Made by a program: the position numbers and the translations under genes | NCBI GenBank assembly: GCA_963790205.1 | Contig: CAWBNQ010000003.1 | Coordinates: forward strand, 288,001 to 352,000 | DNA: 64,000 nucleotides | Origin: Nitrospirota bacterium | GTDB taxonomy: Bacteria > Nitrospirota > UBA9217 | Direction: 5' to 3' | The notes under the pieces: generated by a model | Seen by the model: only the letters and a program-made list of their open reading frames with translations | The model's database searches: none | What the model was told of the DNA's origin: nothing | Shown: one piece after another, positions 1 to 64,000 of the stretch | Numbering within the stretch: position 1 is the first letter of the stretch | How the letters are laid out: each line of letters begins with the position of its first letter

Positions 1-3
1 ACC

Positions 4-33
4 AAAAAGAAAGCGGGGCGTCGGCCCCGCTTT
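4..33 (-). terminator. Intrinsic terminator after the 12-heme cytochrome gene
   Basis: Stem aaagcggggc/gccccgcttt with a 4-nt loop; the A-run at 4-8 is the U-tail on the minus strand, ~60 nt past the stop at 96. Confidence 0.75.
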
Positions 34-95
34 CCATCCGTCAAAAATCATATCAGCGGATCTTCATCGTTTTCGTCCAACGGGGCCTGTCCGGT

Positions 96-1916
96 TCAGG
101 GATAGGTTGCATTGACGTGAACTTTGACCGTTGAGTCGGCGAAATGGCATTCCAGCGTGCAACTGCCCGTATGGTTGCCGTTGTCCGTGTAGATGGGGTA
201 CGTATTCGTTCCGGTCGGCTTCACGATCGAGGTGTCGAAATTGATAAGATGGGTGTGCGATCCCGTGGCATTGTCCGGTACGCCGTGCGGATCGTGGCAG
301 ACCGAGCAGGGGACGGGCTTATTGTCCGTCGGCGACAGAAGGTGGCCGCTGTGCCCGCCCTGGCCGGAGGTTTGCTGGAAGCTGTTGGCATTATTGCTCA
401 GGATGCTGGTCTCGTTATGACACCAGTAGCAGAGCGCGTAGTATTGAGATTGATAGGGCGCGTTATTGACCACGGTCTCGTATTCCTGCCTGACGAGCGG
501 GCTCCAGATGGAGCCGTGGGGCCCCCGGGGGCCTGAGCCCCCGATGGACGAGCTGGAATCGCTGTCGTGGCAATCGGTGCAGTAGATGATGCTTGTTGCG
601 CTCATGCCGGGGGCGTACGAGGAGGGGAAGCTCGGTATTACGGGGTTTTTCCCCGCCCCCGCGACGGGATGGTACGACGGGTTGCCCGTCTGGAACGCCA
701 CGCGCATGTCCAGGGTGCCGACAACGCGCGCAAGGGGCGTATAATAGGTGGAGTATCGCCAGCTTGAGTCCGCATGACACTTGAAGCAGATCTCATATTC
801 ATTCGACGCGTAATTCGCGGGCGGAACAAGCGGCGAGTTATTGATGTCCACTCCGCTTACCTGGGCCAGCTTGCCCGACACGGCCGGCGCCGCCGCGGTT
901 TGATTGTTCACGGCATGGGGGTTGTGGCAGTCGACGCATTCCACGTGGTTCGTTATCATCAGTGGCGATTCATTCGGTTCATGATGGTTCGCCGTTACCC
1001 CGATCTCCGTGGCCGCCACATCATGCTTGTACTGTTTGCCGAACTGCGCCTGAATATTCGTCGCTGCCACGTTTCCGTTGTGGCAGGGATAGCAGTTATC
1101 TTCCTCTTGCTGGTAGTTGAGCAGCCTCATCGGTCCGCCCGCGTTATGGGGGTTGTGGCAGCTTTCACAGCCGTTCTGCTGCACCGTCGTCCATCCGAAA
1201 TCCGTGTTGACGCCCGTCCGCGGCCAGGGGTTGGTCCCGGCATTGTTCCAGGTTTGTTGTGATGTGTTATGCGACGTCTGGTCCCATCCGCTCATCGTAT
1301 GGCACTCCGTGCACAGCCCTGAGTTGACGCTGCTTACCCTGAGGAATTTTTTGTTGGTGTCGTCGTGAGGGTCATGACAGGTGGTGCACTCTATGATCTC
1401 GTTCCCGTAGAAAACGAGGTTCGCCGGCGGCACCGGGTTGATCTCCGGGTTGGAAACCGACTGGGAATAGGAAAAAGAAATGGGGTGGTGCGACGTGAGC
1501 GAGGTGCCGAAATACGACGGACTCGACGAGGGTATCCCGCCAGCGACGTTCATCGCGATCCCGCTCGACGGCTGGACCACGTCACCGAGCGCGAGGGTGC
1601 CGTCGTGGCAGCTGAGGCAGAGCCGCGACGGCCCGGTCGGCGTCGACGACGGCGCGACCATGGTCGTGCTGGTGTAGGGGGTGTAGTTGACGGCCTCGAG
1701 CTTTTTGTTCCAGAGGGGCGTCAGCGCGGTCGCATTATGCGGGGCATGGCAGAAGATGCAGATTCTGTTTTCGGTCAGCGCCTTGATCTGTCCGGGACCG
1801 CTTGCCGAAAGGTTGTGTTTGCTGTAAACAATGCTCATTTTTGCGACGGCCGGCGGGCCCGAGAAGACGCCGGCGGCGCACAACAGCAGCGCTATGGCGC
1901 GGACATGGCTACTCAT
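96..1916 (-). CDS. Secreted multiheme cytochrome c (11 CxxCH + 1 CX3CH) with an OmcE-like N-terminal tetraheme domain
   Basis: Start reassigned to ATG 1916 (MSSHVRAIALLL..., signal peptide; overlaps the upstream stop). Motifs CIFCH, CLSCH, CTTCH, CTECH, CESCH, CYPCH, CVDCH, CFKCH, CTDCH, CYWCH, CSVCH, CTLECH. The N-terminal part (KHNLS..ICIFCHAPH..PLWN..LCLSCHDG..HHPISF..ECTTCHDPH..FLR..LCTECH) parallels 8612-9367. Confidence 0.9.
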   Translation of the reverse strand: MSSHVRAIALLLCAAGVFSGPPAVAKMSIVYSKHNLSASGPGQIKALTENRICIFCHAPHNATALTPLWNKKLEAVNYTPYTSTTMVAPSSTPTGPSRLCLSCHDGTLALGDVVQPSSGIAMNVAGGIPSSSPSYFGTSLTSHHPISFSYSQSVSNPEINPVPPANLVFYGNEIIECTTCHDPHDDTNKKFLRVSSVNSGLCTECHTMSGWDQTSHNTSQQTWNNAGTNPWPRTGVNTDFGWTTVQQNGCESCHNPHNAGGPMRLLNYQQEEDNCYPCHNGNVAATNIQAQFGKQYKHDVAATEIGVTANHHEPNESPLMITNHVECVDCHNPHAVNNQTAAAPAVSGKLAQVSGVDINNSPLVPPANYASNEYEICFKCHADSSWRYSTYYTPLARVVGTLDMRVAFQTGNPSYHPVAGAGKNPVIPSFPSSYAPGMSATSIIYCTDCHDSDSSSSIGGSGPRGPHGSIWSPLVRQEYETVVNNAPYQSQYYALCYWCHNETSILSNNANSFQQTSGQGGHSGHLLSPTDNKPVPCSVCHDPHGVPDNATGSHTHLINFDTSIVKPTGTNTYPIYTDNGNHTGSCTLECHFADSTVKVHVNATYP

Positions 1917-2949
1917 GACGGTTCCCCGTGACCTGAAACATTTGAACCCTCCGATTGTAGGTGTCGCAGACATACAAAGTGTCCCGGTTGTCCAGGACCA
2001 ACCCTGACGGCAGCCAGAATTCACCCTGGCCGGTGCCGCGCCCCCCGATCGTAAACAGGAAGTCGCCGGTCAGGCTGAAGAGCTGGACATTGTCGAACAG
2101 GGCGTCCACGACGTAAATGACGCCGGTCCTGTCCACGGCGATCCCCTTCGGCATGGAGAAATCGCCGGAACCGTCGCCATGGTGGCCGAAGGACGACAGA
2201 AAGGTCCCGGAAGCATCGAAGACCTGGATCCTGAAGTTCATGGCGTCGGTCACGTACACGCGCCCGTCGGGGGAGGCGACGATATGGGTCGGAAAATTGA
2301 ACTGCCCCTGCCGCTCGCCGGGTCCTCCGAATGAAAAGAGGAGAGTGCCCTTTGTATCGAACGCGTATACCTTGTCCGCAAGGGTGTCGACGGCGTAGAG
2401 GATCTGCCTGGTGGAGGAAAACGACAGCCCCGTGGGCCGCAGGAGGTTGTCGGCGCCGGCTTTTTTAATCGAAAAAGACGGCTCTCCGTCCCGGTCAAAC
2501 ACGTAGATCGTGCCCCTCGACGAATCCGACACGTACAGCCTCGAATCATCATCGAACGCCACGCTTACGGGGGTCCTCAGCCTGTCCTTGCGAGCGCCGT
2601 GGATCTTCCGGTATTTCCGCTCCGCGGGCACATACAGGTGCACGCACCCGCGGCCCGGATCGGCTATGGCGATCCTTTCGTCGCGTCCGATCGCCGCTGC
2701 GACGGGGCGCACGATCGTATTGTCCTCCGCCCGGTTGCCGAAGACGATGGCCTTCAAGACGTTGGGTATCGTGGTCCCCGTTTCCTTGAACCCCCTGAGC
2801 GTCCCGAGGTAGGCCGCCCGTACCCTGTTCTCCTGGTCGAGCCACCGGGGCGGCTGGTCCGCCGACTCCATGACCGGCGACCATTTTGAAGCGCATCCCG
2901 CGGCTGACAGGGCCGCCAGACAAAGGAACAGTAGCATTTTATTTTTCAT
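1909..2949 (-). CDS. NHL-repeat (6-bladed beta-propeller) lipoprotein
   Basis: Start ATG 2949 (MKNKMLLFL), lipobox AAGC; repeated NHL motifs such as FNFPTHIVASPDGRVYVTD, FSMPKGIAVDRTGVIYVVD, FWLPSGLVLD. Confidence 0.88.
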   Translation of the reverse strand: MKNKMLLFLCLAALSAAGCASKWSPVMESADQPPRWLDQENRVRAAYLGTLRGFKETGTTIPNVLKAIVFGNRAEDNTIVRPVAAAIGRDERIAIADPGRGCVHLYVPAERKYRKIHGARKDRLRTPVSVAFDDDSRLYVSDSSRGTIYVFDRDGEPSFSIKKAGADNLLRPTGLSFSSTRQILYAVDTLADKVYAFDTKGTLLFSFGGPGERQGQFNFPTHIVASPDGRVYVTDAMNFRIQVFDASGTFLSSFGHHGDGSGDFSMPKGIAVDRTGVIYVVDALFDNVQLFSLTGDFLFTIGGRGTGQGEFWLPSGLVLDNRDTLYVCDTYNRRVQMFQVTGNRHE

Positions 2950-3136
2950 CTGTTGTATAAAGCGGTCTCCAGCCGCGACCAAAAAAAGCCGTCATTCCCG
3001 AATGCCTTGACCGGGGTCCTGGCGGAACTACTCAGGCCATAACATAAAAGCCCACAAAGAGTCATTCAACGTCCAGAGACTGCTTCAGCTTTTTGTTTTG
3101 AGCCGATCCCATGCTCCGTCATTTCTTCGCGTCGTT

Positions 3137-3181
3137 GCCTGCACCCAGCGATTACGAGTGGTAACGCGAGTGCAGGGTGTG
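3137..3181. repeat. 45-bp palindromic intergenic repeat, copy 1
   Basis: gcctgcacccagcgattacgagtggtaacgcgagtgcagggtgtg; differs by 1 nt from 48301-48345; arms cctgcac/gtgcagg. Confidence 0.8.
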
Positions 3182-3242
3182 CCTTCGTGTGAGGATTATT
3201 TTTCGTTTCTAACCCGCCCCATCCGCGGCAAGGCCGTTCCGG

Positions 3243-4256
3243 TCAGGGTTTCTTTTGCTCCCGCGGCATCGGGACATCCAGGATTTCGATCTTCGCCCCT
3301 TTTTTCAATTCCTGTTCCCACGCTTCGCGGCGTTTCCTGAGCGCGTCGGCCCTGAGCTTTTGTTCGAGAGGGCCTTTGACTTCCTCATAGGACAGCTGTC
3401 TCTCCGGCGTGTACTCGGACAGTTTCATGATGTGCACGCCGTCGCCGGTCTTTATCGCGCCGGAAAGCTCCCCCTCCTTGAGTTTCCGGGCGGCGTCATA
3501 GAGCGCGGGCTCCTTTTCTTTTTTAAGGTCGAGGTCCCGAACGATGAAGTCGCCGTCGGGAGCGAGGCTCCACGGGTTTTTGTCCTTATCAGCCTTTATT
3601 CGGGCGATGAGCTCGGCCGCTTTCTTCCTTGACGCTCCGCTGTCGAGTTTGGCCGATATGGCCACGTCGACCACGGAGACTATTTCCGGCTCGATAAACC
3701 GGCCCTTCCGGCCCTCGTATTCCTTTCGCACCTCGTCTTCGGACACGCTGACCTTCTCCGTCACTTCCTTGGCGATGATAAGCTGAAGGAGCATGCCCCG
3801 TTCCAGCCCGGAGCGAAATTCCACGTCGGTCTCGTTCCGTTTTGCCAGGAACGCGTCATAATCCTTTTGATTGTGGCCGACGAGGTAGGAAATTGCGGCG
3901 TCGATGTCCCGCTCTTTTAGATGCAACCCCTGGCGCGCCGCTTCCTGGAGCGCCAGCTCCTGGAGGACCAGCTGGTCCAGGGCCTTCCTTCGGACCTCTT
4001 CAGGCGGCCCCGGGCTTTCCCGATTGAGCGCGCTCATACGGTCCATCATATCGTGAAGCGAGCGCTGGGTTATGACCGCATCATTGACCTTTGCCACGAT
4101 GATCTTTCGCTCATCGCGCGGCGTCGCGGCCGCGCGCGGCGATATGGTTTCAGCGGCCGGGTGCAGCTTTGCGCAGCCGGCGATGACGAGAGCGGCGGCA
4201 AAAATCATGATGATGCCGGCTGTTCGAACGGGTGCTTTCACGATGTTCCTCCTCAT
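3243..4256 (-). CDS. SurA-like / PpiC-type peptidyl-prolyl isomerase chaperone lipoprotein
   Basis: Lipobox IAGC; SurA N-domain pattern (VAKVNDAVIT..ALDQLVLQELALQEAARQGL) and parvulin-like C-terminal part (LKEGELSGAIKTGDGVHIMKL..LSYEEVK). Confidence 0.85.
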   Translation of the reverse strand: MRRNIVKAPVRTAGIIMIFAAALVIAGCAKLHPAAETISPRAAATPRDERKIIVAKVNDAVITQRSLHDMMDRMSALNRESPGPPEEVRRKALDQLVLQELALQEAARQGLHLKERDIDAAISYLVGHNQKDYDAFLAKRNETDVEFRSGLERGMLLQLIIAKEVTEKVSVSEDEVRKEYEGRKGRFIEPEIVSVVDVAISAKLDSGASRKKAAELIARIKADKDKNPWSLAPDGDFIVRDLDLKKEKEPALYDAARKLKEGELSGAIKTGDGVHIMKLSEYTPERQLSYEEVKGPLEQKLRADALRKRREAWEQELKKGAKIEILDVPMPREQKKP

Positions 4257-4490
4257 ATATTGTTACTCCTATTGTCAAAATTCACCACAGAGCGCACAGA
4301 GCAGGTCTTGAATGTATGGGGGCAACTTCCTCTGTGTCCTCCCTCCCCCCGCTGCGCTCTTTTTATTACCGGTAATTACCAGCTCAGTTTGTTTTGCCTT
4401 GTCATTTAAACCACGAGAACACAGAAGCATCTTATTGATAAATAAACTCAACGTGCTTGGATTTTACCCGGGCATTCCCCGGCGCCCTCT

Positions 4491-4536
4491 GCCTGCGCCC
4501 GGCGTTTACGAGTGCTCAGCGCGAGTGCAGGGTGCG
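4491..4536. repeat. 45-bp palindromic intergenic repeat, diverged copy 2
   Basis: gcctgcgcccggcgtttacgagtgctcagcgcgagtgcagggtgcg aligns with the copies at 3137 and 48301. Confidence 0.7.
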
Positions 4537-4625
4537 GTTTCATGCTTTGCCTCTCTTTTTTATGAAACTTTTGACGCCGCCTCGTTACTGAAGAATCAAC
4601 TTTTTTTCAAGATCATGCGACGGTA

Positions 4626-6632
4626 CTAGAACAGCTTCCTGCTCAGTGTCATGTAATAATATTGAGAGTTAAGCGTTGTTTTGGTCGTTGCCAGCATGTT
4701 CTCCTGGCGGTTCAATTGCGCCCCCCCGGTGACCGAAAAGAGGCCGAGCTGCCAGGTCAAGGAGGTGTTGATGAAGACCGTATCGGAATCGAAGGTCGAG
4801 CTGGTCCGGTAATAAGAACCTCCCATAAGAAGGACCAGGTGGTCCTGGGGAAATTTCATGTCCACGCCCATGCTCGTTCCCTCGGTCGAGGTCCGGTGCT
4901 CGGCCCCCTGCAACACTGGCGTAGGCAGATAGTCCGTCACCGTATAGAAAAGGGACGCCGTGGCGTTCGTGTCCTCACCCAGGGGCGTCCGGTATGTCGC
5001 CGTTGCTTTCCGTGATTTGTAGGGGTTCAGACGGGAATCGTAATCCTGGTATTCCACGAGGCCGGAATAGGGGCCCGCGTTTACGGTCATGCCCACGGTT
5101 TTGCTCGCGGTCCGCTCCGGGCCGCCCGCGAGCGACCCGGACACCACTTCCTGTCCCATAATAAGGTAATTGAAATACGCGGCCAAAAGGTTGTCGAGGA
5201 GGTCCAGCCTGAACAGATATCCCGAAAACGTAGAGGTGAACTTCGATTGGACCGACAGCATGTACGAGGCGCGAAATTCATACACAAAGCCGGGAGGTTC
5301 CGGCGTCGCCGTGAACACGCTTACGACCGTGATCTGGATGCTGTTCCCCAGGGCGCCGGCAACGTAGTCGATCTGCGGCCGCAAGGTGATCAGGGTCCCG
5401 GTCCCCGGGTCTTTCACTTGTATCTGGATGGTGCTTGCAAGGACATTCTGCTGGACGAGCATAAAGGTCCCTGGCACCGCGGTGCTGTGCGCCTCGTTGA
5501 GGACCACCGGCGTTCCCGTTCGTTCCGAATCCGAGCTGCCGAGCTGGATGCCGGCGGTGAGCCTTCCGGTCGGGATGGTTTTCGTGTACGTGGTGCCGAG
5601 CGTCTGAGAACGGCTCGTGATTTCCCCCGACGAGGACGTGGAGGTCAGGTCGACCAGGGAGTAGTTCGTCGTCAGGCTCCGGTAAAGCTGCTGGGAAAGG
5701 GAAAACATCGTACTGTTGGACCGGTTGGATTCCTCCGTTGCCGGGCCCGAAGGGGTTTCCCCGGTCTTGTCGACCTCGTTCCGGTACGCAGTGGAAGCGT
5801 TGGCGGTGAAGTTCCACGGCAGGGCGGCGGCCAGCTGTTCCGTCCAGAAAAACGTGGTGGCCTGAAAGTCAGGAAGAAGCGGCGAGGTCTGTTCGTGCGT
5901 TATATTGTTGACGCGGCTGTCGAGGGTGAAGCCCTCATAGCGGATGTTGTTGCCGGCGGTGTATTCATCACGCGTGGTGATGCGGTCGCCCGTTGACTGG
6001 GTTTCGGAGTGCGTATACGACGCCGTATCGGTCACCACCTGCCCCTTGTAAGCGCCGTTCACGCGGTAGGAGTTCGTGTCCGCTTTGTACAGGGTCGAAT
6101 CGACGGAAGTGTCGAAATAGCTCGCCTGAAAGGAAAGAGGCCGTTGCTTGTACTTGAAAATGGCCCCCTGTTCGTCCACGGTCCCTATCAGCCCCGCGGC
6201 CCCCCCGGGCGCCCCCGGGAAGTATCTCTGCTGATGGAGCTTGAAGAGTTCGAGGTTATAGGGGTGCTCGGGGAGCAATACCGTCCTCAGCTGGTAGCTC
6301 GTCGCGGCCGCGGTCCTCGATACCCCCGTGCCGCTCTCCTCGTTCAGCCCTTCCGACAGCGATGCGTCGAATACGAGAAATCTGGGATGATATACGAAGC
6401 CGTCGGCGGCAAAGCGGACGCTTTCGGTCAATAACCTGTCATCGGAGACGGTCCTTTGGCCGCCCTGCGTGGACTGGGTGTCGTACGACTGCGCGTTCAT
6501 TTCCAGGTATCCTTCAGAATAGGTGATTGTGGGGACAAATGAAAGCTCCTCCCCCAGGGATGCCGCAGGCGGGTTCAGAAAAAAAAACACCAGCGTTGCG
6601 CAGGCAACGCCTGTGAGAGAGGTCCCTCGCAT
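4626..6632 (-). CDS. Large outer-membrane beta-barrel protein (porin-cytochrome / nanowire-export type)
   Basis: 668 aa, signal peptide, alternating Y/T/S-rich amphipathic strands, C-terminal BAM-type signature YMTLSRKLF, adjacent to cytochrome genes. Confidence 0.75.
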   Translation of the reverse strand: MRGTSLTGVACATLVFFFLNPPAASLGEELSFVPTITYSEGYLEMNAQSYDTQSTQGGQRTVSDDRLLTESVRFAADGFVYHPRFLVFDASLSEGLNEESGTGVSRTAAATSYQLRTVLLPEHPYNLELFKLHQQRYFPGAPGGAAGLIGTVDEQGAIFKYKQRPLSFQASYFDTSVDSTLYKADTNSYRVNGAYKGQVVTDTASYTHSETQSTGDRITTRDEYTAGNNIRYEGFTLDSRVNNITHEQTSPLLPDFQATTFFWTEQLAAALPWNFTANASTAYRNEVDKTGETPSGPATEESNRSNSTMFSLSQQLYRSLTTNYSLVDLTSTSSSGEITSRSQTLGTTYTKTIPTGRLTAGIQLGSSDSERTGTPVVLNEAHSTAVPGTFMLVQQNVLASTIQIQVKDPGTGTLITLRPQIDYVAGALGNSIQITVVSVFTATPEPPGFVYEFRASYMLSVQSKFTSTFSGYLFRLDLLDNLLAAYFNYLIMGQEVVSGSLAGGPERTASKTVGMTVNAGPYSGLVEYQDYDSRLNPYKSRKATATYRTPLGEDTNATASLFYTVTDYLPTPVLQGAEHRTSTEGTSMGVDMKFPQDHLVLLMGGSYYRTSSTFDSDTVFINTSLTWQLGLFSVTGGAQLNRQENMLATTKTTLNSQYYYMTLSRKLF

Positions 6633-6736
6633 GGTCGGGAAGACAAGGACTCCTTTTTATTCCGGCCCGGACAAACCCCGGGAAGGGGTCGGGCCGGACC
6701 AAAACTGTTTTGACCGCGAAGCGCGTGAAGATCCAT

Positions 6737-7273
6737 TTATTTCAGCAAAAAGTCGTTGTCCGATCCGTGAGGGTCGTGGCACTCCGTGCATTCCATGTCG
6801 ACCGCATCCTGATGGACCTTTCGCGAGCCGACCTCAGCCGCGTCGTGGCAGGTAAGGCAGAATTGCGAAGGGTCCGCAACGAGCATAAAAGGTTTTCCCG
6901 TGCCATGGGGATCGTGGCATACGCGGCATCCTCCCGAGGCGACGGGCCCGTGTATTTTCCTTTTCCGGATGTTCAGGTCGTGGCAGTTCAAGCACAACTT
7001 TTCCACCGGCAGGATGAGCTGGTTGCTGCCGTCCTGGCGGTGGCACGCGCTGCACATCTTTGCGGCATAAGGACCGTGTTTTCTTCCGGCGCCGGTCTGC
7101 TCATCAGCCCGGGCCCTCATGGTTTTGCCCTCGGGCCCATTTGCCATTTGCTCTCCGGGCTGGGGCACGCCGTCGAAGAAAAAGCTGAGCGCCGTGTACC
7201 GCGTCTGCGGAGAACAGCCGGACAAGGCAAGCATTGCAACGGCCACCGCGGCAAGTATCAACCGCGCGAACAT
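6737..7273 (-). CDS. Pentaheme cytochrome c lipoprotein
   Basis: Lipobox LSGC; CSACH, CLNCH, CRVCH, CLTCH, CTECH with paired CxxCHxPH pattern. Confidence 0.9.
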   Translation of the reverse strand: MFARLILAAVAVAMLALSGCSPQTRYTALSFFFDGVPQPGEQMANGPEGKTMRARADEQTGAGRKHGPYAAKMCSACHRQDGSNQLILPVEKLCLNCHDLNIRKRKIHGPVASGGCRVCHDPHGTGKPFMLVADPSQFCLTCHDAAEVGSRKVHQDAVDMECTECHDPHGSDNDFLLK

Positions 7274-7276
7274 CTT

Positions 7277-8440
7277 CTATTGTCCCTCTTTGGCAGGCCC
7301 GCCCTTGTCCGCGGCTGCTTGCTCCTTCTTTGCCTTCTCAAGTCTCGCTTTCACTTGTTCCCGGAGCTCGGCGTCCGTCGGATACGTTTTCCCCTCTTCC
7401 CTGCCCACGCCGAAAATATTGATCATCCTGATTCCGAATTGACTGACGACGATGGCCAGGTTCTCGATCTTGAATTTCGGGTCCGCGTATTGTTGAAAAT
7501 ACTTGATATTGTCGTAATCCACGATTACCTGGGCGGGAAGATTCAGGTCGCCCGGAAATCTCCCGCCCTTGCTGAAGAAGAGGAGAAGGTCTCCCTCCTT
7601 GTCGAAGATCTGCACGTTGGAGAAGGCGGCGTCCACGACGTAGAGCCGGTCATCCCGGTCCACGGTGATGCCTTTCGGACGCGCGAAGGTGCCGCTCTCC
7701 GTGCCGATCTCTCCGAGGGCGCCCAGGAAATGGCCGTCCCGGTCGAATTTTACGATTTGAAACCTGGCCATATCGGACACGAGCAGGTGCCCATCTTTGT
7801 CAAAGGCCACGTTCGTGGGCCGCCCCAACCGGTCCTCGGGCGGTCCTGTCTGCCCGATTTGTCTCAGGACGTTGCCGCTCTTTTTGTCCATGACGACGAT
7901 CTCATAGTGTTTCATGTCGGCCACGTAAAGCTCGTCTCCATAGGGCACGGCGTCGACCGGCCTCATGGTGTCTGACGAACCGAAGGCGGTGACGTAAAAA
8001 TCGTTCTTGTCGAAGACGACCACCTGTCCCCTGACCGGGTCCGCCACGTACTTGTTGCCTTCGGCATCGATGCGGATATTGACGGGCTGAAGCAGCTTCC
8101 CCAGCCCCTGGGCGCCGGCGAGATCCTCAAAGGTCCTCTTATTCAGGTCAAAGACGGAGACCCCCCGGTTTGTGTCGGCGACGTAGATTTTGCCGCCCCA
8201 GATCGCAACGCCGTAGGGCTTGTCCAGCCGCCGTTTGCTCTCCTGGGCCCCGGTGATGAACCTCTCAAAAGCGGATTTTTTACGGGCGAAGTCCTTTTCC
8301 CCCACAAAGGAAGTGAGATACTGCACCCGGGGCAGTTCAGGCGGACCGGGATAGAAAACCTTGAATATTTCCTGCTTCGGGGCCGTGGTAGCGCAGCCGG
8401 CCATGAGGGCGAGGATGATGACGATACTGAATTTTTTCAT
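7277..8440 (-). CDS. NHL-repeat beta-propeller lipoprotein
   Basis: Lipobox MAGC; NHL repeats (LDKPYGVAI, LGRPTNVAFDKDGHLLVSD, FARPKGITVDRDDRLYVVD); AGGAG RBS upstream. Confidence 0.88.
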   Translation of the reverse strand: MKKFSIVIILALMAGCATTAPKQEIFKVFYPGPPELPRVQYLTSFVGEKDFARKKSAFERFITGAQESKRRLDKPYGVAIWGGKIYVADTNRGVSVFDLNKRTFEDLAGAQGLGKLLQPVNIRIDAEGNKYVADPVRGQVVVFDKNDFYVTAFGSSDTMRPVDAVPYGDELYVADMKHYEIVVMDKKSGNVLRQIGQTGPPEDRLGRPTNVAFDKDGHLLVSDMARFQIVKFDRDGHFLGALGEIGTESGTFARPKGITVDRDDRLYVVDAAFSNVQIFDKEGDLLLFFSKGGRFPGDLNLPAQVIVDYDNIKYFQQYADPKFKIENLAIVVSQFGIRMINIFGVGREEGKTYPTDAELREQVKARLEKAKKEQAAADKGGPAKEGQ

Positions 8441-8494
8441 GATATTGTAATGGACTCCTAAATAGTTGGGAATTGTTTCATTGCGGGTATGGCA

Positions 8495-8523
8495 ATAGTA
8501 CCATGATGGTTCTGAATTTTCAA
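8495..8523 (-). promoter_or_regulatory. Putative sigma70 promoter for the NHL/cytochrome/porin accessory operon
   Basis: Minus strand reads TTGAAA-17 nt-TACTAT with an extended -10 TG, ~55 nt upstream of the ATG at 8440. Confidence 0.6.
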
Positions 8524-8560
8524 CATAATTTCAACACGCGCAAGGGCATTATGAAAAATG

Positions 8561-8599
8561 AAAAAAAAAGAGGGGGATGAAATTCATCCCCCTCTTTTT
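8561..8599 (-). terminator. Intrinsic terminator immediately after the OmcE-like gene
   Basis: Perfect stem gagggggatga/tcatccccctc flanked by A9 and T5. Confidence 0.85.
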
Positions 8600-8611
8600 C
8601 ATGGTTTTTAC

Positions 8612-9367
8612 TTACTTGTCATGGCAGGTGAGGCAGATCTGGCTTCCCGTACCGGCGGGGCCGCCGTCGTCGTACGTCCAGAGGAACTTAAAGCCCTCGT
8701 TGCCCTTGTTGTGGACGGAGTGGCAGGAAACGCACTCTACATTGCCGTTCCACAGAAGGTCGTTGATGGTGAGGCCGGTGGTGCCGACGCTGCTCGAAGG
8801 ATCCATAATCCCGTCATCCACGCCCTGGACTGCAGCATAGTTGAACCCGACCGGATGATGATTGGAGAGGTCGCCGCCCGCGCCGACCTGATAGCCGGCG
8901 GGCATGGTGATGCCGCCTGCGCCTACTGTCGGGTTGCTGTCGAAGGTGCCGTAGGAGTTGACTGCAACCGAACCGTCATGGCAGCTCAGGCAAAGCTTCG
9001 ACACGCCGCCCGGTCCCGCCGAAAGGTCCGCATTCAACTGCATGGCAAGGCTGTTCGGAATGTCGCTGCCGTTCGTGTAGGAAGCATAGGAGGTGATGGT
9101 GCTCAGCGTGTGGTTCCAGAGAGGGTAGTAATTGATCTGGGTGCCTTGTACCATATCTGTTTTTCTGGCTGCGTGGTGCGGCGTATGACAAAATACGCAG
9201 ATACGGGTCTCACTAGCTTGACCCACTGCAATACCGCCAGCTCCCGTGACGCTCAAATCATGCAAAGAATCTTTAATACCCGATCCAGGAGCAACTCCAG
9301 CCATCGCAAAAGAAGCGCAGGCCAAAACCAAGCCGATCGCTAAACAAATTGAAATATACTTTTTCAT
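8612..9367 (-). CDS. Tetraheme cytochrome c, OmcE-like (candidate nanowire subunit)
   Basis: Start reassigned to ATG 9367 (AGGAG RBS; MKKYISICLAIGLVLACASFAMA signal peptide), 251 aa. Motif order HDLS..ICVFCHTPH..PLWN..LCLSCHDG..DLSNHHPVGF..VECVSCHSVH..FL..ICLTCHDK* matches my recollection of Geobacter OmcE. Confidence 0.85.
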   Translation of the reverse strand: MKKYISICLAIGLVLACASFAMAGVAPGSGIKDSLHDLSVTGAGGIAVGQASETRICVFCHTPHHAARKTDMVQGTQINYYPLWNHTLSTITSYASYTNGSDIPNSLAMQLNADLSAGPGGVSKLCLSCHDGSVAVNSYGTFDSNPTVGAGGITMPAGYQVGAGGDLSNHHPVGFNYAAVQGVDDGIMDPSSSVGTTGLTINDLLWNGNVECVSCHSVHNKGNEGFKFLWTYDDGGPAGTGSQICLTCHDK

Positions 9368-9560
9368 TACGTATTCTCCTTTTTCTTTGTCCTGTTTATA
9401 AAAAACAGGATGTTTAGTAGAATGTAGGGTCTCCCTAAAATTATAGGTAAACTCCTTTTTTGCCCCTGTTTCCTGAAGCTGAAGCAGGGTTTGTCCCAGC
9501 CGGCTTTCCCCCGAAGGCCGAACAAAGACATGAATGCTATGGCAGGCTGATTCTGATAAT

Positions 9561-9576
9561 AGCAATAGTAGTGCCA
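9561..9576 (-). promoter_or_regulatory. Sigma54 (-24/-12) promoter of the OmcE-like gene
   Basis: Minus strand TGGCACTACTATTGCT matches the consensus TGGCAC-N5-TTGCW exactly. Confidence 0.8.
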
Positions 9577-10110
9577 GAATAAAATAATATATTTTACAAT
9601 AAGTTGTAAAATATGCGATGGTATTGACCAATGCTCCTGGGTGATATGACCCAATGTTGGCGTGTACAGACTACAAGAAGTGAATAAAAGCTCTAATTTT
9701 CGCGCAAGGTCGCAGGTAAAGTATGGATCCCAAAAGCTATTGAGACGCAGAAAAATTGGCAAAATACGACAACCTAAAGGATAGACGCTTCGAAAAAGTA
9801 TTTCAGCTGTCTTTCGAGATCCATCGCGTGCCATTGCGATCCAAGGGAGAAGCAATTCGGTCATATATTTTGAGTTACCATAGATTTTCATGGTGGGAAA
9901 AAGTTTCAACTTAATTTTGCCTGGGTCTGGGTTGGGTGAAATAACCCCGGTTTTAGGTTAAATACCGCTTAAGCGTCATGAATATTCATGACCGGCACGG
10001 CACGAACAAAGCGACTTGAATCCTACGAGTACATATCGTGAAATTAAATGGTTATTATTACAGTAAGTTATGGCAAAAAATTGAATTGCCATAGCCTTAA
10101 TTCACAATAT

Positions 10111-10126
10111 TGGCATTTGTTGTGCA
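10111..10126 (+). promoter_or_regulatory. Sigma54 promoter of octaheme copy 1
   Basis: TGGCATTTGTTGTGCA (GG-N10-GC) in AT-rich DNA, 220 nt upstream of the ATG. Confidence 0.65.
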
Positions 10127-10346
10127 TAATACTTAACAGAAAATGATGCCACAGTCTTTTCCCCCGATTTGATGTGGCTTTCATTTATCGTTATGGCAGG
10201 CTAAGAAAAGAGTTGCAAGGAGGAAATCTATTCAGGGTAAAGCATTTGGAATAGATGAAAGCTGTGCGTAACGCAGTTGTCGGGCCGGTTTGAACAGGGC
10301 CTGATTACTAGGGTTAAAATCCTCAACAATCAAAAGGAGAAGTAAC

Positions 10347-13300
10347 ATGTATGTAAAAAAGAACTTTATTTTTTGGCTAGCCGCGCTTGCCCTGGTCATT
10401 CCGCTTTTCATTGCGGGCACCGCCAGCGCAAAGTATATGAGCGACGGCGCCGTGCAGAACGCCACGAACGGCGGCTGGAACACGCCGAATGACATGATAT
10501 GTATCGTCGGCGTGCATACTGACGGCACGCTGGATATCGCTGACGGCGTAACGAACGCCAGGGATTGCATCTATCTCCAGACAGGAACCATGAATGGCGG
10601 GACAGCCTTCGACCTGACTGGCATGACTACGTCCGCTGCGTGTACAACCGCAGGCGGAACAGGAAACGACGGCGCGAAGCATTCCTGGGCAACCAGCTTC
10701 TGCACCAAATCCCTGAAGGGTCTGGACAGGACCCAGCAGATGTGCCAGGGCATCGGTGGCACCTGGGTAACTACCGGTAAGTGCGTTGCCTACGGCAGAC
10801 AGTTCAAGGGCCAGGATGCAAGCGGCACGCCTTTGGCCATTGGCACAAAGGGTACAACGCAAGGAGCGGGCACGGGCTATTGCTATACGACCATGAACAT
10901 GACCACATCGTATGGTACGACGACGGTTCCCGGCGGCACGACTGGCACAATATGTCCTGCTGGCAGCACGAACTCGTCGACTGCCTATGACTGGGCATAC
11001 AGCAGCAGCAAGTGCACCTATGCCAAGGGTATTGCCGGTTATTTGAACGCGGCGCTTACCAAGGCTGACGGCAGCACCTATGCCGCCAATTCTTACCTCG
11101 ATCTGAGCCTGTTCAACACGATGGGCGACTGCCTCGCGGCCGGCGCTTCGTGGGCCAACTGGACCGGCCAGGCAGCTTCGACAACTTCCATTCCCACGAC
11201 CCCGTCGGCTTCCACAATACCGGCGTGGGTTTATAACACGAACACGCCTGACGCTGACAACGGCTGCCTCCATTGCCACAGCAGCCTGACCGAGTACAAC
11301 GGCCCTGCCGAGAGAGAGAAAGACAGCTATGTCAAGACCGGCCACAAGAACATGCTGAGAGCAGTCAAAGCCGGCATGCCTTGGGCGGGTCCGGACGGCG
11401 TGGCGTACACGACCGACGGCGCCAACACCATCAACTTCATGACCACGTCCGATTCGTATGCGAAGATCACGGTGGGCGGCGTAGACCAGAACCTTTATTA
11501 TATCTACGGCGACTGGATGGCCGCGCTTCCGACAACGGTCTACGGGACGAACGGCTACTCGTCAGCCCCGACGGGATCCAACAATGGTTACACCTGCTAT
11601 GCGTGCCATGCTACAGGCGCGAGTGACAGTTCCGGTCCCGTCCCCGGCGTGCAGTCGATCGGCACTTCCGGATACGCCGGGATTGAGCCGCAGGCCACGT
11701 TCCCGGGAATCAGTTTTGCTAATAACCCGAAATGGGACTTGGACGGCATTCAGTGTTCACGGTGCCATAATGCGACGGTCGCGCCGATATCTGCGACACA
11801 GATCGCGGCATCCAGCTTCAAGACCACCGCTCCCACCAGCGGAGGCATGGGCGCGCTTGCTTCAGGCACCGGCAGGAACAACCTCTGCTTCGGCTGCCAC
11901 CAGAGCATCGACAAGGCCTGGCCGGCCGGCACAGCGCAGTACGATCCCACGAAGATCCCGGTCGGCGTAAGCCACGGGGCGCAGTATGGACGTGAATTCA
12001 ACGGCCATGTGCTGGGCAACTCCTTCCTGAACAGCGTGCACGCAGAGTACGCGGGCGCCCAGAGCGGCAACGGATCGATCACGTTGAACGCCCTCGGGAA
12101 GTACGATCTGACCGACCCCAACGGGACCTCAGAGTACGGCAGCTCCTTCCAGGGCTTCACCTGCTGGCAGTCGTCCACCGGCAACAGCCCGGCGAAGACC
12201 AAGGCTGACGGCACGGAAATAAAGACCAAGTCAGACTGCGAAACCCTCTACGGTGCAGGGACGTGGAGAGCAGACGCCTCCGGCGATCTGGGTACCGTGC
12301 AGGGCTCCTGCAGCACCTGCCACGACGTTCATAACAGTCTCTTTGTCGCTTCTCAGAAAGAAGCGGCAATGAGAAAGACGTGCGAGGATTGCCATGTTAA
12401 CAACGCCACGACCGGCGCGACCATCAGCTCCGTTCCGACGGCGTCGGTCATACGCCATCCGTCGGGCTCGGGCACGCCGTTCGATGCTGCCAAATATGAC
12501 AGTGCGTGCGTGGTCTGCCATATGGCCTCGCAGGCAGAGGAGAACGGGGACCAGGTTTCCATGCCGGTGCATGTCTGGAGGATCAACACCAACGCATCCT
12601 ACAACACGTTCCCGACCATGGCCCAGTTCTACGGCGGGTCCTGCAGCGTACACACCGGCCCGGTCCAGAATGCTCCCAGCAAGCCGGTTGTCTACCTGTC
12701 CGACGTCGCTGCCGCTAATTCGTCGTGTACCGCCGCAGGCACCCCTTCCGTGTGCTGCACGGGTAATAAGACGGGAACCTGCGTTGATGCGTCCAATTGC
12801 ACTGCGGCTTCCGGCACCTGGACTGCTGCGACAAAGAACAGATCAGCTCAAACCGCGCCTGATGGTTCTTACACGAACGCGGTCTGGGTCGATCTCGACC
12901 TCGCGTGCGGCCAGTGCCATGGCGGCTCGCTCGGCACCAGCGCAACGCACAACGGAGCGCTGTATATCTCCAAGGCGGCGCTTGCCGCGGCTGCAACCGG
13001 CATGCACAGCGCCGGCGTAGTGAGCCAGCCGACGGCCAGCACTCCCGTGGTGTCGCATGGCACGGTTACCGTGACCGCCTGGACGGTAAGCTTCGCCGAC
13101 ACGTCAACCTCCGGGGACGGGACCACGCCCAACGTAAATGTGAACTGGGGTGATGGAAACTACAACCACGGAGTTGCCGGCGATGTCTTCACCCATACGT
13201 ACGCGAGCACGCGGGCGAGAAGCTACACCATTAATCATGTGGCCATCAGCTCCGTGAATTCGAGGCTGGTCTCCACACCTGCAGATAGGTTCTCGGTCAA

Positions 13301-13568
13301 CGTGCCCCAGCGCTACACGATATCGGGCATCATCACGACCAGCACGGGCACCACGCCGATGGCGAACGCGTATGTGTTCCTGAAGGCGGGCACCCGCACG
13401 GTGCAGTACCATAAGACGGACGCGACCGGTACCTTCAGCTTCTCGAAAGTTCTTCCGGGCAACTACGCGGTCCATGTGTACAAGTTCGGGACCACCTTCG
13501 GGACCGACGCCACGATCAGCGGCCTGAGCTCGGATCAGTCGCTGACCATCAGCTCGATAACACCGTAA
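10347..13568 (+). CDS. Large secreted octaheme cytochrome c, copy 1, with C-terminal PKD-like and carboxypeptidase-regulatory-like (Ig/prealbumin) domains
   Basis: AGGAG RBS, Sec signal (..GTASA|KY); CLHCH, CYACH, CSRCH, CFGCH, CSTCH, CEDCH, CVVCH, CGQCH; many extra Cys; PKD-like VNWGDG..FTHTY; YTISG..TDATGTFSF..LPGNY. Confidence 0.9.
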   Translation: MYVKKNFIFWLAALALVIPLFIAGTASAKYMSDGAVQNATNGGWNTPNDMICIVGVHTDGTLDIADGVTNARDCIYLQTGTMNGGTAFDLTGMTTSAACTTAGGTGNDGAKHSWATSFCTKSLKGLDRTQQMCQGIGGTWVTTGKCVAYGRQFKGQDASGTPLAIGTKGTTQGAGTGYCYTTMNMTTSYGTTTVPGGTTGTICPAGSTNSSTAYDWAYSSSKCTYAKGIAGYLNAALTKADGSTYAANSYLDLSLFNTMGDCLAAGASWANWTGQAASTTSIPTTPSASTIPAWVYNTNTPDADNGCLHCHSSLTEYNGPAEREKDSYVKTGHKNMLRAVKAGMPWAGPDGVAYTTDGANTINFMTTSDSYAKITVGGVDQNLYYIYGDWMAALPTTVYGTNGYSSAPTGSNNGYTCYACHATGASDSSGPVPGVQSIGTSGYAGIEPQATFPGISFANNPKWDLDGIQCSRCHNATVAPISATQIAASSFKTTAPTSGGMGALASGTGRNNLCFGCHQSIDKAWPAGTAQYDPTKIPVGVSHGAQYGREFNGHVLGNSFLNSVHAEYAGAQSGNGSITLNALGKYDLTDPNGTSEYGSSFQGFTCWQSSTGNSPAKTKADGTEIKTKSDCETLYGAGTWRADASGDLGTVQGSCSTCHDVHNSLFVASQKEAAMRKTCEDCHVNNATTGATISSVPTASVIRHPSGSGTPFDAAKYDSACVVCHMASQAEENGDQVSMPVHVWRINTNASYNTFPTMAQFYGGSCSVHTGPVQNAPSKPVVYLSDVAAANSSCTAAGTPSVCCTGNKTGTCVDASNCTAASGTWTAATKNRSAQTAPDGSYTNAVWVDLDLACGQCHGGSLGTSATHNGALYISKAALAAAATGMHSAGVVSQPTASTPVVSHGTVTVTAWTVSFADTSTSGDGTTPNVNVNWGDGNYNHGVAGDVFTHTYASTRARSYTINHVAISSVNSRLVSTPADRFSVNVPQRYTISGIITTSTGTTPMANAYVFLKAGTRTVQYHKTDATGTFSFSKVLPGNYAVHVYKFGTTFGTDATISGLSSDQSLTISSITP

Positions 13569-13591
13569 GAAGCACCATCTTCACCGCATCA

Positions 13592-13631
13592 AACAGGCAG
13601 GCGGGTTTCTCCCGCCTGCCTGTTCTTTTTT
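13592..13631 (+). terminator. Intrinsic terminator after octaheme copy 1
   Basis: aacaggcaggcggg-tttct-cccgcctgcctgtt followed by a T-run. Confidence 0.85.
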
Positions 13632-13668
13632 CAACGGACCTCCCCGCGGCTAAAGCGCGGACTTGTGC

Positions 13669-13697
13669 TTGCGAAGCCCGCGAGGGAAGGATATAAT
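13669..13697 (+). promoter_or_regulatory. Putative sigma70 promoter of the SurA-like lipoprotein (same at 21454-21482)
   Basis: TTGCGA-17 nt-TATAAT between the terminator and the ATG at 13730. Confidence 0.6.
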
Positions 13698-13729
13698 TCA
13701 AGGGAACGACGATAGAAAGAGGAGCTGGA

Positions 13730-14473
13730 ATGAGAAAACGCACACTCGTAACGATCATACTGGTATTTTTGGTCTCGCACCTGGCGCTCGTCTCGTGCAA
13801 AAAAACGGAGACCGCGGGCGTAGCGCCGTCAGCGGAGGAAGCGCACCGGACGGCGATGCTGGAAAAAAGCTTTGCAGAATCGAAAAAAGTGGTTGCCGCC
13901 CGGGTCAACGGAGAGGCCATTACCCTGTTCACCCTTTTTCGGGAGATGAACGCGCTTGCCCCCCGATACCTGGGCGCCGGCGGCCAGAGGACCCCGGAAC
14001 TCGACAAGAAGATCAGGAGCGAAGCGCTCGACATAGTAATCTTCGAGGAGCTGGCCGTGGAGGAGGCGAGAAAGCGCGGCATGAAGGCGGCGCCGGAAGC
14101 GATAGAGGGCGAGATAAGGAAAATAAAAGCGAGCACAGGCTCTCCAGCCGGTTTCCAGGAGTATCTCGACAAGAACGGCCTTACGGAAGGGGAACTCCGC
14201 AAGACGCTGGAGCAGGACGCCCTGTTTGAAATGATCGCCACGCAGGAGATCGACGCGAAGATAACGGTAACCGATGCGGCCCTCAGGGCGCGCTATAAAA
14301 AAGAAAAGACCGGACTGAAAGACGCCGCCCACCGGCAAATGACGTTTGAGGAGTCGAAAGGAATGCTTGAGCAGAAGGTCAGGGCCGAGGCGGCGGAAAA
14401 GAGGATGCGGGAGTGGGAAAAGGAACTGAGAAAAAACGCCCGCATCGAGCTCGTCGGGCAAAAGCGTGGTTGA
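13730..14473 (+). CDS. SurA N-terminal-domain chaperone lipoprotein, copy 1
   Basis: GAGGAG RBS, lipobox LVSC, VAARVNGEAIT..ALDIVIFEELAVEEARKRGM; similar to 3243-4256 but lacks the parvulin segment. Confidence 0.82.
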   Translation: MRKRTLVTIILVFLVSHLALVSCKKTETAGVAPSAEEAHRTAMLEKSFAESKKVVAARVNGEAITLFTLFREMNALAPRYLGAGGQRTPELDKKIRSEALDIVIFEELAVEEARKRGMKAAPEAIEGEIRKIKASTGSPAGFQEYLDKNGLTEGELRKTLEQDALFEMIATQEIDAKITVTDAALRARYKKEKTGLKDAAHRQMTFEESKGMLEQKVRAEAAEKRMREWEKELRKNARIELVGQKRG

Positions 14474-14819
14474 GCAGGGAAAATTCCTTGGACGCGGGTC
14501 CCCGCTAAAATATTCGAGCAAGGGGTTTCGCGGACGAACGCGGACCGGTCCCTTGTATCCTTAAAAAACCATTACCACCCCTCGCCTTGTTCCATTCCCC
14601 GGAGGGAAGAGACCCCGGCGCTCATCCCGGCGCCGGCTTCGGTCCCTCAAACAACGCCCCGGTAATTGCCCTTGCGGGCAGTCCCGCTCCGTGGTATGAT
14701 ACCGCACTTATCGCGCACGGGACGCGGCCGGACGGGCCGCGGAAGAGTTGACATCATTCCCGGCGGACAGGGGCCCATTTCCGCCCTTTGCCGATGAACC
14801 ACTCTGATTTTTAGTGACT

Positions 14820-16241
14820 ATGATCAATCCCTTTCCGACCATCCATCCGGTTTACCTGATCTACTTTTTCGGCGGGGCGGCCTTCCTTTTTTTGAGCTTC
14901 TCCATCGGCACAAAGAACATGCAGGGGAGCGACCTGCGGATCGCGGACAGCCTGTGGCTGCTGGCGATCTTCGGCTTTATCCATGGTCTCCGTGAGTGGC
15001 TGGAGATATACCCGCTGCTCGAGGGAGTGCATTTGGGCCGGGAGGAAATATTTGCCATAGAGCTCATTTCCTCCGCCCTGTTGATCGTCTCGTTCATGTT
15101 CCTCCTGCAGTTCGGCTTGTCGCTCTCCCTTGATACGAGGCTCAAACGGGTGAAGTGGACCGTGGGGACCTACGCCGCTCTCTGCTTTATCTGGATTTTT
15201 TTCATGGAGCTGCGCGGTTTCAGCTCTGACCTGCTGATCGTGCGGCAGGTGCAGACCGGCGCGCGGAACACCTTCGGCCTCATCGGGGGATTTGTAACCG
15301 CCTATGGAATGATCATGTATTCGTATTCCCGCGAAATAAAGAACTTACATCATTCCATTTCACGCAATCTCTCTTACGCGGGGTGGGCCTTTGCCGGTTA
15401 TGCTTTTTTGACGACTACTTTTTTCTCCCGTATCGCCGGTACCTACGCCCCCTACTCGAAGGAGATCTTCCGCGGGGGCGCGGCTGTTCTTATAGCGTAC
15501 TTTATCATCAAGGCATTGAACATTTTCGACATCGAAATGAGGAGCAAGGCCGGGGACCAGGCGAGACGGCTTGTGCAGTCCGAGAAGCTGGCTTCGCTGG
15601 GGCAGCTCGCCGCGGGCATCGCCCATGAGATAAACAATCCATTGACCAACGCGTCCCTGGGGATCCAGTTGCTCAGGAAGCGGCTGGGCGATCCCGGGCG
15701 GGCGATCGTGGAACAGATCAAGGCCGTGGAGAAGAACATAGACCGCGCGGCCGCGATCGCGCAGGAGCTCCTGCAGTTCTCCCGCCGGCAAGACATGGAG
15801 TTTCTTGCCCTGAATATCAACGAGGTCATCGTCAACGCTCTTACGATGATGAAACATAGACTGGACAGGGTCGTCATTACGCAGGACCTGGCGCCGCTCC
15901 CCGCGGTCATGGGGGACCGGGGAAAGCTCGAGCAGGTCTTCATCAATATCCTGTCCAATGCACTGGAGGCCATGCCGGAAGGCGGCAGGCTTTCGATCTC
16001 CACCGTAGTGCGGGAGGGCATGATCGAAGCCCGCATCGCGGATACGGGGACCGGGATAGCACAAGAGAACGTATCGAGGGTCTTTGATCCTTTTTTCACG
16101 ACGAAAGAGGTCGGTTCGGGGACCGGACTCGGCCTTTACATATGCTACGGCATCATCAAACAGCATCACGGGCTCATAGAGCTTTCCAGCGCCCCCGGGC
16201 AGGGCGCCACGGTCACCGTGAAAATTCCAGCCAGGGAGTGA
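14820..16241 (+). CDS. Multi-pass membrane sensor histidine kinase
   Basis: ~7 hydrophobic segments, H-box QSEKLASLGQLAAGIAHEINNPL, N-box NILSNALEA, DTGTG, FFTTK, GTGLGL. Confidence 0.93.
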   Translation: MINPFPTIHPVYLIYFFGGAAFLFLSFSIGTKNMQGSDLRIADSLWLLAIFGFIHGLREWLEIYPLLEGVHLGREEIFAIELISSALLIVSFMFLLQFGLSLSLDTRLKRVKWTVGTYAALCFIWIFFMELRGFSSDLLIVRQVQTGARNTFGLIGGFVTAYGMIMYSYSREIKNLHHSISRNLSYAGWAFAGYAFLTTTFFSRIAGTYAPYSKEIFRGGAAVLIAYFIIKALNIFDIEMRSKAGDQARRLVQSEKLASLGQLAAGIAHEINNPLTNASLGIQLLRKRLGDPGRAIVEQIKAVEKNIDRAAAIAQELLQFSRRQDMEFLALNINEVIVNALTMMKHRLDRVVITQDLAPLPAVMGDRGKLEQVFINILSNALEAMPEGGRLSISTVVREGMIEARIADTGTGIAQENVSRVFDPFFTTKEVGSGTGLGLYICYGIIKQHHGLIELSSAPGQGATVTVKIPARE

Positions 16242-16242
16242 T

Positions 16243-16893
16243 ATGACAAAGGTACTGATCGTAGACGACGAAAAAGAGTTCAGGACGTACCTCTCGGAGG
16301 CCGTGAGCGCGGCGGGGTACGAGGTGCAGCAGGCGTCCTCCGGCAGGGAGGCGGTCGACAAGGCGGCTGACGAGGATTTTGACGTGGTCCTGCTCGACCT
16401 GATCATGCCCAAAATGAGCGGCTCCGATGTCCTCGTCGAACTCAGAAGGGTGAGCCCGCGGTCGAGGGTCATCATGATCACGGCCTTTGCGAGCATAGAG
16501 AATGCGGTGGACGCCATAAAACGGGGGGCCACCGATTACCTGTCCAAGCCCTTTAAGATCGATGAGCTTCTGATGCGCATGAAGCGCGCTCTCGAAGAGG
16601 CGCGGGTCGAGCTCGGCACGGAGAAGGGGGATTTCGACGGCATCCTGGGCTCTCTGTCCAACCCCATCAGAAGGGCGATCATCCAGATGATATCGCTCAG
16701 AAACACCATGCGCCTCATGGACCTCGTCAGAGAGCTGAATATCTCCGATCATACGAAGGTGCTCTTTCATCTGAAAATGCTGAAGGAGGCGGGGGTCCTG
16801 GAACAGGGCCCGGATAAAGCCTATTTCCTCGCCAATCAGGGGAAAAAGACCCTTGCCTGTCTCCAGGTCCTCGAAAAACACCTCCTGGAATGA
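16243..16893 (+). CDS. Response regulator, REC + ArsR-like winged HTH
   Basis: VLIVDDE..LLDLIMP..ITAF..KPF receiver, then LSNPIRRAIIQMI..VLFHLKMLKEAGVL. Confidence 0.88.
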   Translation: MTKVLIVDDEKEFRTYLSEAVSAAGYEVQQASSGREAVDKAADEDFDVVLLDLIMPKMSGSDVLVELRRVSPRSRVIMITAFASIENAVDAIKRGATDYLSKPFKIDELLMRMKRALEEARVELGTEKGDFDGILGSLSNPIRRAIIQMISLRNTMRLMDLVRELNISDHTKVLFHLKMLKEAGVLEQGPDKAYFLANQGKKTLACLQVLEKHLLE

Positions 16894-17118
16894 ACCTGAC
16901 CCGGACAAGCCGGAAAAGCTTTTTAGCCACACAAGTCACAAAGAGCACAGAGGGAACCGAAACGGGAATAGTTTTAAATGCTTTCAAGCTTTTTTCTGAG
17001 CCATTTGTGCCTTTTGTGGCAAAATATTTTTGCCGTCTTTGCGGGCGGGACGTACCAATGTGTATATAATTTCACATTAATATCATTTGATGTGATATAA
17101 GTTCACGAGAAATCCTTT

Positions 17119-17778
17119 ATGAAAAAAATCCTTATCATAGACGATGATGTTGAGTTCAGCGCGCTCCTTGCGCGGGTCGTGGCCGAAGCGGGGTATCAAT
17201 ACGACGTGGCAGCCTCATGCAGAGAGGCCCTGGAAAAGGCGGCCGCCGGAGACCACGATCTGGTCCTGCTCGACATGATCATGCCCGGGGGGAGCGGCGC
17301 CGACTGCCTGGCGGAACTGAGAACCAAGGACCCCCGGCTGAAGATAATCGTGGTCACCGCCTTCGCGACCATCCAGAACGCGGTGGAGGTCATAAAAAAA
17401 GGCGCGAGCGATTATCTGGCGAAACCCTTTAAAATAGAGGAGCTTCTGCGGGCCGTCCGGCGGGTGCTCGAGGAAGCGAGTTTTGAGAAACTGGGAGACA
17501 AGAAGGACTTCCACGGCATCCTGAGCTCCCTGGCCAACCCCGTCAGGTCGGAGATCATCCGGCTGCTTCACGCGAGAAAGAACGCGAGGCTCAGGGAGAT
17601 CGCGGAAGGGCTCGACCTGACGGACCGCGCCAAAGTGCTTTTTCATCTGAAAAAATTGCAGGACTCCGGCCTCGTGCAATACGATAAAGACCATACCTAT
17701 TCGCTCACGATCGTGGGCGACATATCCCTCGAATGCCTGAAGGTCATGGAAACCCACCTTTTTTCAGGCTTCAAATAA
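17119..17778 (+). CDS. Response regulator, REC + ArsR-like winged HTH (paralog)
   Basis: ILIIDDD..LLDMIMP..KPF, then LANPVRSEIIRLL..VLFHLKKLQDSGLV; clearly paralogous to 16243-16893. Confidence 0.88.
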   Translation: MKKILIIDDDVEFSALLARVVAEAGYQYDVAASCREALEKAAAGDHDLVLLDMIMPGGSGADCLAELRTKDPRLKIIVVTAFATIQNAVEVIKKGASDYLAKPFKIEELLRAVRRVLEEASFEKLGDKKDFHGILSSLANPVRSEIIRLLHARKNARLREIAEGLDLTDRAKVLFHLKKLQDSGLVQYDKDHTYSLTIVGDISLECLKVMETHLFSGFK

Positions 17779-17948
17779 CTCGTAACTCGTAACTCTGCGT
17801 GAATACTGCTTCACAGAAAACCTGAAAAAAAATAAATTAATCATACGCACGGCATTTGGCCCAGTATTGAGGTCATTTCGCGGTATGGCGGCCGGTCCTG
17901 GAAATCATCCGGGGTCATAACTGCCTGTACATTCACGCGCTTTTTGTT

Positions 17949-17964
17949 TGGCACTGCAAATGCA
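17949..17964 (+). promoter_or_regulatory. Sigma54 promoter of octaheme copy 2
   Basis: TGGCACTGCAAATGCA (GG-N10-GC), at nearly the same distance from the shared leader hairpin as in copy 1. Confidence 0.7.
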
Positions 17965-18173
17965 TCACCCGGTATTGAAAAAAATGATGCCACAGTCCTT
18001 CCCCCGATTGATGTGGCTTTCATTTTGTTTATGGCAGGCTGAGACAAGAAGTACACAGCAGTAGTTATCAGGCCGGTATGAATCAGGATGAATCAGGCCT
18101 GATACACCCTGCTCCTGCGAAAACGCGGGCGCAGGCAAGGTTTAAAAACCTAAAAATCAAAAGGAGAAGCAAC

Positions 18174-21100
18174 ATGTATGTAAAAAAGAACTTTATGTTG
18201 TGGCTAGCCGTGCTTGCCCTGGCCCTTCCGCTTTTCGTTGCGGGCACCGCCAGCGCAAAGTACATGCAAGACGGCGCCGTGCAGAGCGCCTCATCCGGCG
18301 GCTGGGTCACGCCGTCTGACGGCGTCTGCGTGCTCGGCTTGCATGCCGACGGCACCATGGACGTTGATTTATCGATCACGAACAAAAGGGACTGCGACGC
18401 CAGGCTTATTACCGGCCTGACCGGCACCTGTTCCGACCCTGCTTCCTCGGGAGACGGGGCGGCGCATGCCAATGCCGGCTCCAGCACCTGCGTGACCGTG
18501 AATGCCAGCAAGATCATCACGGGCACGATATCCTTGAAGAACCTGGACAGAGACGCCCAGATGTGCACCGGCAAGGGCGGCGTCCTTGCGAACGTCTCCG
18601 CTTCTGTTGACCAGACCCAGTTCATAACGGGTAATGGCTGCGTAGCCTACGGCTGGCAGTACAGGGGACAGGATGCGAGCGGCGCACCCCTGGCCATCGG
18701 CGCAAAAGGCGCGGTCCAGGGCCCGGCCGGCTTCTGCTCGGCTTACATGAGCACGGGCATTGCCGCGGCAAGCTGCCCGTCTCTGAGCGCAAACTCGACG
18801 ACAGCCTTCGGCTACGTCGTACACGGCGCTCTGTGTGACTATCAGTTCGGTATCACGGGCACTGTGGACCAGAACAACAGCAGAGGCTCCTGGTCCAACT
18901 ACAAAAATATCAGCGGTGCGTCAGTTACATCCGGTACGGCGGAAGATCTGAGCACAATCACCACCATGGGCGATTGTCTCGCAGCCGGCTATAACTGGAA
19001 CTCCTGGGTACCCTATGGTACGACCGCAGCGGTCGGCAGTATTACGACCGCAGCGACCTTCGACCTCACCAAGGTGGCTGTGAGCTCTGATGATGGCTGC
19101 CTCCACTGCCACAGCGCGGCCGGCGCCCAGTATAACGGCCCTGCCGAGAGATTCAAGGACAGCTATGTACAGACCGGCCACAAGAACATGCTGAGAGCGG
19201 TCAAGGCAGGCTATCCCTGGGCTGGTCCGACCGGGGCAATCTACACGACCGACGGCACCAACACCATCAACTTCATGACCACCTCCGATCCGTATGGGAA
19301 GATCACGGTGGGCGGCGTGGACCAGAATCTTTATTATGTCTACGGCGACTGGATGGCCGTGCTTCCGAGCGTAGTATACGGCAAAACCGGCTACGGGACC
19401 GCTCCTAACGGGACCACTGCCGACAACAACGGCTACTCCTGCTACCCGTGCCATGCAACGGGCTCGAGCGACAGTTCTGCTGTCACTAATCTTGGCACCA
19501 TCAATGCCACAGGCGTTCCCGGCGTGCAGTCGATCGGCACTCCCGGATATGCCGGTCAGGAACCCGCTGCCACGTTCCCGAACCTTCTCGTCAATGCAAA
19601 TAACCCGAAATGGGACCTGAACGGCATTAATTGTTCACGGTGCCATAACGCAACCGTTCCGTCGGTAACTTCGACGCAGATTGCGGCATCAAATTACCCG
19701 ACAACCGCTCCTACCTCCGGCGGCATGGGCGCGCTTGCTTCAGGCACCGGCAGGACGAACCTCTGCTTCGGCTGCCACCAGAGCATCGACAAAGTCTGGC
19801 CGGCAGGCACGAGCAAAACCACCGATCCCACGTCGATCGCGACCGGCGTAAGCCACGGGGCGGCTTATGGACGTGACTTCAACGGCCACGTTCTCGGCAA
19901 CTCGTTCCTGAACAGCGTGCACGCAGAGTACACCGGCACCATGACGGTGAACTCCCTGGGGAATATGGATCTTTCCGACCCCAACGGGACCTCAGAGTAC
20001 GGAAGCTCCTTCCAGGGCTTCACCTGCTGGCAAGGGACCGCCAGCAACAGCCCGGCGAAGACCAAGGCTGACGGCACTGAAATAAAGACCAAGTCAGACT
20101 GCGAAACACTGTACGGCGCAGGCTCGTGGAGAGCAGACGACGGCACTGTTGCAGACGGAGTGCAGGGCGGATGCAGCACCTGCCACGACGTTCATAACAG
20201 CCTCTTTGTCGCTTCCCAGAAGGAAGCGGCCATGAGAAAGACATGCGATGATTGCCATGTCAACAACGCCACGACCGGCGCGACCATCAGCTCCGCTCCG
20301 ACGGTGTCGGTAATACACCATCCGTCGGGCTCGGGCACGCCTTTCGATTCGACCAAGTTTGACAGTGCGTGCGTGGTTTGCCATATGGCCTCGCAGGCAG
20401 AGGAGAACGGCAATCAGAATTCCATGCCGGTGCATGTCTGGAGGATCAACACCAACGCCTCCTACAACACGTTCCCGACCATGGCCCAGTTCTACGGCGG
20501 GTCCTGCAGCGTGCATACCGGCGCTGTCCAGAATGGTCTCAGCGCGCCGACTGTCTACCTGTCCGACATCTCTTCGGCCAATTGTACGACCACGGGCGTT
20601 GGCGGCACCTGGACCGCTGCGACAAAGACCAGATCAGCTCAAACCGCGCCTGACGGCACTTACACGAACGCGGTCTGGGTCGACCTCGACCTCGCGTGCG
20701 GCCAGTGCCACGGCGGCTCGATCGGCACCACAACATACAACGGAGCGCCGTACATCTCCAAGACGGCGCTTGCCGCGGCTGCAACCGGCATGCACATCGC
20801 CGGCGTAGTGAGCCAGCCGACGGCCAGCACTCCAGTGGTGTCGCATGGCACGGTTACCGTGACCGCCTGGACGGTAAGCTTCGTCGACACGTCAACCTCC
20901 GGGGACGGGACCACGCCCAACGTAAATGTGAACTGGGGTGATGGAAGCTACAACCAGGGAGTTGCCGGCGGTGTCTTCACCCATACGTACGCGAGCACGC
21001 GGGCGAGAAGCTACACCATTAATCATGTAGCCATCAGCTCCGTGAATCCGAGACTGACCTCCACGGCGGATAGGTTCTCGGTCAACGTGCCCCAGCGCTA

Positions 21101-21353
21101 CACGGTATCGGGTATCGTCACGATCAGTGACGGCACCACGCCTATGGCGAACGCATATGTGTTCCTGAAGGCGGGCACCCGCACGGTGCAGTACCATAAG
21201 ACGGACGCGACCGGTACCTTCAGCTTCTCGAAAGTTCTTCCGGGCAACTACGCGGTCCATGTGTACAAGTTCGGGACCACCTTCGGGACCGACGCCACGA
21301 TCAGCGGCCTGAGCTCGGATCAGTCGCTGACCATCAGCTCGATAACACCGTAA
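18174..21353 (+). CDS. Large secreted octaheme cytochrome c, copy 2
   Basis: Start reassigned to ATG 18174 (AGGAG RBS, MYVKKNF as in copy 1), 1059 aa; CLHCH, CYPCH, CSRCH, CFGCH, CSTCH, CDDCH, CVVCH, CGQCH; same C-terminal domains. Confidence 0.9.
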   Translation: MYVKKNFMLWLAVLALALPLFVAGTASAKYMQDGAVQSASSGGWVTPSDGVCVLGLHADGTMDVDLSITNKRDCDARLITGLTGTCSDPASSGDGAAHANAGSSTCVTVNASKIITGTISLKNLDRDAQMCTGKGGVLANVSASVDQTQFITGNGCVAYGWQYRGQDASGAPLAIGAKGAVQGPAGFCSAYMSTGIAAASCPSLSANSTTAFGYVVHGALCDYQFGITGTVDQNNSRGSWSNYKNISGASVTSGTAEDLSTITTMGDCLAAGYNWNSWVPYGTTAAVGSITTAATFDLTKVAVSSDDGCLHCHSAAGAQYNGPAERFKDSYVQTGHKNMLRAVKAGYPWAGPTGAIYTTDGTNTINFMTTSDPYGKITVGGVDQNLYYVYGDWMAVLPSVVYGKTGYGTAPNGTTADNNGYSCYPCHATGSSDSSAVTNLGTINATGVPGVQSIGTPGYAGQEPAATFPNLLVNANNPKWDLNGINCSRCHNATVPSVTSTQIAASNYPTTAPTSGGMGALASGTGRTNLCFGCHQSIDKVWPAGTSKTTDPTSIATGVSHGAAYGRDFNGHVLGNSFLNSVHAEYTGTMTVNSLGNMDLSDPNGTSEYGSSFQGFTCWQGTASNSPAKTKADGTEIKTKSDCETLYGAGSWRADDGTVADGVQGGCSTCHDVHNSLFVASQKEAAMRKTCDDCHVNNATTGATISSAPTVSVIHHPSGSGTPFDSTKFDSACVVCHMASQAEENGNQNSMPVHVWRINTNASYNTFPTMAQFYGGSCSVHTGAVQNGLSAPTVYLSDISSANCTTTGVGGTWTAATKTRSAQTAPDGTYTNAVWVDLDLACGQCHGGSIGTTTYNGAPYISKTALAAAATGMHIAGVVSQPTASTPVVSHGTVTVTAWTVSFVDTSTSGDGTTPNVNVNWGDGSYNQGVAGGVFTHTYASTRARSYTINHVAISSVNPRLTSTADRFSVNVPQRYTVSGIVTISDGTTPMANAYVFLKAGTRTVQYHKTDATGTFSFSKVLPGNYAVHVYKFGTTFGTDATISGLSSDQSLTISSITP

Positions 21354-22245
21354 GAAGCACCATCTTCACCGCATCAAACAGGCAGGCGGGTTTCTCCCGC
21401 CTGCCTGTTCTTTTTTCAACGGACCTCCCCGCGGCTAAAGCGCGGACTTGTGCTTGCGAAGCCCGCGAGGGAAGGATATAATTCAAGGGAACGACGATAG
21501 AAAGAGGAGCTGGAATGAGAAAACGCACACTCGTAACGATCATACTGGTATTTTTGGTCTCGCACCTGGCGCTCGTCTCGTGCAAAAAAACGGAGACCGC
21601 GGGCGTAGCGCCGTCAGCGGAGGAAGCGCACCGGACGGCGATGCTGGAAAAAAGCTTTGCAGAATCGAAAAAAGTGGTTGCCGCCCGGGTCAACGGAGAG
21701 GCCATTACCCTGTTCACCCTTTTTCGGGAGATGAACGCGCTTGCCCCCCGATACCTGGGCGCCGGCGGCCAGAGGACCCCGGAACTCGACAAGAAGATCA
21801 GGAGCGAAGCGCTCGACATAGTAATCTTCGAGGAGCTGGCCGTGGAGGAGGCGAGAAAGCGCGGCATGAAGGCGGCGCCGGAAGCGATAGAGGGCGAGAT
21901 AAGGAAAATAAAAGCGAGCACAGGCTCTCCAGCCGGTTTCCAGGAGTATCTCGACAAGAACGGCCTTACGGAAGGGGAACTCCGCAAGACGCTGGAGCAG
22001 GACGCCCTGTTTGAAATGATCGCCACGCAGGAGATCGACGCGAAGATAACGGTAACCGATGCGGCCCTCAGGGCGCGCTATAAAAAAGAAAAGACCGGAC
22101 TGAAAGACGCCGCCCACCGGCAAATGACGTTTGAGGAGTCGAAAGGAATGCTTGAGCAGAAGGTCAGGGCCGAGGCGGCGGAAAAGAGGATGCGGGAGTG
22201 GGAAAAGGAACTGAGAAAAAACGCCCGCATCGAGCTCGTCGGGCA
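21156..22245 (+). repeat. ~1.09-kb direct repeat, copy B
   Basis: Matches 13371-14460; diverges at the last codons of the chaperone gene (GQKRG* vs GQDRGQG*). Confidence 0.9.
21377..21416 (+). terminator. Intrinsic terminator after octaheme copy 2
   Basis: Identical to 13592-13631. Confidence 0.85.
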
Positions 22246-22264
22246 GGACCGCGGGCAGGGGTGA
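21515..22264 (+). CDS. SurA N-terminal-domain chaperone lipoprotein, copy 2
   Basis: Protein identical to 13730-14473 except for the last residues. Confidence 0.82.
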   Translation: MRKRTLVTIILVFLVSHLALVSCKKTETAGVAPSAEEAHRTAMLEKSFAESKKVVAARVNGEAITLFTLFREMNALAPRYLGAGGQRTPELDKKIRSEALDIVIFEELAVEEARKRGMKAAPEAIEGEIRKIKASTGSPAGFQEYLDKNGLTEGELRKTLEQDALFEMIATQEIDAKITVTDAALRARYKKEKTGLKDAAHRQMTFEESKGMLEQKVRAEAAEKRMREWEKELRKNARIELVGQDRGQG

Positions 22265-22340
22265 GGAACGTTTCCTCGAAAAGCACTCCTGAGGTTTTCC
22301 CCGCCACGACGGGCGCGAAGGACATGAAGGAATTCAAAAA

Positions 22341-23141
22341 ATGAGTATTCAGCGCGCAAAAATCCCCTCCCATGCCCGGCGGTGTTTAGCGGCGATGATC
22401 GCGGCGGCTTTGTGCATCTTCACTATCGGCCTTGGTTCTTCCTGGGCCGGGCCGCCCTTCCGGACCGACGACCCGGAGCCGGTTGATCATAACCACGGGG
22501 AATTTTACGCGGCCACGCAGTATGAAAAAGACCGCGACGTTACGGCGGGAACCGCCCCTCACTTCGAGTTCAACTACGGAGTCCTGCCCGAGTTGATGTT
22601 TCACGTCATTACTCCCTTTGCATACGCCAAGCCGGAAGGAGAATCCAGACACTACGGCTACGGGGACACGGAGGTCGGGATCAAGTACCGGTTCCTGAAT
22701 AATGAGGGTTCTCATTTTATGGCCGGGACCTTTCCACTGGTGGAACTGTCCACCGGCAACAGTGATAAGGGGTTGGGTGCGGGACATACGATGTATTTTC
22801 TGCCGCTCTGGCTCCAGAAGGGGTGGGGGCCGTGGACAACCTACGGCGGCGGCGGCTTCTGGCGTAATCCGGGAGCCGGCAACAAAGACTACCGGTTTTT
22901 CGGCTGGGAAGTGCAGCGTGAAATGTCCAAGGCAGCGACACTAGGCGTGGAAGTGTTTTACAATACGAAAACCACGGAAGAGGGAACATCCCGGACCGGG
23001 TTCAATGCAGGCGCGATATTCAATTTAAGCGATGACCACCATCTGCTCTTTTCCGTTGGGCGCGACATCCATGGCGACAACCGGCTCTCGGCTTACCTCG
23101 CGTACCAGTACACCTTCGGCCCCCCGGAAGAGAAAAAGTAA
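22341..23141 (+). CDS. Putative outer-membrane beta-barrel 'transporter' family protein
   Basis: Signal peptide, then AGPPFRTDDPEPV; amphipathic aromatic-rich strands (GDTEVGIKYRF..YLAYQYTF). Start codon uncertain. Confidence 0.65.
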   Translation: MSIQRAKIPSHARRCLAAMIAAALCIFTIGLGSSWAGPPFRTDDPEPVDHNHGEFYAATQYEKDRDVTAGTAPHFEFNYGVLPELMFHVITPFAYAKPEGESRHYGYGDTEVGIKYRFLNNEGSHFMAGTFPLVELSTGNSDKGLGAGHTMYFLPLWLQKGWGPWTTYGGGGFWRNPGAGNKDYRFFGWEVQREMSKAATLGVEVFYNTKTTEEGTSRTGFNAGAIFNLSDDHHLLFSVGRDIHGDNRLSAYLAYQYTFGPPEEKK

Positions 23142-23245
23142 AATCAGGACAGGACAACACGTCAGCGCAGGGATTTGAAGCATACGCCCCCCTGTTTACC
23201 TTTTCCGGGCAAATGAAAGGTAAAAAGGCGCAATAATGCCAGGTT

Positions 23246-23281
23246 GGGGTAAATGCCCCTCTGTACTGGGGCAAATGCCCC
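23246..23281. promoter_or_regulatory. Tandem palindromes, candidate enhancer (UAS) for a sigma54 activator
   Basis: GGGGTAAATGCCCC (23246) and GGGGCAAATGCCCC (23268), 22 bp apart, ~150-180 bp upstream of the sigma54 motif. Confidence 0.5.
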
Positions 23282-23425
23282 TTTGCCCGCCTTTCATTAA
23301 TATTCATAATGTATCTATAATTTAAGCTAATTTAATTGAAAGAAAATAAATTTATTATTTCATATTATTTCAGCAGGTTATTATGAGACGCTGATTTTTT
23401 AAATTTACGCATCCCGGCGCAGTCA

Positions 23426-23441
23426 TGGCATATTAATTGCA
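23426..23441 (+). promoter_or_regulatory. Sigma54 promoter of octaheme copy 3
   Basis: TGGCATATTAATTGCA (GG-N10-GC; near consensus). Confidence 0.75.
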
Positions 23442-23517
23442 TTTTTAATTAAGACTATAATAAATAAAACTGCAGTCTGCCACATTTCACAATCTAAAAT
23501 TCAACGATGAGGTGCGC

Positions 23518-25986
23518 ATGAAAAATAAATTATTTCTGTATGTGGCAGTCCTTGTTGTTTTTACCTTCTCACTCATGTATTCCATGGATGCCGAGGCGGT
23601 GAAGGGACAGAGATACTTCGGGGATGGAGCAACGCCCGGTCCGGCCGGAGGATGGTCGTATACCAGCGCCGTTGACACCAACTGTTTTGTTTGTCACCAA
23701 CTGAACGGCACCGTTCCCGCGCCCGATAAAACAAGCTACCTGATGACAGGCCACAAGAATGTTTTGAGGAAAGCCACGCTTTTTTCCTTTTGGAACGGGC
23801 CTGACGGGCTGCCCTATGATACGGACTCGACAGGTCGCGCCATTGTCTGGAACACACTGGGACCGATATCGCTCGGCACCTCTACCACTCATCCTCCTTT
23901 GCTTGACGGTTCATGCTCGTTATCGGGGTATCCGAATCAATCCGCCTGTACATCCGCCGGAGGCACATGGACATCCTACAATGGCGGTCTCGGCAACTCG
24001 CTCTTTTACATTTATGACGGTTGGATAAATACAACAGCGGGAGCGGGGGCATACAATGACCCGACTACAAGCGTCGCCGCGCCCGGCTCTGTTTTCAATG
24101 GCGGCTCGTACTCCTGCGCGCGCTGCCATACGACCGGCATGACCCTCGACACCTCGGTCACGACGACGCGTTCTCCTGAAAAAACCTACCCAGGCATCAA
24201 CACGTATGTGAACTTCGACCCTGACGGCAACGGGCCGGCCACAACGGTCTCCTGGGCAACCGGTTTCACCACCGGTCAGGCCATGGACGGCGTTCAGTGC
24301 GAACGCTGCCATGACGCGACGCATCATTTTACCACCGGACCAACGGTTCCCACAGGGGCGGCCGCCACCGCGTTATGCGTTCAATGCCACAGACAGGAGC
24401 ATATGGTGACCTATACCAGCGGCGGAATAGGCGCGAATATTCATCCCACGCCGTTCTCCGATAACACCGTCACTCTTCCGGTTTCCGAACCGGCGTATCC
24501 GCTTCCCGCGATCGAGGTCGGCCGGCCCGACGGCAACTACGCGCCGGAATTTTTCGGATACTCGACCGGCATGGAGTTCCTGAACAGCGTTCATGGCCAG
24601 TATACGGGAAATTTTCAACAGATAAATAATCCGGCAAACTACAACAGCAGTTTTTCGTATGGGTCCTGCGATTTGGACGGATTTTCGGTATACGCTGATC
24701 AGCCCAGTTGTGAAGCAGCGGTAGGCTCGTGGACCGACGCCAGAGGGTGCATATTTAACCAGACGAATTGTACGAATGCCGGCGGCAACTGGACCGCATT
24801 GCAGGGCGGATGCACCGCCTGCCACGATGTTCACAACAGCCTCTTTGTGGCTTCCCAGAAAGCAGCGGCAATAAGAACGACATGCCAGGATTGCCATGTC
24901 AACAACGCCACGACCGAGGCGACCATCAGCACCGTTCCGACGGTTACGGTCGTTAACCATCCGAAGGACGCGGGCACGCCGTTCGATACTACCAGGTATG
25001 ACAATGCGTGCGTGGTCTGCCATATGGCCTCGCAGGCAGTGAAGAACGGCGATCGGGTTTCCATGCCGGCGCATGTCTGGAGGATCAACACGAATGCGAA
25101 TTACAACACGTTCCCGACCATGGCCCAGTTCTACGGCGGGTCCTGCAGCGTGCATACCGGCGCGGTCCAGAATGCTCCCAGCACGCCGGTCGTCTACCTG
25201 TCCGACACCTCTTCGGCCAATTGTACGGCCGCTTCCGGCGCATGGACCGCTGCGATAAAGACCGGAACCGCTCAAACCGCGCCTGACGGTTCTTACTCGA
25301 ACGCGGTCTGGGTCGACCTCGACCTCGCGTGCGGCCAGTGCCACGGCGGCTCGATCAGCACCGCAACGCACAACAACGCGCCGTATTTCACCAAGGCGGG
25401 GCTTGCCTCGGCTGCGGCCGTCATGCACTCAACCACCCCGCTGAGCCAGCCGACGGCCAGCACTCCAGTAGTGTCAAAAGGCACGGTTACCGTGACCGCC
25501 TGGACGGTAAGCTTCGCCGACGCGTCAACCTCCGGGGACGGGACCACGCCCAACGTAAATGTGAACTGGGGTGACGGAAACTATGACCTCGGAGTTGCCG
25601 GCGGCACCTTCACCCATACGTACGCGAGCACGCGGGCGAGAAGCTACACCATTAATCATGTGGCCATCAGCTCCGTGAATCCGAGACTGACCTCCACGGC
25701 AGATAGGTTCTCGGTCAACGTGCCCCAGCGCTACACGATATCGGGCATCGTCACGACCAGCACGGGCACCACGCCTATGGCGAACGCGTATGTGTTCCTG
25801 AAGGCGGGCACCCGCACGGTGCAGTACAAGAAGACGGTCTCGAACGGTCTCTTTACCTTCCCGAGCGTTCTTCCGGGCGACTACACGGTCCATGTGTACA
25901 AGTTCGGGACCACCTTCGGCGCCGACGCCGTTATCAGCGGCCTGAGCTCGGATCAGTCGCTGACCATCAGCTCGATAACACCGTAA
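23518..25986 (+). CDS. Secreted octaheme cytochrome c, copy 3 (short N-terminus)
   Basis: ATG 23518 after GAGG (GTG 23512 possible); CFVCH, CARCH, CERCH, CVQCH, CTACH, CQDCH, CVVCH, CGQCH; C-terminal ~390 aa highly similar to copies 1 and 2. Confidence 0.9.
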   Translation: MKNKLFLYVAVLVVFTFSLMYSMDAEAVKGQRYFGDGATPGPAGGWSYTSAVDTNCFVCHQLNGTVPAPDKTSYLMTGHKNVLRKATLFSFWNGPDGLPYDTDSTGRAIVWNTLGPISLGTSTTHPPLLDGSCSLSGYPNQSACTSAGGTWTSYNGGLGNSLFYIYDGWINTTAGAGAYNDPTTSVAAPGSVFNGGSYSCARCHTTGMTLDTSVTTTRSPEKTYPGINTYVNFDPDGNGPATTVSWATGFTTGQAMDGVQCERCHDATHHFTTGPTVPTGAAATALCVQCHRQEHMVTYTSGGIGANIHPTPFSDNTVTLPVSEPAYPLPAIEVGRPDGNYAPEFFGYSTGMEFLNSVHGQYTGNFQQINNPANYNSSFSYGSCDLDGFSVYADQPSCEAAVGSWTDARGCIFNQTNCTNAGGNWTALQGGCTACHDVHNSLFVASQKAAAIRTTCQDCHVNNATTEATISTVPTVTVVNHPKDAGTPFDTTRYDNACVVCHMASQAVKNGDRVSMPAHVWRINTNANYNTFPTMAQFYGGSCSVHTGAVQNAPSTPVVYLSDTSSANCTAASGAWTAAIKTGTAQTAPDGSYSNAVWVDLDLACGQCHGGSISTATHNNAPYFTKAGLASAAAVMHSTTPLSQPTASTPVVSKGTVTVTAWTVSFADASTSGDGTTPNVNVNWGDGNYDLGVAGGTFTHTYASTRARSYTINHVAISSVNPRLTSTADRFSVNVPQRYTISGIVTTSTGTTPMANAYVFLKAGTRTVQYKKTVSNGLFTFPSVLPGDYTVHVYKFGTTFGADAVISGLSSDQSLTISSITP

Positions 25987-26009
25987 GAAGCGCCATCTTC
26001 ACCGCATCA

Positions 26010-26049
26010 AGCAGGCAGGCGGGTTTCTCCCGCCTGCCTGTTCTTTTTT
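26010..26049 (+). terminator. Intrinsic terminator after octaheme copy 3
   Basis: Same hairpin as after copies 1 and 2. Confidence 0.85.
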
Positions 26050-26169
26050 CAACGGACCTCCCTGCGGCAGGAGCGCGGACCTAGTGAAGCGCGAAGCTCG
26101 CGAGGGAGGGATATAATCCAGGGCAACGACGATCAGAATGCAAAATGATAGGCGGCGACGCAGTGATCG

Positions 26170-26250
26170 TTGGAGAAGAAATCAAGGCCGTGGAAAAAGG
26201 ACCTGAGGAAGAATGCCCTCATCGAGTTCGTCGGGCAAAAGCGCGGTTGA
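26170..26250 (+). pseudogene. 3' remnant of a third SurA-like chaperone gene
   Basis: 26191-26250 reads WKKDLRKNALIEFVGQKRG*, matching WEKELRKNARIELVGQKRG* of copy 1. The promoter region upstream is also retained, but most of the gene is missing. Confidence 0.8.
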
Positions 26251-26280
26251 GAAGGCCCCTGGCTGACTGAATCGACGGTA

Positions 26281-27978
26281 TCAATTCTTTAATAGATTCC
26301 GCAATACCTTGCATCCGACTTCATTTCCCAAAGCGCACCCTTTCTGCAGGTCCGGCAGGGCAAGCGCATTCTTGCCGGTTTTCAGATAGAGATAGGCGCG
26401 ATTGATGTATGCTTCCGAATTGTTTTTATTTAATTCGGTTGCTTTGTTAAAGTCCTCGAATGCCTTGTCATCACGGTTCTGCAGAAAATAAGCCACCCCC
26501 CTGTTATTATAGGCCATATCAAACCCCGGGCTGATGGAAATTGCACTACTGAAATCGTCTATGGCCGGGCCTAATTGATTTTTTTCGCCGTAGGCAAGCC
26601 CTCGATTATAAAATGCAAGAGGGACCTCCTGACGCCCCGTTTCAATAAGGTAACTCCATAACGAGATCGAATTTTTCCAAAGCCGTATCTGACTGACGGA
26701 GGCATACGACAAAAAAAGAACGATGAGGCAGCACGCAACGATAAAAAAGGATCTCATCACGACTCCCCCTCGCCTCGGGTCAAACGCTTTTCTGAAAAAA
26801 AACGTCAGTCCGATGCCGGCAATCAACAAATAGCCCAAAGTCGGCAAATAAGTATACCGGTCCGCCATTGACTGCCCTCCGACTTGTATAATGCCCAGGA
26901 CGGGAAGCAAGGTCACGACATAATACATCCATACTGCGAGCCATAGTTTCTGCACCTTTGCGACGGCCAGACAAGCGACGGTAACTCCGGCAACGAGCGC
27001 AACGAAAAAAATATATTGTAAGGATAAAAGAGAAACATCCCTGGGATAGGGATAAAAGGGAAGCAAGTCAACAGGTACAAGGACTTTGAAGAAATAAACG
27101 ATAAGAGCTTTGGCGCCCACAACCGCCCGCACTGCCAGGGTCGTATGTTCGAGAGGAACAATCGCATGGCCTGAACGTTGAGCAAGGACCGTTATCACGG
27201 AAGAAAGCAGGCTCAGGAGAAAAAAGGGGATCTTCTCCGTGAAAACAACTTTGAATGCCCGGGCCGAGGGGACCCTTCCGGCCGGGTGCCAATCCAGGAT
27301 TAAAAGAACCGCGGGAAGGGTGACCGCCATCGGTTTGCTTAATAAGGCAAGGACAAAAAATCCAAAGGCAAGAAGATACTGCTTATCGAAGAACCCGTAT
27401 GCCGGCTTCCTCCGGCCCGGTCCATTCCCGGCGGCCCTGTATTTCATATACGACAGGATGCTGAGCAGAAAAAAAAGGGCGCACAGCAGGTCTTTCCTCT
27501 CAGAAACCCATGCCACCGATTCGACATGGAGGGGATGGATCCCGAAAAGCAGGCCTGTTGTCGCCCCGGTCATTAATTTTGTTCTTTCATTCCAAAAAGG
27601 GTCCGGAGTTCCCTGCCGTCCTGTTGATTCTTCAAAAACCTCCACCAGCTTCACCACAAGAAGAACGACCACGAACGTGTTGATTGCATGAATGATATTA
27701 TTGGTCAGGTGGTGCCCGAAAGGATCAAGCCCCCATATCGCATAGTCGATTGCATGAGAGAGCCACGTAAGCGGATGCCAGTTGGCGGCATGAAAATCGA
27801 AAAATGCCCATCGGAACAGCTGCAGGTTGAATGTCCGAACAGGGAGGTTCTCATAAACATAGTCGTTGTCATCCCAGTTAATGAATCCGTTTCGGAGGGC
27901 GGGCACATAGACCAGGAAAGCAAATAGCGCGATCGAGCCCGCTACAAGGTATTTCTTATTAGTTGGCAGGTTATTCAT
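26281..27978 (-). CDS. TMTC-like GT-C family membrane glycosyltransferase with C-terminal TPR repeats
   Basis: FINWDDNDYV loop after TM1, NWHPLTWLSH, HPLHVESVAWVSERKDLL, LLSKPMAVTLP, ADRYTYLP; ~11 TM segments; TPRs (AFYNRGLAY, AYNNRGVAY, AYINRAYLY). Confidence 0.8.
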   Translation of the reverse strand: MNNLPTNKKYLVAGSIALFAFLVYVPALRNGFINWDDNDYVYENLPVRTFNLQLFRWAFFDFHAANWHPLTWLSHAIDYAIWGLDPFGHHLTNNIIHAINTFVVVLLVVKLVEVFEESTGRQGTPDPFWNERTKLMTGATTGLLFGIHPLHVESVAWVSERKDLLCALFFLLSILSYMKYRAAGNGPGRRKPAYGFFDKQYLLAFGFFVLALLSKPMAVTLPAVLLILDWHPAGRVPSARAFKVVFTEKIPFFLLSLLSSVITVLAQRSGHAIVPLEHTTLAVRAVVGAKALIVYFFKVLVPVDLLPFYPYPRDVSLLSLQYIFFVALVAGVTVACLAVAKVQKLWLAVWMYYVVTLLPVLGIIQVGGQSMADRYTYLPTLGYLLIAGIGLTFFFRKAFDPRRGGVVMRSFFIVACCLIVLFLSYASVSQIRLWKNSISLWSYLIETGRQEVPLAFYNRGLAYGEKNQLGPAIDDFSSAISISPGFDMAYNNRGVAYFLQNRDDKAFEDFNKATELNKNNSEAYINRAYLYLKTGKNALALPDLQKGCALGNEVGCKVLRNLLKN

Positions 27979-28270
27979 TTATCGGCGAGGATGGACGAGC
28001 GAAATGATCATGACTCCGGCGCTCCCGGGCAGCAGGGGACGGAAGGTTGTGCGCGCGTTTGTGAGGCGAGGGCGCGCTTCTACCCGGCAATGAGCTTGTT
28101 GCTGCCTCCACCCCCGCGGGGTCGGATATCAGTCTCAAGTGATCCCCAATCGGGTTTTTTCCTTCAAGTCTGTGAAACCGTTGGTCTTTCAGGAGCGAAC
28201 GAGGAAAAGCCCGCGCGAACAAAGCCGCTGACGTTGAAACGGGATTATGGTCATGTGCCGCGCCCGGGGG

Positions 28271-28561
28271 TCACACAAACTTCATCTGGACCCGGAATTT
28301 ATTCGACGATTCGACGATCCACATCACAACGCCCACTTTAGACGCGTTCCCATGGCCGAGCCGGACCCTGTCCCCGGGTTGCAACGGAACATGGGTCAGC
28401 ATACCGGTCCCGCCGCTGTCCAGGTCGATCAGGGTGCCGGTATTCCTCGGTCCCCTGAGGTGCTCATCGCCGAAGTCGGCATATTTATCGACGACAATGA
28501 ACTCGACTTCATCGGCATGCTGTTCGTTCAAAGGCGAGTTTTCCGTGTCCGCGAACGTCAT
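28271..28561 (-). CDS. Small PilZ-like domain protein
   Basis: GTLIDLDSGGTGMLTHVPLQPGDRVRL..GVVMW resembles the PilZ barrel; ATGA overlap with the upstream cytochrome; no RxxxR motif. Confidence 0.6.
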   Translation of the reverse strand: MTFADTENSPLNEQHADEVEFIVVDKYADFGDEHLRGPRNTGTLIDLDSGGTGMLTHVPLQPGDRVRLGHGNASKVGVVMWIVESSNKFRVQMKFV

Positions 28562-29901
28562 TTCTTCTTTGCCTTGCCTTTTTCCGGCGCTGCTTCCTTG
28601 CCCGGTGTTTTTCTGTCATAGGAGACTTTCTGATGACATCCCGGAGCGCAACTGCCGCCTGTGTCGGTCTTGACGAAATTCAAGGGCAAATTCCATTTGC
28701 CGAAGGGGACGCTGTTTGCGATCAGCTTGGGGTTCTCGCTGGCATGCACCATATGGCAGACCTTGCAGCGTTTGCCGCGGTCCTTCCGGTTGACATGAAG
28801 ATAATGCAGGTTCCGGTCGCCGTCCCGGAACCCCGTCGCGTAGGACGTGGTGGGAAATCTGAGCATGTCGCGGTTATGGCAGCTGAAGCAAAGCTGGAAT
28901 GAATTGTCATTGTAGGACACATAGAAGTCGGTCGAGTAGGGTTTGATCAGGTTCTTGTCGTACGGCGTCCCGTGCGGGTCGTGGCAGGCCGTGCACGACC
29001 CGTCCCTGATGGGGCCGTGGAGCACGGTCTGGTTCTTTTTGATGAGGTCCTTGTGGCAGTCGAGGCAAAGGTCCTTGCCGGCCTTCGGCAGGAGCTTCGG
29101 CGCGTCACTCGCATGGGGGTTGTGGCAGGTCGCACAGCCCCGCTCCGACTGCACCGGCGCGTGGACGCGCTTCGCAGTCTTGATCTTGTCCTGGATGTCC
29201 GGATGGCATTGAAAGCAGAGCCCGGCGCCTTCCGCGGCAAAAAACTTTTTAAAGGGGGAGCCGTGCGGGTTGTGACACGAGGTGCACCCCATTTCAAGCG
29301 CCGGGTGCACGTATTTCTTCTTGATGGCGGCCTCCATATCGCCGTGACACATAAAGCAAAGGTCAGGGGTGGGCTTGACCAGCAGGCGCTCGTTGTTCGA
29401 TTCGTGCGGGCTGTGGCAGAAGGTGCAGTCGCCCGTGGCCGCGGGTCCGTGGGCATACTTGAAGCCGATCTTGTCGGGATGGCACGAGGTGCAGAGGTCT
29501 TTCAGGGGCTGCACGAGGAGCTTCGGCTGTGCCGAGTCGTGGGGATTATGGCAGGTCGTGCACATCCCGTCTTTTACGGGCGGATGTATGTCTTTCATGG
29601 CGCCGAACTGCGTGTGACACTGATAACACAATCCGGGGACCTCCTGGGTGAGCTTGAAGGTCTTTGTCTTTTTCTGGGGGTGTGGCGTGGCGATCGACTG
29701 GTGGCACGTATCGCAGGGGTCCGTCGCCGGGTGGATATATTTGGTTTTCAACAGGTCCTGATGGCATTTTGCGGTCACGCAGCCCTGTTCAGCGGGCGCG
29801 GCAGGTGCGACGACCCCGTATGCAAAGAGAAGGGTCAGGGAAAAAAGGACCAAGAGGATCGGCAGAACAGCTATTTTTTTCATAGGCCACGATTTTATCA
29901 C
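28558..29901 (-). CDS. Periplasmic multiheme cytochrome c (13 CxxCH + CX4CH + CX3CH)
   Basis: GTG 29901 after GGAGG (ATG 29883 alternative); signal peptide; repeated paired units H.P...CxxCHxPH...LCxxCH. Confidence 0.92.
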   Translation of the reverse strand: MIKSWPMKKIAVLPILLVLFSLTLLFAYGVVAPAAPAEQGCVTAKCHQDLLKTKYIHPATDPCDTCHQSIATPHPQKKTKTFKLTQEVPGLCYQCHTQFGAMKDIHPPVKDGMCTTCHNPHDSAQPKLLVQPLKDLCTSCHPDKIGFKYAHGPAATGDCTFCHSPHESNNERLLVKPTPDLCFMCHGDMEAAIKKKYVHPALEMGCTSCHNPHGSPFKKFFAAEGAGLCFQCHPDIQDKIKTAKRVHAPVQSERGCATCHNPHASDAPKLLPKAGKDLCLDCHKDLIKKNQTVLHGPIRDGSCTACHDPHGTPYDKNLIKPYSTDFYVSYNDNSFQLCFSCHNRDMLRFPTTSYATGFRDGDRNLHYLHVNRKDRGKRCKVCHMVHASENPKLIANSVPFGKWNLPLNFVKTDTGGSCAPGCHQKVSYDRKTPGKEAAPEKGKAKKK

Positions 29902-30357
29902 TTTACGCCTCCATAACAACTAGCAAAAATTAGACCATAAGTCTGACGGGTTGAGGATTTACGCCTTTAAACGGGGGAAAACCGTCATGAAGCTCAAAAA
30001 TGTCGCCAGCCGTGGTTTTCAACCCGCCGAAGCTAATAATATTCCGTCTTTCCAGTCAGTTGACCGCTTCCTTCGTTCGTTGAGACGCCAATCATGTTTA
30101 TTTACCCAAAACAGCGGTCCGACTCGTTTCAAACGAAAAATACGGGAGGAGCAAATTCAAACCCGAGTCGGGTAAAAAATAAGCAGGCATCAGGTGATAT
30201 GACGCCACAGCAGAGTTATATCACTCCGGGGAGATAATTTCCATTCTTGATCCAGCTCTAACCTTATCGAGACATGGTCTTTGGAGCGGAAAGACGGACG
30301 CGTGCTCTCTCTCCCGAGTCGCACGCATTGGCTGGCACTCGTGATTTCCGTAATTTG

Positions 30358-31011
30358 TTATTCCGCGGGTGCCGGCGGTGGCGGCGGGGGGGGTGGCTTA
30401 TTGGGCGCCCATGTCCCCCATGGTGTTATTCTAGACTGGTCGGATGTCGCTCCAGACTGGCCGGATATCGCTCCAGACTGGCCGGGTGTCGCTCCAGACT
30501 GGCCGGCTGTCGCTCCTGGCTGACCGGGTATCGCTCCAGGCTGGCCAAGCGCTAGTTTATACACAAACTGCCATTCGCTGTACTTGGTCTTTCCTTCAAA
30601 ATCCTGGTCCTGCTCGGGAAAGTTTGCCTGCTTGAGCGGCTCTTTCTCGCTGGGGCTATATACGCCGATGATACGGTTCGTGGCGGGGTCGCGCATCTCC
30701 GTGAAGTCTTTTCCGCTGATCGGGTCTTTGTATTTCTGCCGCAGGTAGTGTGCCGAGGCGGTCTTTGGGTCCTTGACCAGATCGTCGATGCTTTGCGGGA
30801 AACCGGAATTGGCCTTCACGTATCGCGCGATAGCCGTACGGTATTGGTCGCCGCGGAAGAGTAACTCCTTCTCCTTTTCCCGGAGCGAGATATTCGACCA
30901 GTACCTGGTCGCGGCGCCCAGTGATATCCCGATGATGATGATCACGACGAGAAGGGCGAGGTAGGCGAAACCCCGGCTGCCCCAAAAGGGCTTGTACGCG
31001 AAAAGAGGCAT
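30358..31011 (-). CDS. Type II secretion / type IV pilin-like pseudopilin with low-complexity C-terminal tail
   Basis: Probable start ATG 31011; class III signal RG|FAYLALLVVIIIIGISL; EKELLFRGDQYRTAI..YLRQKYKDPI; GQxGAxx repeats and poly-Pro tail. Confidence 0.78.
   Translation of the reverse strand: MPLFAYKPFWGSRGFAYLALLVVIIIIGISLGAATRYWSNISLREKEKELLFRGDQYRTAIARYVKANSGFPQSIDDLVKDPKTASAHYLRQKYKDPISGKDFTEMRDPATNRIIGVYSPSEKEPLKQANFPEQDQDFEGKTKYSEWQFVYKLALGQPGAIPGQPGATAGQSGATPGQSGAISGQSGATSDQSRITPWGTWAPNKPPPPPPPPAPAE
30433..30546. repeat. 21-bp coding tandem repeat (~5.4 copies)
   Basis: Unit agactggccggatatcgctcc and variants; encodes GQ(S/P)GA(T/I)x on the minus strand. Confidence 0.9.
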
Positions 31012-31286
31012 GAGGGATAATAACAGATTTCCGGCGGCGAAGTCAATAAGAGGAAAAGGGCAAAAAAGACGTACGGCAAAAAATGTCCGAATGGGCATAA
31101 ACATTAGCATAGACAAACGCATGCTGATACGGTATTATGTAACCTTCGTACTGTAACAAGGGAAACGAAGCATCCATCAGGGGTCAAGGCAATTTTGCTT
31201 TGGCGCGCGCATGACGCCAGGGTCGCCGTACACATTCTGCCCCCTGCAAACGTATCCATCCTATCTTCTCTTCAGATAGGCCCGCG

Positions 31287-31323
31287 GGCCATCAGGGGAC
31301 ACTTTCTGATGGCCTTTTTGTTT
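31287..31323 (+). terminator. Terminator-like hairpin in the leader of the DEAD-box helicase gene
   Basis: ggccatcag..ctgatggcc stem followed by tttttgttt, ~65 nt before the start. Confidence 0.55.
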
Positions 31324-31389
31324 ATGCGGCGGCCGCCCCGGCGACAGGGGTGAGCGCCTTATTGAATGTCGCCCAGAAAGAAGGTTTCA

Positions 31390-32703
31390 GTGAATTTCAG
31401 TTCGTTCAAGCTCCACCCGCAGATCGCGGCCGGCGTCAAGGCGCTCGGCTACCTTACCCCAACCCCCATCCAGCTTCAGGCGATCCCGCCGGTCATGCAG
31501 GGTCTTGACGTCATGGGTCTGGCCCAGACCGGGACCGGAAAGACCGCGGCCTTTGTGCTGCCCATCCTCGAACGCCTGCTCATGGGCCCGCGCGGCAAGG
31601 TCCGCGCCCTGATCATCGCGCCGACGCGAGAGCTGGCAGAGCAGATCCACGTATCCATCGTTGCGCTTGGCCGGGACACGAAACTGCGGAGCGTCACGGT
31701 CTACGGCGGCGTGAGCGTGAACCCGCAGATCCAGAAATTGCGCGACGGCGTCGAGATCGTCGTGGCTTGCCCCGGCCGCCTCCTCGACCATATCAACCAA
31801 CGTACGATCGATCTCTCGCACCTGGAAGTCCTCGTGCTGGACGAGGCGGACCGGATGTTCGACATGGGGTTTTTACCCGATATCCGCCGGATCATCAGAC
31901 ATGTGCCCGCGAAGCGCCAGACGCTCATGTTCTCGGCAACCATGGCCGATGATATCCGCAAGCTTGCGCACGAGGTCCTGCATACGCCGGTCACGATACA
32001 GGTCAATCCGTCCGCGCCGGCGAGCACGGTCGCGCACGCGCTCTATCCGGTCCCGCAGCACCTCAAGACCCCGCTCCTCCTGGAACTGTTAAAGCATACC
32101 GATACGGAGTCCGTCCTGATTTTCACGCGCACGAAGCACCGCGCCAAGCGCGTGGGGCAGCAGCTCGAAAAGGCCGGCTACCGCGCCGCATCGCTCCAGG
32201 GCAACCTGTCGCAGAACAGGCGCCAGGCGGCGCTCGACGGGTTCCGGAGCGGTTCGCATCAGATCCTCGTGGCGACCGACATCGCTGCGCGCGGCATCGA
32301 CGTTTCCCTGATTTCCCACGTCATCAACTACGATATCCCCGACACGACCGACGCGTACACTCACCGGATCGGCCGCACGGGCCGCGCTGCGAAGACCGGC
32401 GACGCTTTCACCTTCGTTACCCGCGAGGACGAGGACACGGTCCGGAGCATCGAGCGCGTCCTCGGAGAGAAGATCGAGCGCCGCACGCTGAAGGATTTCG
32501 ATTATAAAAAAGCGGCGCCGGCGCGCGATATTGAGTTTGCGCGTCCGCCCCGCGAACAGCAGCGACGCAGCACCCAGAAGAGACCGGAGCAGGTCCAGGC
32601 GCACACGCCCCGGACCGGCACGCATCATGGTCAGGCCGCGGCCCATCCCGCAGGAGCGCGGACCTTCAAACCACGCACGCACAGGCCGGGCCCCGTCCGC
32701 TGA
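31390..32703 (+). CDS. rhlE: DEAD-box ATP-dependent RNA helicase (RhlE-like)
   Basis: Q motif PTPIQ, AQTGTGKT, PTRELA, DEAD, SAT, ARGID, HRIGRTGR; start GTG 31390 or ATG 31366. Confidence 0.92.
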   Translation: MNFSSFKLHPQIAAGVKALGYLTPTPIQLQAIPPVMQGLDVMGLAQTGTGKTAAFVLPILERLLMGPRGKVRALIIAPTRELAEQIHVSIVALGRDTKLRSVTVYGGVSVNPQIQKLRDGVEIVVACPGRLLDHINQRTIDLSHLEVLVLDEADRMFDMGFLPDIRRIIRHVPAKRQTLMFSATMADDIRKLAHEVLHTPVTIQVNPSAPASTVAHALYPVPQHLKTPLLLELLKHTDTESVLIFTRTKHRAKRVGQQLEKAGYRAASLQGNLSQNRRQAALDGFRSGSHQILVATDIAARGIDVSLISHVINYDIPDTTDAYTHRIGRTGRAAKTGDAFTFVTREDEDTVRSIERVLGEKIERRTLKDFDYKKAAPARDIEFARPPREQQRRSTQKRPEQVQAHTPRTGTHHGQAAAHPAGARTFKPRTHRPGPVR

Positions 32704-32737
32704 GGCTGTCTCTTCACGCGTGGGCGTGCTGAGCGCT

Positions 32738-32775
32738 AAAAAAAGGCCGCCGGCAAGAGCACGGGCGGCCTTTTT
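32738..32775. terminator. Bidirectional terminator between convergent rhlE and msrAB
   Basis: aaaaaggccgcc..ggcggccttttt. Confidence 0.75.
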
Positions 32776-32798
32776 CATAAGTGTATTGACTTGACTGC

Positions 32799-33875
32799 TT
32801 ACTTCTCGAAAAGCTTCGCGTATTTCCCATATCCTTCCTTCACCAGGTCTTCCTTCGGAATGAACCTGAGAGCCGCCGAATTCATGCAATAGCGAAGGCC
32901 CGTTGGCGGGGGGCCGTCGTTAAAAACATGGCCCAGGTGCGAGCCGGCGTGTTTGCTCCGGACCTCGGTCCTGACCGCGAGGTACCACGTCCGGTCCTCC
33001 TTGGTCACGATGTTGCCGGGTTCGAGGGGCCGGCTGAAGCTCGGCCATCCCGTGCCGGATTCGTATTTATCGAGTGAGCTGAACAGGGGTTCGCCCGAGA
33101 CGATATCGACGTAGATGCCTGCTTTATGATTGTCCCAGTACTCGTTTCTGAAGGCCGGCTCGGTCCCGCCCTCCTGCGTTACCTCGTACTGCATCGAGGT
33201 CAGCTTCTTTTTTAATTCCTCCCGGGAAGGTTTCACATAAGAGCCTTCGACTTTTCCGCTCTGCGTTGCCTTGTCCTGTCCCCAGATCTTTTCCAGATAC
33301 TGGTCGCGGCCCGAATTAAAGCGGTAGAACTTGTAGCGGAGGGGATTCTTCTTCCAGTAATCCTGGTGATAATCCTCGGCCCGGTAAAAGGGCCCGGCGG
33401 GACGTATCTCGGTGACGATGGGTTTATCGAAACGGCCGGACTCCGCGAGCTTCTTCTTCGATTCTTCGGCAAGTCTCTTCTGCTCTTCATTGTGGTAGAA
33501 GATGGCGGACTGATACGACGGTCCGCGGTCCACGAATTGGCCTCCCGCATCAGTGGGGTTGATCTGCCTCCAGAAGACATCAAGGAGCTTTTCGTAGCTC
33601 ACCTTCGATGGATCATAGATGACTTCCACCGACTCCAGGTGGCCGGTGGTCTCGGAAGTCACTTCCTCATAGGTGGGGTTGACCGTGTGCCCCCCGGTGT
33701 AGCCGGAGACGACCTCTTTCACCCCGTCCAGTTTCTCGAAGGGCGGAGTCATGCACCAGAAGCAGCCCCCCGCAAAGGTCGCTTTTTCAAGGCGCTGAGC
33801 GCCGCCTGCAGCGGTTTGCGCAACAACGATGAGCGGGAAAAGAACCAACGACCCTATGAACAGTTTCCAAAACAT
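32799..33875 (-). CDS. msrAB: Exported bifunctional peptide methionine sulfoxide reductase MsrA/MsrB
   Basis: Signal peptide; Msr[15 protein letters not shown]; MsrB GTGWPSF, HLGHVF, RYCMNS. Confidence 0.95.
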
Positions 33876-33988
33876 GACAATGTTCCTCCTCTTTCTACCT
33901 TTTATTATACACCTTTATCCTGCGAGAAAACGACCGGCCTTCTTTTCTTGTTGTAATAACCGCTCTTTTGGAATAAATTATATTGTCT

Positions 33989-35023
33989 ATGTCCGACCAC
34001 AATATCCCCTATAAGGTCAGGGTCCTGGCGCTGACGGCCCTCATGGTTTTTATCTGGCTCGTCGTGGGTATGGTCTACACGGAACGGTTCATCGCCCCCC
34101 TTGGCCGCCTTGAGCTGTGGTTGATGCCCTGGAAGGGGGCAATACCCCCGGGGGCCGGCCTCGACAAGCGTCTTTCCATCATGCAGGACCAGCTCGACGC
34201 GTCCAACAGGGTCTCCTATTACGCGCTGGTGGCCATGATCGTGTCCTTCGCAGCCTTTATCGTGAACCTGTCGATCGTTTACCAGCAAAAGCAGCGGAGG
34301 GCGCGGGAGAACATGTTTCTCACGCTGAAAAACCGGGAGATCGCGCGGCGAAACGAATTTATCCGCTATATCTCGGCCACCATCGGCCACGAATTCAAGA
34401 ACAATCTCGGAAGGATAAAGCGAAGGATCGACCTGCTCCCCGGCCTTCCCCGGGACGCCCAGAAACGCATCGACGACAACCTGGACAAACTGTTCGCCGA
34501 CATCGATATCTTCAAAAAAATTTCGGACGAGCGCGAAGCCGGCCTGGTCGAGTTCCAGAATACCGATCTCAAGGCCATGCTGGACGTCCTGGCGGCGCAG
34601 TACGCCGATCTGGCGGACATCGAGGTTCACGAGAGAGCCGCCATCCCGATGATCTATGCCGCCCCGCCGCTCTTGAAGACGGTGTTCGAAAATGTGGTCG
34701 ACAATGCCGTCAAATACAAAAAGGCGGGACAGCCCCGAGCGCGCGTACAGGTTTCCTCCACGATCGAGAGCGACGGCAGCAGACGATACGTGACGGTTTC
34801 CGTGCGGGACGAGGGGGTCGGCATGGATGAACAGCAGGCCGATCAGTGTTTTTACAAGGGGAAGGGCCTTGGCGAGAACTGGGGACAGGGCCTCTATTTT
34901 GCCAAATACGTCGTGGGCCTTCATGCAGGCAAAATCAGGATCGGCAAGGAATATACGGCGCCGGGGAGAGGCGCGGAAATAATCATCAATCTGCCCTTTG
35001 TCGAGGAGGCGACGGATGTTTAA
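33989..35023 (+). CDS. Sensor histidine kinase (2 TM)
   Basis: Two TM helices, IGHEFKNNL H-box, NVVDNAVKY, DEGVGM, GQGLY. Confidence 0.85.
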   Translation: MSDHNIPYKVRVLALTALMVFIWLVVGMVYTERFIAPLGRLELWLMPWKGAIPPGAGLDKRLSIMQDQLDASNRVSYYALVAMIVSFAAFIVNLSIVYQQKQRRARENMFLTLKNREIARRNEFIRYISATIGHEFKNNLGRIKRRIDLLPGLPRDAQKRIDDNLDKLFADIDIFKKISDEREAGLVEFQNTDLKAMLDVLAAQYADLADIEVHERAAIPMIYAAPPLLKTVFENVVDNAVKYKKAGQPRARVQVSSTIESDGSRRYVTVSVRDEGVGMDEQQADQCFYKGKGLGENWGQGLYFAKYVVGLHAGKIRIGKEYTAPGRGAEIIINLPFVEEATDV

Positions 35024-35906
35024 GGTGCTGATCGCCGACGACGATTTCGAGGATCGGGAGCTCCTGAAACTCGAAATTCAGCGGGCCCTCAAGGGGGACG
35101 ACCCCGACCTCCGGTTTCACGAGGCGGTCAGCGTCAGGGAGGCCGTCAAGGCCCTGACAACGCAGGTCTTCGATCTCATGACGCTCGACATCGAGTTCGA
35201 CAAAATGAATGAAGGGATCGATGCTTTGCCGGAGCTCTTTGAGACCCATCCGGCGCTGAACATCATCGTCATCAGCGGCAAGCTTGACAAAAGCGAGGTT
35301 TCGGAGCGCCTCTTCCGCTTCACCAAGGACAACGTGCTGAAGGGCAAACGCTGGGCCAGGCATTTCGACGTGCTCGACAAGAAGGATGACAAGACCGAGG
35401 CACTGCGGCGCGCCCATGCGTTCGCCGTGAAGCAGCGGGAGGGAGCGGACAGCCTCCGCGAGCTGTTTCTCCTTGCCGAATCCTATCTCGAGAAGAACAT
35501 GCTCGACAAATGCCTGGGAGTCTATCAAAAAATACAGCGTCTGGCCCCCGGGGAAATCGAGTCCACGGAAAACATCCGCATCGTCCAGGGAGAGGTATCG
35601 CCCGAGCAGGCGCTTGAATATCACCGGAGAGGGGAAAAGCTCGTGGCCTCCCTCCTGCTGGGCTATTATCTGGAAAACCGCCTGAGGGCGTTCACGAGCG
35701 CGGCGCTTGGACGGACGTTCGTGATCCTTTCCGATGGCCTGAAGTCTATGGAACAGGGCCGCCGCATAAGCCACTTCAGGAAAGGCCTGTTCCGAGAGTT
35801 GCTGGGACTGCGGAACAAGGCCATCCATCAGCCGGCAGCCGTCACGGAGAGCGATTTCAAGGCGGCCGTCAAAAAACTGGAACTCCTGGAGGAAACCGCG
35901 CCATGA
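35016..35906 (+). CDS. Response regulator: REC + TPR-like helix pair + C-terminal helical (HEPN/DUF4145-like) domain
   Basis: MFKVLIADDD..MTLDI..VISG receiver; overlaps the kinase stop; C-terminus LENRLR..LRNKAIH. Confidence 0.75.
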   Translation: MFKVLIADDDFEDRELLKLEIQRALKGDDPDLRFHEAVSVREAVKALTTQVFDLMTLDIEFDKMNEGIDALPELFETHPALNIIVISGKLDKSEVSERLFRFTKDNVLKGKRWARHFDVLDKKDDKTEALRRAHAFAVKQREGADSLRELFLLAESYLEKNMLDKCLGVYQKIQRLAPGEIESTENIRIVQGEVSPEQALEYHRRGEKLVASLLLGYYLENRLRAFTSAALGRTFVILSDGLKSMEQGRRISHFRKGLFRELLGLRNKAIHQPAAVTESDFKAAVKKLELLEETAP

Positions 35907-36550
35907 ACGGCAAGTCCCTGTGGAAATACGCGCCGCCGGCCGGCCCGACCCTCAGCCTCCTGCTTATCGGCCTGGTGCTCTTGAGCGCCCTCGTTTATTA
36001 CCGGGCGGTCAAGATCCAGCGGTTTCTTGAACCCGCCCTGGCCCTTTCCCAACCCCGAAACGAATTCACCAAAAGCATCAACCAGAAATTCCATAAGGAG
36101 TTCGGAACGGAACCGATCAGGGGCCTCACGTTCAGGTCGGGCTCCTTTCTGATGGAAAAGTCCCTGCTGTTTACCCGCGAGGGAAGGCTTACCCCTTCCG
36201 CGCAGGTCGATCTCCAGAAACTTGCCCGCGTATTCCTGGCGCTCATGAAAGATGACCATGCGCGGTCCGAGATCAGCCTCGTCATGATCATCGGCCGCTT
36301 CCCCTCCCAGGGGGCGGGGGGAACGAACATCGCGGAGTGGGCGCAGGTGGGAAGAACGGTCGGGTTCATTCAGGACGCCCTGTTTCAGCTGGAGCCCGAG
36401 CTTGGAAAGCGGTACTCGACCTTCTTTGCAAGCGTTGTTCAACCTGCAAACCCGCACGAGCGAAACATGGATGCCGTGGAGTTTCGCATCATCCCCTCGG
36501 AATTCCTGCATATAGAAGTGCTGGAGAAACTGGAGAAGTATTTCCACTGA
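35903..36550 (+). CDS. Membrane-anchored hypothetical protein (weak MotB/OmpA-like layout)
   Basis: ATGA overlap with the regulator; one N-terminal TM; SLLFTREGRLTPSAQVDLQKLARVF..VEFRI is reminiscent of OmpA-C/MotB. Confidence 0.55.
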   Translation: MNGKSLWKYAPPAGPTLSLLLIGLVLLSALVYYRAVKIQRFLEPALALSQPRNEFTKSINQKFHKEFGTEPIRGLTFRSGSFLMEKSLLFTREGRLTPSAQVDLQKLARVFLALMKDDHARSEISLVMIIGRFPSQGAGGTNIAEWAQVGRTVGFIQDALFQLEPELGKRYSTFFASVVQPANPHERNMDAVEFRIIPSEFLHIEVLEKLEKYFH

Positions 36551-36863
36551 TCTCCCCGCTTCGAACAACCTCCCTGCCTCGAACTGCGCTCCCGCCGGGA
36601 ATCACCTGCCCCCTTCCCACAGTCTGTCCGGCTTCGTTTCAGCCTCTACGATCATAAAACACTGTCCTGACGCTGTTGTTCCCGCGTTCCTGGAGAGGGG
36701 GCGGCTTTGCGTTGAAAGGTTTCCCCAACAGGCCTCGGCGGGACCACTCTCGCTCCTGTTAATACTTTACTCCTCATTTTCCTCGAAAAACGATCACGTT
36801 GTCGCAGCGCTTGTGCTATGATTTTCATGAGCGGTTGAATGAAAATAAGCTGAATGCTCCTGC

Positions 36864-38388
36864 ATGGGGAGAATCGGAGTCTTCAAGGGCATGAGACGCA
36901 TTTTGTATATGAGGATTGCCGTTCTTGCGGCAATCGCCGGTGCTGCGCTGACGGGGTGCGCTGTCGGCCCCGATTTCCATACGCCCGAGGCCTCGGACGC
37001 GACTGCCTATACGGCGACGGCGATGCCTCCGGAGACCGCGGCCTCGCCGGGTCCCGGCGGAGCTGCGCAGCGCCTGGTCCCGGAACAGGAGCTCCCCGCG
37101 CAATGGTGGACGCTGTTTCATTCCGCGGCGCTGGACCAGCTGGTCCGCCAGGCGCTTGCGGATAACCCCACGCTCGCGGCAGCGCAGGCCACGCTCCGCC
37201 AGTCGCAGGAAAGCCTGAACGCCCTCGTCGGCTCAGCGCTCTTTCCGAAGGTAGACGCGAATGCCTCGGTTTCGCGTCAGAAGATCTCGGGCGCCGCGTT
37301 CGGCCAACCCGAATCGCAATTCAGCCCCTTTACGCTCTATAACGCCTCGGTAAGTGTCTCGTATGCGCTCGATCTTTTCGGCGGAGCGCGGCGCGAGCTT
37401 GAGGCGTTGCGGTCGCAGGTCGATTTTCAGCGTTTTCAACTTGAAGGCGCCTTTCTCACGCTCACGTCGAACGTCGTCACCACCGCGGTAAAAGAAGCGT
37501 CGCTGCGCGCGCAGATCCGGGCGACCCAGGAGATCGTCGTTGCTCAGGATAAGCAGCTCGAACTGGTAGAGCGCCAGTTGCAGCTCGGGGGTGTAGCGCG
37601 CTCCGACGTGCTCGCACAGCGGGTGCAGGTCGCGCAAACGCGGGCGACCCTGCCGCCGCTGGAAAAAGAGCTCGCGCTGACCCGCCACCAACTGGCGGTG
37701 CTTGCCGGTCGGCTCCCCGGCGAAGCAGCATCCCTGCCCGAGTTCGACCTTGACGGACTGGAGCTGCCGCAGCAGCTGCCCCTGAGCCTGCCGTCATCGC
37801 TGGTGCGCCAGCGCCCCGACATCCGCGCTTCGGAAGCGCTGCTGCACGCAGCGAGCGCGCAGGTGGGCGTTGCAACAGCGAACCTCTATCCGCAGCTCAC
37901 GCTGAGCGGCAGTTACGGGTCGGAGGCGGTCAAGCCCGGCACTCTGTTTTCCAGCGGCACGGCGGTTTGGAATCTCGGGGCGGGATTACTGCAGCCCCTC
38001 TTTCACGGCGGGGAGTTGAGCGCAAAGCGCCGTGCCGCCGTCGCCGCGTACGATCAGGCTGCGGCGCAGTATCGCGCGACCGTTCTGCAGGCGTTCCAGA
38101 ACGTGGCCGATGTGCTGCGGGCGCTGGAAGCGGATGCAAGGGCGCTCCAGGCAGCAGGCGGACGCCGAGGCGGCGGCGCGCGACACGCTCGACCTGACCC
38201 AGAAGCAGTTCCAGCTCGGCGCTGTGAGCTACCTCTCACTGCTCAATGCCGAGCGCCAGTACCAGCAGTCGAGGATCAGTCTGGTCCAGGCGCAGGCCGC
38301 GCGCTTCGCAGACACGGCGGCGCTGTTCCAGGCCCTCGGGGGCGGGTGGTGGAACCGGGAGAAGGAAGAGGTTAAAAGTAAAAAGTGA
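36864..38388 (+). CDS. RND efflux outer-membrane lipoprotein (NodT/OprM family), 1 frameshift near 38152
   Basis: Lipobox LTGC-AVGPDF, WWTLF, RRPD-like QRPDIRASE; the C-terminus LFQALGGGW continues in the +1 frame (ORF 38032-38388). Confidence 0.88.
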
Positions 38389-38434
38389 GAAGTAAGCAGT
38401 AAGAAGTTAGAATCAAGAAGAAGGAGAATGCTTC

Positions 38435-39563
38435 ATGTCCAAGCGAATGGTGATCATGCTGGCGATCGTCGGGCTGCTGTTCGGCGGGGTTTTCGGATTC
38501 AAGATGTTCAAGGCGGGCATGATGAAGAAATACATGTCCTTCCAGGCGCCGCCGTCGACGGTGACGGCGATGAAGGCAGAGTATCAGACCTGGCAGCCGC
38601 AGCTCTCGGCGGTGGGGAGTCTGCGCGCCGTGCGCGGCGTGGAAGTAACGAGCGAGATCGCAGGCCTTGTGCGCACGCTCCACATCAAACCCGACGAGGA
38701 GGTGAAGGAGGGGCAGGTGCTGGTCGAACTGAATGCCGATGCCGATATCGCGCAGCTGCACGCCCTCGAAGCAGCGGCCGATCTGGCCCAGACGGTCTAC
38801 GACCGGGACAAAAAACAGCTCGAAGTCCAGGCCGTGAGCCAGGCGACCGTCGACGCCGACGCTGCCGATCTTCGGAGCAAGCGCGCCCAGGTGGCGCAGC
38901 AGCAGGCTCTGGTCGAGAAGAAGACGATCCGCGCGCCCTTTGCGGGTAGGCTCGGCATCACCACCGTGAACCCGGGTCAGTATGTGAACCCCGGCGACAG
39001 GATCGTTACGCTCCAGTCGCTCGACGCGGTCTACTGCGACTTTTACCTCCCGCAGCAGGAGCTTTCGCGGCTCGCGATCGGCCAGAAGATCGTGGTCACG
39101 ACCGACTCCTATCCGGGCAGATCTTTCACGGGAAAGATCACTGCCATCAACCCCAAGGTGGACCCTGATACGCGAAACGTCCAGGTCGAGGCAACGATCA
39201 TGAATCCCGGGCACAAGCTGCTCCCGGGGATGTACGCGGCAGTGGACGTGCGGGCCGGGGCCGTGCAGCGCTATCTGACGCTCCCCCAGACGGCAGTGAC
39301 CTACAACCCCTACGGCGACACGGTCTTCCTCGTCGAGGAGGGCGGCAAGGGCCCCGAAGGGAAGCCGCTCTTGACCGCGAAACAGGCCTTCGTCACCCTC
39401 GGCCCCACGCGGGGCGACCAGATAGCCGTCATGACGGGGGTGAAGGAAGGGGACACGGTGGTCACGAGCGGACAACTGAAGCTCAAGAACGGAAGCACGC
39501 GTGATCATCGACAACAGGGTCCAACCGGCGAACGAGGAAGCGCCGAAGCCGGAGGAACAATAG
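38435..39563 (+). CDS. RND efflux periplasmic adaptor (MFP), 1 frameshift near 39498
   Basis: IRAPFAGRLG, LLPGMY, GDTVVTSGQLKLKNG; the natural tail VIIDNRVQP..EEQ* lies in the +1 frame ending at 39563. Confidence 0.88.
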
Positions 39564-39632
39564 AGGGGCAAGCACCAGCTTTCAAACACCGCCCTGCACT
39601 CGCGACAAGCGCTCATTACCGCCGGATGCACG

Positions 39633-39734
39633 CAAATCACAAATAAGCTCCAAGCACCAAGCATGAATGACCGAAACGTTTTGAATTTGGAATTTGCCGT
39701 TTGGAATTTATTTGAGATTTGTAATTTGGAATTT
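39633..39734. repeat. Imperfect inverted-repeat element made of heptamer-like units
   Basis: caaatcacaaataa..ccaagcaccaa arm versus tttggaattt..tttggaatttatttgagatttgtaatttggaattt arm; AT-rich in a GC-rich operon. Confidence 0.5.
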
Positions 39735-39744
39735 CGAGGTATTC

Positions 39745-42700
39745 ATGCATTTCACCGACCTCTTCATAAAACGTCCCGTGCTGGCCACGGTGGTGAGCCT
39801 GCTTGATTCTCGTACTGGGCCTTCGTTCGGTCGGACTTCTGCCGGTGCGCCAGTACCCGCTGATCCAGAACGCGGTCGTGACGGTCCAGACCGTGTATTA
39901 CGGCGCGGACCCGGCCCTTGTCGCCGGTTTCATCACGACGCCGCTCGAGAACTCGATCGCCCAGGCAAACGGCATCGACTATCTCACCTCTTCGAGCAGG
40001 CAGAGCGTGAGCACGATCCAGGCGAACCTGCGCCTGAATTACGATCCGAACAAGGCCCTGACCGAGATCAACACCCGGGTGAACGCGGTGCTGAACCAGC
40101 TGCCCCGTGACGCGCAGCAGCCCGTCATCACCGTCGCCATCGGCGAGACCATCGATTCGATGTACATCGGTTTTTCGAGCAAGGTGCTGCCCACGAACAA
40201 GATCACCGACTATCTGATCCGGGTCGTGCAGCCCAAGCTGCAGGCCGTGGACGGCGTGCAGACGGCCGAGATCCTGGGCCAGCGCCAGTTCGCGCTCCGG
40301 GCGTGGCTCGACCCGGTGAAGATGGCGGCCCTGGGCGTCACCGCCACGGACGTGAGCAACGCCCTGGCGGCCAATGACTTCATCTCCGCCCTGGGCCGCA
40401 CCAAGGGCCAGATGGTGACCGTGGACCTCACCGCGGACACGAGCCTGCACTCCGTGGACGAATTCCGCAACCTCGTGATCCGGCAGAAGAACGGCGCGCT
40501 CGTCCGCCTGGGCGACGTGGCCAACGTGACGCTCGGGGCCGAAGACTACGATACGGCGGTGACCTTCGACGGCAAGAGCGCCGTGTACATCGGCATCAAG
40601 GTCGCGCCCACGGCCAACCTGCTCACGGTGATCGACGGCGTGCGCAAGGCCTTTCCCGCAATCGCGGAGCAGCTGCCGCGAAGGACTCGACGGCCGCATC
40701 GTGTACGACGCCACAAAGTACGTGAACAGCTCGATCCGCGAGGTGGTCAGGACCCTGATCGAGGCGCTCCTGATCGTGACGGTCGTGATCTTCCTGTTCC
40801 TCGGCACGGTGCGGTCGGTCATCATCCCGACGATCGCCATGCCGCTCTCCCTGATCGGCGCGTTTTTCATCATGCTCGTGCTGGGCTACACCATCAACCT
40901 TCTGACCCTGCTCGCGCTGGTGCTCGCCATCGGCCTCGTGGTCGATGACGCCATCATCGTGGTCGAGAACGTGCACCGCCACATGGAGGCAGGCATGAAG
41001 CCCCTGCCCGCCGCGCTCCAGGGCGCGCGCGAGCTCGCCGGGCCCATCGTCGCTATCTCGGTGGTTCTGATCGCCGTGTACATTCCCATCGGGTTCATGG
41101 GCGGGCTCACGGGCGCGCTCTTCACCGAGTTCGCCTACACCCTGGCCGGGGCCGTGGCCGTGTCCGCGGTCATCGCGCTCACGCTCTCGCCCATGATGTG
41201 TTCGCGGTTCCTCAAACCCTTCGAGCACGACGGCCAGAACCGGTTCGCGGCATGGATCGACCGGCAGTTCGGGAACCTGCGCCAGCGGCTACGAGCGGCT
41301 GCTGCACGCGTCGCTCAACACGCTTGCGGTCACGGGCGTGTTCGCCGCGCTCATTCTCGTGAGCATTTATTTTCTCTATACGACCTCGAAGAGCGAGCTC
41401 GCGCCCGACGAGGACCAGGGCATCATCATCGCGCTCACCACGGCGGCGCCCAATGCCACGCTGGACCAGACGCTGCTCTCGACGCGGCAGGTGTACGATA
41501 TTTTCGCTTCCTATCCCGAGACCGACCATGTGTTCCAGTTCGCCGGCGCCGGCGCGCTGAACATCGCCTTCAGCGGCATGGTGTTCAAACCGTGGGATGA
41601 GCGGAAACGCACGTCGATGGAGCTGCTGCCGCCAGGTCCAGATGAAGCTGGGCCGGATCGCCGCTTCCCGCTCGGCTGCCTTTCTCAGGCCTCCGCTTCC
41701 CGGAAGCAGCGGGCTGCCGGTACAGTTCGTGATCGGCACGACCGAATCCTACGAGCGCCTGAACGAGGTTTCACAGGCCTTTCTGGGCAAGGCCTATGCC
41801 AGCGGCATGTTTGCCTACCTGGACAATGATCTCAAGCTCGACAAACCGCAGACCACGGTCGACATCGACCGCGACAAGGCGGCCCAGCTCGGTTTGACCA
41901 TGCGGGACGTGGGCGGCGCCCTGGGGTCCATGCTGGGCGGCGGCTATGTCAACTACTTCAGCCTTGCCGGCCGCTCCTACAAGGTGATCCCGCAGGTGAT
42001 GCGAGGCAAGAGCGGTTGAACGCGGAGCAGCTGAAGGACTATTACATCACGACGCCGGCGGGGGCATCGGTGCCGCTTTCGACGATAACGAAATTAAGGA
42101 CGACCGTCGTTCCCGAGTCCCTGAACCACTTTCAGCAGCTCAATTCAGCGACCGTTTCGGGCGTGCTGAGGCAGGGCGTTACCCTGGGCCAGGCCCTGGA
42201 AACGCTCACGGCCCTGGCAAAGGACGCCCTGCCGCAGGGTTACAGCGTCGATTACGCGGGCCAGTCCCGGCAGTACGTGCAGGAATCGACGGCGCTCGAG
42301 GTCACGTTCGTTTTCTCGATGATCATCATTTTCCTGGCGCTTGCGGCCTTGTTCGAGAGCTTCCGCGATCCCTTCATCGTGCTCGTCTCCGTGCCCATGT
42401 CGATCTGCGGGGCCATGATCTTCATCAGCCTGGGCGTGGGCGGGGCGAGCCTGAATATCTACACCGAGGTGGGTCTGGTGACCTTGATCGGCCTCATCAG
42501 CAAGCACGGCATCCTCATCGTCCAGTTCGCGAACGACCTCCAGCGCGAGGGCAAGGGCAAGCGCGAGGCCGTGGAGACGGCCGCCGCGATCCGGCTCCGG
42601 CCGATCCTGATGACGACCGCGGCCATGGTCCTGGGCGTGCTGCCGCTCGTGACCGCGACGGGCGCCGGCGCCGCAGGCCGCTTCAACATGGGGCTGGTGA

Positions 42701-42840
42701 TCATGACCGGGATATCGATCGGCACCCTGTTCACGCTGTTCGTAGTGCCGGCGATGTATATGTTCCTTGCAGCGGAGCACGTGAAGGAGGAGGCGGGCGA
42801 GGGAATTCCGGGTGCGGCGCCGCAATCGCCTCGCTCCTGA
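39745..42840 (+). pseudogene. RND efflux permease (AcrB/MexI-like) split by 5 frameshifts (pseudogene or sequencing error)
   Basis: MHFTDLFIKRPVLATVVSL (ATG 39745), then consecutive pieces in ORFs 39803, 40701 (GLVVDDAIIVVEN), 41338, 41597 and 42016 (RLRPILMT); no in-frame nonsense codons seen. Confidence 0.85.
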
Positions 42841-42885
42841 GCTTCCTGGATTTTTTGCAGAACGATATGAATCCGGAGAGAGAGA

Positions 42886-43839
42886 ATGGAAAAACGAAAA
42901 CTCGGAAATTCAGGCATTGAAGTCTACCCCTTGGCCCTGGGCGGCAATGTGTTCGGCTGGACCGTTGATGAGCCGACTGCGTTCAGGCTGCTTGACGCTT
43001 TCGTGGACGCGGGACTGAACCTGATCGACACCGCTGACACCTACTCGCGGTGGGTCGCGGGCAACAAGGGAGGGGAATCGGAAACGATCATTGGAAAGTG
43101 GTTCACGAAGAGCGGCAAGCGCGCCCGGGCCGTGATCGCCACGAAGGTCGGCAGTGAGATGGGTCCGGGGCGGAAAGGGCTTTCGAAGGATTATATTTTG
43201 CGCGCCGTGGAGGATTCGCTTAAGCGCCTGCAGACGGACACCATTGATCTCTACCAGTCGCACCGGGACGACCTCGATACCCCCTTGGAAGAGACGCTGG
43301 AAGCATACGCTCAATTGATCAGGGAGGGCAAGGTGCGCGCAATCGGCGCTTCGAACTACAGCGCTGAACGGCTTTCAGAGGCGCTGCGGATCAGCGGGAA
43401 GCGGGGATATCCCGCCTACCAGAGCCTGCAGCCTCGATATAATCTCTATGATCGCGCTGATTATGAACGGTCGCTCGAGCCGCTCTGCCGGGAAAAGGGG
43501 TTGGGCGTGATTACCTACTATTCGCTGGCAAGCGGTTTTCTCACCGGTAAATACCGGTCGGACCAAGACCTGTCAAAGAGCATCCGCGGCCAGGGAGCAA
43601 AAATATATCTCAATGAACGGGGATTCCGCATCCTCAAGGCACTGGATGAAGTTGCAAAACAACAGCATGCCGTGCCTGCGAGCGTGGCGCTTGCATGGCT
43701 GCTTGCACGCCCGGGCATCACCGCCCCTATTGTCAGCGCCACGAGCCTGGAACAGTTGAACGATTTGACGGCGGCGACAAAACTTGAATTGGATCAGGCT
43801 TCGATCGCATTTTTGAATGAGGCGAGCGCCGGATCGTAA
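42886..43839 (+). CDS. Aldo/keto reductase
   Basis: IDTADTY, VIATK, SLKRLQTDTIDLYQSH, GKVRAIGASN. Confidence 0.93.
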   Translation: MEKRKLGNSGIEVYPLALGGNVFGWTVDEPTAFRLLDAFVDAGLNLIDTADTYSRWVAGNKGGESETIIGKWFTKSGKRARAVIATKVGSEMGPGRKGLSKDYILRAVEDSLKRLQTDTIDLYQSHRDDLDTPLEETLEAYAQLIREGKVRAIGASNYSAERLSEALRISGKRGYPAYQSLQPRYNLYDRADYERSLEPLCREKGLGVITYYSLASGFLTGKYRSDQDLSKSIRGQGAKIYLNERGFRILKALDEVAKQQHAVPASVALAWLLARPGITAPIVSATSLEQLNDLTAATKLELDQASIAFLNEASAGS

Positions 43840-44159
43840 GCGCCACGTTCCGAGAGTCAAAGCACTGCTCCCCTGCAAGGGAAGGACGAGCTCCCGGGAA
43901 ACGTGCCTGGCCGGGCGAGTCCAACCGCAAGGAGCTTCCGGCGATTACAGACCGCACCCAACCTTCTCCTCTCGGGGGAGAAGGTAAAGGAGAGGGACAG
44001 AGCAGGCACAAATCTGAGCGGCGCCGGTATTCGTAGCGCCCCCCGGTATCGCCTATCGGTAATCCGGCGTCCGGTTGCCATTATTCCGCATCAGGCGTTC
44101 AGTATTTGCTATACTGTAAACGTTGCCCATCGTACTTTAAACAGTAAGGAGACAAAGGC

Positions 44160-44444
44160 ATGCTGTCGAAAATACCCCTTCAGCTCGAAAAGGTCAGGAA
44201 AGAGGATGTGGACAAGGAGATCCTTCGGGCCGGGATCATGGCGGAGCTGGATGCCGTCAACCTCTATGAGCAACTGGCCGCGATGACCCGGAAGGAGGAA
44301 ATCCGGAAAATCCTTCTCGATATTGCGCGGGAGGAAAAAACGCACGTGGGGGAATTCCAGGCCCTTCTGCTGAGGGAAGACCCGGAACAGGCGGAAGAAC
44401 TGCGCGCAGGAGAGCGTGAGGTACGCGAGAAAACGGACGGTTGA
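44160..44444 (+). CDS. Small ferritin-like protein (rubrerythrin/Flp-type)
   Basis: AELDAVNLYEQ..DIAREEKTHVGEF di-iron ExxH pattern; AGGAG RBS. Confidence 0.85.
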   Translation: MLSKIPLQLEKVRKEDVDKEILRAGIMAELDAVNLYEQLAAMTRKEEIRKILLDIAREEKTHVGEFQALLLREDPEQAEELRAGEREVREKTDG

Positions 44445-44549
44445 CGAGGGACGGCGCGCGGGGCCCTCAACGCGCCCTTCGCGGCCGGCTCCCGTCATCA
44501 TGCCTGCGCTCGGGGGACTGCCCCGCGGTTTTTACCGGTCCCGACCGCG

Positions 44550-45854
44550 CTATTTCCCGCGGGTCGAGGACAGCCTCCCGATCAAGGTGTTCAGAAACAT
44601 CTTGGTAAACTTCAGCTGGCAGAATACCGAGGTTTTTTCGAGCAGCTCGTTGCTGATCTTCAGAGCCGCCACGTCGGTCGCCGATCGGATGCTCACGGTG
44701 CGCGGCCTCTTGGCGACGTACGCCATCTCACCGAAACAATCGCCTGCCTTCAGCGCGGCCATGATGTTCCCGGCCACCAGTACCGAGACCTCCCCCTCGA
44801 TGACCACATAAAAAGATTCATCGAGGTCTCCTTCGCTCAGAATCATCCGGCCGGGAGCATATTCCAGCCATACGCCCGCGTTAACGACCTCCGACAGCTC
44901 GATCTCGAAAAAATCCCTGAAGAACGGCAGTTTCGCGAGCCGGTCAAGTTTTTCCCTCATGCCCACATCGCTTGTCACGACCGCGTGCACGATCTTTTTA
45001 TGGAACGCGTTCAGGTCCACGGCCATGTCCGCGGCGCTCGGATAGCGGTCTTTCACGTCCTTGGCCAGGGCTTTTCTCAGAATCGGCTCAAGAAGATCGG
45101 GCGCGTCGGGCCGGAATTGCCCCAGGGGCGCAGGCTCGTCGTTAATGATCTGCAGGACGAGTTCATCCAGGCCCGGACCCGGGAACGGGCGATGGCCGGT
45201 CAGCATGAAATACATGACCACCCCGAGGGAATAGATATCGGCCTGGTGATTCACCGGTTCCTTCAGCAGCCGTTCCGGGGACAGGTGCATCGGAGTGCCG
45301 AGAATATTTTCCAGGTACAGATGCTCGGTGTCCGGGTGCAGGATCTTCGCAAGGCCGAAATCGGCCAGTTTCACCCGGTCGTCAGGGGTGAGCATGATGT
45401 TGTTGGCCTTGATGTCCAGATGGATGACGTTGCGTGAGTGGGCGTATTGAAGCCCTTTGCAGCACTGATACAGGATCTCGACGGCCTTCGGTATGGGCAG
45501 GAGGTTGTCCTGCTGACAGTATTGCTGCAGGGTCCTGCTGTCCTCGATATATTCCATGACCAGATAGTACCGGTCCCCGTCTTGTCCGGCGTCGTACACG
45601 GGAAGGATGTTCCGGTGGTCCAGCAGCCCGTATATCTGGGCTTCGGTGAAAAAGAGCTCCACGAGCCTCCGCCGGATCCTGTCTTCGGAGAGGGACTTGG
45701 GGTCGGTGACCTTGATGGCCACGTTCCTCTGCATGTAGGGGTCAAAGGCCTTGTAGACCATGCCCATGCTGCCCTGGCCGATTTTACTGATGACATGGAA
45801 TTTTCCTATCTGCGACGGAGACAGCGCTTCGTTACCGGCATTCGCACTCTTCAT
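44550..45854 (-). CDS. Hanks-type Ser/Thr protein kinase with C-terminal cNMP-binding domain
   Basis: GQGSMGMVY, VAIK, HLDIKANN, DFG, SPE, DIYSLG; then FYVVIEGEVSV..GDCFGEMA..PRTVSI. Confidence 0.92.
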   Translation of the reverse strand: MKSANAGNEALSPSQIGKFHVISKIGQGSMGMVYKAFDPYMQRNVAIKVTDPKSLSEDRIRRRLVELFFTEAQIYGLLDHRNILPVYDAGQDGDRYYLVMEYIEDSRTLQQYCQQDNLLPIPKAVEILYQCCKGLQYAHSRNVIHLDIKANNIMLTPDDRVKLADFGLAKILHPDTEHLYLENILGTPMHLSPERLLKEPVNHQADIYSLGVVMYFMLTGHRPFPGPGLDELVLQIINDEPAPLGQFRPDAPDLLEPILRKALAKDVKDRYPSAADMAVDLNAFHKKIVHAVVTSDVGMREKLDRLAKLPFFRDFFEIELSEVVNAGVWLEYAPGRMILSEGDLDESFYVVIEGEVSVLVAGNIMAALKAGDCFGEMAYVAKRPRTVSIRSATDVAALKISNELLEKTSVFCQLKFTKMFLNTLIGRLSSTRGK

Positions 45855-46304
45855 CGAATAAACCTTTCAGCACAACGGGACATGATAACGCGCGGACATC
45901 CGCGCGGTCAACAACTAAGAACGCCGGCTGCGCCCGCACGCCGGGTCCCGTATCCGGCGCACGGCATCGGTCAAACGTCGGTCCCTATCCTGTTGCCTCG
46001 CGTCTCGGAAACCCGATTTTCCCTTACAATAAACATATTTGTCTTGATAATTTTCTTTTCAGATGTTATGCTTTTTCCTGCGCTCGAGGGCGATTTCCCT
46101 CAATCCATGGTCATGACGTATGGGAAAAAAGATCATTGAAGGAGGGGCGACTGCTGCAGCGGCGACGTTGCGGCAGATACGTTGCGCCGACCGGAGTAAA
46201 CAGGATCCTGGTCTATTTCTCCGCCATGGCCGGGCAGGAAAGCGGCGGGCTCCCTGCAGTTCATGACTTCATAGAGCGTTTTTCTCCACACCAAGGACGT
46301 GACC

Positions 46305-46895
46305 ATGGCATCCATCGAAACAATACTCAAAGAGCTCCTGACGGATTACGAGAAAAAGGCTTATGAGGCCGCGGAAAAGGCGGCGGACGAACTCATCGCC
46401 GTTCACCCCGATTTTCCCCAAGGGCAGTTCCTGAAGGCCGTCATCCTCGATGAGACCGGGCGGGCCGCCCAGGCGGAACAACATTATGCCAAGGCGGGGA
46501 ACCGGTATACGCTTTGGTCCCGGCTGGCTTTGCAGCTCCACGACATCGATCCCGAGCGGGCCCTCGTCTATTACGAGCGGGTGATCAAGGCGGACCCGGA
46601 GAACAATACGGTGCGGTTCATGCTTGGGTCCCTGTATGAAAAAATGGGCCGGACCGGCGAAGCGCGGTCCTGCTTCCAGGGCCTCCAGCCCGTTCGGGAG
46701 GCCCTGTCGCGGATCCTGATCCCTCTCGGCTTCCTCATCATCATGATCAGCGGGGCCGTCATCATGATCAAACGGGGAGACCGGGCACTCGCCTTCTTCC
46801 TGGTCCTGTCCGCGGGCGTTTGCCTGCTGTGGCTCAAACGGGACGGAGGGAAGGCCGTAAGGATGTGGGTCAAAAAGAAAGAGTACCAGGAATAA
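46305..46895 (+). CDS. TPR-repeat protein with two C-terminal TM helices
   Basis: ALVYYERVIKADPEN..LGSLYEKMGRTGEA; hydrophobic C-terminal segments. Confidence 0.75.
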   Translation: MASIETILKELLTDYEKKAYEAAEKAADELIAVHPDFPQGQFLKAVILDETGRAAQAEQHYAKAGNRYTLWSRLALQLHDIDPERALVYYERVIKADPENNTVRFMLGSLYEKMGRTGEARSCFQGLQPVREALSRILIPLGFLIIMISGAVIMIKRGDRALAFFLVLSAGVCLLWLKRDGGKAVRMWVKKKEYQE

Positions 46896-47156
46896 AAAAG
46901 ACGAACTCCGGAAGACAGCTCCCTTCCTCTGTCCTCTCTGTGATAACTATCCTCTCTCATCCTGAACGTCCGACCTTCGTCTGCAATGATACTGCATTGC
47001 CGGATTTGCGCTTCCTTTCATGTAATTAATCTTGCCGTTTCCTAAAAATCTCTGCAAAATCTCTGCTATGCTTTTTATATGAGGAGAAGCTCGAAATTCG
47101 CCTGATGCAACTATAGTTGCCTGTTCGGATTGTTCGGAACAAGAAAGGAGAAAGCC

Positions 47157-48212
47157 ATGCGTTATCGTTTATTCGGAAAAACAGGTCTCTATGTTTCCGA
47201 GCTGTGTCTCGGGACCATGACCTTCGGCGGGAAGGGGTTCTGGGAAGCCATTGGAAAGCTTACCGCGTCCGAGGCCGAGACGCTCATCGGCGTTGCGCTC
47301 GACGCGGGCGTGAATTTCATCGATACCGCGGACGTCTATTCGGAGGGTGAATCGGAGAAGCACGTCGGCGCGGCGCTCGCCTCGCTCGACCGCCCGCGAG
47401 ATCGTATCATCGTCGCGTCCAAGGTCCGCAGTCGCACCGGCCCCGGGCCGAACGATATCGGCCTGTCGCGAAAACATATCCTGTCGTCCCTCGACGCGAG
47501 CCTGCAGCGCCTCAGGCTGGACTACCTGGACCTCTACCAGATCCACGGCGTGGACCTCGACACGCCCATCGAGGAGACCATGCGCGCCCTGGACGACGTG
47601 GTGCGCTCCGGCAAAGTGCGCTACATCGGCTACTGCAACCTGCAGGCCTGGCAGGCGATGAAAGCCATCGCGTACTCGGATACGCACCATCTCACACGTT
47701 TCGTGAGCGCCCAGATGTATTATTCGATCGCCGGCCGCGACATCGAACGCGAAGTCGTGCCGCTGGTCAGGGACCAGGGCCTTGCCGTCCTCCCCTGGAG
47801 CCCGCTTGCGGGAGGATTGCTCTCCGGCAAATTCGACCTGGAGAAGCCGGGGCCCGAGGGAGCGCGGCGGACCTCGTTCGATTTCCCGCCGGTAGATCGG
47901 GAACGCGCGAAGAACGTGCTCAAGATGCTGCGCATTGTTTCCAATGCCATGGGTGTTTCGGTTGCGCGGGTGGCGCTCGCGTGGCTCCTGACGCGCCCCT
48001 TCGTCACCAGTGTCATCATCGGCGCGAAGACCAGAGAGCAGCTCGTCGATAACCTCGCTGCGAGCGATGTGCAGCTTGCTGCGGAGCATATTGCGCAGCT
48101 TGATGCTGCAAGCGCGTTGCCGTCCGAGTATCCGGGCTGGATGGTCGAGAGGCAGGACCGGGACCGGCGGCCGGAGGCTGAGGTTAAGGCCGAGGTCAAG
48201 AAGGCGGCGTAG
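47157..48212 (+). CDS. Aldo/keto reductase
   Basis: ATG 47157 after AGGAG; LCLGTMTFG, IDTADVYS, LDYLDLYQIH, PWSPLAGG. Confidence 0.93.
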   Translation: MRYRLFGKTGLYVSELCLGTMTFGGKGFWEAIGKLTASEAETLIGVALDAGVNFIDTADVYSEGESEKHVGAALASLDRPRDRIIVASKVRSRTGPGPNDIGLSRKHILSSLDASLQRLRLDYLDLYQIHGVDLDTPIEETMRALDDVVRSGKVRYIGYCNLQAWQAMKAIAYSDTHHLTRFVSAQMYYSIAGRDIEREVVPLVRDQGLAVLPWSPLAGGLLSGKFDLEKPGPEGARRTSFDFPPVDRERAKNVLKMLRIVSNAMGVSVARVALAWLLTRPFVTSVIIGAKTREQLVDNLAASDVQLAAEHIAQLDAASALPSEYPGWMVERQDRDRRPEAEVKAEVKKAA

Positions 48213-48300
48213 AATCCGGACAAGCCGGAACCAACTATGCCACGAAGGCCCGAAGAACACACAGAGCTGCATCCATTCGTTGCGTGTTCTTCGAGTCTTA

Positions 48301-48345
48301 GCCTGCACCCAGCGGTTACGAGTGGTAACGCGAGTGCAGGGTGTG
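48301..48345. repeat. 45-bp palindromic intergenic repeat, copy 3
   Basis: 1 mismatch versus 3137-3181. Confidence 0.8.
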
Positions 48346-48419
48346 ACTTTGTGGCTGGCGTTTGGTTTCGGATTTATAGTCTGGGGATGATTTTATTTTG
48401 GCGCCAAGGGGGTACGATC

Positions 48420-49394
48420 ATGAAAGCCATCAAGGTTTCAAACTACGGCGATGCCGATGTTCTGCAGCTCACGGACTCGGAGCTGAAGCCGAGGCCCTCA
48501 GCAGGGCAGGCGCTTGTGAAAATTTACGCGGCAGGCGTGAACTTCGTCGATATTTATCAGCGGCGGGGGACCTATCCGCTGCAACTTCCGTACGTTCCCG
48601 GACTGGAGGCGTCGGGAGTAGTGGAGGAGACCGGCGCAAAGGTCGCCGGAATCCGGCCCGGAGACCGGGTCGCTTATACCGGCCACATCGGGAGCTACAG
48701 CGAGTACGCGGTGATCGATGCGGAAAGGCTGATCAAATTGCCGAAAGCACTGTCCTTTGAACAGGGGGCCGCGTTTCCGCTCCAGGGAATGACCGCGCAC
48801 TACCTTATCCATGATTTCCGCAAGCCGAAAAAAGGGGACACGGTGCTGGTCCATGCCGCGGCAGGGGGAGTGGGGCTCCTTCTGGTGCAATGGGCCAGGC
48901 ATCTCGGAGCCAGGGTCATCGGGACGGTCTCCACCGAGGAGAAGGCGGCTGCGGCAAAAAAAGCAGGCGCCCATCACGTGATACTTTACACAAAACAGGA
49001 TTTTGCGAGCGAGACAAAACGCCTTACGGACGGTCGCGGCGCAGAGCTCATTCTTGACGGAGTTGCGAAGACCACGTTCCCGGGAGACCTCGAGGCCGCG
49101 GCGCTTCGCGGGCACGTGGTGATCTTCGGTTCCGCAAGCGGCCCCGCGGACCCCATCGCGCCCAATTCGCTTATGGCAAAGTCGATCACCCTGTGCGGTG
49201 GAAGCCTGCCGAACTTTACGGCCACGCGCGAAGATCTGGTCCGACGGTCAAAGGACGTCCTGAACGGCGTCAAACAAGGATGGCTGAAGCTCCGGATCGA
49301 CCATGTCCTGCCGCTGGCCGAGGTTGAGAAGGCGCACCGGCTGCTCGAGGGCAGGCAGTCCATCGGCAAGATCGTTTTGAAAGTGGCCGGCTGA
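48420..49394 (+). CDS. qor: NADPH:quinone oxidoreductase (zeta-crystallin/MDR family)
   Basis: ATG 48420; GVNFVDIYQRRG, PGLEASG, HAAAGGVG, GKIVL. Confidence 0.9.
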   Translation: MKAIKVSNYGDADVLQLTDSELKPRPSAGQALVKIYAAGVNFVDIYQRRGTYPLQLPYVPGLEASGVVEETGAKVAGIRPGDRVAYTGHIGSYSEYAVIDAERLIKLPKALSFEQGAAFPLQGMTAHYLIHDFRKPKKGDTVLVHAAAGGVGLLLVQWARHLGARVIGTVSTEEKAAAAKKAGAHHVILYTKQDFASETKRLTDGRGAELILDGVAKTTFPGDLEAAALRGHVVIFGSASGPADPIAPNSLMAKSITLCGGSLPNFTATREDLVRRSKDVLNGVKQGWLKLRIDHVLPLAEVEKAHRLLEGRQSIGKIVLKVAG

Positions 49395-49467
49395 AAGCTG
49401 AAAAAGGAGGGAGATAAGGGAAGCAAGACGGTCCGGGCATTGGACGGGGCGGAAAGTCTTCGGGAAA

Positions 49468-50112
49468 CTACTCGTGCAATTCCTTTTGCCGCTCGACTGC
49501 TTCGCGGTACTTTGTTTCATCTCCCGCGGCCTTATAGGCATCCGCAAGGTGTCCCTCTGCTTCAGCCAGCAAATCCGCTCTCTCCTTCGGGAGCGTATCA
49601 ACGGCTTCCTGCAAGGCCGTGACCGCCCCGGCCGCGTTGCCGAGCTTGAGGAGAACGACCCCGAGCGTATCAAGATAATAAGGCCGATGGGCGGGATTGA
49701 GCGTCAGCGCCTCGGAGATCAGTTCTTTTGCCTTGTCCGTATTTTTACCCGACCGCAGGTATACCCATGCCAGATCATTCAAGACGTCGCCGTTCTTGGG
49801 GCCGAGTTTGAGGGCCTTCGTGTATGCCGACTCTGCCCCGGGGTAATCGTTGGTGCGGTACAAAAGGTCCCCCAGAAGAAGGAGAGAGGTGAGGTGCTCC
49901 TTGTCTTTCCTGAGCGCTTCCCGGTATTGTCCGAGGGCGAGATCAAATTTCCCTTGTGACTCGTAGATCCGGCCGAGGTTGTCGTGCTCTTCCGCTGTCA
50001 GAGGGTCGTGAAGCACGATGACGCGCGGCAGGGAGCACGCGGAGAGGAGAAGTGCCGAGGCGATCAAGAGTATGGACGTCCGCTGCCGGATGACGGACCT
50101 TCGGTTTTTCAT
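49468..50112 (-). CDS. TPR-repeat lipoprotein
   Basis: ATG 50112 (overlaps the upstream stop), lipobox LSAC, DPLTAEEHDNLG, NDLAWVY, YYLDTLG. Confidence 0.85.
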   Translation of the reverse strand: MKNRRSVIRQRTSILLIASALLLSACSLPRVIVLHDPLTAEEHDNLGRIYESQGKFDLALGQYREALRKDKEHLTSLLLLGDLLYRTNDYPGAESAYTKALKLGPKNGDVLNDLAWVYLRSGKNTDKAKELISEALTLNPAHRPYYLDTLGVVLLKLGNAAGAVTALQEAVDTLPKERADLLAEAEGHLADAYKAAGDETKYREAVERQKELHE

Positions 50113-50738
50113 CGTTTGTTCTCCCGGGAAGGTGTTCCGGGCAGGGCGACCAGCATCCAGTTGCCGGCGCGGTCCCATTCCTTCAGGAGCTTCTCATAGC
50201 CGATGACCTTGTTCTCGGTCAATCCGTCATGGGCGATGAACGCCCTGTTCACGTCGTCAAACCCGATCACGGTAATGTAGTGCGGACGCCGGTAGAGAGA
50301 GAACCCCAGGTCGAGGAGGCAGATGACCGGCATGTTCTTGCGGACCAGTGCTTTCAAATCATCAAGGGTACCCGAAGATGAAGACGTCCAGAAACCTGCT
50401 TCACGCATGAAGCGTTCCATGTCCATGGGGAGCGTGCCGCGCAGTTCCGGAAGGTACACCCTGCTTTTGATCTGCTCCACGCTGACCTGTTGTCCCCAGA
50501 ACGAGGCAACGCCGGCGAGCGCGGCCGGGCCGCAGGAGTCTTCTCCCTGGCGATAGAAGGGTACGCCCGCGATATAATGTCCCCGTTCCTCGATGCCGGG
50601 CCGGAGCGCTGAAAAATCTATTTTAGCGCACCCCGGGAAGGACGCGAGCGCCGGCATGGCCAACAGTATGAATAAAACGGCGCTCCCCCGACGGTTTCCC
50701 CGTAGCGAAACTTCCGGCAGAGCAGCCGTCCCCGCCAT
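50109..50738 (-). CDS. Peptidase C39-like protein (PA2778-like)
   Basis: VPFYRQ..SCGPAALA, HYITVIGFD, HDG. Confidence 0.85.
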   Translation of the reverse strand: MAGTAALPEVSLRGNRRGSAVLFILLAMPALASFPGCAKIDFSALRPGIEERGHYIAGVPFYRQGEDSCGPAALAGVASFWGQQVSVEQIKSRVYLPELRGTLPMDMERFMREAGFWTSSSSGTLDDLKALVRKNMPVICLLDLGFSLYRRPHYITVIGFDDVNRAFIAHDGLTENKVIGYEKLLKEWDRAGNWMLVALPGTPSRENKR

Positions 50739-50741
50739 CAG

Positions 50742-51155
50742 CTACTTCACCTCGATACGGCCCTGAAGCAGAAAGACCAGTACCACGACGAGCAATGACA
50801 CGATCACAAGACCGAAGAACAGGCCGACAGCGTCGCCGCCGGCCTGGACCGAGTCCGTGCGGGCCGCGAACTCGTGGAGCTGCCGGTCGGAAAGCCTGTT
50901 CACCCGCATCAGTGCTTCCGACGGCGAAAGTCCGTAATCCATGAGTTTCTGCCGGACGATTTTGGATTCAAGGACAGACCGTACCTTGGCCAGGTCCGCT
51001 GCCCGGTCCACGGACAGGTGCGGCTGGGCGGACGCTTCCTCGCCGGGCGCGGCAGTGATGAACATGGCCCACCCTTGGGCCGGAAGGCTCAGAAGCACCA
51101 TCGCAATTGCCAGATAGCCGGCAAGTACCTTGAAGAGCGTTTTTTTCGGCAGCAT
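50742..51155 (-). CDS. PA2779-family protein
   Basis: VRQKLMDYGLSPSEALMRVNRLSDRQL..AGGD followed by a hydrophobic tail; upstream of the C39 peptidase. Confidence 0.8.
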   Translation of the reverse strand: MLPKKTLFKVLAGYLAIAMVLLSLPAQGWAMFITAAPGEEASAQPHLSVDRAADLAKVRSVLESKIVRQKLMDYGLSPSEALMRVNRLSDRQLHEFAARTDSVQAGGDAVGLFFGLVIVSLLVVVLVFLLQGRIEVK

Positions 51156-51571
51156 ATGTCTCCTTTCCCGGGTGAAATGCCGCTCTTATATCATAAGTAG
51201 CGAAGGCGGCAATCACTCACAACGTAAATCACTGTGTTCCTGAAAAACCGGATGTTCGTACTCATAGCAATATTTTAGCACAAACGATAACGTGCTCATC
51301 ATAGCGAATAGTTGGAGGAGGGAAGGCCGCAAGCAGGATCACCGGAGAGCACTCTCATCTCTTTCCAGTGGTCTCTCCTTGTTCTCCTGGGAGGATCCGT
51401 AAGTCCTTCTTTCCGGATTTTGCCAAGAACACAATAAGGATACTTCGGATGCTCTCTTTTTGAAAGAGCAGGTTACGTGTATTTTACACCATCAATTCAA
51501 TAAAAAAGCGCTCAGCGCATCATTACGGCCCGGCAAAACGGGATATCTATTCGATGAGGATGCGGTGATCG

Positions 51572-51613
51572 CAGCAAAAAAGGCCCCGGAAGATCCCGGG
51601 GCCTTTTTTGCTG
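51572..51613 (-). terminator. Intrinsic terminator after the small beta-barrel gene
   Basis: cagcaaaaaaggccccgg..ccggggccttttttgctg. Confidence 0.85.
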
Positions 51614-51622
51614 ATGCTGTCT

Positions 51623-52165
51623 TTAAAAATAGTACGCCGCGCCGAATTGCATGCTGACATAGCTGTCGGTGACCGGATGGAAGCGGCCGAGCATGAAGAC
51701 GCTGATTTGCGGGTTAAGGTAGAATTCGACACCAGCGCCGGGCGAGATACCGATGTTCACTTGGCTCTTGGATTGCGTATAGGGGAATGGGTAATAGATG
51801 TAATATTCCTTGTAGTCGTTGCTTGTCTCTACCCCGGCCTGGGCGAAGACCTTCAGTTGATCGGAAATCGGGAAATAGTACCGTGCGCTCACCGTGATCG
51901 GAACGCGCGTATAGGACAGGCCGCTGGTGCTGAAATCGTAGTAACCCACATCGATCCGAGCCTGGAGGTTCTTGACGATGCTGTTCAGCATGTATCCGGC
52001 CCCGGCGTTGATGCCGTAGCCGCTGTCGTAAGAGCCCGGAGCCGTACCAAAGGCAAAAGATCCGTCCACTTCAATATCCCCTGTATCCGAGCTCGCGGCG
52101 AAGGCCGCGGCGCCGGTGCTCAATAGTATCAATGCTGTGAGTATTGCAATTGCCGATCTTTTCAT
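51623..52165 (-). CDS. Small (8-stranded) outer-membrane beta-barrel protein
   Basis: Signal peptide AAFA|A, amphipathic strands, C-terminal FGAAYYF. Confidence 0.82.
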   Translation of the reverse strand: MKRSAIAILTALILLSTGAAAFAASSDTGDIEVDGSFAFGTAPGSYDSGYGINAGAGYMLNSIVKNLQARIDVGYYDFSTSGLSYTRVPITVSARYYFPISDQLKVFAQAGVETSNDYKEYYIYYPFPYTQSKSQVNIGISPGAGVEFYLNPQISVFMLGRFHPVTDSYVSMQFGAAYYF

Positions 52166-52510
52166 GTTTTTCTCCTTTAGCCGTAGTTGAATATTGATTT
52201 TACGGTGACTTTAACCGACTCATAAAAATATATCATAATCCGGTAAAAATTGTTGGGGGTGAAACAGCGTTTGCAGCCATCGCCTCCTTCCCTGTAGATT
52301 GATACTTTATTCGTCAAGGAATAATTATTTTATACCTGTCAGCGTCCGCGTTGTCAAGGCCCATCTTAATGTACGTGCGGGCCGCCTTTTCCCTCGAATC
52401 ACAAGGTTCGTTTTGACACTCGCGAAGTTTTCTCGTATAATGACTATGAAGCGGGTAAACTGCTTTCATAAAGCCATCAAGGTCAGACGAGTTGCCAGAG
52501 GAGGCATGCC

Positions 52511-53113
52511 ATGAAACTGAAACCGCTGCATGATTGGGCCGTGATAGTGCCATCGGAGGCGGAATCCAGGACCGCCGGCGGATTGTATATTCCCGATTCG
52601 GCCAAGGAGAAACCCGAGGAGGGGGTGGTTGAGGCCATCGGGCCGGGCGCCTACGAAGAAAAGAAACACGGCAAAAAAAAGGACGAGAAAAAAGAACGCA
52701 AGTTCATCCCTGCGACGGTGAAGCCCGGGGACCACGTCCTTTATGAGCGCTATGCCGGACAGACCTATACGATCGATAACGAGGAGCGCATCCTCGTGCG
52801 CGAACGCGATATCCTGGGCCATATTGAGAGGCCCCTCCAGATTCCGCCTGTTACAACGTCGCGATCAGCAACGGCCATCATGGAGCGTCCGGCCCCGTCA
52901 CCGCTGATGAACGTGCCGCAGAAGAAGGCGGCAGCCGGCACCGTAAAAAGAAAGGCAAAGAAGGCTGCAAAAGCGCCTGTTAAGAAGGCCGTTAAAAAGA
53001 AAACCGCCAGGAAGACCGTTAAAAAAGCGGCGGCGAAAAAAGCAAAAAGAGCTGCAAAGCCCGCCAAGGCCCGCTCGTCGAAAGTCAAAAAATCAGGCAA
53101 AAAAAAGAAATAG
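52511..53113 (+). CDS. groES: GroES (Cpn10) family co-chaperonin with Lys/Ala-rich C-terminal extension
   Basis: MKLKPLHDWAV..TAGGLYIPDSAKEKPEEGVVEAIGPG..VKPGDHVLY..RERDILG, followed by a ~90-aa tail rich in KKA/KKT. Confidence 0.88.
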   Translation: MKLKPLHDWAVIVPSEAESRTAGGLYIPDSAKEKPEEGVVEAIGPGAYEEKKHGKKKDEKKERKFIPATVKPGDHVLYERYAGQTYTIDNEERILVRERDILGHIERPLQIPPVTTSRSATAIMERPAPSPLMNVPQKKAAAGTVKRKAKKAAKAPVKKAVKKKTARKTVKKAAAKKAKRAAKPAKARSSKVKKSGKKKK

Positions 53114-53131
53114 AAGAACGCAAGGTGAATC

Positions 53132-53731
53132 GTGGAAGACGAAAGCGCGGTACGCGAAAAAAAGATCATTGCCATCCTGGACCAAGAGCTCGACGACGGC
53201 GAGAGCCTGGCCGCCGCGGCCCGGAAGACGGTCGAATATCTTTTGCTCGAAAAGAAGGGTTATGCGCGTGAAGAGGTGCGGAAACAGGTGGTCTTCGAAG
53301 TGATCCTCGGACAGGAGACCACGCATTCTTCCGTGGATTTTCTCGTTACCGTCGAGGGGAAGAAGGCAATGGTCATCAAGTGCGCCTCGGGCTCTCTTTC
53401 GTCCCGGGAACGCCAGGCCGTGGCAGCCGCGCGTCTGCTCGGCTCACCGCCTATACCGATCGCGGTGGTCGCCGACCCAACGACTGCGGAGGTCCTGGAC
53501 GTTATGACGGGCAAGGTCGTCGGTGAAGGCTTCGGCGCCATCCCGGTCCGGGAGCAGATCCTCGCCGTGCTGTCGGAAAAGGAACCAAAACCCCTGTCGC
53601 CTGACCGGATCGAGAAGGAGAAGCGCATCCTGCTCGCCTTCGACGCCATCCGGTGCTCCGTTCCGCAAGGCGCGAACGGCGGGGTGCAGATCGGCCCCGA
53701 ACCGGGAAAGCAAGAAAAATCTCAATGCTGA
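53132..53731 (+). CDS. HsdR N-terminal-like (PD-(D/E)xK fold) domain protein
   Basis: YLLLEKKGY..VDFLV..MVIKCASGSLSSRERQAVAAAR pattern. Confidence 0.65.
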   Translation: MEDESAVREKKIIAILDQELDDGESLAAAARKTVEYLLLEKKGYAREEVRKQVVFEVILGQETTHSSVDFLVTVEGKKAMVIKCASGSLSSRERQAVAAARLLGSPPIPIAVVADPTTAEVLDVMTGKVVGEGFGAIPVREQILAVLSEKEPKPLSPDRIEKEKRILLAFDAIRCSVPQGANGGVQIGPEPGKQEKSQC

Positions 53732-53885
53732 TCTCTCTCGCAAAGCCGCAAAGAACGCAAAGGAACCTTGTCATTCTTTAAAGCCATACGCCATTCTGCC
53801 TTAAACCTTTGCGACCTCTGCGTCTCTGCGCGAGAATGATCTCTGTTTTGTACATTCGCATATCTTTTTATCGTCACTTCCTCCC

Positions 53886-54743
53886 ATGACCCAGATAACC
53901 GAAGAGACCTTCGAACAGACCATCAAATCCTTTATCCGGGCGGAACAGATCGACCTCAGCGGCGTTTCCTTCATCGACCCCTACGGCATGCTGGGGCTCC
54001 TCGAGATCGGAGAACTCTGCATGCTGGAGGACGTGAGAAAGACCGTCATCCTTCCGCGGTCCGGCGAGGTGCTCAAGTATCTCGACCGGATGGATTTTTT
54101 CAGCCATGCAAGGCGATATTTCTCTTTGGAGCACCCGGCTGAGGACGTGGCCGGAAAATATCAACGGAGCGCGGATTCCGATGTTCTCCTCGAGATCACG
54201 CCGATCGAAAAAGCGAACGACATCCACTTCATCGTCGGGAAGGTGAGGGACCGCGCGCAGGCCATCCTCGCGACCCACCTGCGCTACGACGAGCGGGCCG
54301 TCAACGGCTTCATCGTGGCCCTGTCCGAGGTCTGTCAGAACATCGTCGAGCACAGCGAGAACAAGGGGTTCGTGGGCATCCAGAAGTACCGGTATCAGAG
54401 CCTGAATAAAAATATCGTGAAGATCGCGGTCATGGACGTCGGCATCGGGTTCAGGAAGTCGCTTTCAGGGAGGTTCAAGCTGCGCGGCGATCTTGACGCT
54501 ATTGACAAGGCGCTCCTGCACGGCGCCTCACGCTATGAAGACGAGGGCAGGGGCCACGGTCTGGCCGCAGTCCGGCGCTTTGTCACGCAGTGGAACGGCA
54601 AACTCTCCATCCGCTCGGGCACGGCCCGGCTCTCCATCATTCCTCCATGGTCGCGCGGCAGGGAACAGGAGCGGGGCCTCATCTCCTTCCCCGGAGCGCA
54701 AATTAATATTCTCCTTCCGGAAGTGGCGCTTACCACCCCTTAA
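53886..54743 (+). CDS. STAS-like + HATPase_c ATP-binding protein (anti-sigma/kinase-like)
   Basis: IDLSGVSFIDPYG N-terminus; SEVCQNIVEHS, DVGIG, GRGHGL GHKL boxes. Confidence 0.8.
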   Translation: MTQITEETFEQTIKSFIRAEQIDLSGVSFIDPYGMLGLLEIGELCMLEDVRKTVILPRSGEVLKYLDRMDFFSHARRYFSLEHPAEDVAGKYQRSADSDVLLEITPIEKANDIHFIVGKVRDRAQAILATHLRYDERAVNGFIVALSEVCQNIVEHSENKGFVGIQKYRYQSLNKNIVKIAVMDVGIGFRKSLSGRFKLRGDLDAIDKALLHGASRYEDEGRGHGLAAVRRFVTQWNGKLSIRSGTARLSIIPPWSRGREQERGLISFPGAQINILLPEVALTTP

Positions 54744-54968
54744 TCCCCTCTTGGATATCGAAGGATAAGCCGTTTAGCAATTGTCCCGAATTTTTATATT
54801 TATAGTTGTCATTAGCATATGATTTTGTTACACTCGCAGGCGTGATGACTGAAAATCTCATCAGAAAGAAACCTCAGATATGTCAACTCGATCATTCTCG
54901 CGACAAATTTGCCTATATGATTGAGTTGTCCGGATGGAGATTGCAGATTCTTAACAGGAGGGGGACTC

Positions 54969-57900
54969 ATGAACTATTCTGTTCTGGAGAGCATAAATGG
55001 GAGAAGCACAAAACATAATGTGCCTGCTCACATACCAGCCGTTATCGCTGCAATCGTTTTATTCCTTTTGCTGGCAGGTGTTATCGCTACTGACGCAAGG
55101 GCTGCGGATACGGACAAACTGGTTATCGATATCGATAAAGCCCAATTAAACATTCAGTTCGAACCGGACTTCAAATCTTATCACAGCATTTTTGGCAGCA
55201 TGTTCCTCGGGGGGACATATTCGGTAAAAGACTGGGAAGTAAAACAATACACCCCGACACAATATCATGTCCGCCTTAAGTCGTGGAGGGATATGTTCTG
55301 GAGTATCGACTCTGAACAAAAAAAGATATGGCGCATGAAGGGCGCCGATTTAACTGCCGCCGGGAGCGAGGCGCAATTATTGGATGATATTACGGTGAAT
55401 ATACTGCACAACAGATTCACCAAGAAGGGAGTACCTCTTGATGTGCCCAGCTTCGGCCCAAACTCGTTGAATAATAACCGAGCCAGGGATGTTCAAAAAG
55501 ACGATACCGATATCGTCCAAAAGACATCGATATCCCTGACAATGACATCACCGAGATTGATTCTTGACCAGCAGGCCGGCTCGGTGCTCGTTGTTGCGGG
55601 GGGTGCTGTTATATCAGGCGCCGATGCCTGGGAAGTGCGGCATGTCAACAAGAATACCTATCATATGCGCTATAAGCCGAGACAGCAGATGCAGCATGAT
55701 TATTGGCAACTTGACTTGACTTCAATGACCGCGGATTATGCGATAGGAGATACCTTTGGTTTTCCCAACGGGAAGTTTATCGGCATTTCAAAAACTATGT
55801 ATAGGGAACGTGCCAATGGTTCGTCGGAGCAGAATGAAATTCCGGTCGACCTGACCATGGCTCGCTATAGCGGAGACCATCCCAAGTCAGCATGGCAGGA
55901 GTCAGAGAAGGCCCTCAATACGGCGGTTTTGAGCAAATACTCCTATGATGTATTGGTCGTTCCTTTTCAGGTAAGCGGATACGCCATTGATCGCGTCGAT
56001 CGCTCCCTGATGACTCGGTATCTTGCCCGCGAGATAGAAAACTCCACGAAAATGAAATTGCCGAGCCCCACGCTGGTGGCGCGCGCTTTGGGAGAAACGT
56101 ACAGGACCTTCGATGACTATGATGTCTTTCAACTTGCCAACAAACTGGGAGTGAAGCAGATCATCCGGGGATATGTAGGTCATAACCTGAATGAGAAAAT
56201 GAGCGTCACCCTGGTCGTGCAGACCCGGAATGAGCAGGAATACTTTTCTCCCGCCACAAAGACAGTGAAATATACGTGGCGCGACATCGAAATTTCAGAC
56301 GAGCGCACGCCTGGAGAAGCATTCGCGAGCATTCTGCACGACGTAACGGCGCGGCTTCAACTTCCCAAAGTCAAAAAAGATGCTTCCGTACAGCAGGACG
56401 AACCTCCCGCGGTACCGGCGGGAATCAAGGGACTTGTGGTCAATAGTTCATCGTCTCCGGCAGTACGGGCATACTATCTGCAGCTTCTCGGCTTGTTGTA
56501 TCCTGAGCAGTCCGCGGCAAAGGAGCAACTGTTCGAACGTTCTTTGGTGGTGCTTCGCGAAATGCTGCCGCAATCACCTTCATACAACGTACTCAAAGCA
56601 CGCGCCTTATTCCATCTCTATCGTCGCCCAGCAGCGATAGCCGTTCTGGCTAATCCGAAAAGCGCTGAGGAAAAGGCGCTATCTGCCGTTATGGACGGGA
56701 ATTTGCAATTACTGAACAAAAACATGAAGGACATCAAGGGAGGCATCCCGCGGCTCATTGCACAGATAGAACATTCGGATTTACTCTGGCGGTATAGTCC
56801 CGATCAGGCACTCAGCGAATCTACGGACCCTATCATAAAACAATGGCCCGGCTGGGAGAAGATTCTTGCCCGGCGGCTAAGTCAGCGGGACGGGTGGAAC
56901 ATCCAATCAAACGTGGAGGTAAAAAAGGAGCTTGATCGTATTTTTCCGATCATAGGTTTTACGGCCGCGGATATTATTAAAAGTAAAATGGCAATCGGCG
57001 AATTGCCGATAGACGATGACGATATAGACTTTTCGGTTTATAATCACTATCGGCGCATGATGGAAAATCGACCCGAGGTGCTATCGACGAATGAATCCTC
57101 CGGCATCGTGGACCGTGATATTCTCGACCTCATGGTTGCGATGGGTGAGTCCAATCTTGTTAAAAAGATCGAGTTGCGGCGCATGCAGGCGCTCTATGAT
57201 GAAATGCTAAAACTCGCAGATCGATATAACACAGTCTACGACGGATATCCGAAAATGGCCTATCTCAAAGCATTTGCACTCTATCGGATCGCTGATTCGA
57301 AGCAGGGACAGGCGCAAAAGAATCTTCGTGAAGAGGCGAATCAGCTCCAGGGAAAGGTATGCTATTGGTCGCAAGGCCAGACTGACGTTACTTCCAATAG
57401 AAGCTGTTCAGGGAATAATATTTATGATGCCGATTATCCTCGTCGCTGGTATTGGGAGTTTTCGAGAGACCCCGATGATTTGGCGGACAGAAAGTACCGG
57501 GGGCCCGAGGGGATTGAGCAACGGGGCAATATCGCAATTACGCGTTTCGACAGAAAGAAAATCATGAATTATGAGCTTTCTCTTTTATATACTCAAACTG
57601 ACTTTTCCAGATTTACGTCTTATTATGATGAGTTGCAATCGGTGCACATGGATGACGAAGCTGTTGCACTTCTGGAAAAGAACAAGCGTCGATTTGTCGG
57701 TAACCCCTCGCAAACTTCATTCTATGCCCATGCTGCTGAAAAGGAAGGCAATATGCAGCGCGCCAGATCGATCTATGAAGAGGATATCGCTCTCCAGCCC
57801 AACAGTTGGGCCGCATACTCTGGCCTCAGTTCATTACTGATACGACAGGGAGATTTCAAAACCGCGTCGGAAACCGCCCTGAAGTATCCCTTGTTTTCAG

Positions 57901-59216
57901 TTCCCCCGGATCGAAGAGATCAACCGGGAATCGATACGGTTGCACTTTCTAATTATGCAGTTCATATCGGGCGTGATCTCTGGTGGACCGGTGCAGCAGA
58001 GGAGGCAAGGCCGCTGCTCAGATTGTCCGCGAGCTACGATACCGGTTCAGGTGCCGAAATGTGGAGCACGGCCATGTTGGCCCTGCTGGATCATGACTTT
58101 GGAAAAGCTGCGCAAATGTCCCTGACCGAGGCAAGACGCTATGATTCAAGAGATGCTTATAGCGAGTACATGAAGCTTCTTCATATGATGGGTTATCACG
58201 ATGAAGCATGGTCTGCATTCACGCAGATTCAACAACTCTCACATGGTGGCATGGACTGGAGTCCGGTATTGCTCGGCCTTCGGATGGAAGGGAAGACCAC
58301 TGACGAACAGCTGCAGTGGCTCAAGAAGCAGCCGGTTGCCGCGCTTACCCCTCAGGATGCCGTCGATTTCTCCTTTTTTGCCTACACGGTTGACCGCAAG
58401 CCGGAAATAAATCTTTCGAAAAAACTGCATTCAATTCGAGAACAGATAGAAGAGTCAAAAACCGGATCGAAGGCGCCGGCACCTCCGAAATTTCAACCGC
58501 GACCTCAAATCGCAGGAGCGCCGAGTGAGGAGTTTATTAAAAAACGCTTCGCAGATCCGCTGGAAACACTTTCAGACGGTTATGCCCTTCTCAAGGAGCG
58601 CCAATTCTCAGATGCTTACGAAAAACTCAAGGGAAGATTCCTGGGTGACTGGATAAAAGAGGGTATGTTCAGTTTTGCTATTCCTTACCTTGCCTGGAGT
58701 GCCGTGAAGAGCGGCAAGGCACCGGAAATCGAGTCCTATCTCGCCGACTATAGGAAGGAACTGGGTGACGATTTCGATTATTATCTGTCGCAGGCGTTTC
58801 TGTCCGCAGGCAGGAAAGACCATCAGGGGGCGATCAGGAATCTGGAGTCGGCCCGATATCATGGGAGTATTTTTAATGGTAAGCGTCTTTTTTCGGTATG
58901 GTATCAGTTGACGGAAAGCTGCGAGTGGCTGTACGAGGATTCGAAGTATGAAGGGTATCGGGAACTGTTGCTGAAGTTTGCAAGGCTCCGTCAGACGATC
59001 CGGCCGATGGATTCCTGGGCTTATTCGTTCGAAGCGAAGTATACGAAATCTGAATCGGATCGTATCCGGGCATTAGCTATCACTCTTTATTTAGACAAGC
59101 AATCAGAACGAATAGCACATTTTTCAACGAAACAAAAAAATCAGGCACTCGAGTGGCTAAAAGAAAATAACCCTTTCCTTTTAAATCAGAAAGGAGCGAC
59201 CCAGCGGGATATATAG
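54969..59216 (+). CDS. Large exported hypothetical protein with TPR-like helical repeats (1415 aa)
   Basis: ATG 54969 after AGGAGG; N-terminal hydrophobic signal; TPR-like ARSIYEEDIALQPNSWAAYSGL; visibly lower GC than the flanks. Confidence 0.8.
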   Translation: MNYSVLESINGRSTKHNVPAHIPAVIAAIVLFLLLAGVIATDARAADTDKLVIDIDKAQLNIQFEPDFKSYHSIFGSMFLGGTYSVKDWEVKQYTPTQYHVRLKSWRDMFWSIDSEQKKIWRMKGADLTAAGSEAQLLDDITVNILHNRFTKKGVPLDVPSFGPNSLNNNRARDVQKDDTDIVQKTSISLTMTSPRLILDQQAGSVLVVAGGAVISGADAWEVRHVNKNTYHMRYKPRQQMQHDYWQLDLTSMTADYAIGDTFGFPNGKFIGISKTMYRERANGSSEQNEIPVDLTMARYSGDHPKSAWQESEKALNTAVLSKYSYDVLVVPFQVSGYAIDRVDRSLMTRYLAREIENSTKMKLPSPTLVARALGETYRTFDDYDVFQLANKLGVKQIIRGYVGHNLNEKMSVTLVVQTRNEQEYFSPATKTVKYTWRDIEISDERTPGEAFASILHDVTARLQLPKVKKDASVQQDEPPAVPAGIKGLVVNSSSSPAVRAYYLQLLGLLYPEQSAAKEQLFERSLVVLREMLPQSPSYNVLKARALFHLYRRPAAIAVLANPKSAEEKALSAVMDGNLQLLNKNMKDIKGGIPRLIAQIEHSDLLWRYSPDQALSESTDPIIKQWPGWEKILARRLSQRDGWNIQSNVEVKKELDRIFPIIGFTAADIIKSKMAIGELPIDDDDIDFSVYNHYRRMMENRPEVLSTNESSGIVDRDILDLMVAMGESNLVKKIELRRMQALYDEMLKLADRYNTVYDGYPKMAYLKAFALYRIADSKQGQAQKNLREEANQLQGKVCYWSQGQTDVTSNRSCSGNNIYDADYPRRWYWEFSRDPDDLADRKYRGPEGIEQRGNIAITRFDRKKIMNYELSLLYTQTDFSRFTSYYDELQSVHMDDEAVALLEKNKRRFVGNPSQTSFYAHAAEKEGNMQRARSIYEEDIALQPNSWAAYSGLSSLLIRQGDFKTASETALKYPLFSVPPDRRDQPGIDTVALSNYAVHIGRDLWWTGAAEEARPLLRLSASYDTGSGAEMWSTAMLALLDHDFGKAAQMSLTEARRYDSRDAYSEYMKLLHMMGYHDEAWSAFTQIQQLSHGGMDWSPVLLGLRMEGKTTDEQLQWLKKQPVAALTPQDAVDFSFFAYTVDRKPEINLSKKLHSIREQIEESKTGSKAPAPPKFQPRPQIAGAPSEEFIKKRFADPLETLSDGYALLKERQFSDAYEKLKGRFLGDWIKEGMFSFAIPYLAWSAVKSGKAPEIESYLADYRKELGDDFDYYLSQAFLSAGRKDHQGAIRNLESARYHGSIFNGKRLFSVWYQLTESCEWLYEDSKYEGYRELLLKFARLRQTIRPMDSWAYSFEAKYTKSESDRIRALAITLYLDKQSERIAHFSTKQKNQALEWLKENNPFLLNQKGATQRDI

Positions 59217-59500
59217 AAACAAGGGTCGCCGATAATGTCCAGGCACGATGTAATGTTGGTAAGGGCGACCGTTAATAATTATTATTTTTTCATTGTAATG
59301 GAATATTTTTTCTTCCTGCACGAGGTTTTACAAACTCGTGCAGGAAGTGTAGGTGAGCCACCCTCCCAAAAGTGTAAGTTCATTACCCAGCCCCATAAAG
59401 TGCCGCAACCACGCCGTCCGGAATGAACGATCTATTGACAACGCATAATTGACTTGGTAATATGTTGCAACTTTTCGAAACTATTCAGAGGGGGAATGTC

Positions 59501-59899
59501 ATGAAAAGATTTATAGCAGGATTGTTCCTGGTTGCGGGTTTACTGTTTGCCATCGCGGCGTTTGCCAATGACACCGCGCCGCTTAGCACGCCAGAGTTGC
59601 AGAAGACAATTGGCGCGGGCAAGAAGAGCACGGTCGTGTTCTTCCTGAATCCGCAAGGCGGGCCGTGCAAGGCGCAGAACGAGATCCTTTTGAAGTTGCA
59701 GAAGGAGCGTAAGAACAATTTCAACATCGCCTACGTGAGCGCGCTCGAGCAGGCGAACCGGAAGGCGTTCTACGGTTACGGTGTCAGGAGCCTGCCGACC
59801 CTTGTGATCGTTGACAGCAACGGCAAGATCGCCAAGTATTTCCCGCCGGGCATCCAGCCCTACGAGGTCCTGACGGCGACCCTGGATGGAGTGAAATAG
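59501..59899 (+). CDS. Exported thioredoxin-fold protein with GGPC in place of CxxC
   Basis: Signal peptide; VVFFLNPQGGPCK, YGVRSLPTLVIVDSNG. Confidence 0.8.
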   Translation: MKRFIAGLFLVAGLLFAIAAFANDTAPLSTPELQKTIGAGKKSTVVFFLNPQGGPCKAQNEILLKLQKERKNNFNIAYVSALEQANRKAFYGYGVRSLPTLVIVDSNGKIAKYFPPGIQPYEVLTATLDGVK

Positions 59900-60543
59900 T
59901 GGACTTGGGCGTTACGAATATCGGACTGGCAGTCGGCGCGGGCGTGGCGAGCGTGTTGTCGCCCTGCGTGCTGCCGGTTGTTCCCGTGATCATGGCAGGG
60001 GCGGAGCGGGAGGACCGCATCCGCCCTCTGCTCGTCGTGCTCGGCCTGTCCCTGATGTTCATGATCATGGGCGCGGTGTCGTCGCTCTTCGGCGCGCTTT
60101 TGGTCGGCCGCACGCGGTACCTCGAAGTAGCCGGTGCGGCAATTATTCTGCTCATGGGCTTCGTGGTCCTCTTCGATGTCAACATTTTTAAGAGACTCTA
60201 CCGCCTCTCCAGCATTCGGGTGAAGGGCGAGGGCAGGTTCTCGGGGTTCGTGCTCGGCATGGCCCTGGGTCTCGTCTGGGTCCCCTGCATCGGCCCGTTC
60301 CTCTCCAGCATTCTCGCCATGGTCGGCACGAGCGGCGAGATTGCAAAGGGCATCATCCTGCTCGGATTTTACTCCCTCGGCCTCGCAATCCCGATGCTGC
60401 TTGTCGCGTATTCATCCCACTTCCTGCAGCGAAAGCTCAGGGCCTTGTCGCAGCACGAAGCGGCATTCCGCTATGTGACCGGCGGCATCCTCATCGCCTT
60501 CGGCCTCTATGCTATTCTGGTCGGCAACTTCGCGTTCTCTTGA
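59899..60543 (+). CDS. ccdA: Cytochrome c biogenesis protein CcdA (DsbD TM domain)
   Basis: SVLSPCVLPVVP and WVPCIGP motifs, 6 TM segments; GTG start overlapping the upstream stop. Confidence 0.9.
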   Translation: MDLGVTNIGLAVGAGVASVLSPCVLPVVPVIMAGAEREDRIRPLLVVLGLSLMFMIMGAVSSLFGALLVGRTRYLEVAGAAIILLMGFVVLFDVNIFKRLYRLSSIRVKGEGRFSGFVLGMALGLVWVPCIGPFLSSILAMVGTSGEIAKGIILLGFYSLGLAIPMLLVAYSSHFLQRKLRALSQHEAAFRYVTGGILIAFGLYAILVGNFAFS

Positions 60544-60672
60544 ATCATCGTCTTTCCACAATTCTCATCTCCTTGATTTACCGTCCATAATTCCGTCAGA
60601 AATTTCCCCTTGACAAAACCTTCAGAATGTGGTTCAATTGAATCAATTGAACGGCGTCCGGGCGGAGGTTTC

Positions 60673-61215
60673 GTGAAACCCATCGTCACTGCGGAAGACC
60701 TTGAGAGTAAAATCTACCTGGTTCGCGGGCAGAAGGTGATGCTCGACGGCGATCTGGCGGAACTCTATGAGGTTGAGGTTAAACAGCTCAAGAGACAGGT
60801 CAGAAGAAACATTGATCGCTTTCCGACGGATTTCATGTTTCAACTGTCGCAAGATGACTACGATTCTTTAAGGCGCCATTTTGGCACCTTAAAAAGAGGG
60901 GAACATTCAAAATATTTGCCTTACGTTTTTACAGAACAAGGCGTCGCCATGCTGTCCAGCGTTCTTAACAGCAAGAGGGCTGTACAAGTAAACATTCAGA
61001 TCATGCGGGCCTTTGTCAGGCTTCGGGAGATGATCTCTTCGAACAAAGAATTGGCCAAACGGCTCGACGAACTGGAAAAGAAATACGACTCCCAATTCAG
61101 GGTGGTCTTCGATGCAATACGCGCTCTCGTGGCGGTGCCGGCACCGAAGGAAAAGAAGATAGGATTTCTAGTCAAAGAAAGCGGACTCCATACAGAAAAG
61201 GTAGCGGGGAAATGA
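60673..61215 (+). CDS. ORF6N domain DNA-binding protein
   Basis: GTG after [54 protein letters not shown]. Confidence 0.92.
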
Positions 61216-61278
61216 AGAGTACGATCAATTAGGTTTTGCTAAACGAAGTTCCGTAGGTTGGGCTGAACGTCCCTCTTC

Positions 61279-61871
61279 GCTGGTTCAATCTTGTAGATTG
61301 AACCAAAACATTAAAAGGCGCTGATATGCCGTCCGTCAGGGTGTCGAAAGAACTGAAAGAAGAAATATACTTTCTGACCTTCACGGTGCATCGCTGGTAC
61401 TATCTGTTCGACCGGCATAACCGACGGGACCTCCTGATTGACTCGCTGAAGTACTGCCTGGCAAACAAAGGCTTGAGGATATATAATTTTGTATTTATGT
61501 TAAACCACATTCACCTGATTGCTCAAAGCAAGGACATGGTCGGCTTCATCAGGGACTTCAAGACGTTTACATCGAAGGCGATCAGGGAGAACATAGCTGC
61601 GAACGAGCCTCATATCCTCAAGCTGTTTGAAAAGAGCGGCGCTTATCATTTCTGGCAAAAAACGAATATGCCGGAAATCATCAGGACTGAGGATTTCTAT
61701 CTGACCAAGGCGCGATACATAGAGCAGAATCCGGTTCGGAAACACTATGTCAACAGAGCGGAGGATTGGGTCTATTCTTCGGCAAATAGAGAGGAATGGG
61801 GGCTGATGCTGGACGGCCTTTTATGATGAATGTGGTTAATGGGGTGGTCCAATCTGCAAGATTGAACCAGC
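61279..61871 (+). mobile_element. REPtron/IS200-like unit: Y1 transposase bounded by inverted palindromes
   Basis: gctggttcaatcttgtagattgaacca (61279-61305) and tggtccaatctgcaagattgaaccagc (61845-61871) are inverted copies (2 mismatches); each is itself a hairpin. Confidence 0.65.
61326..61826 (+). CDS. REP-associated tyrosine transposase (Y1/HUH, IS200-like)
   Basis: YFLTFT, FVFMLNHIHLI (HUH), RDFK, FWQ, YIEQNPVR, W.YSSA. Confidence 0.9.
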   Translation: MPSVRVSKELKEEIYFLTFTVHRWYYLFDRHNRRDLLIDSLKYCLANKGLRIYNFVFMLNHIHLIAQSKDMVGFIRDFKTFTSKAIRENIAANEPHILKLFEKSGAYHFWQKTNMPEIIRTEDFYLTKARYIEQNPVRKHYVNRAEDWVYSSANREEWGLMLDGLL

Positions 61872-61892
61872 AAAATAATGGAACTAACACGG

Positions 61893-62198
61893 ATGAGATA
61901 TGCACTTATAAATGGAGAAAAAGTTGAAGCCCGGCCAAAAACTAAAGGCATTTGTCCACATTGCCAGTCAGAAACGATTGCAAAGTGTGGACGAGTTAAA
62001 GTTTGGCATTGGTCGCACAAAGGAAATTCTCCCTGTGATCCATGGTGGGAGTCGGAAACAGAATGGCATCGAGAATGGAAAGATCAGTTTCCGAAAGAAT
62101 GGCAAGAAGTCTCGCATGTTGATCCTGTTACCGGAGAGCAACATATTGCTGATGTGAAAAGTCCATTTGGACTGGTATCGGGGTGGACCTCGACGTAA
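61893..62198 (+). pseudogene. Truncated CoiA-like protein (N-terminal Zn-binding part only)
   Basis: CPHC..AKCG..WHWSH..CDPWWESETEWH..WK..HIADVK..GLV, then an abrupt stop where the E-x-Q nuclease motif would be expected. Confidence 0.7.
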
Positions 62199-62319
62199 AC
62201 GCATTTCTTTCCTGGTGCAAGGCGAACGGCCGGCAGGCGAACGGTGAAGCACGCGCCGAGTTCATCACTGAACTTCTCCGGCAGGGGCGGGGAAGGAAGA
62301 TCGGGGAATAAGATTTATC

Positions 62320-62880
62320 ATGATTAAGTACGACCTCTATAAATTATTAAAAGAAGAACTCGGCAACGGCTCGAAAGACCTCGTGACGCGGCCGTCGGGA
62401 GAGACCATCCGGCGGCGGATCGAGCGGGATGTCGAGAAGGAGCCGGAGGGAACGGTCATTGCGCTGGATTTTTCAAAGATCGGGATCATTGACTATTCCT
62501 GCGCGGACGAGATCGTCGCCAAGCTTATTTCGCGGCTCCTCTCCGGCGAGTATGGGGACAAGTATCTGCTGCTCCTTGGCCTGAACGAGAACCAGAAGGA
62601 GAACATCGAAGTGGCCCTGGAGCGGAAAACGCTGGCTATCGCCGCGGAGATGGGTGACGGAACCCGGACGCTCGTCGGGAGCCTGAACAACTATCTCAAG
62701 GAAACGCTGGACTTCATCCGGAAGAAAAAGAAGGTCTCTGCCAAGGACCTCTCGGCGGGTCTGAAGCTCGAAGCCAACACGAGCGGCACACGGCTGTTGA
62801 ACCTTCACAAAAAACGGCTTGTTCGAAGGACGGAAACGATCGGGGCCGAAGGGAAAGTATGGCTGTACGAGCCGCTCTGA
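62320..62880 (+). CDS. STAS-like (DUF4325-type) + winged-helix protein
   Basis: LVTRPSGETIR..IALDFSKIGIIDYSCADE; C-terminal SAKDLSAGL..GTRLLNLHKKRLVRR. Confidence 0.7.
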   Translation: MIKYDLYKLLKEELGNGSKDLVTRPSGETIRRRIERDVEKEPEGTVIALDFSKIGIIDYSCADEIVAKLISRLLSGEYGDKYLLLLGLNENQKENIEVALERKTLAIAAEMGDGTRTLVGSLNNYLKETLDFIRKKKKVSAKDLSAGLKLEANTSGTRLLNLHKKRLVRRTETIGAEGKVWLYEPL

Positions 62881-62924
62881 GGCCAAATTCAATTGACGGC
62901 GAACAGTTATTGATGTTACAATAA

Positions 62925-63404
62925 ATGATAACTTTACCGAAGAACAAAATCGCGAAGATAGTCATTCTTTTCATCGCCGAGGGTGCCTATTCAGGCCGGT
63001 CTCCCTTCGCACCGGGTACCGCGGGGACCGTGGTCGGGGTACTCCTCTATCTTTTGGTAAAGGGACTCGCGCCTGCATGGTATCTTGCTGCGGCAGCGGC
63101 AGTAATCGTCACCGGCATCTGGACTGCAGGACGTGCCGAGGTCCTGCTCGGCAAGAAGGACGCCCAGTCCATCGTGATCGACGAGATCGCAGGGTATCTC
63201 GTGGCCATGTTTCTAGTCTCGTCCGGATGGGGATTCATCGCTGCGGGCTTTCTCCTGTTCCGTTTTTTTGATATCGTCAAACCCTGGCCGCTCAAGCGGC
63301 TTCAGGATCTGCACGGCGGCGTGGGCGTGATGCTTGACGATATCGGGGCCGGGATATATACGAACATCGTGCTGCAACTCGCGGCGGTATTGCTGAGACA
63401 TTAA
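62925..63404 (+). CDS. pgpA: Phosphatidylglycerophosphatase A
   Basis: APGTAGT, IVIDEIAG, FRFFDIVKPWP, GVMLDD. Confidence 0.95.
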   Translation: MITLPKNKIAKIVILFIAEGAYSGRSPFAPGTAGTVVGVLLYLLVKGLAPAWYLAAAAAVIVTGIWTAGRAEVLLGKKDAQSIVIDEIAGYLVAMFLVSSGWGFIAAGFLLFRFFDIVKPWPLKRLQDLHGGVGVMLDDIGAGIYTNIVLQLAAVLLRH

Positions 63405-63463
63405 CCGCAGGGGACGCGTTCCCGCTGTTCTCTGCGACCTCTGTGGTGAAAAGGAAGTTTCTT

Positions 63464-64000
63464 ATGCGCGCTGAAATCATAGCCACGGGCACCGAGCTCT
63501 TATCGGGCGGCGTCCTCGATACGAATTCCCTGTTCCTTTCCGAGGAGCTGTTGCCCCTGGGCATCGAGACGGCCTACAAGACCGTTGTGGGCGATAATGA
63601 GAAGGACATGGAAGAAGCCTTCCGCAGGGCCATGGACCGCGTCGGGGTGCTGATCATCACCGGCGGGATCGGCCCGACCGAGGACGATATCACGCGCAAG
63701 GTGATCTCGAAGATCGTGAAGAAGCGCCTGGTGCTGAATGAGGACGCGCTCAAGGCCATACACGCCAAGCTCGCCGGCCGGGGCAGGGATGTAGTGGCGG
63801 CGAATGACCGTCAGGCATTGATCCCCGTCGGGGCGCGGCTGCTTCGGAACTCCGCGGGTATAGCGCCCGGTTTTTTTCTCGATGAAGAGAACACATTCAT
63901 CGCCGTGCTGCCCGGCGTTCCCCGTGAAATGCGGGCCATGTTCACCGAGGAACTGCGTCCGCTCCTCGAAGAGCGGTCCGGCGGAAAACACTTCATCAGA
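63464..64000 (+). CDS. cinA: Competence/damage-inducible protein CinA (partial, runs off the window)
   Basis: Read manually: MRAEIIATGTELLSGGVLDTNS..VGDN..TGGIGPTEDDIT..RQA..APG..LPGVPREM. Confidence 0.93.
   Translation, partial: MRAEIIATGTELLSGGVLDTNSLFLSEELLPLGIETAYKTVVGDNEKDMEEAFRRAMDRVGVLIITGGIGPTEDDITRKVISKIVKKRLVLNEDALKAIHAKLAGRGRDVVAANDRQALIPVGARLLRNSAGIAPGFFLDEENTFIAVLPGVPREMRAMFTEELRPLLEERSGGKHFIR

Follow-up and report, generated by a model that had tools for sequence, protein, structure and literature searches.

A 31-kb locus in the window (the whole 64,000-nucleotide stretch of Nitrospirota DNA that was analyzed) appears to pair an OmcE-family cluster, predicted to supply an outer-membrane conduit and a cytochrome filament, with three probably secreted octaheme cytochromes that likely act at the surface as terminal oxidoreductases akin to OcwA, OmhA and MccA, a reading to which we give a probability of about 0.6. 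Seven multiheme genes lie within the 31 kb (Table 1), and all the genes of the earlier list are open frames in the positions given. Gene by gene the seven multiheme genes encode 11, 5, 4, 8, 8, 8 and 13 CxxCH motifs (n = 57). The 12-heme gene has an additional CX3CH, and the 15-heme gene an additional CX4CH and CX3CH, for a total of 60, as an earlier sequence-only reading had counted. The whole 4.34-Mb genome contains 39 frames with at least three CxxCH (247 motifs), so that 57/247 of the genomic CxxCH motifs fall within this locus.

Table 1. Features of the locus, in window coordinates.
Feature	Position	Strand	Remarks
12-heme cytochrome	96..1919	-	OmcE-like tetraheme domain N-terminal, fused to 8 more hemes; 7TFS E 1.4e-24
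NHL beta-propeller lipoprotein 2	1909..2949	-	PF01436 E 3e-24; lipobox
SurA-like lipoprotein with rotamase domain	3243..4256	-	PF13145, PF13624; lipobox
668-aa predicted outer-membrane beta-barrel	4626..6632	-	unnamed family
Pentaheme lipoprotein cytochrome	6737..7273	-	
NHL beta-propeller lipoprotein 1	7277..8440	-	PF01436 E 1.6e-15; lipobox
OmcE-family tetraheme	8612..9367	-	predicted nanowire subunit; 9YUQ E 6.4e-19, 7TFS E 7e-17
σ54-type -24/-12 motif	9561..9576	-	upstream of omcE
σ54-type motif	10111..10126	+	upstream of octaheme 1
Leader element with inverted repeat	10140..10211	+	conserved; 89% identical to 17981-18049
Octaheme 1, 1073 aa	10347..13568	+	signal peptide, Cys-rich heme-free N-domain, 8-heme core, PKD + transthyretin-like tail
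SurA N-domain lipoprotein	13730..14473	+	lipobox; no rotamase domain
Membrane sensor histidine kinase	14814..16241	+	lineage-specific insert
Response regulator, REC + ArsR-type HTH	16243..16893	+	
Second REC + ArsR-type HTH regulator	17119..17778	+	
σ54-type motif	17949..17964	+	upstream of octaheme 2
Octaheme 2, 1059 aa	18174..21353	+	recent duplicate of octaheme 1
SurA N-domain lipoprotein	21515..22264	+	lipobox; no rotamase domain
266-aa beta-barrel	22341..23141	+	PF13557
σ54-type motif	23426..23441	+	upstream of octaheme 3
Octaheme 3, 822 aa	23518..25986	+	no N-domain; head of another subfamily; 3′ half common to copies 1, 2
Relic, 3′ end of third SurA N-domain gene	26190..26255	+	86% to 14413-14478
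Multi-TM + TPR protein	26281..27978	-	inferred GT-C protein glycosyltransferase
96-aa ORF	28271..28561	-	kept behind 15-heme gene in close relatives; no Pfam match
15-heme predicted periplasmic cytochrome	28558..29883	-	conserved cluster companion
Pseudopilin-like protein	30358..31011	-	GspG below cut-off; 76% paralog on C10

The core proposal of the sequence-only reading, an OmcE-type extracellular electron transfer locus with export and folding genes, is supported, as are its two NHL lipoproteins (PF01436 matches and lipoboxes in both) and its triplicated octaheme family (three paralogs with variable heads). The three SurA-like proteins are intact frames as claimed and bear lipoboxes, with a rotamase domain only in the first, and of the two claimed barrels the 266-aa protein passes its Pfam model while the 668-aa protein is a barrel by prediction only. 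The overall layout was redrawn. The genes form three blocks instead of two divergent arms, the third (26281-31011) being encoded on the minus strand and running toward the octaheme arm. That the locus is self-contained is not supported: for heme maturation, ResB is encoded at C3:857597, more than 500 kb away, and T2SS-like genes and the nearest σ54 activator are found 7-18 kb beyond the left edge of the window; a domain search of the 31 kb found no inner-membrane quinol-oxidizing cytochrome. The term island is likewise not borne out, with no tRNA near the locus and a GC content of 50-61% against about 55% for the genome.

The OmcE-type cluster in the left arm

Judged by its sequence, the left arm (96-9367) fits the minimal OmcE nanowire cluster, which has been published with Nitrospirota among the phyla with homologs (Petersen et al. 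2026, PMC13712944). It would be a subtype whose accessory cytochromes are different and whose barrel has no detectable relation to that of the Geobacteraceae type. This comparison replaces the OmcS companion (Osc) cluster suggested at first, in which, by second-hand accounts, folding and secretion genes lie beside omcS (PMC13194489, PMC12977616); none of the seven genes here is a hexaheme OmcS-like gene. According to the available text of PMC13712944, the OmcE clusters of G. sulfurreducens (7TFS) and D. soudanensis (9YUQ) have in common with this locus the OmcE-family tetraheme and two beta-propeller lipoproteins and, by category, two further multiheme cytochromes, a TM-TPR glycosyltransferase-like gene and a large barrel, predicted in our case. 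The accessory cytochromes carry 5 and 12 hemes here and 8 and 10 in Geobacteraceae-family loci (L103-L106, L108). Unlike the Geobacteraceae-type cluster, this one has a SurA gene inside, an OmcE-domain protein in the same operon and stalked octahemes flanking it, and it lacks the resB/ccsB adjacency that the same text states for Desulfuromonadia only, resB being far away.

The OmcE homolog matches solved OmcE over its full length (about 230 residues, four CxxCH). The four motifs and four further histidines, the latter aligning to 7TFS, are invariant in 38/38 aligned sequences, and the C-terminus ends just after heme 4, as in solved OmcE. In the OmcE-like domain of the 12-heme protein the eight OmcE histidines are invariant and a ninth (H217) is present in 105/112 homologs. 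The protein is a candidate base or anchor of the filament; a nine-histidine anchor is predicted in PMC13712944, which reports, in the text available, none in omcE operons. The assignment of the 668-aa barrel rests on Atlas neighbors at 0.84-0.89, 19 amphipathic 10-mers (shuffle maximum, 18) and a terminal Phe. The protein lacks a Pfam match (1/23 homologs matches Porin_4), and searches detected no relation to MtrB nor, with thin profiles, to the 750-aa protein that adjoins omcE of the Geobacteraceae type. In three Geobacteraceae-family loci (L110-L112), a SurA/NHL/split-12-heme module adjoins T2SS genes with 57-60% identity to the ATPase left of this window.

Could the OmcE homolog form no long filament, so that the left arm would be a short porin-cytochrome conduit and the octahemes its only outer terminals? 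We consider this unlikely. In its favor, Geobacteraceae-type omcE has a different barrel and different accessory cytochromes at its side, wire formation is known for only some OmcS paralogs (PMC12977616), and a second omcE paralog elsewhere in the genome has no barrel or NHL neighbor; yet all eight ligating histidines and the end after heme 4 match solved OmcE, and the barrel (predicted) and propellers that together serve as a criterion in the available text of PMC13712944 are both present. A point against our main reading is that G. sulfurreducens is reported, in the text available of PMC13194489, not to need OmcE for current or for the reduction of Fe(III) oxide.

Fold, stalk and ancestry of the octahemes

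We found no description of this variable octaheme family in the literature searched, and no sequence-level match to OcwA, OmhA or MccA. A model of the core (pLDDT 81.9, pTM 0.83, heme-1 region of low confidence) was compared with 48,161 chains, of which only seven reach Z 2. The first three are MccA (4RKM; Z 6.7, 308 aligned, rmsd 5.1), OcwA (6I5B; Z 6.0, 280 aligned, rmsd 4.9) and OmhA (6QVM; Z 4.5, 275 aligned, rmsd 5.2), which together form clade 3 of Soares et al. 2022 (PMC9250108), and the next match falls to Z 2.5. All are below 8, and Z 6-7 is less than the level that the tool deems common for models without a clear match, so the modeled whole-core likeness is a weak one. Foldseek returned nothing at E 0.001; its first, non-significant row was OcwA, at Z 6.4 on re-alignment. 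Beta-strands at residues 361-399 of the model lie between hemes 1 and 2, the place of the extra beta-sheet domain that MccA and OcwA carry (PMC6703420, in the text available). The family also resembles these proteins in having one fewer conserved distal histidine than hemes, with seven conserved non-motif histidines for eight hemes. An open heme is nevertheless conjectural, because H309 (88/100) or M501 (94/104) could be the eighth ligand; the model contains no heme.

OcwA and OmhA are described as surface terminal reductases in the accessible portions of PMC6703420 and PMC7829351. In contrast to the MccA clade, the octahemes have eight canonical CxxCH and, in place of a C-terminal three-helix bundle, two beta-sandwich domains; they differ further from OcwA, OmhA and MccA in the Cys-rich N-domain, the PKD and transthyretin-like tail, diderm hosts and tandem mosaic paralogs. 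The tail domains match PKD (4L9D, Z 11.2) and transthyretin/CnaB (Z 12.0) folds of adhesins and pilins, which are found on periplasmic enzymes as well.

The octahemes might instead be MccA- or OTR-like enzymes for soluble nitrogen or sulfur compounds that sit beside the conduit and make no contact with solids. MccA is the top structural row, the eight hemes follow an MccA-like order, the genome contains dsr genes, and OcwA itself is said to reduce nitrite slowly in the available text of PMC6703420. Against this, heme 8 has a canonical CxxCH, conserved in 106/106 rows, instead of the CX15CH or CX17CH of MccA (PMC9250108), the helical bundle is absent, the stalk is of adhesin type, and the family follows two unrelated outer-membrane conduits. 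We regard such a soluble-substrate role as improbable.

The octaheme copies are mosaics with divergent heads and homogenized tails. Copies 1 and 3 share 37% identity in hemes 1-4, 75% in hemes 5-8 and 88% in the tail; hemes 1-4 of copy 3 group with paralogs of other genomes (100/99) and its hemes 5-8 with copies 1-2 (96/86). Tails from other genomes reach only 23-42% identity. Four-fold sites are identical at 72/77 positions in the tail versus 17/40 in hemes 1-4, and four other genomes repeat the pattern (heads 31-44%, tails 57-84%). Gene conversion would keep the stalk shared as the heads drift apart, so that a single mount could carry different specificities. The two SurA N-domain genes beside copies 1 and 2 differ at 8/744 nt.

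That the octahemes are precursors like pre-OmcZ, whose two Ig-like domains are cut off before the core polymerizes as a second type of nanowire, is the least probable reading: the outline of signal peptide, octaheme domain and tandem C-terminal beta-sandwiches is common to both (PMC9473688, in the text available), and triplicated nanowire paralogs are known in Geobacter (PMC12977616), but the core has about 590 residues versus about 260 in mature OmcZ, the structural matches are the non-filament OcwA and MccA, the tail is the part most alike among copies, and no OzpA-type or other S8 subtilase was found in the 98% complete genome (PF00082, 0 matches; 8/14 control genomes positive). Neither OmcZ nor OmcS is among the matches listed in the sequence and fold searches.

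Genomic company of the octahemes and a proposed electron route

An omcE-like gene lies near the octaheme in 29/69 family loci, downstream on the same strand in 19 and divergent in 8, whereas 22/69 loci with long flanks have no omcE. Among 24 omcE-less loci examined, 10 have a DmsE/MtrA-family decaheme above cut-off (four with a strong MtrB) and 14 have no visible conduit; many of these loci are kin, so the counts overstate independence. In L021, L028 and L050 mtrA-mtrB is followed by the octaheme gene, third in the operon and in the place of MtrC, although the octaheme has no match to the OmcA/MtrC family model. The presence of omcE or an MtrA-family decaheme nearby suggests a surface terminal role.

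The pairing of OmcE with octahemes, at first taken for an unrecognized combination, recurs across several phyla, and in several Acidobacteriota loci the family stands just upstream of omcE. The octaheme is not required, since in several relatives (L016, L096, L097) its position opposite omcE is taken by a large cytochrome that has the same tail but is otherwise unrelated. Fiorito et al. 2026 (bioRxiv 10.64898/2026.05.27.727921) report EET1 and related porin-scaffold-cytochrome clusters of Acidobacteriota, transcribed in peat; the models, OmcE-like and OcwA-like, have 8-13 hemes. Their main text, to which the comparison is confined, does not mention Nitrospirota, Binatia, PKD or nanowires, and the preprint may cover a similar cluster, perhaps including this pairing.

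Under the reading of octahemes as surface terminals of an OmcE cluster, the 15-heme protein would carry electrons across the periplasm, and the 5-heme lipoprotein, 12-heme protein and 668-aa barrel would pass them through the outer membrane. OmcE would polymerize outward with the aid of the NHL and SurA lipoproteins, and the TM-TPR protein would glycosylate it. The octahemes would be folded with help of their own SurA N-domain partners, likely exported via the neighboring T2SS, and held out on the PKD and transthyretin-like stalk to exchange electrons with an extracellular partner, perhaps through one heme, by analogy heme 2, whose sixth ligand the protein does not supply. They would then be alternative surface contacts for electrons moving to or from the outside of the cell. 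A bolder version, which we hold as a speculation with somewhat long odds, is that this locus supplies an OmcE wire with both of its ends: the 12-heme base and interchangeable OcwA-like octaheme terminals that plug into OmcE or MtrAB conduits, with variable heads on a gene-converted uniform stalk that vary already between near-identical strains. If true, diderm bacteria of several phyla would have a modular terminal for extracellular electron transfer that can be retargeted.

Third block, local regulators and promoter motifs

The TM-TPR protein has eight hydrophobic segments and a WDD motif, and only its TPR part finds matches. The membrane part matches nothing in Pfam or the PDB, so the GT-C glycosyltransferase label given earlier is inferred; the protein may be TMTC-like. 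It has eight paralogs in the genome, and homologs stand beside Geobacteraceae-type omcE in L103, L104 and L108. The 96-aa ORF is presumably PilZ-like. The 15-heme cytochrome has a strong homolog in 18/80 related loci. The sensor, the DNA-binding domains of both response regulators, the 266-aa barrel and the pseudopilin are present in the window as first listed, and are found in 0/80 related loci (some of which overlap); they are non-conserved parts of the locus, and the pseudopilin-like protein is probably not a fixed member.

The leader element has no Rfam match and folds no better than shuffles. The σ54-type pattern, picked after the sites had been seen, has four matches in 64 kb, one per cytochrome unit (chance, 0.40), and occurs upstream of 18/57 octaheme genes and 10/26 omcE genes versus 2/166 other genes. 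With a site of its own, each of the four units is likely switched separately.

Layout of the cytochrome region

Six-frame translation recovered every gene listed in the sequence-only reading, and its 60 heme motifs in seven multiheme genes are confirmed as 57 CxxCH and three longer motifs. The two divergent arms that it described are instead three blocks (see table). Genome-wide, 39 multiheme frames hold 247 CxxCH motifs, and the seven window frames account for 57 of these. At a probability of about 0.6, we read the region as follows: the OmcE-type cluster (block 1, the left arm) would provide conduit and filament, and the three octahemes would be stalked OcwA-like terminals, each under its own control and with alternative heads.

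Coordinates of features in the window and in compared loci. Positions without a handle are window positions; L and G handles are loci and genomes of relatives or of the window's own genome (G000, with contigs C1, C3, C8 and C14)
Feature	Coordinates	Strand	Description
Block 1	9367 to 96	minus	operon order omcE, NHL, 5-heme, barrel, SurA, NHL, 12-heme
Block 2	10347-25986	plus	three octahemes, SurA N-domain genes, kinase, two regulators, small barrel
Block 3	31011 to 26281	minus, convergent	pseudopilin, 15-heme, small ORF, TM-TPR protein
Tandem repeat	30430-30546		21-bp repeat within low-complexity C-terminus of pseudopilin
Long ORF	54921-59216		1431 aa, lower-GC stretch (about 50%)
Cys-rich N-domain of octahemes	10347-11216, 18174-19100		residues 29-290, heme-free, short CxxxGGxW repeats
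Leader element	10140-10211, 17981-18049, L032:8747-8861		inverted repeat, directly 3' of sigma54 site
Region just left of window (L018)	G000:C3:270500-287773		T2SS-like cluster, sigma54 activator, IS91-like transposase with integrase; 1265-aa repeat surface protein (relative of similar size on C1)
Second omcE paralog (L088)	G000:C8:219894-220742		47% identical; flanked by K+ transporter and REC-Lon protein
dsrA (L102)	G000:C14:63709-64855		in two frames in this assembly beside intact dsrB-like frame; assembly error or pseudogene
Cytochrome pair	G000:C1:398911-403267		10-heme and 9-heme cytochromes, then weak MtrB-like frame; possible second conduit in window genome
Tail-bearing protein	L015:3181-14154		heme-free, 3657 aa; C-terminus is the octaheme PKD + transthyretin-like tail (39-41% identical)
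Recurrent pair	L011:14687-18802, L016:11413-15624, L014:8646-13100		164-167-aa one-CxxCH protein, then 1200-1310-aa cytochrome without evident signal peptide; possibly split or recoded gene

We also considered a mobile island, against which stand the lack of a tRNA and ordinary GC content. An IS91-like transposase and an integrase are encoded 4-7 kb to the left of the window.

The OmcE-type arm and a candidate anchor

By category, the left arm fits the smallest OmcE cluster outlined in the accessible text of PMC13712944: OmcE, two beta-propeller lipoproteins, two multiheme cytochromes and a large barrel. The same text reports OmcE-cluster homologs from Nitrospirota, and glycosyltransferase and TPR genes that often come after the cluster. 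This kind of cluster is therefore already described, and the left arm is a variant of it that forms a distinct subtype. OmcE-like genes are present in 75 of the 301 genomes of the phylum and in 16 of 17 genomes of a Geobacteraceae-type family, of which only 3 of 17 match the profile of the 668-aa predicted outer-membrane barrel. Five of ten loci taken from that family differ from the window in having 8- and 10-heme cytochromes, a single NHL gene adjoining omcE and a 750-aa protein, for which no profile similarity to the window barrel was found; another of the ten (L107) is of the window's cluster type. Three of these five loci are flanked by homologs of the TM-TPR protein, a putative GT-C glycosyltransferase; this favors a link between it and OmcE despite eight TM-TPR paralogs in the window genome. 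No barrel or NHL gene lies beside the second omcE paralog.

The window tetraheme aligns with both solved OmcE structures across its length, and its eight His are invariant in 38 of 38 aligned sequences. Set beside this alignment, a short conduit without a filament is an unlikely reading of the left arm.

The 12-heme protein starts at its N-terminus with an OmcE-like domain. All 112 full-length homologs keep the eight OmcE His, and 105 of them have a ninth His ten residues past heme 4. Judged by these residues, the protein would fit the anchor proposed in PMC13712944, an OmcE-like protein with nine His; according to that paper, omcE operons show no candidate for an anchor or a tip. The ninth His may simply be the ligand of a later heme. 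In three loci (L110-L112) the 12-heme module is encoded as separate tetraheme and 7-heme genes (L111: broken into two frames) with an NHL gene. It adjoins T2SS genes, and their ATPase shares 57-60% identity with the ATPase encoded 9-11 kb to the left of the window. This adjacency to T2SS genes resembling those left of the window makes export by T2SS plausible.

The octaheme family and the conduits it accompanies

Using residues 290-900 as a query, we found 227 family members among 8000 scored candidates, with exactly eight CxxCH in 100 of the best 120. In an exhaustive search, 312 cluster representatives passed E 0.001 and 105 passed 1e-30. The family is rare in the phylum (7 of 301 genomes, four candidates scored per genome). 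Its members have a median of 16 non-heme Cys and seven conserved non-motif His for eight hemes, with two other conserved residues as possible eighth ligands.

PDB sequence and profile searches matched the tail domains alone and no solved structure for the core; no Atlas cluster was found at 0.9 or more. Because the tail, modeled as a PKD domain and a transthyretin/CnaB-type sandwich, swamped fold searches of the core-plus-tail model, we folded the core alone. This model reached Z of 2 or more with only 7 of 48,161 chains, the best being MccA (6.7), OcwA (6.0) and OmhA (4.5) over 275-308 residues, followed by unrelated chains at 2.5 or less; Foldseek gave a non-significant match. According to the accessible parts of two papers, MccA, OcwA and OmhA form a single clade (PMC9250108), and MccA and OcwA both have an additional beta-sheet domain and leave heme 2 open (PMC6703420). 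The core model places strands between heme 1 and heme 2, but lacks the helical bundle, and its Z values are middling. The octaheme is probably a distant relative of OcwA and OmhA, outside their family, and we file it as likely working like them.

Among 69 octaheme loci of GTDB genomes, 29 have an omcE-like gene within their flanks, 27 of these together with barrel or NHL genes, in counts that take no account of the kinship of many of the genomes. The omcE gene is downstream on the same strand in 19 (Binatia, Acidobacteriota, Margulisiibacteriota, Deltaproteobacteria and some Nitrospirota), divergent from the octaheme in 8 (Nitrospirota) and arranged otherwise in 2. No omcE-like gene was seen in the flanks of the other 40 (22 long, 18 short). 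Ten of 24 omcE-less loci examined have an adjoining decaheme above the DmsE/MtrA cut-off, and four of these ten also have a strong MtrB match. As the family accompanies two unrelated outer-membrane conduits, the octaheme is best read as their outer terminal. That the octahemes are instead enzymes for soluble N or S oxyanions, in a genome that does carry dsr genes, is improbable. Least likely is a second, OmcZ-like wire: no subtilase was found in the window genome. OmcZ, like OmcS, OTR, HAO and NrfA, is absent among the matches listed in the wide fold search of the core, although this absence is not an exclusion.

Other large cytochromes (7 to 34 hemes) with the same tail lie opposite omcE in five loci (L013, L014, L016, L096, L097), and in L011 two family members alternate with two other large tail-bearing cytochromes; the slot therefore appears to serve stalked surface cytochromes generally. 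A reading of the shared tail as a signal dedicated to secretion has two points against it: PKD and transthyretin-like domains are common, and the tail profile also matches one short frame and repeats in three large proteins without hemes. On one contig of a relative (L012-L014, G005:C12), the same core cluster lies between cytochromes of 21, 32, 34, 12 and 11 CxxCH, several with an octaheme-family core first and the same tail last, with repeated SurA genes and IS-like frames nearby. In L066 the octaheme-omcE unit is tandemly repeated: three octaheme frames lie next to omcE, and two omcE proteins are identical.

A peat preprint (Fiorito et al. 2026, bioRxiv 10.64898/2026.05.27.727921) presents, in its accessible part, models resembling OmcE and OcwA from clusters of Acidobacteriota; its supplements may cover the same OmcE and octaheme pairing. 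Our literature search, with most subscription journals outside its scope, found no paper on the octaheme domain set or on this combination. The window contributes a context of two conduits, mosaic heads, a nine-His candidate inside the operon and a set of putative promoters. For the question of how cytochrome nanowires start, end and hand over electrons, this cluster type gives named candidates for start and end, with anchor and tip candidates together in one locus and each expressible. It would also widen the range of OcwA-like surface reductases, characterized in thermophilic Gram-positive bacteria, to uncultured members of Nitrospirota, Binatia and Acidobacteriota, and would give annotators a rare family marking outer-membrane conduits of two unrelated kinds.

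Putative promoters and mosaic octaheme copies

A sigma54-type motif, in a pattern defined after the sites had been seen, occurs four times in 64 kb, once upstream of each cytochrome unit (0.40 by chance; 0/100 shuffles). At other loci it precedes 18 of 57 octaheme genes and 10 of 26 omcE genes, compared with 2 of 166 other genes. The local regulators contain no activator domain; the window genome encodes more than 20 activators, of which one lies roughly 8 kb to the left of the window. The leader element is 73% conserved in another genome; a riboswitch reading of it is not supported, as it has no Rfam match and folds no better than shuffled sequences (z = -0.45, -1.53, 0.24).

Over 1.65 kb spanning the tail and SurA gene, copies 1 and 2 share 97.5% identity; upstream, their identity is much lower. 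The head of copy 3 belongs to another subfamily (37% to copy 1) and groups with paralogs from L038, L055 and L059 (100/99), and its 3' half clusters with those of copies 1 and 2 (96/86 for hemes 5-8; 99 for the tail in a quick tree). These trees contain 25 hand-picked rows, and that of the tail carries a long-branch warning on wider placement. Four-fold sites are identical at 72 of 77 positions in the tail versus 17 of 40 in hemes 1-4. The same head-to-tail gradient is seen in the tandem pairs of L024, L025, L038 and L055, whereas L069 has a plain recent duplication. The simplest account of such mosaics is gene conversion or 3' exchange. Duplication and rapid change of multiheme genes are well known (PMC12977616, accessible part), and variable heads on a constant stalk would make a natural series for studying what sets acceptor specificity.

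An assembly artefact as the source of the copies is rejected on two grounds. Their 5' halves differ strongly, and the unique parts of copies 2 and 3 are also covered by contigs that come from two further samples of a single study and carry the SurA repeat at about double depth, none of them spanning the whole. Among these related-strain contigs, a piece over the copy 1 promoter is unmatched from 10493 and extends about 800 letters, a weak hint that the copy 1 head may vary between strains.
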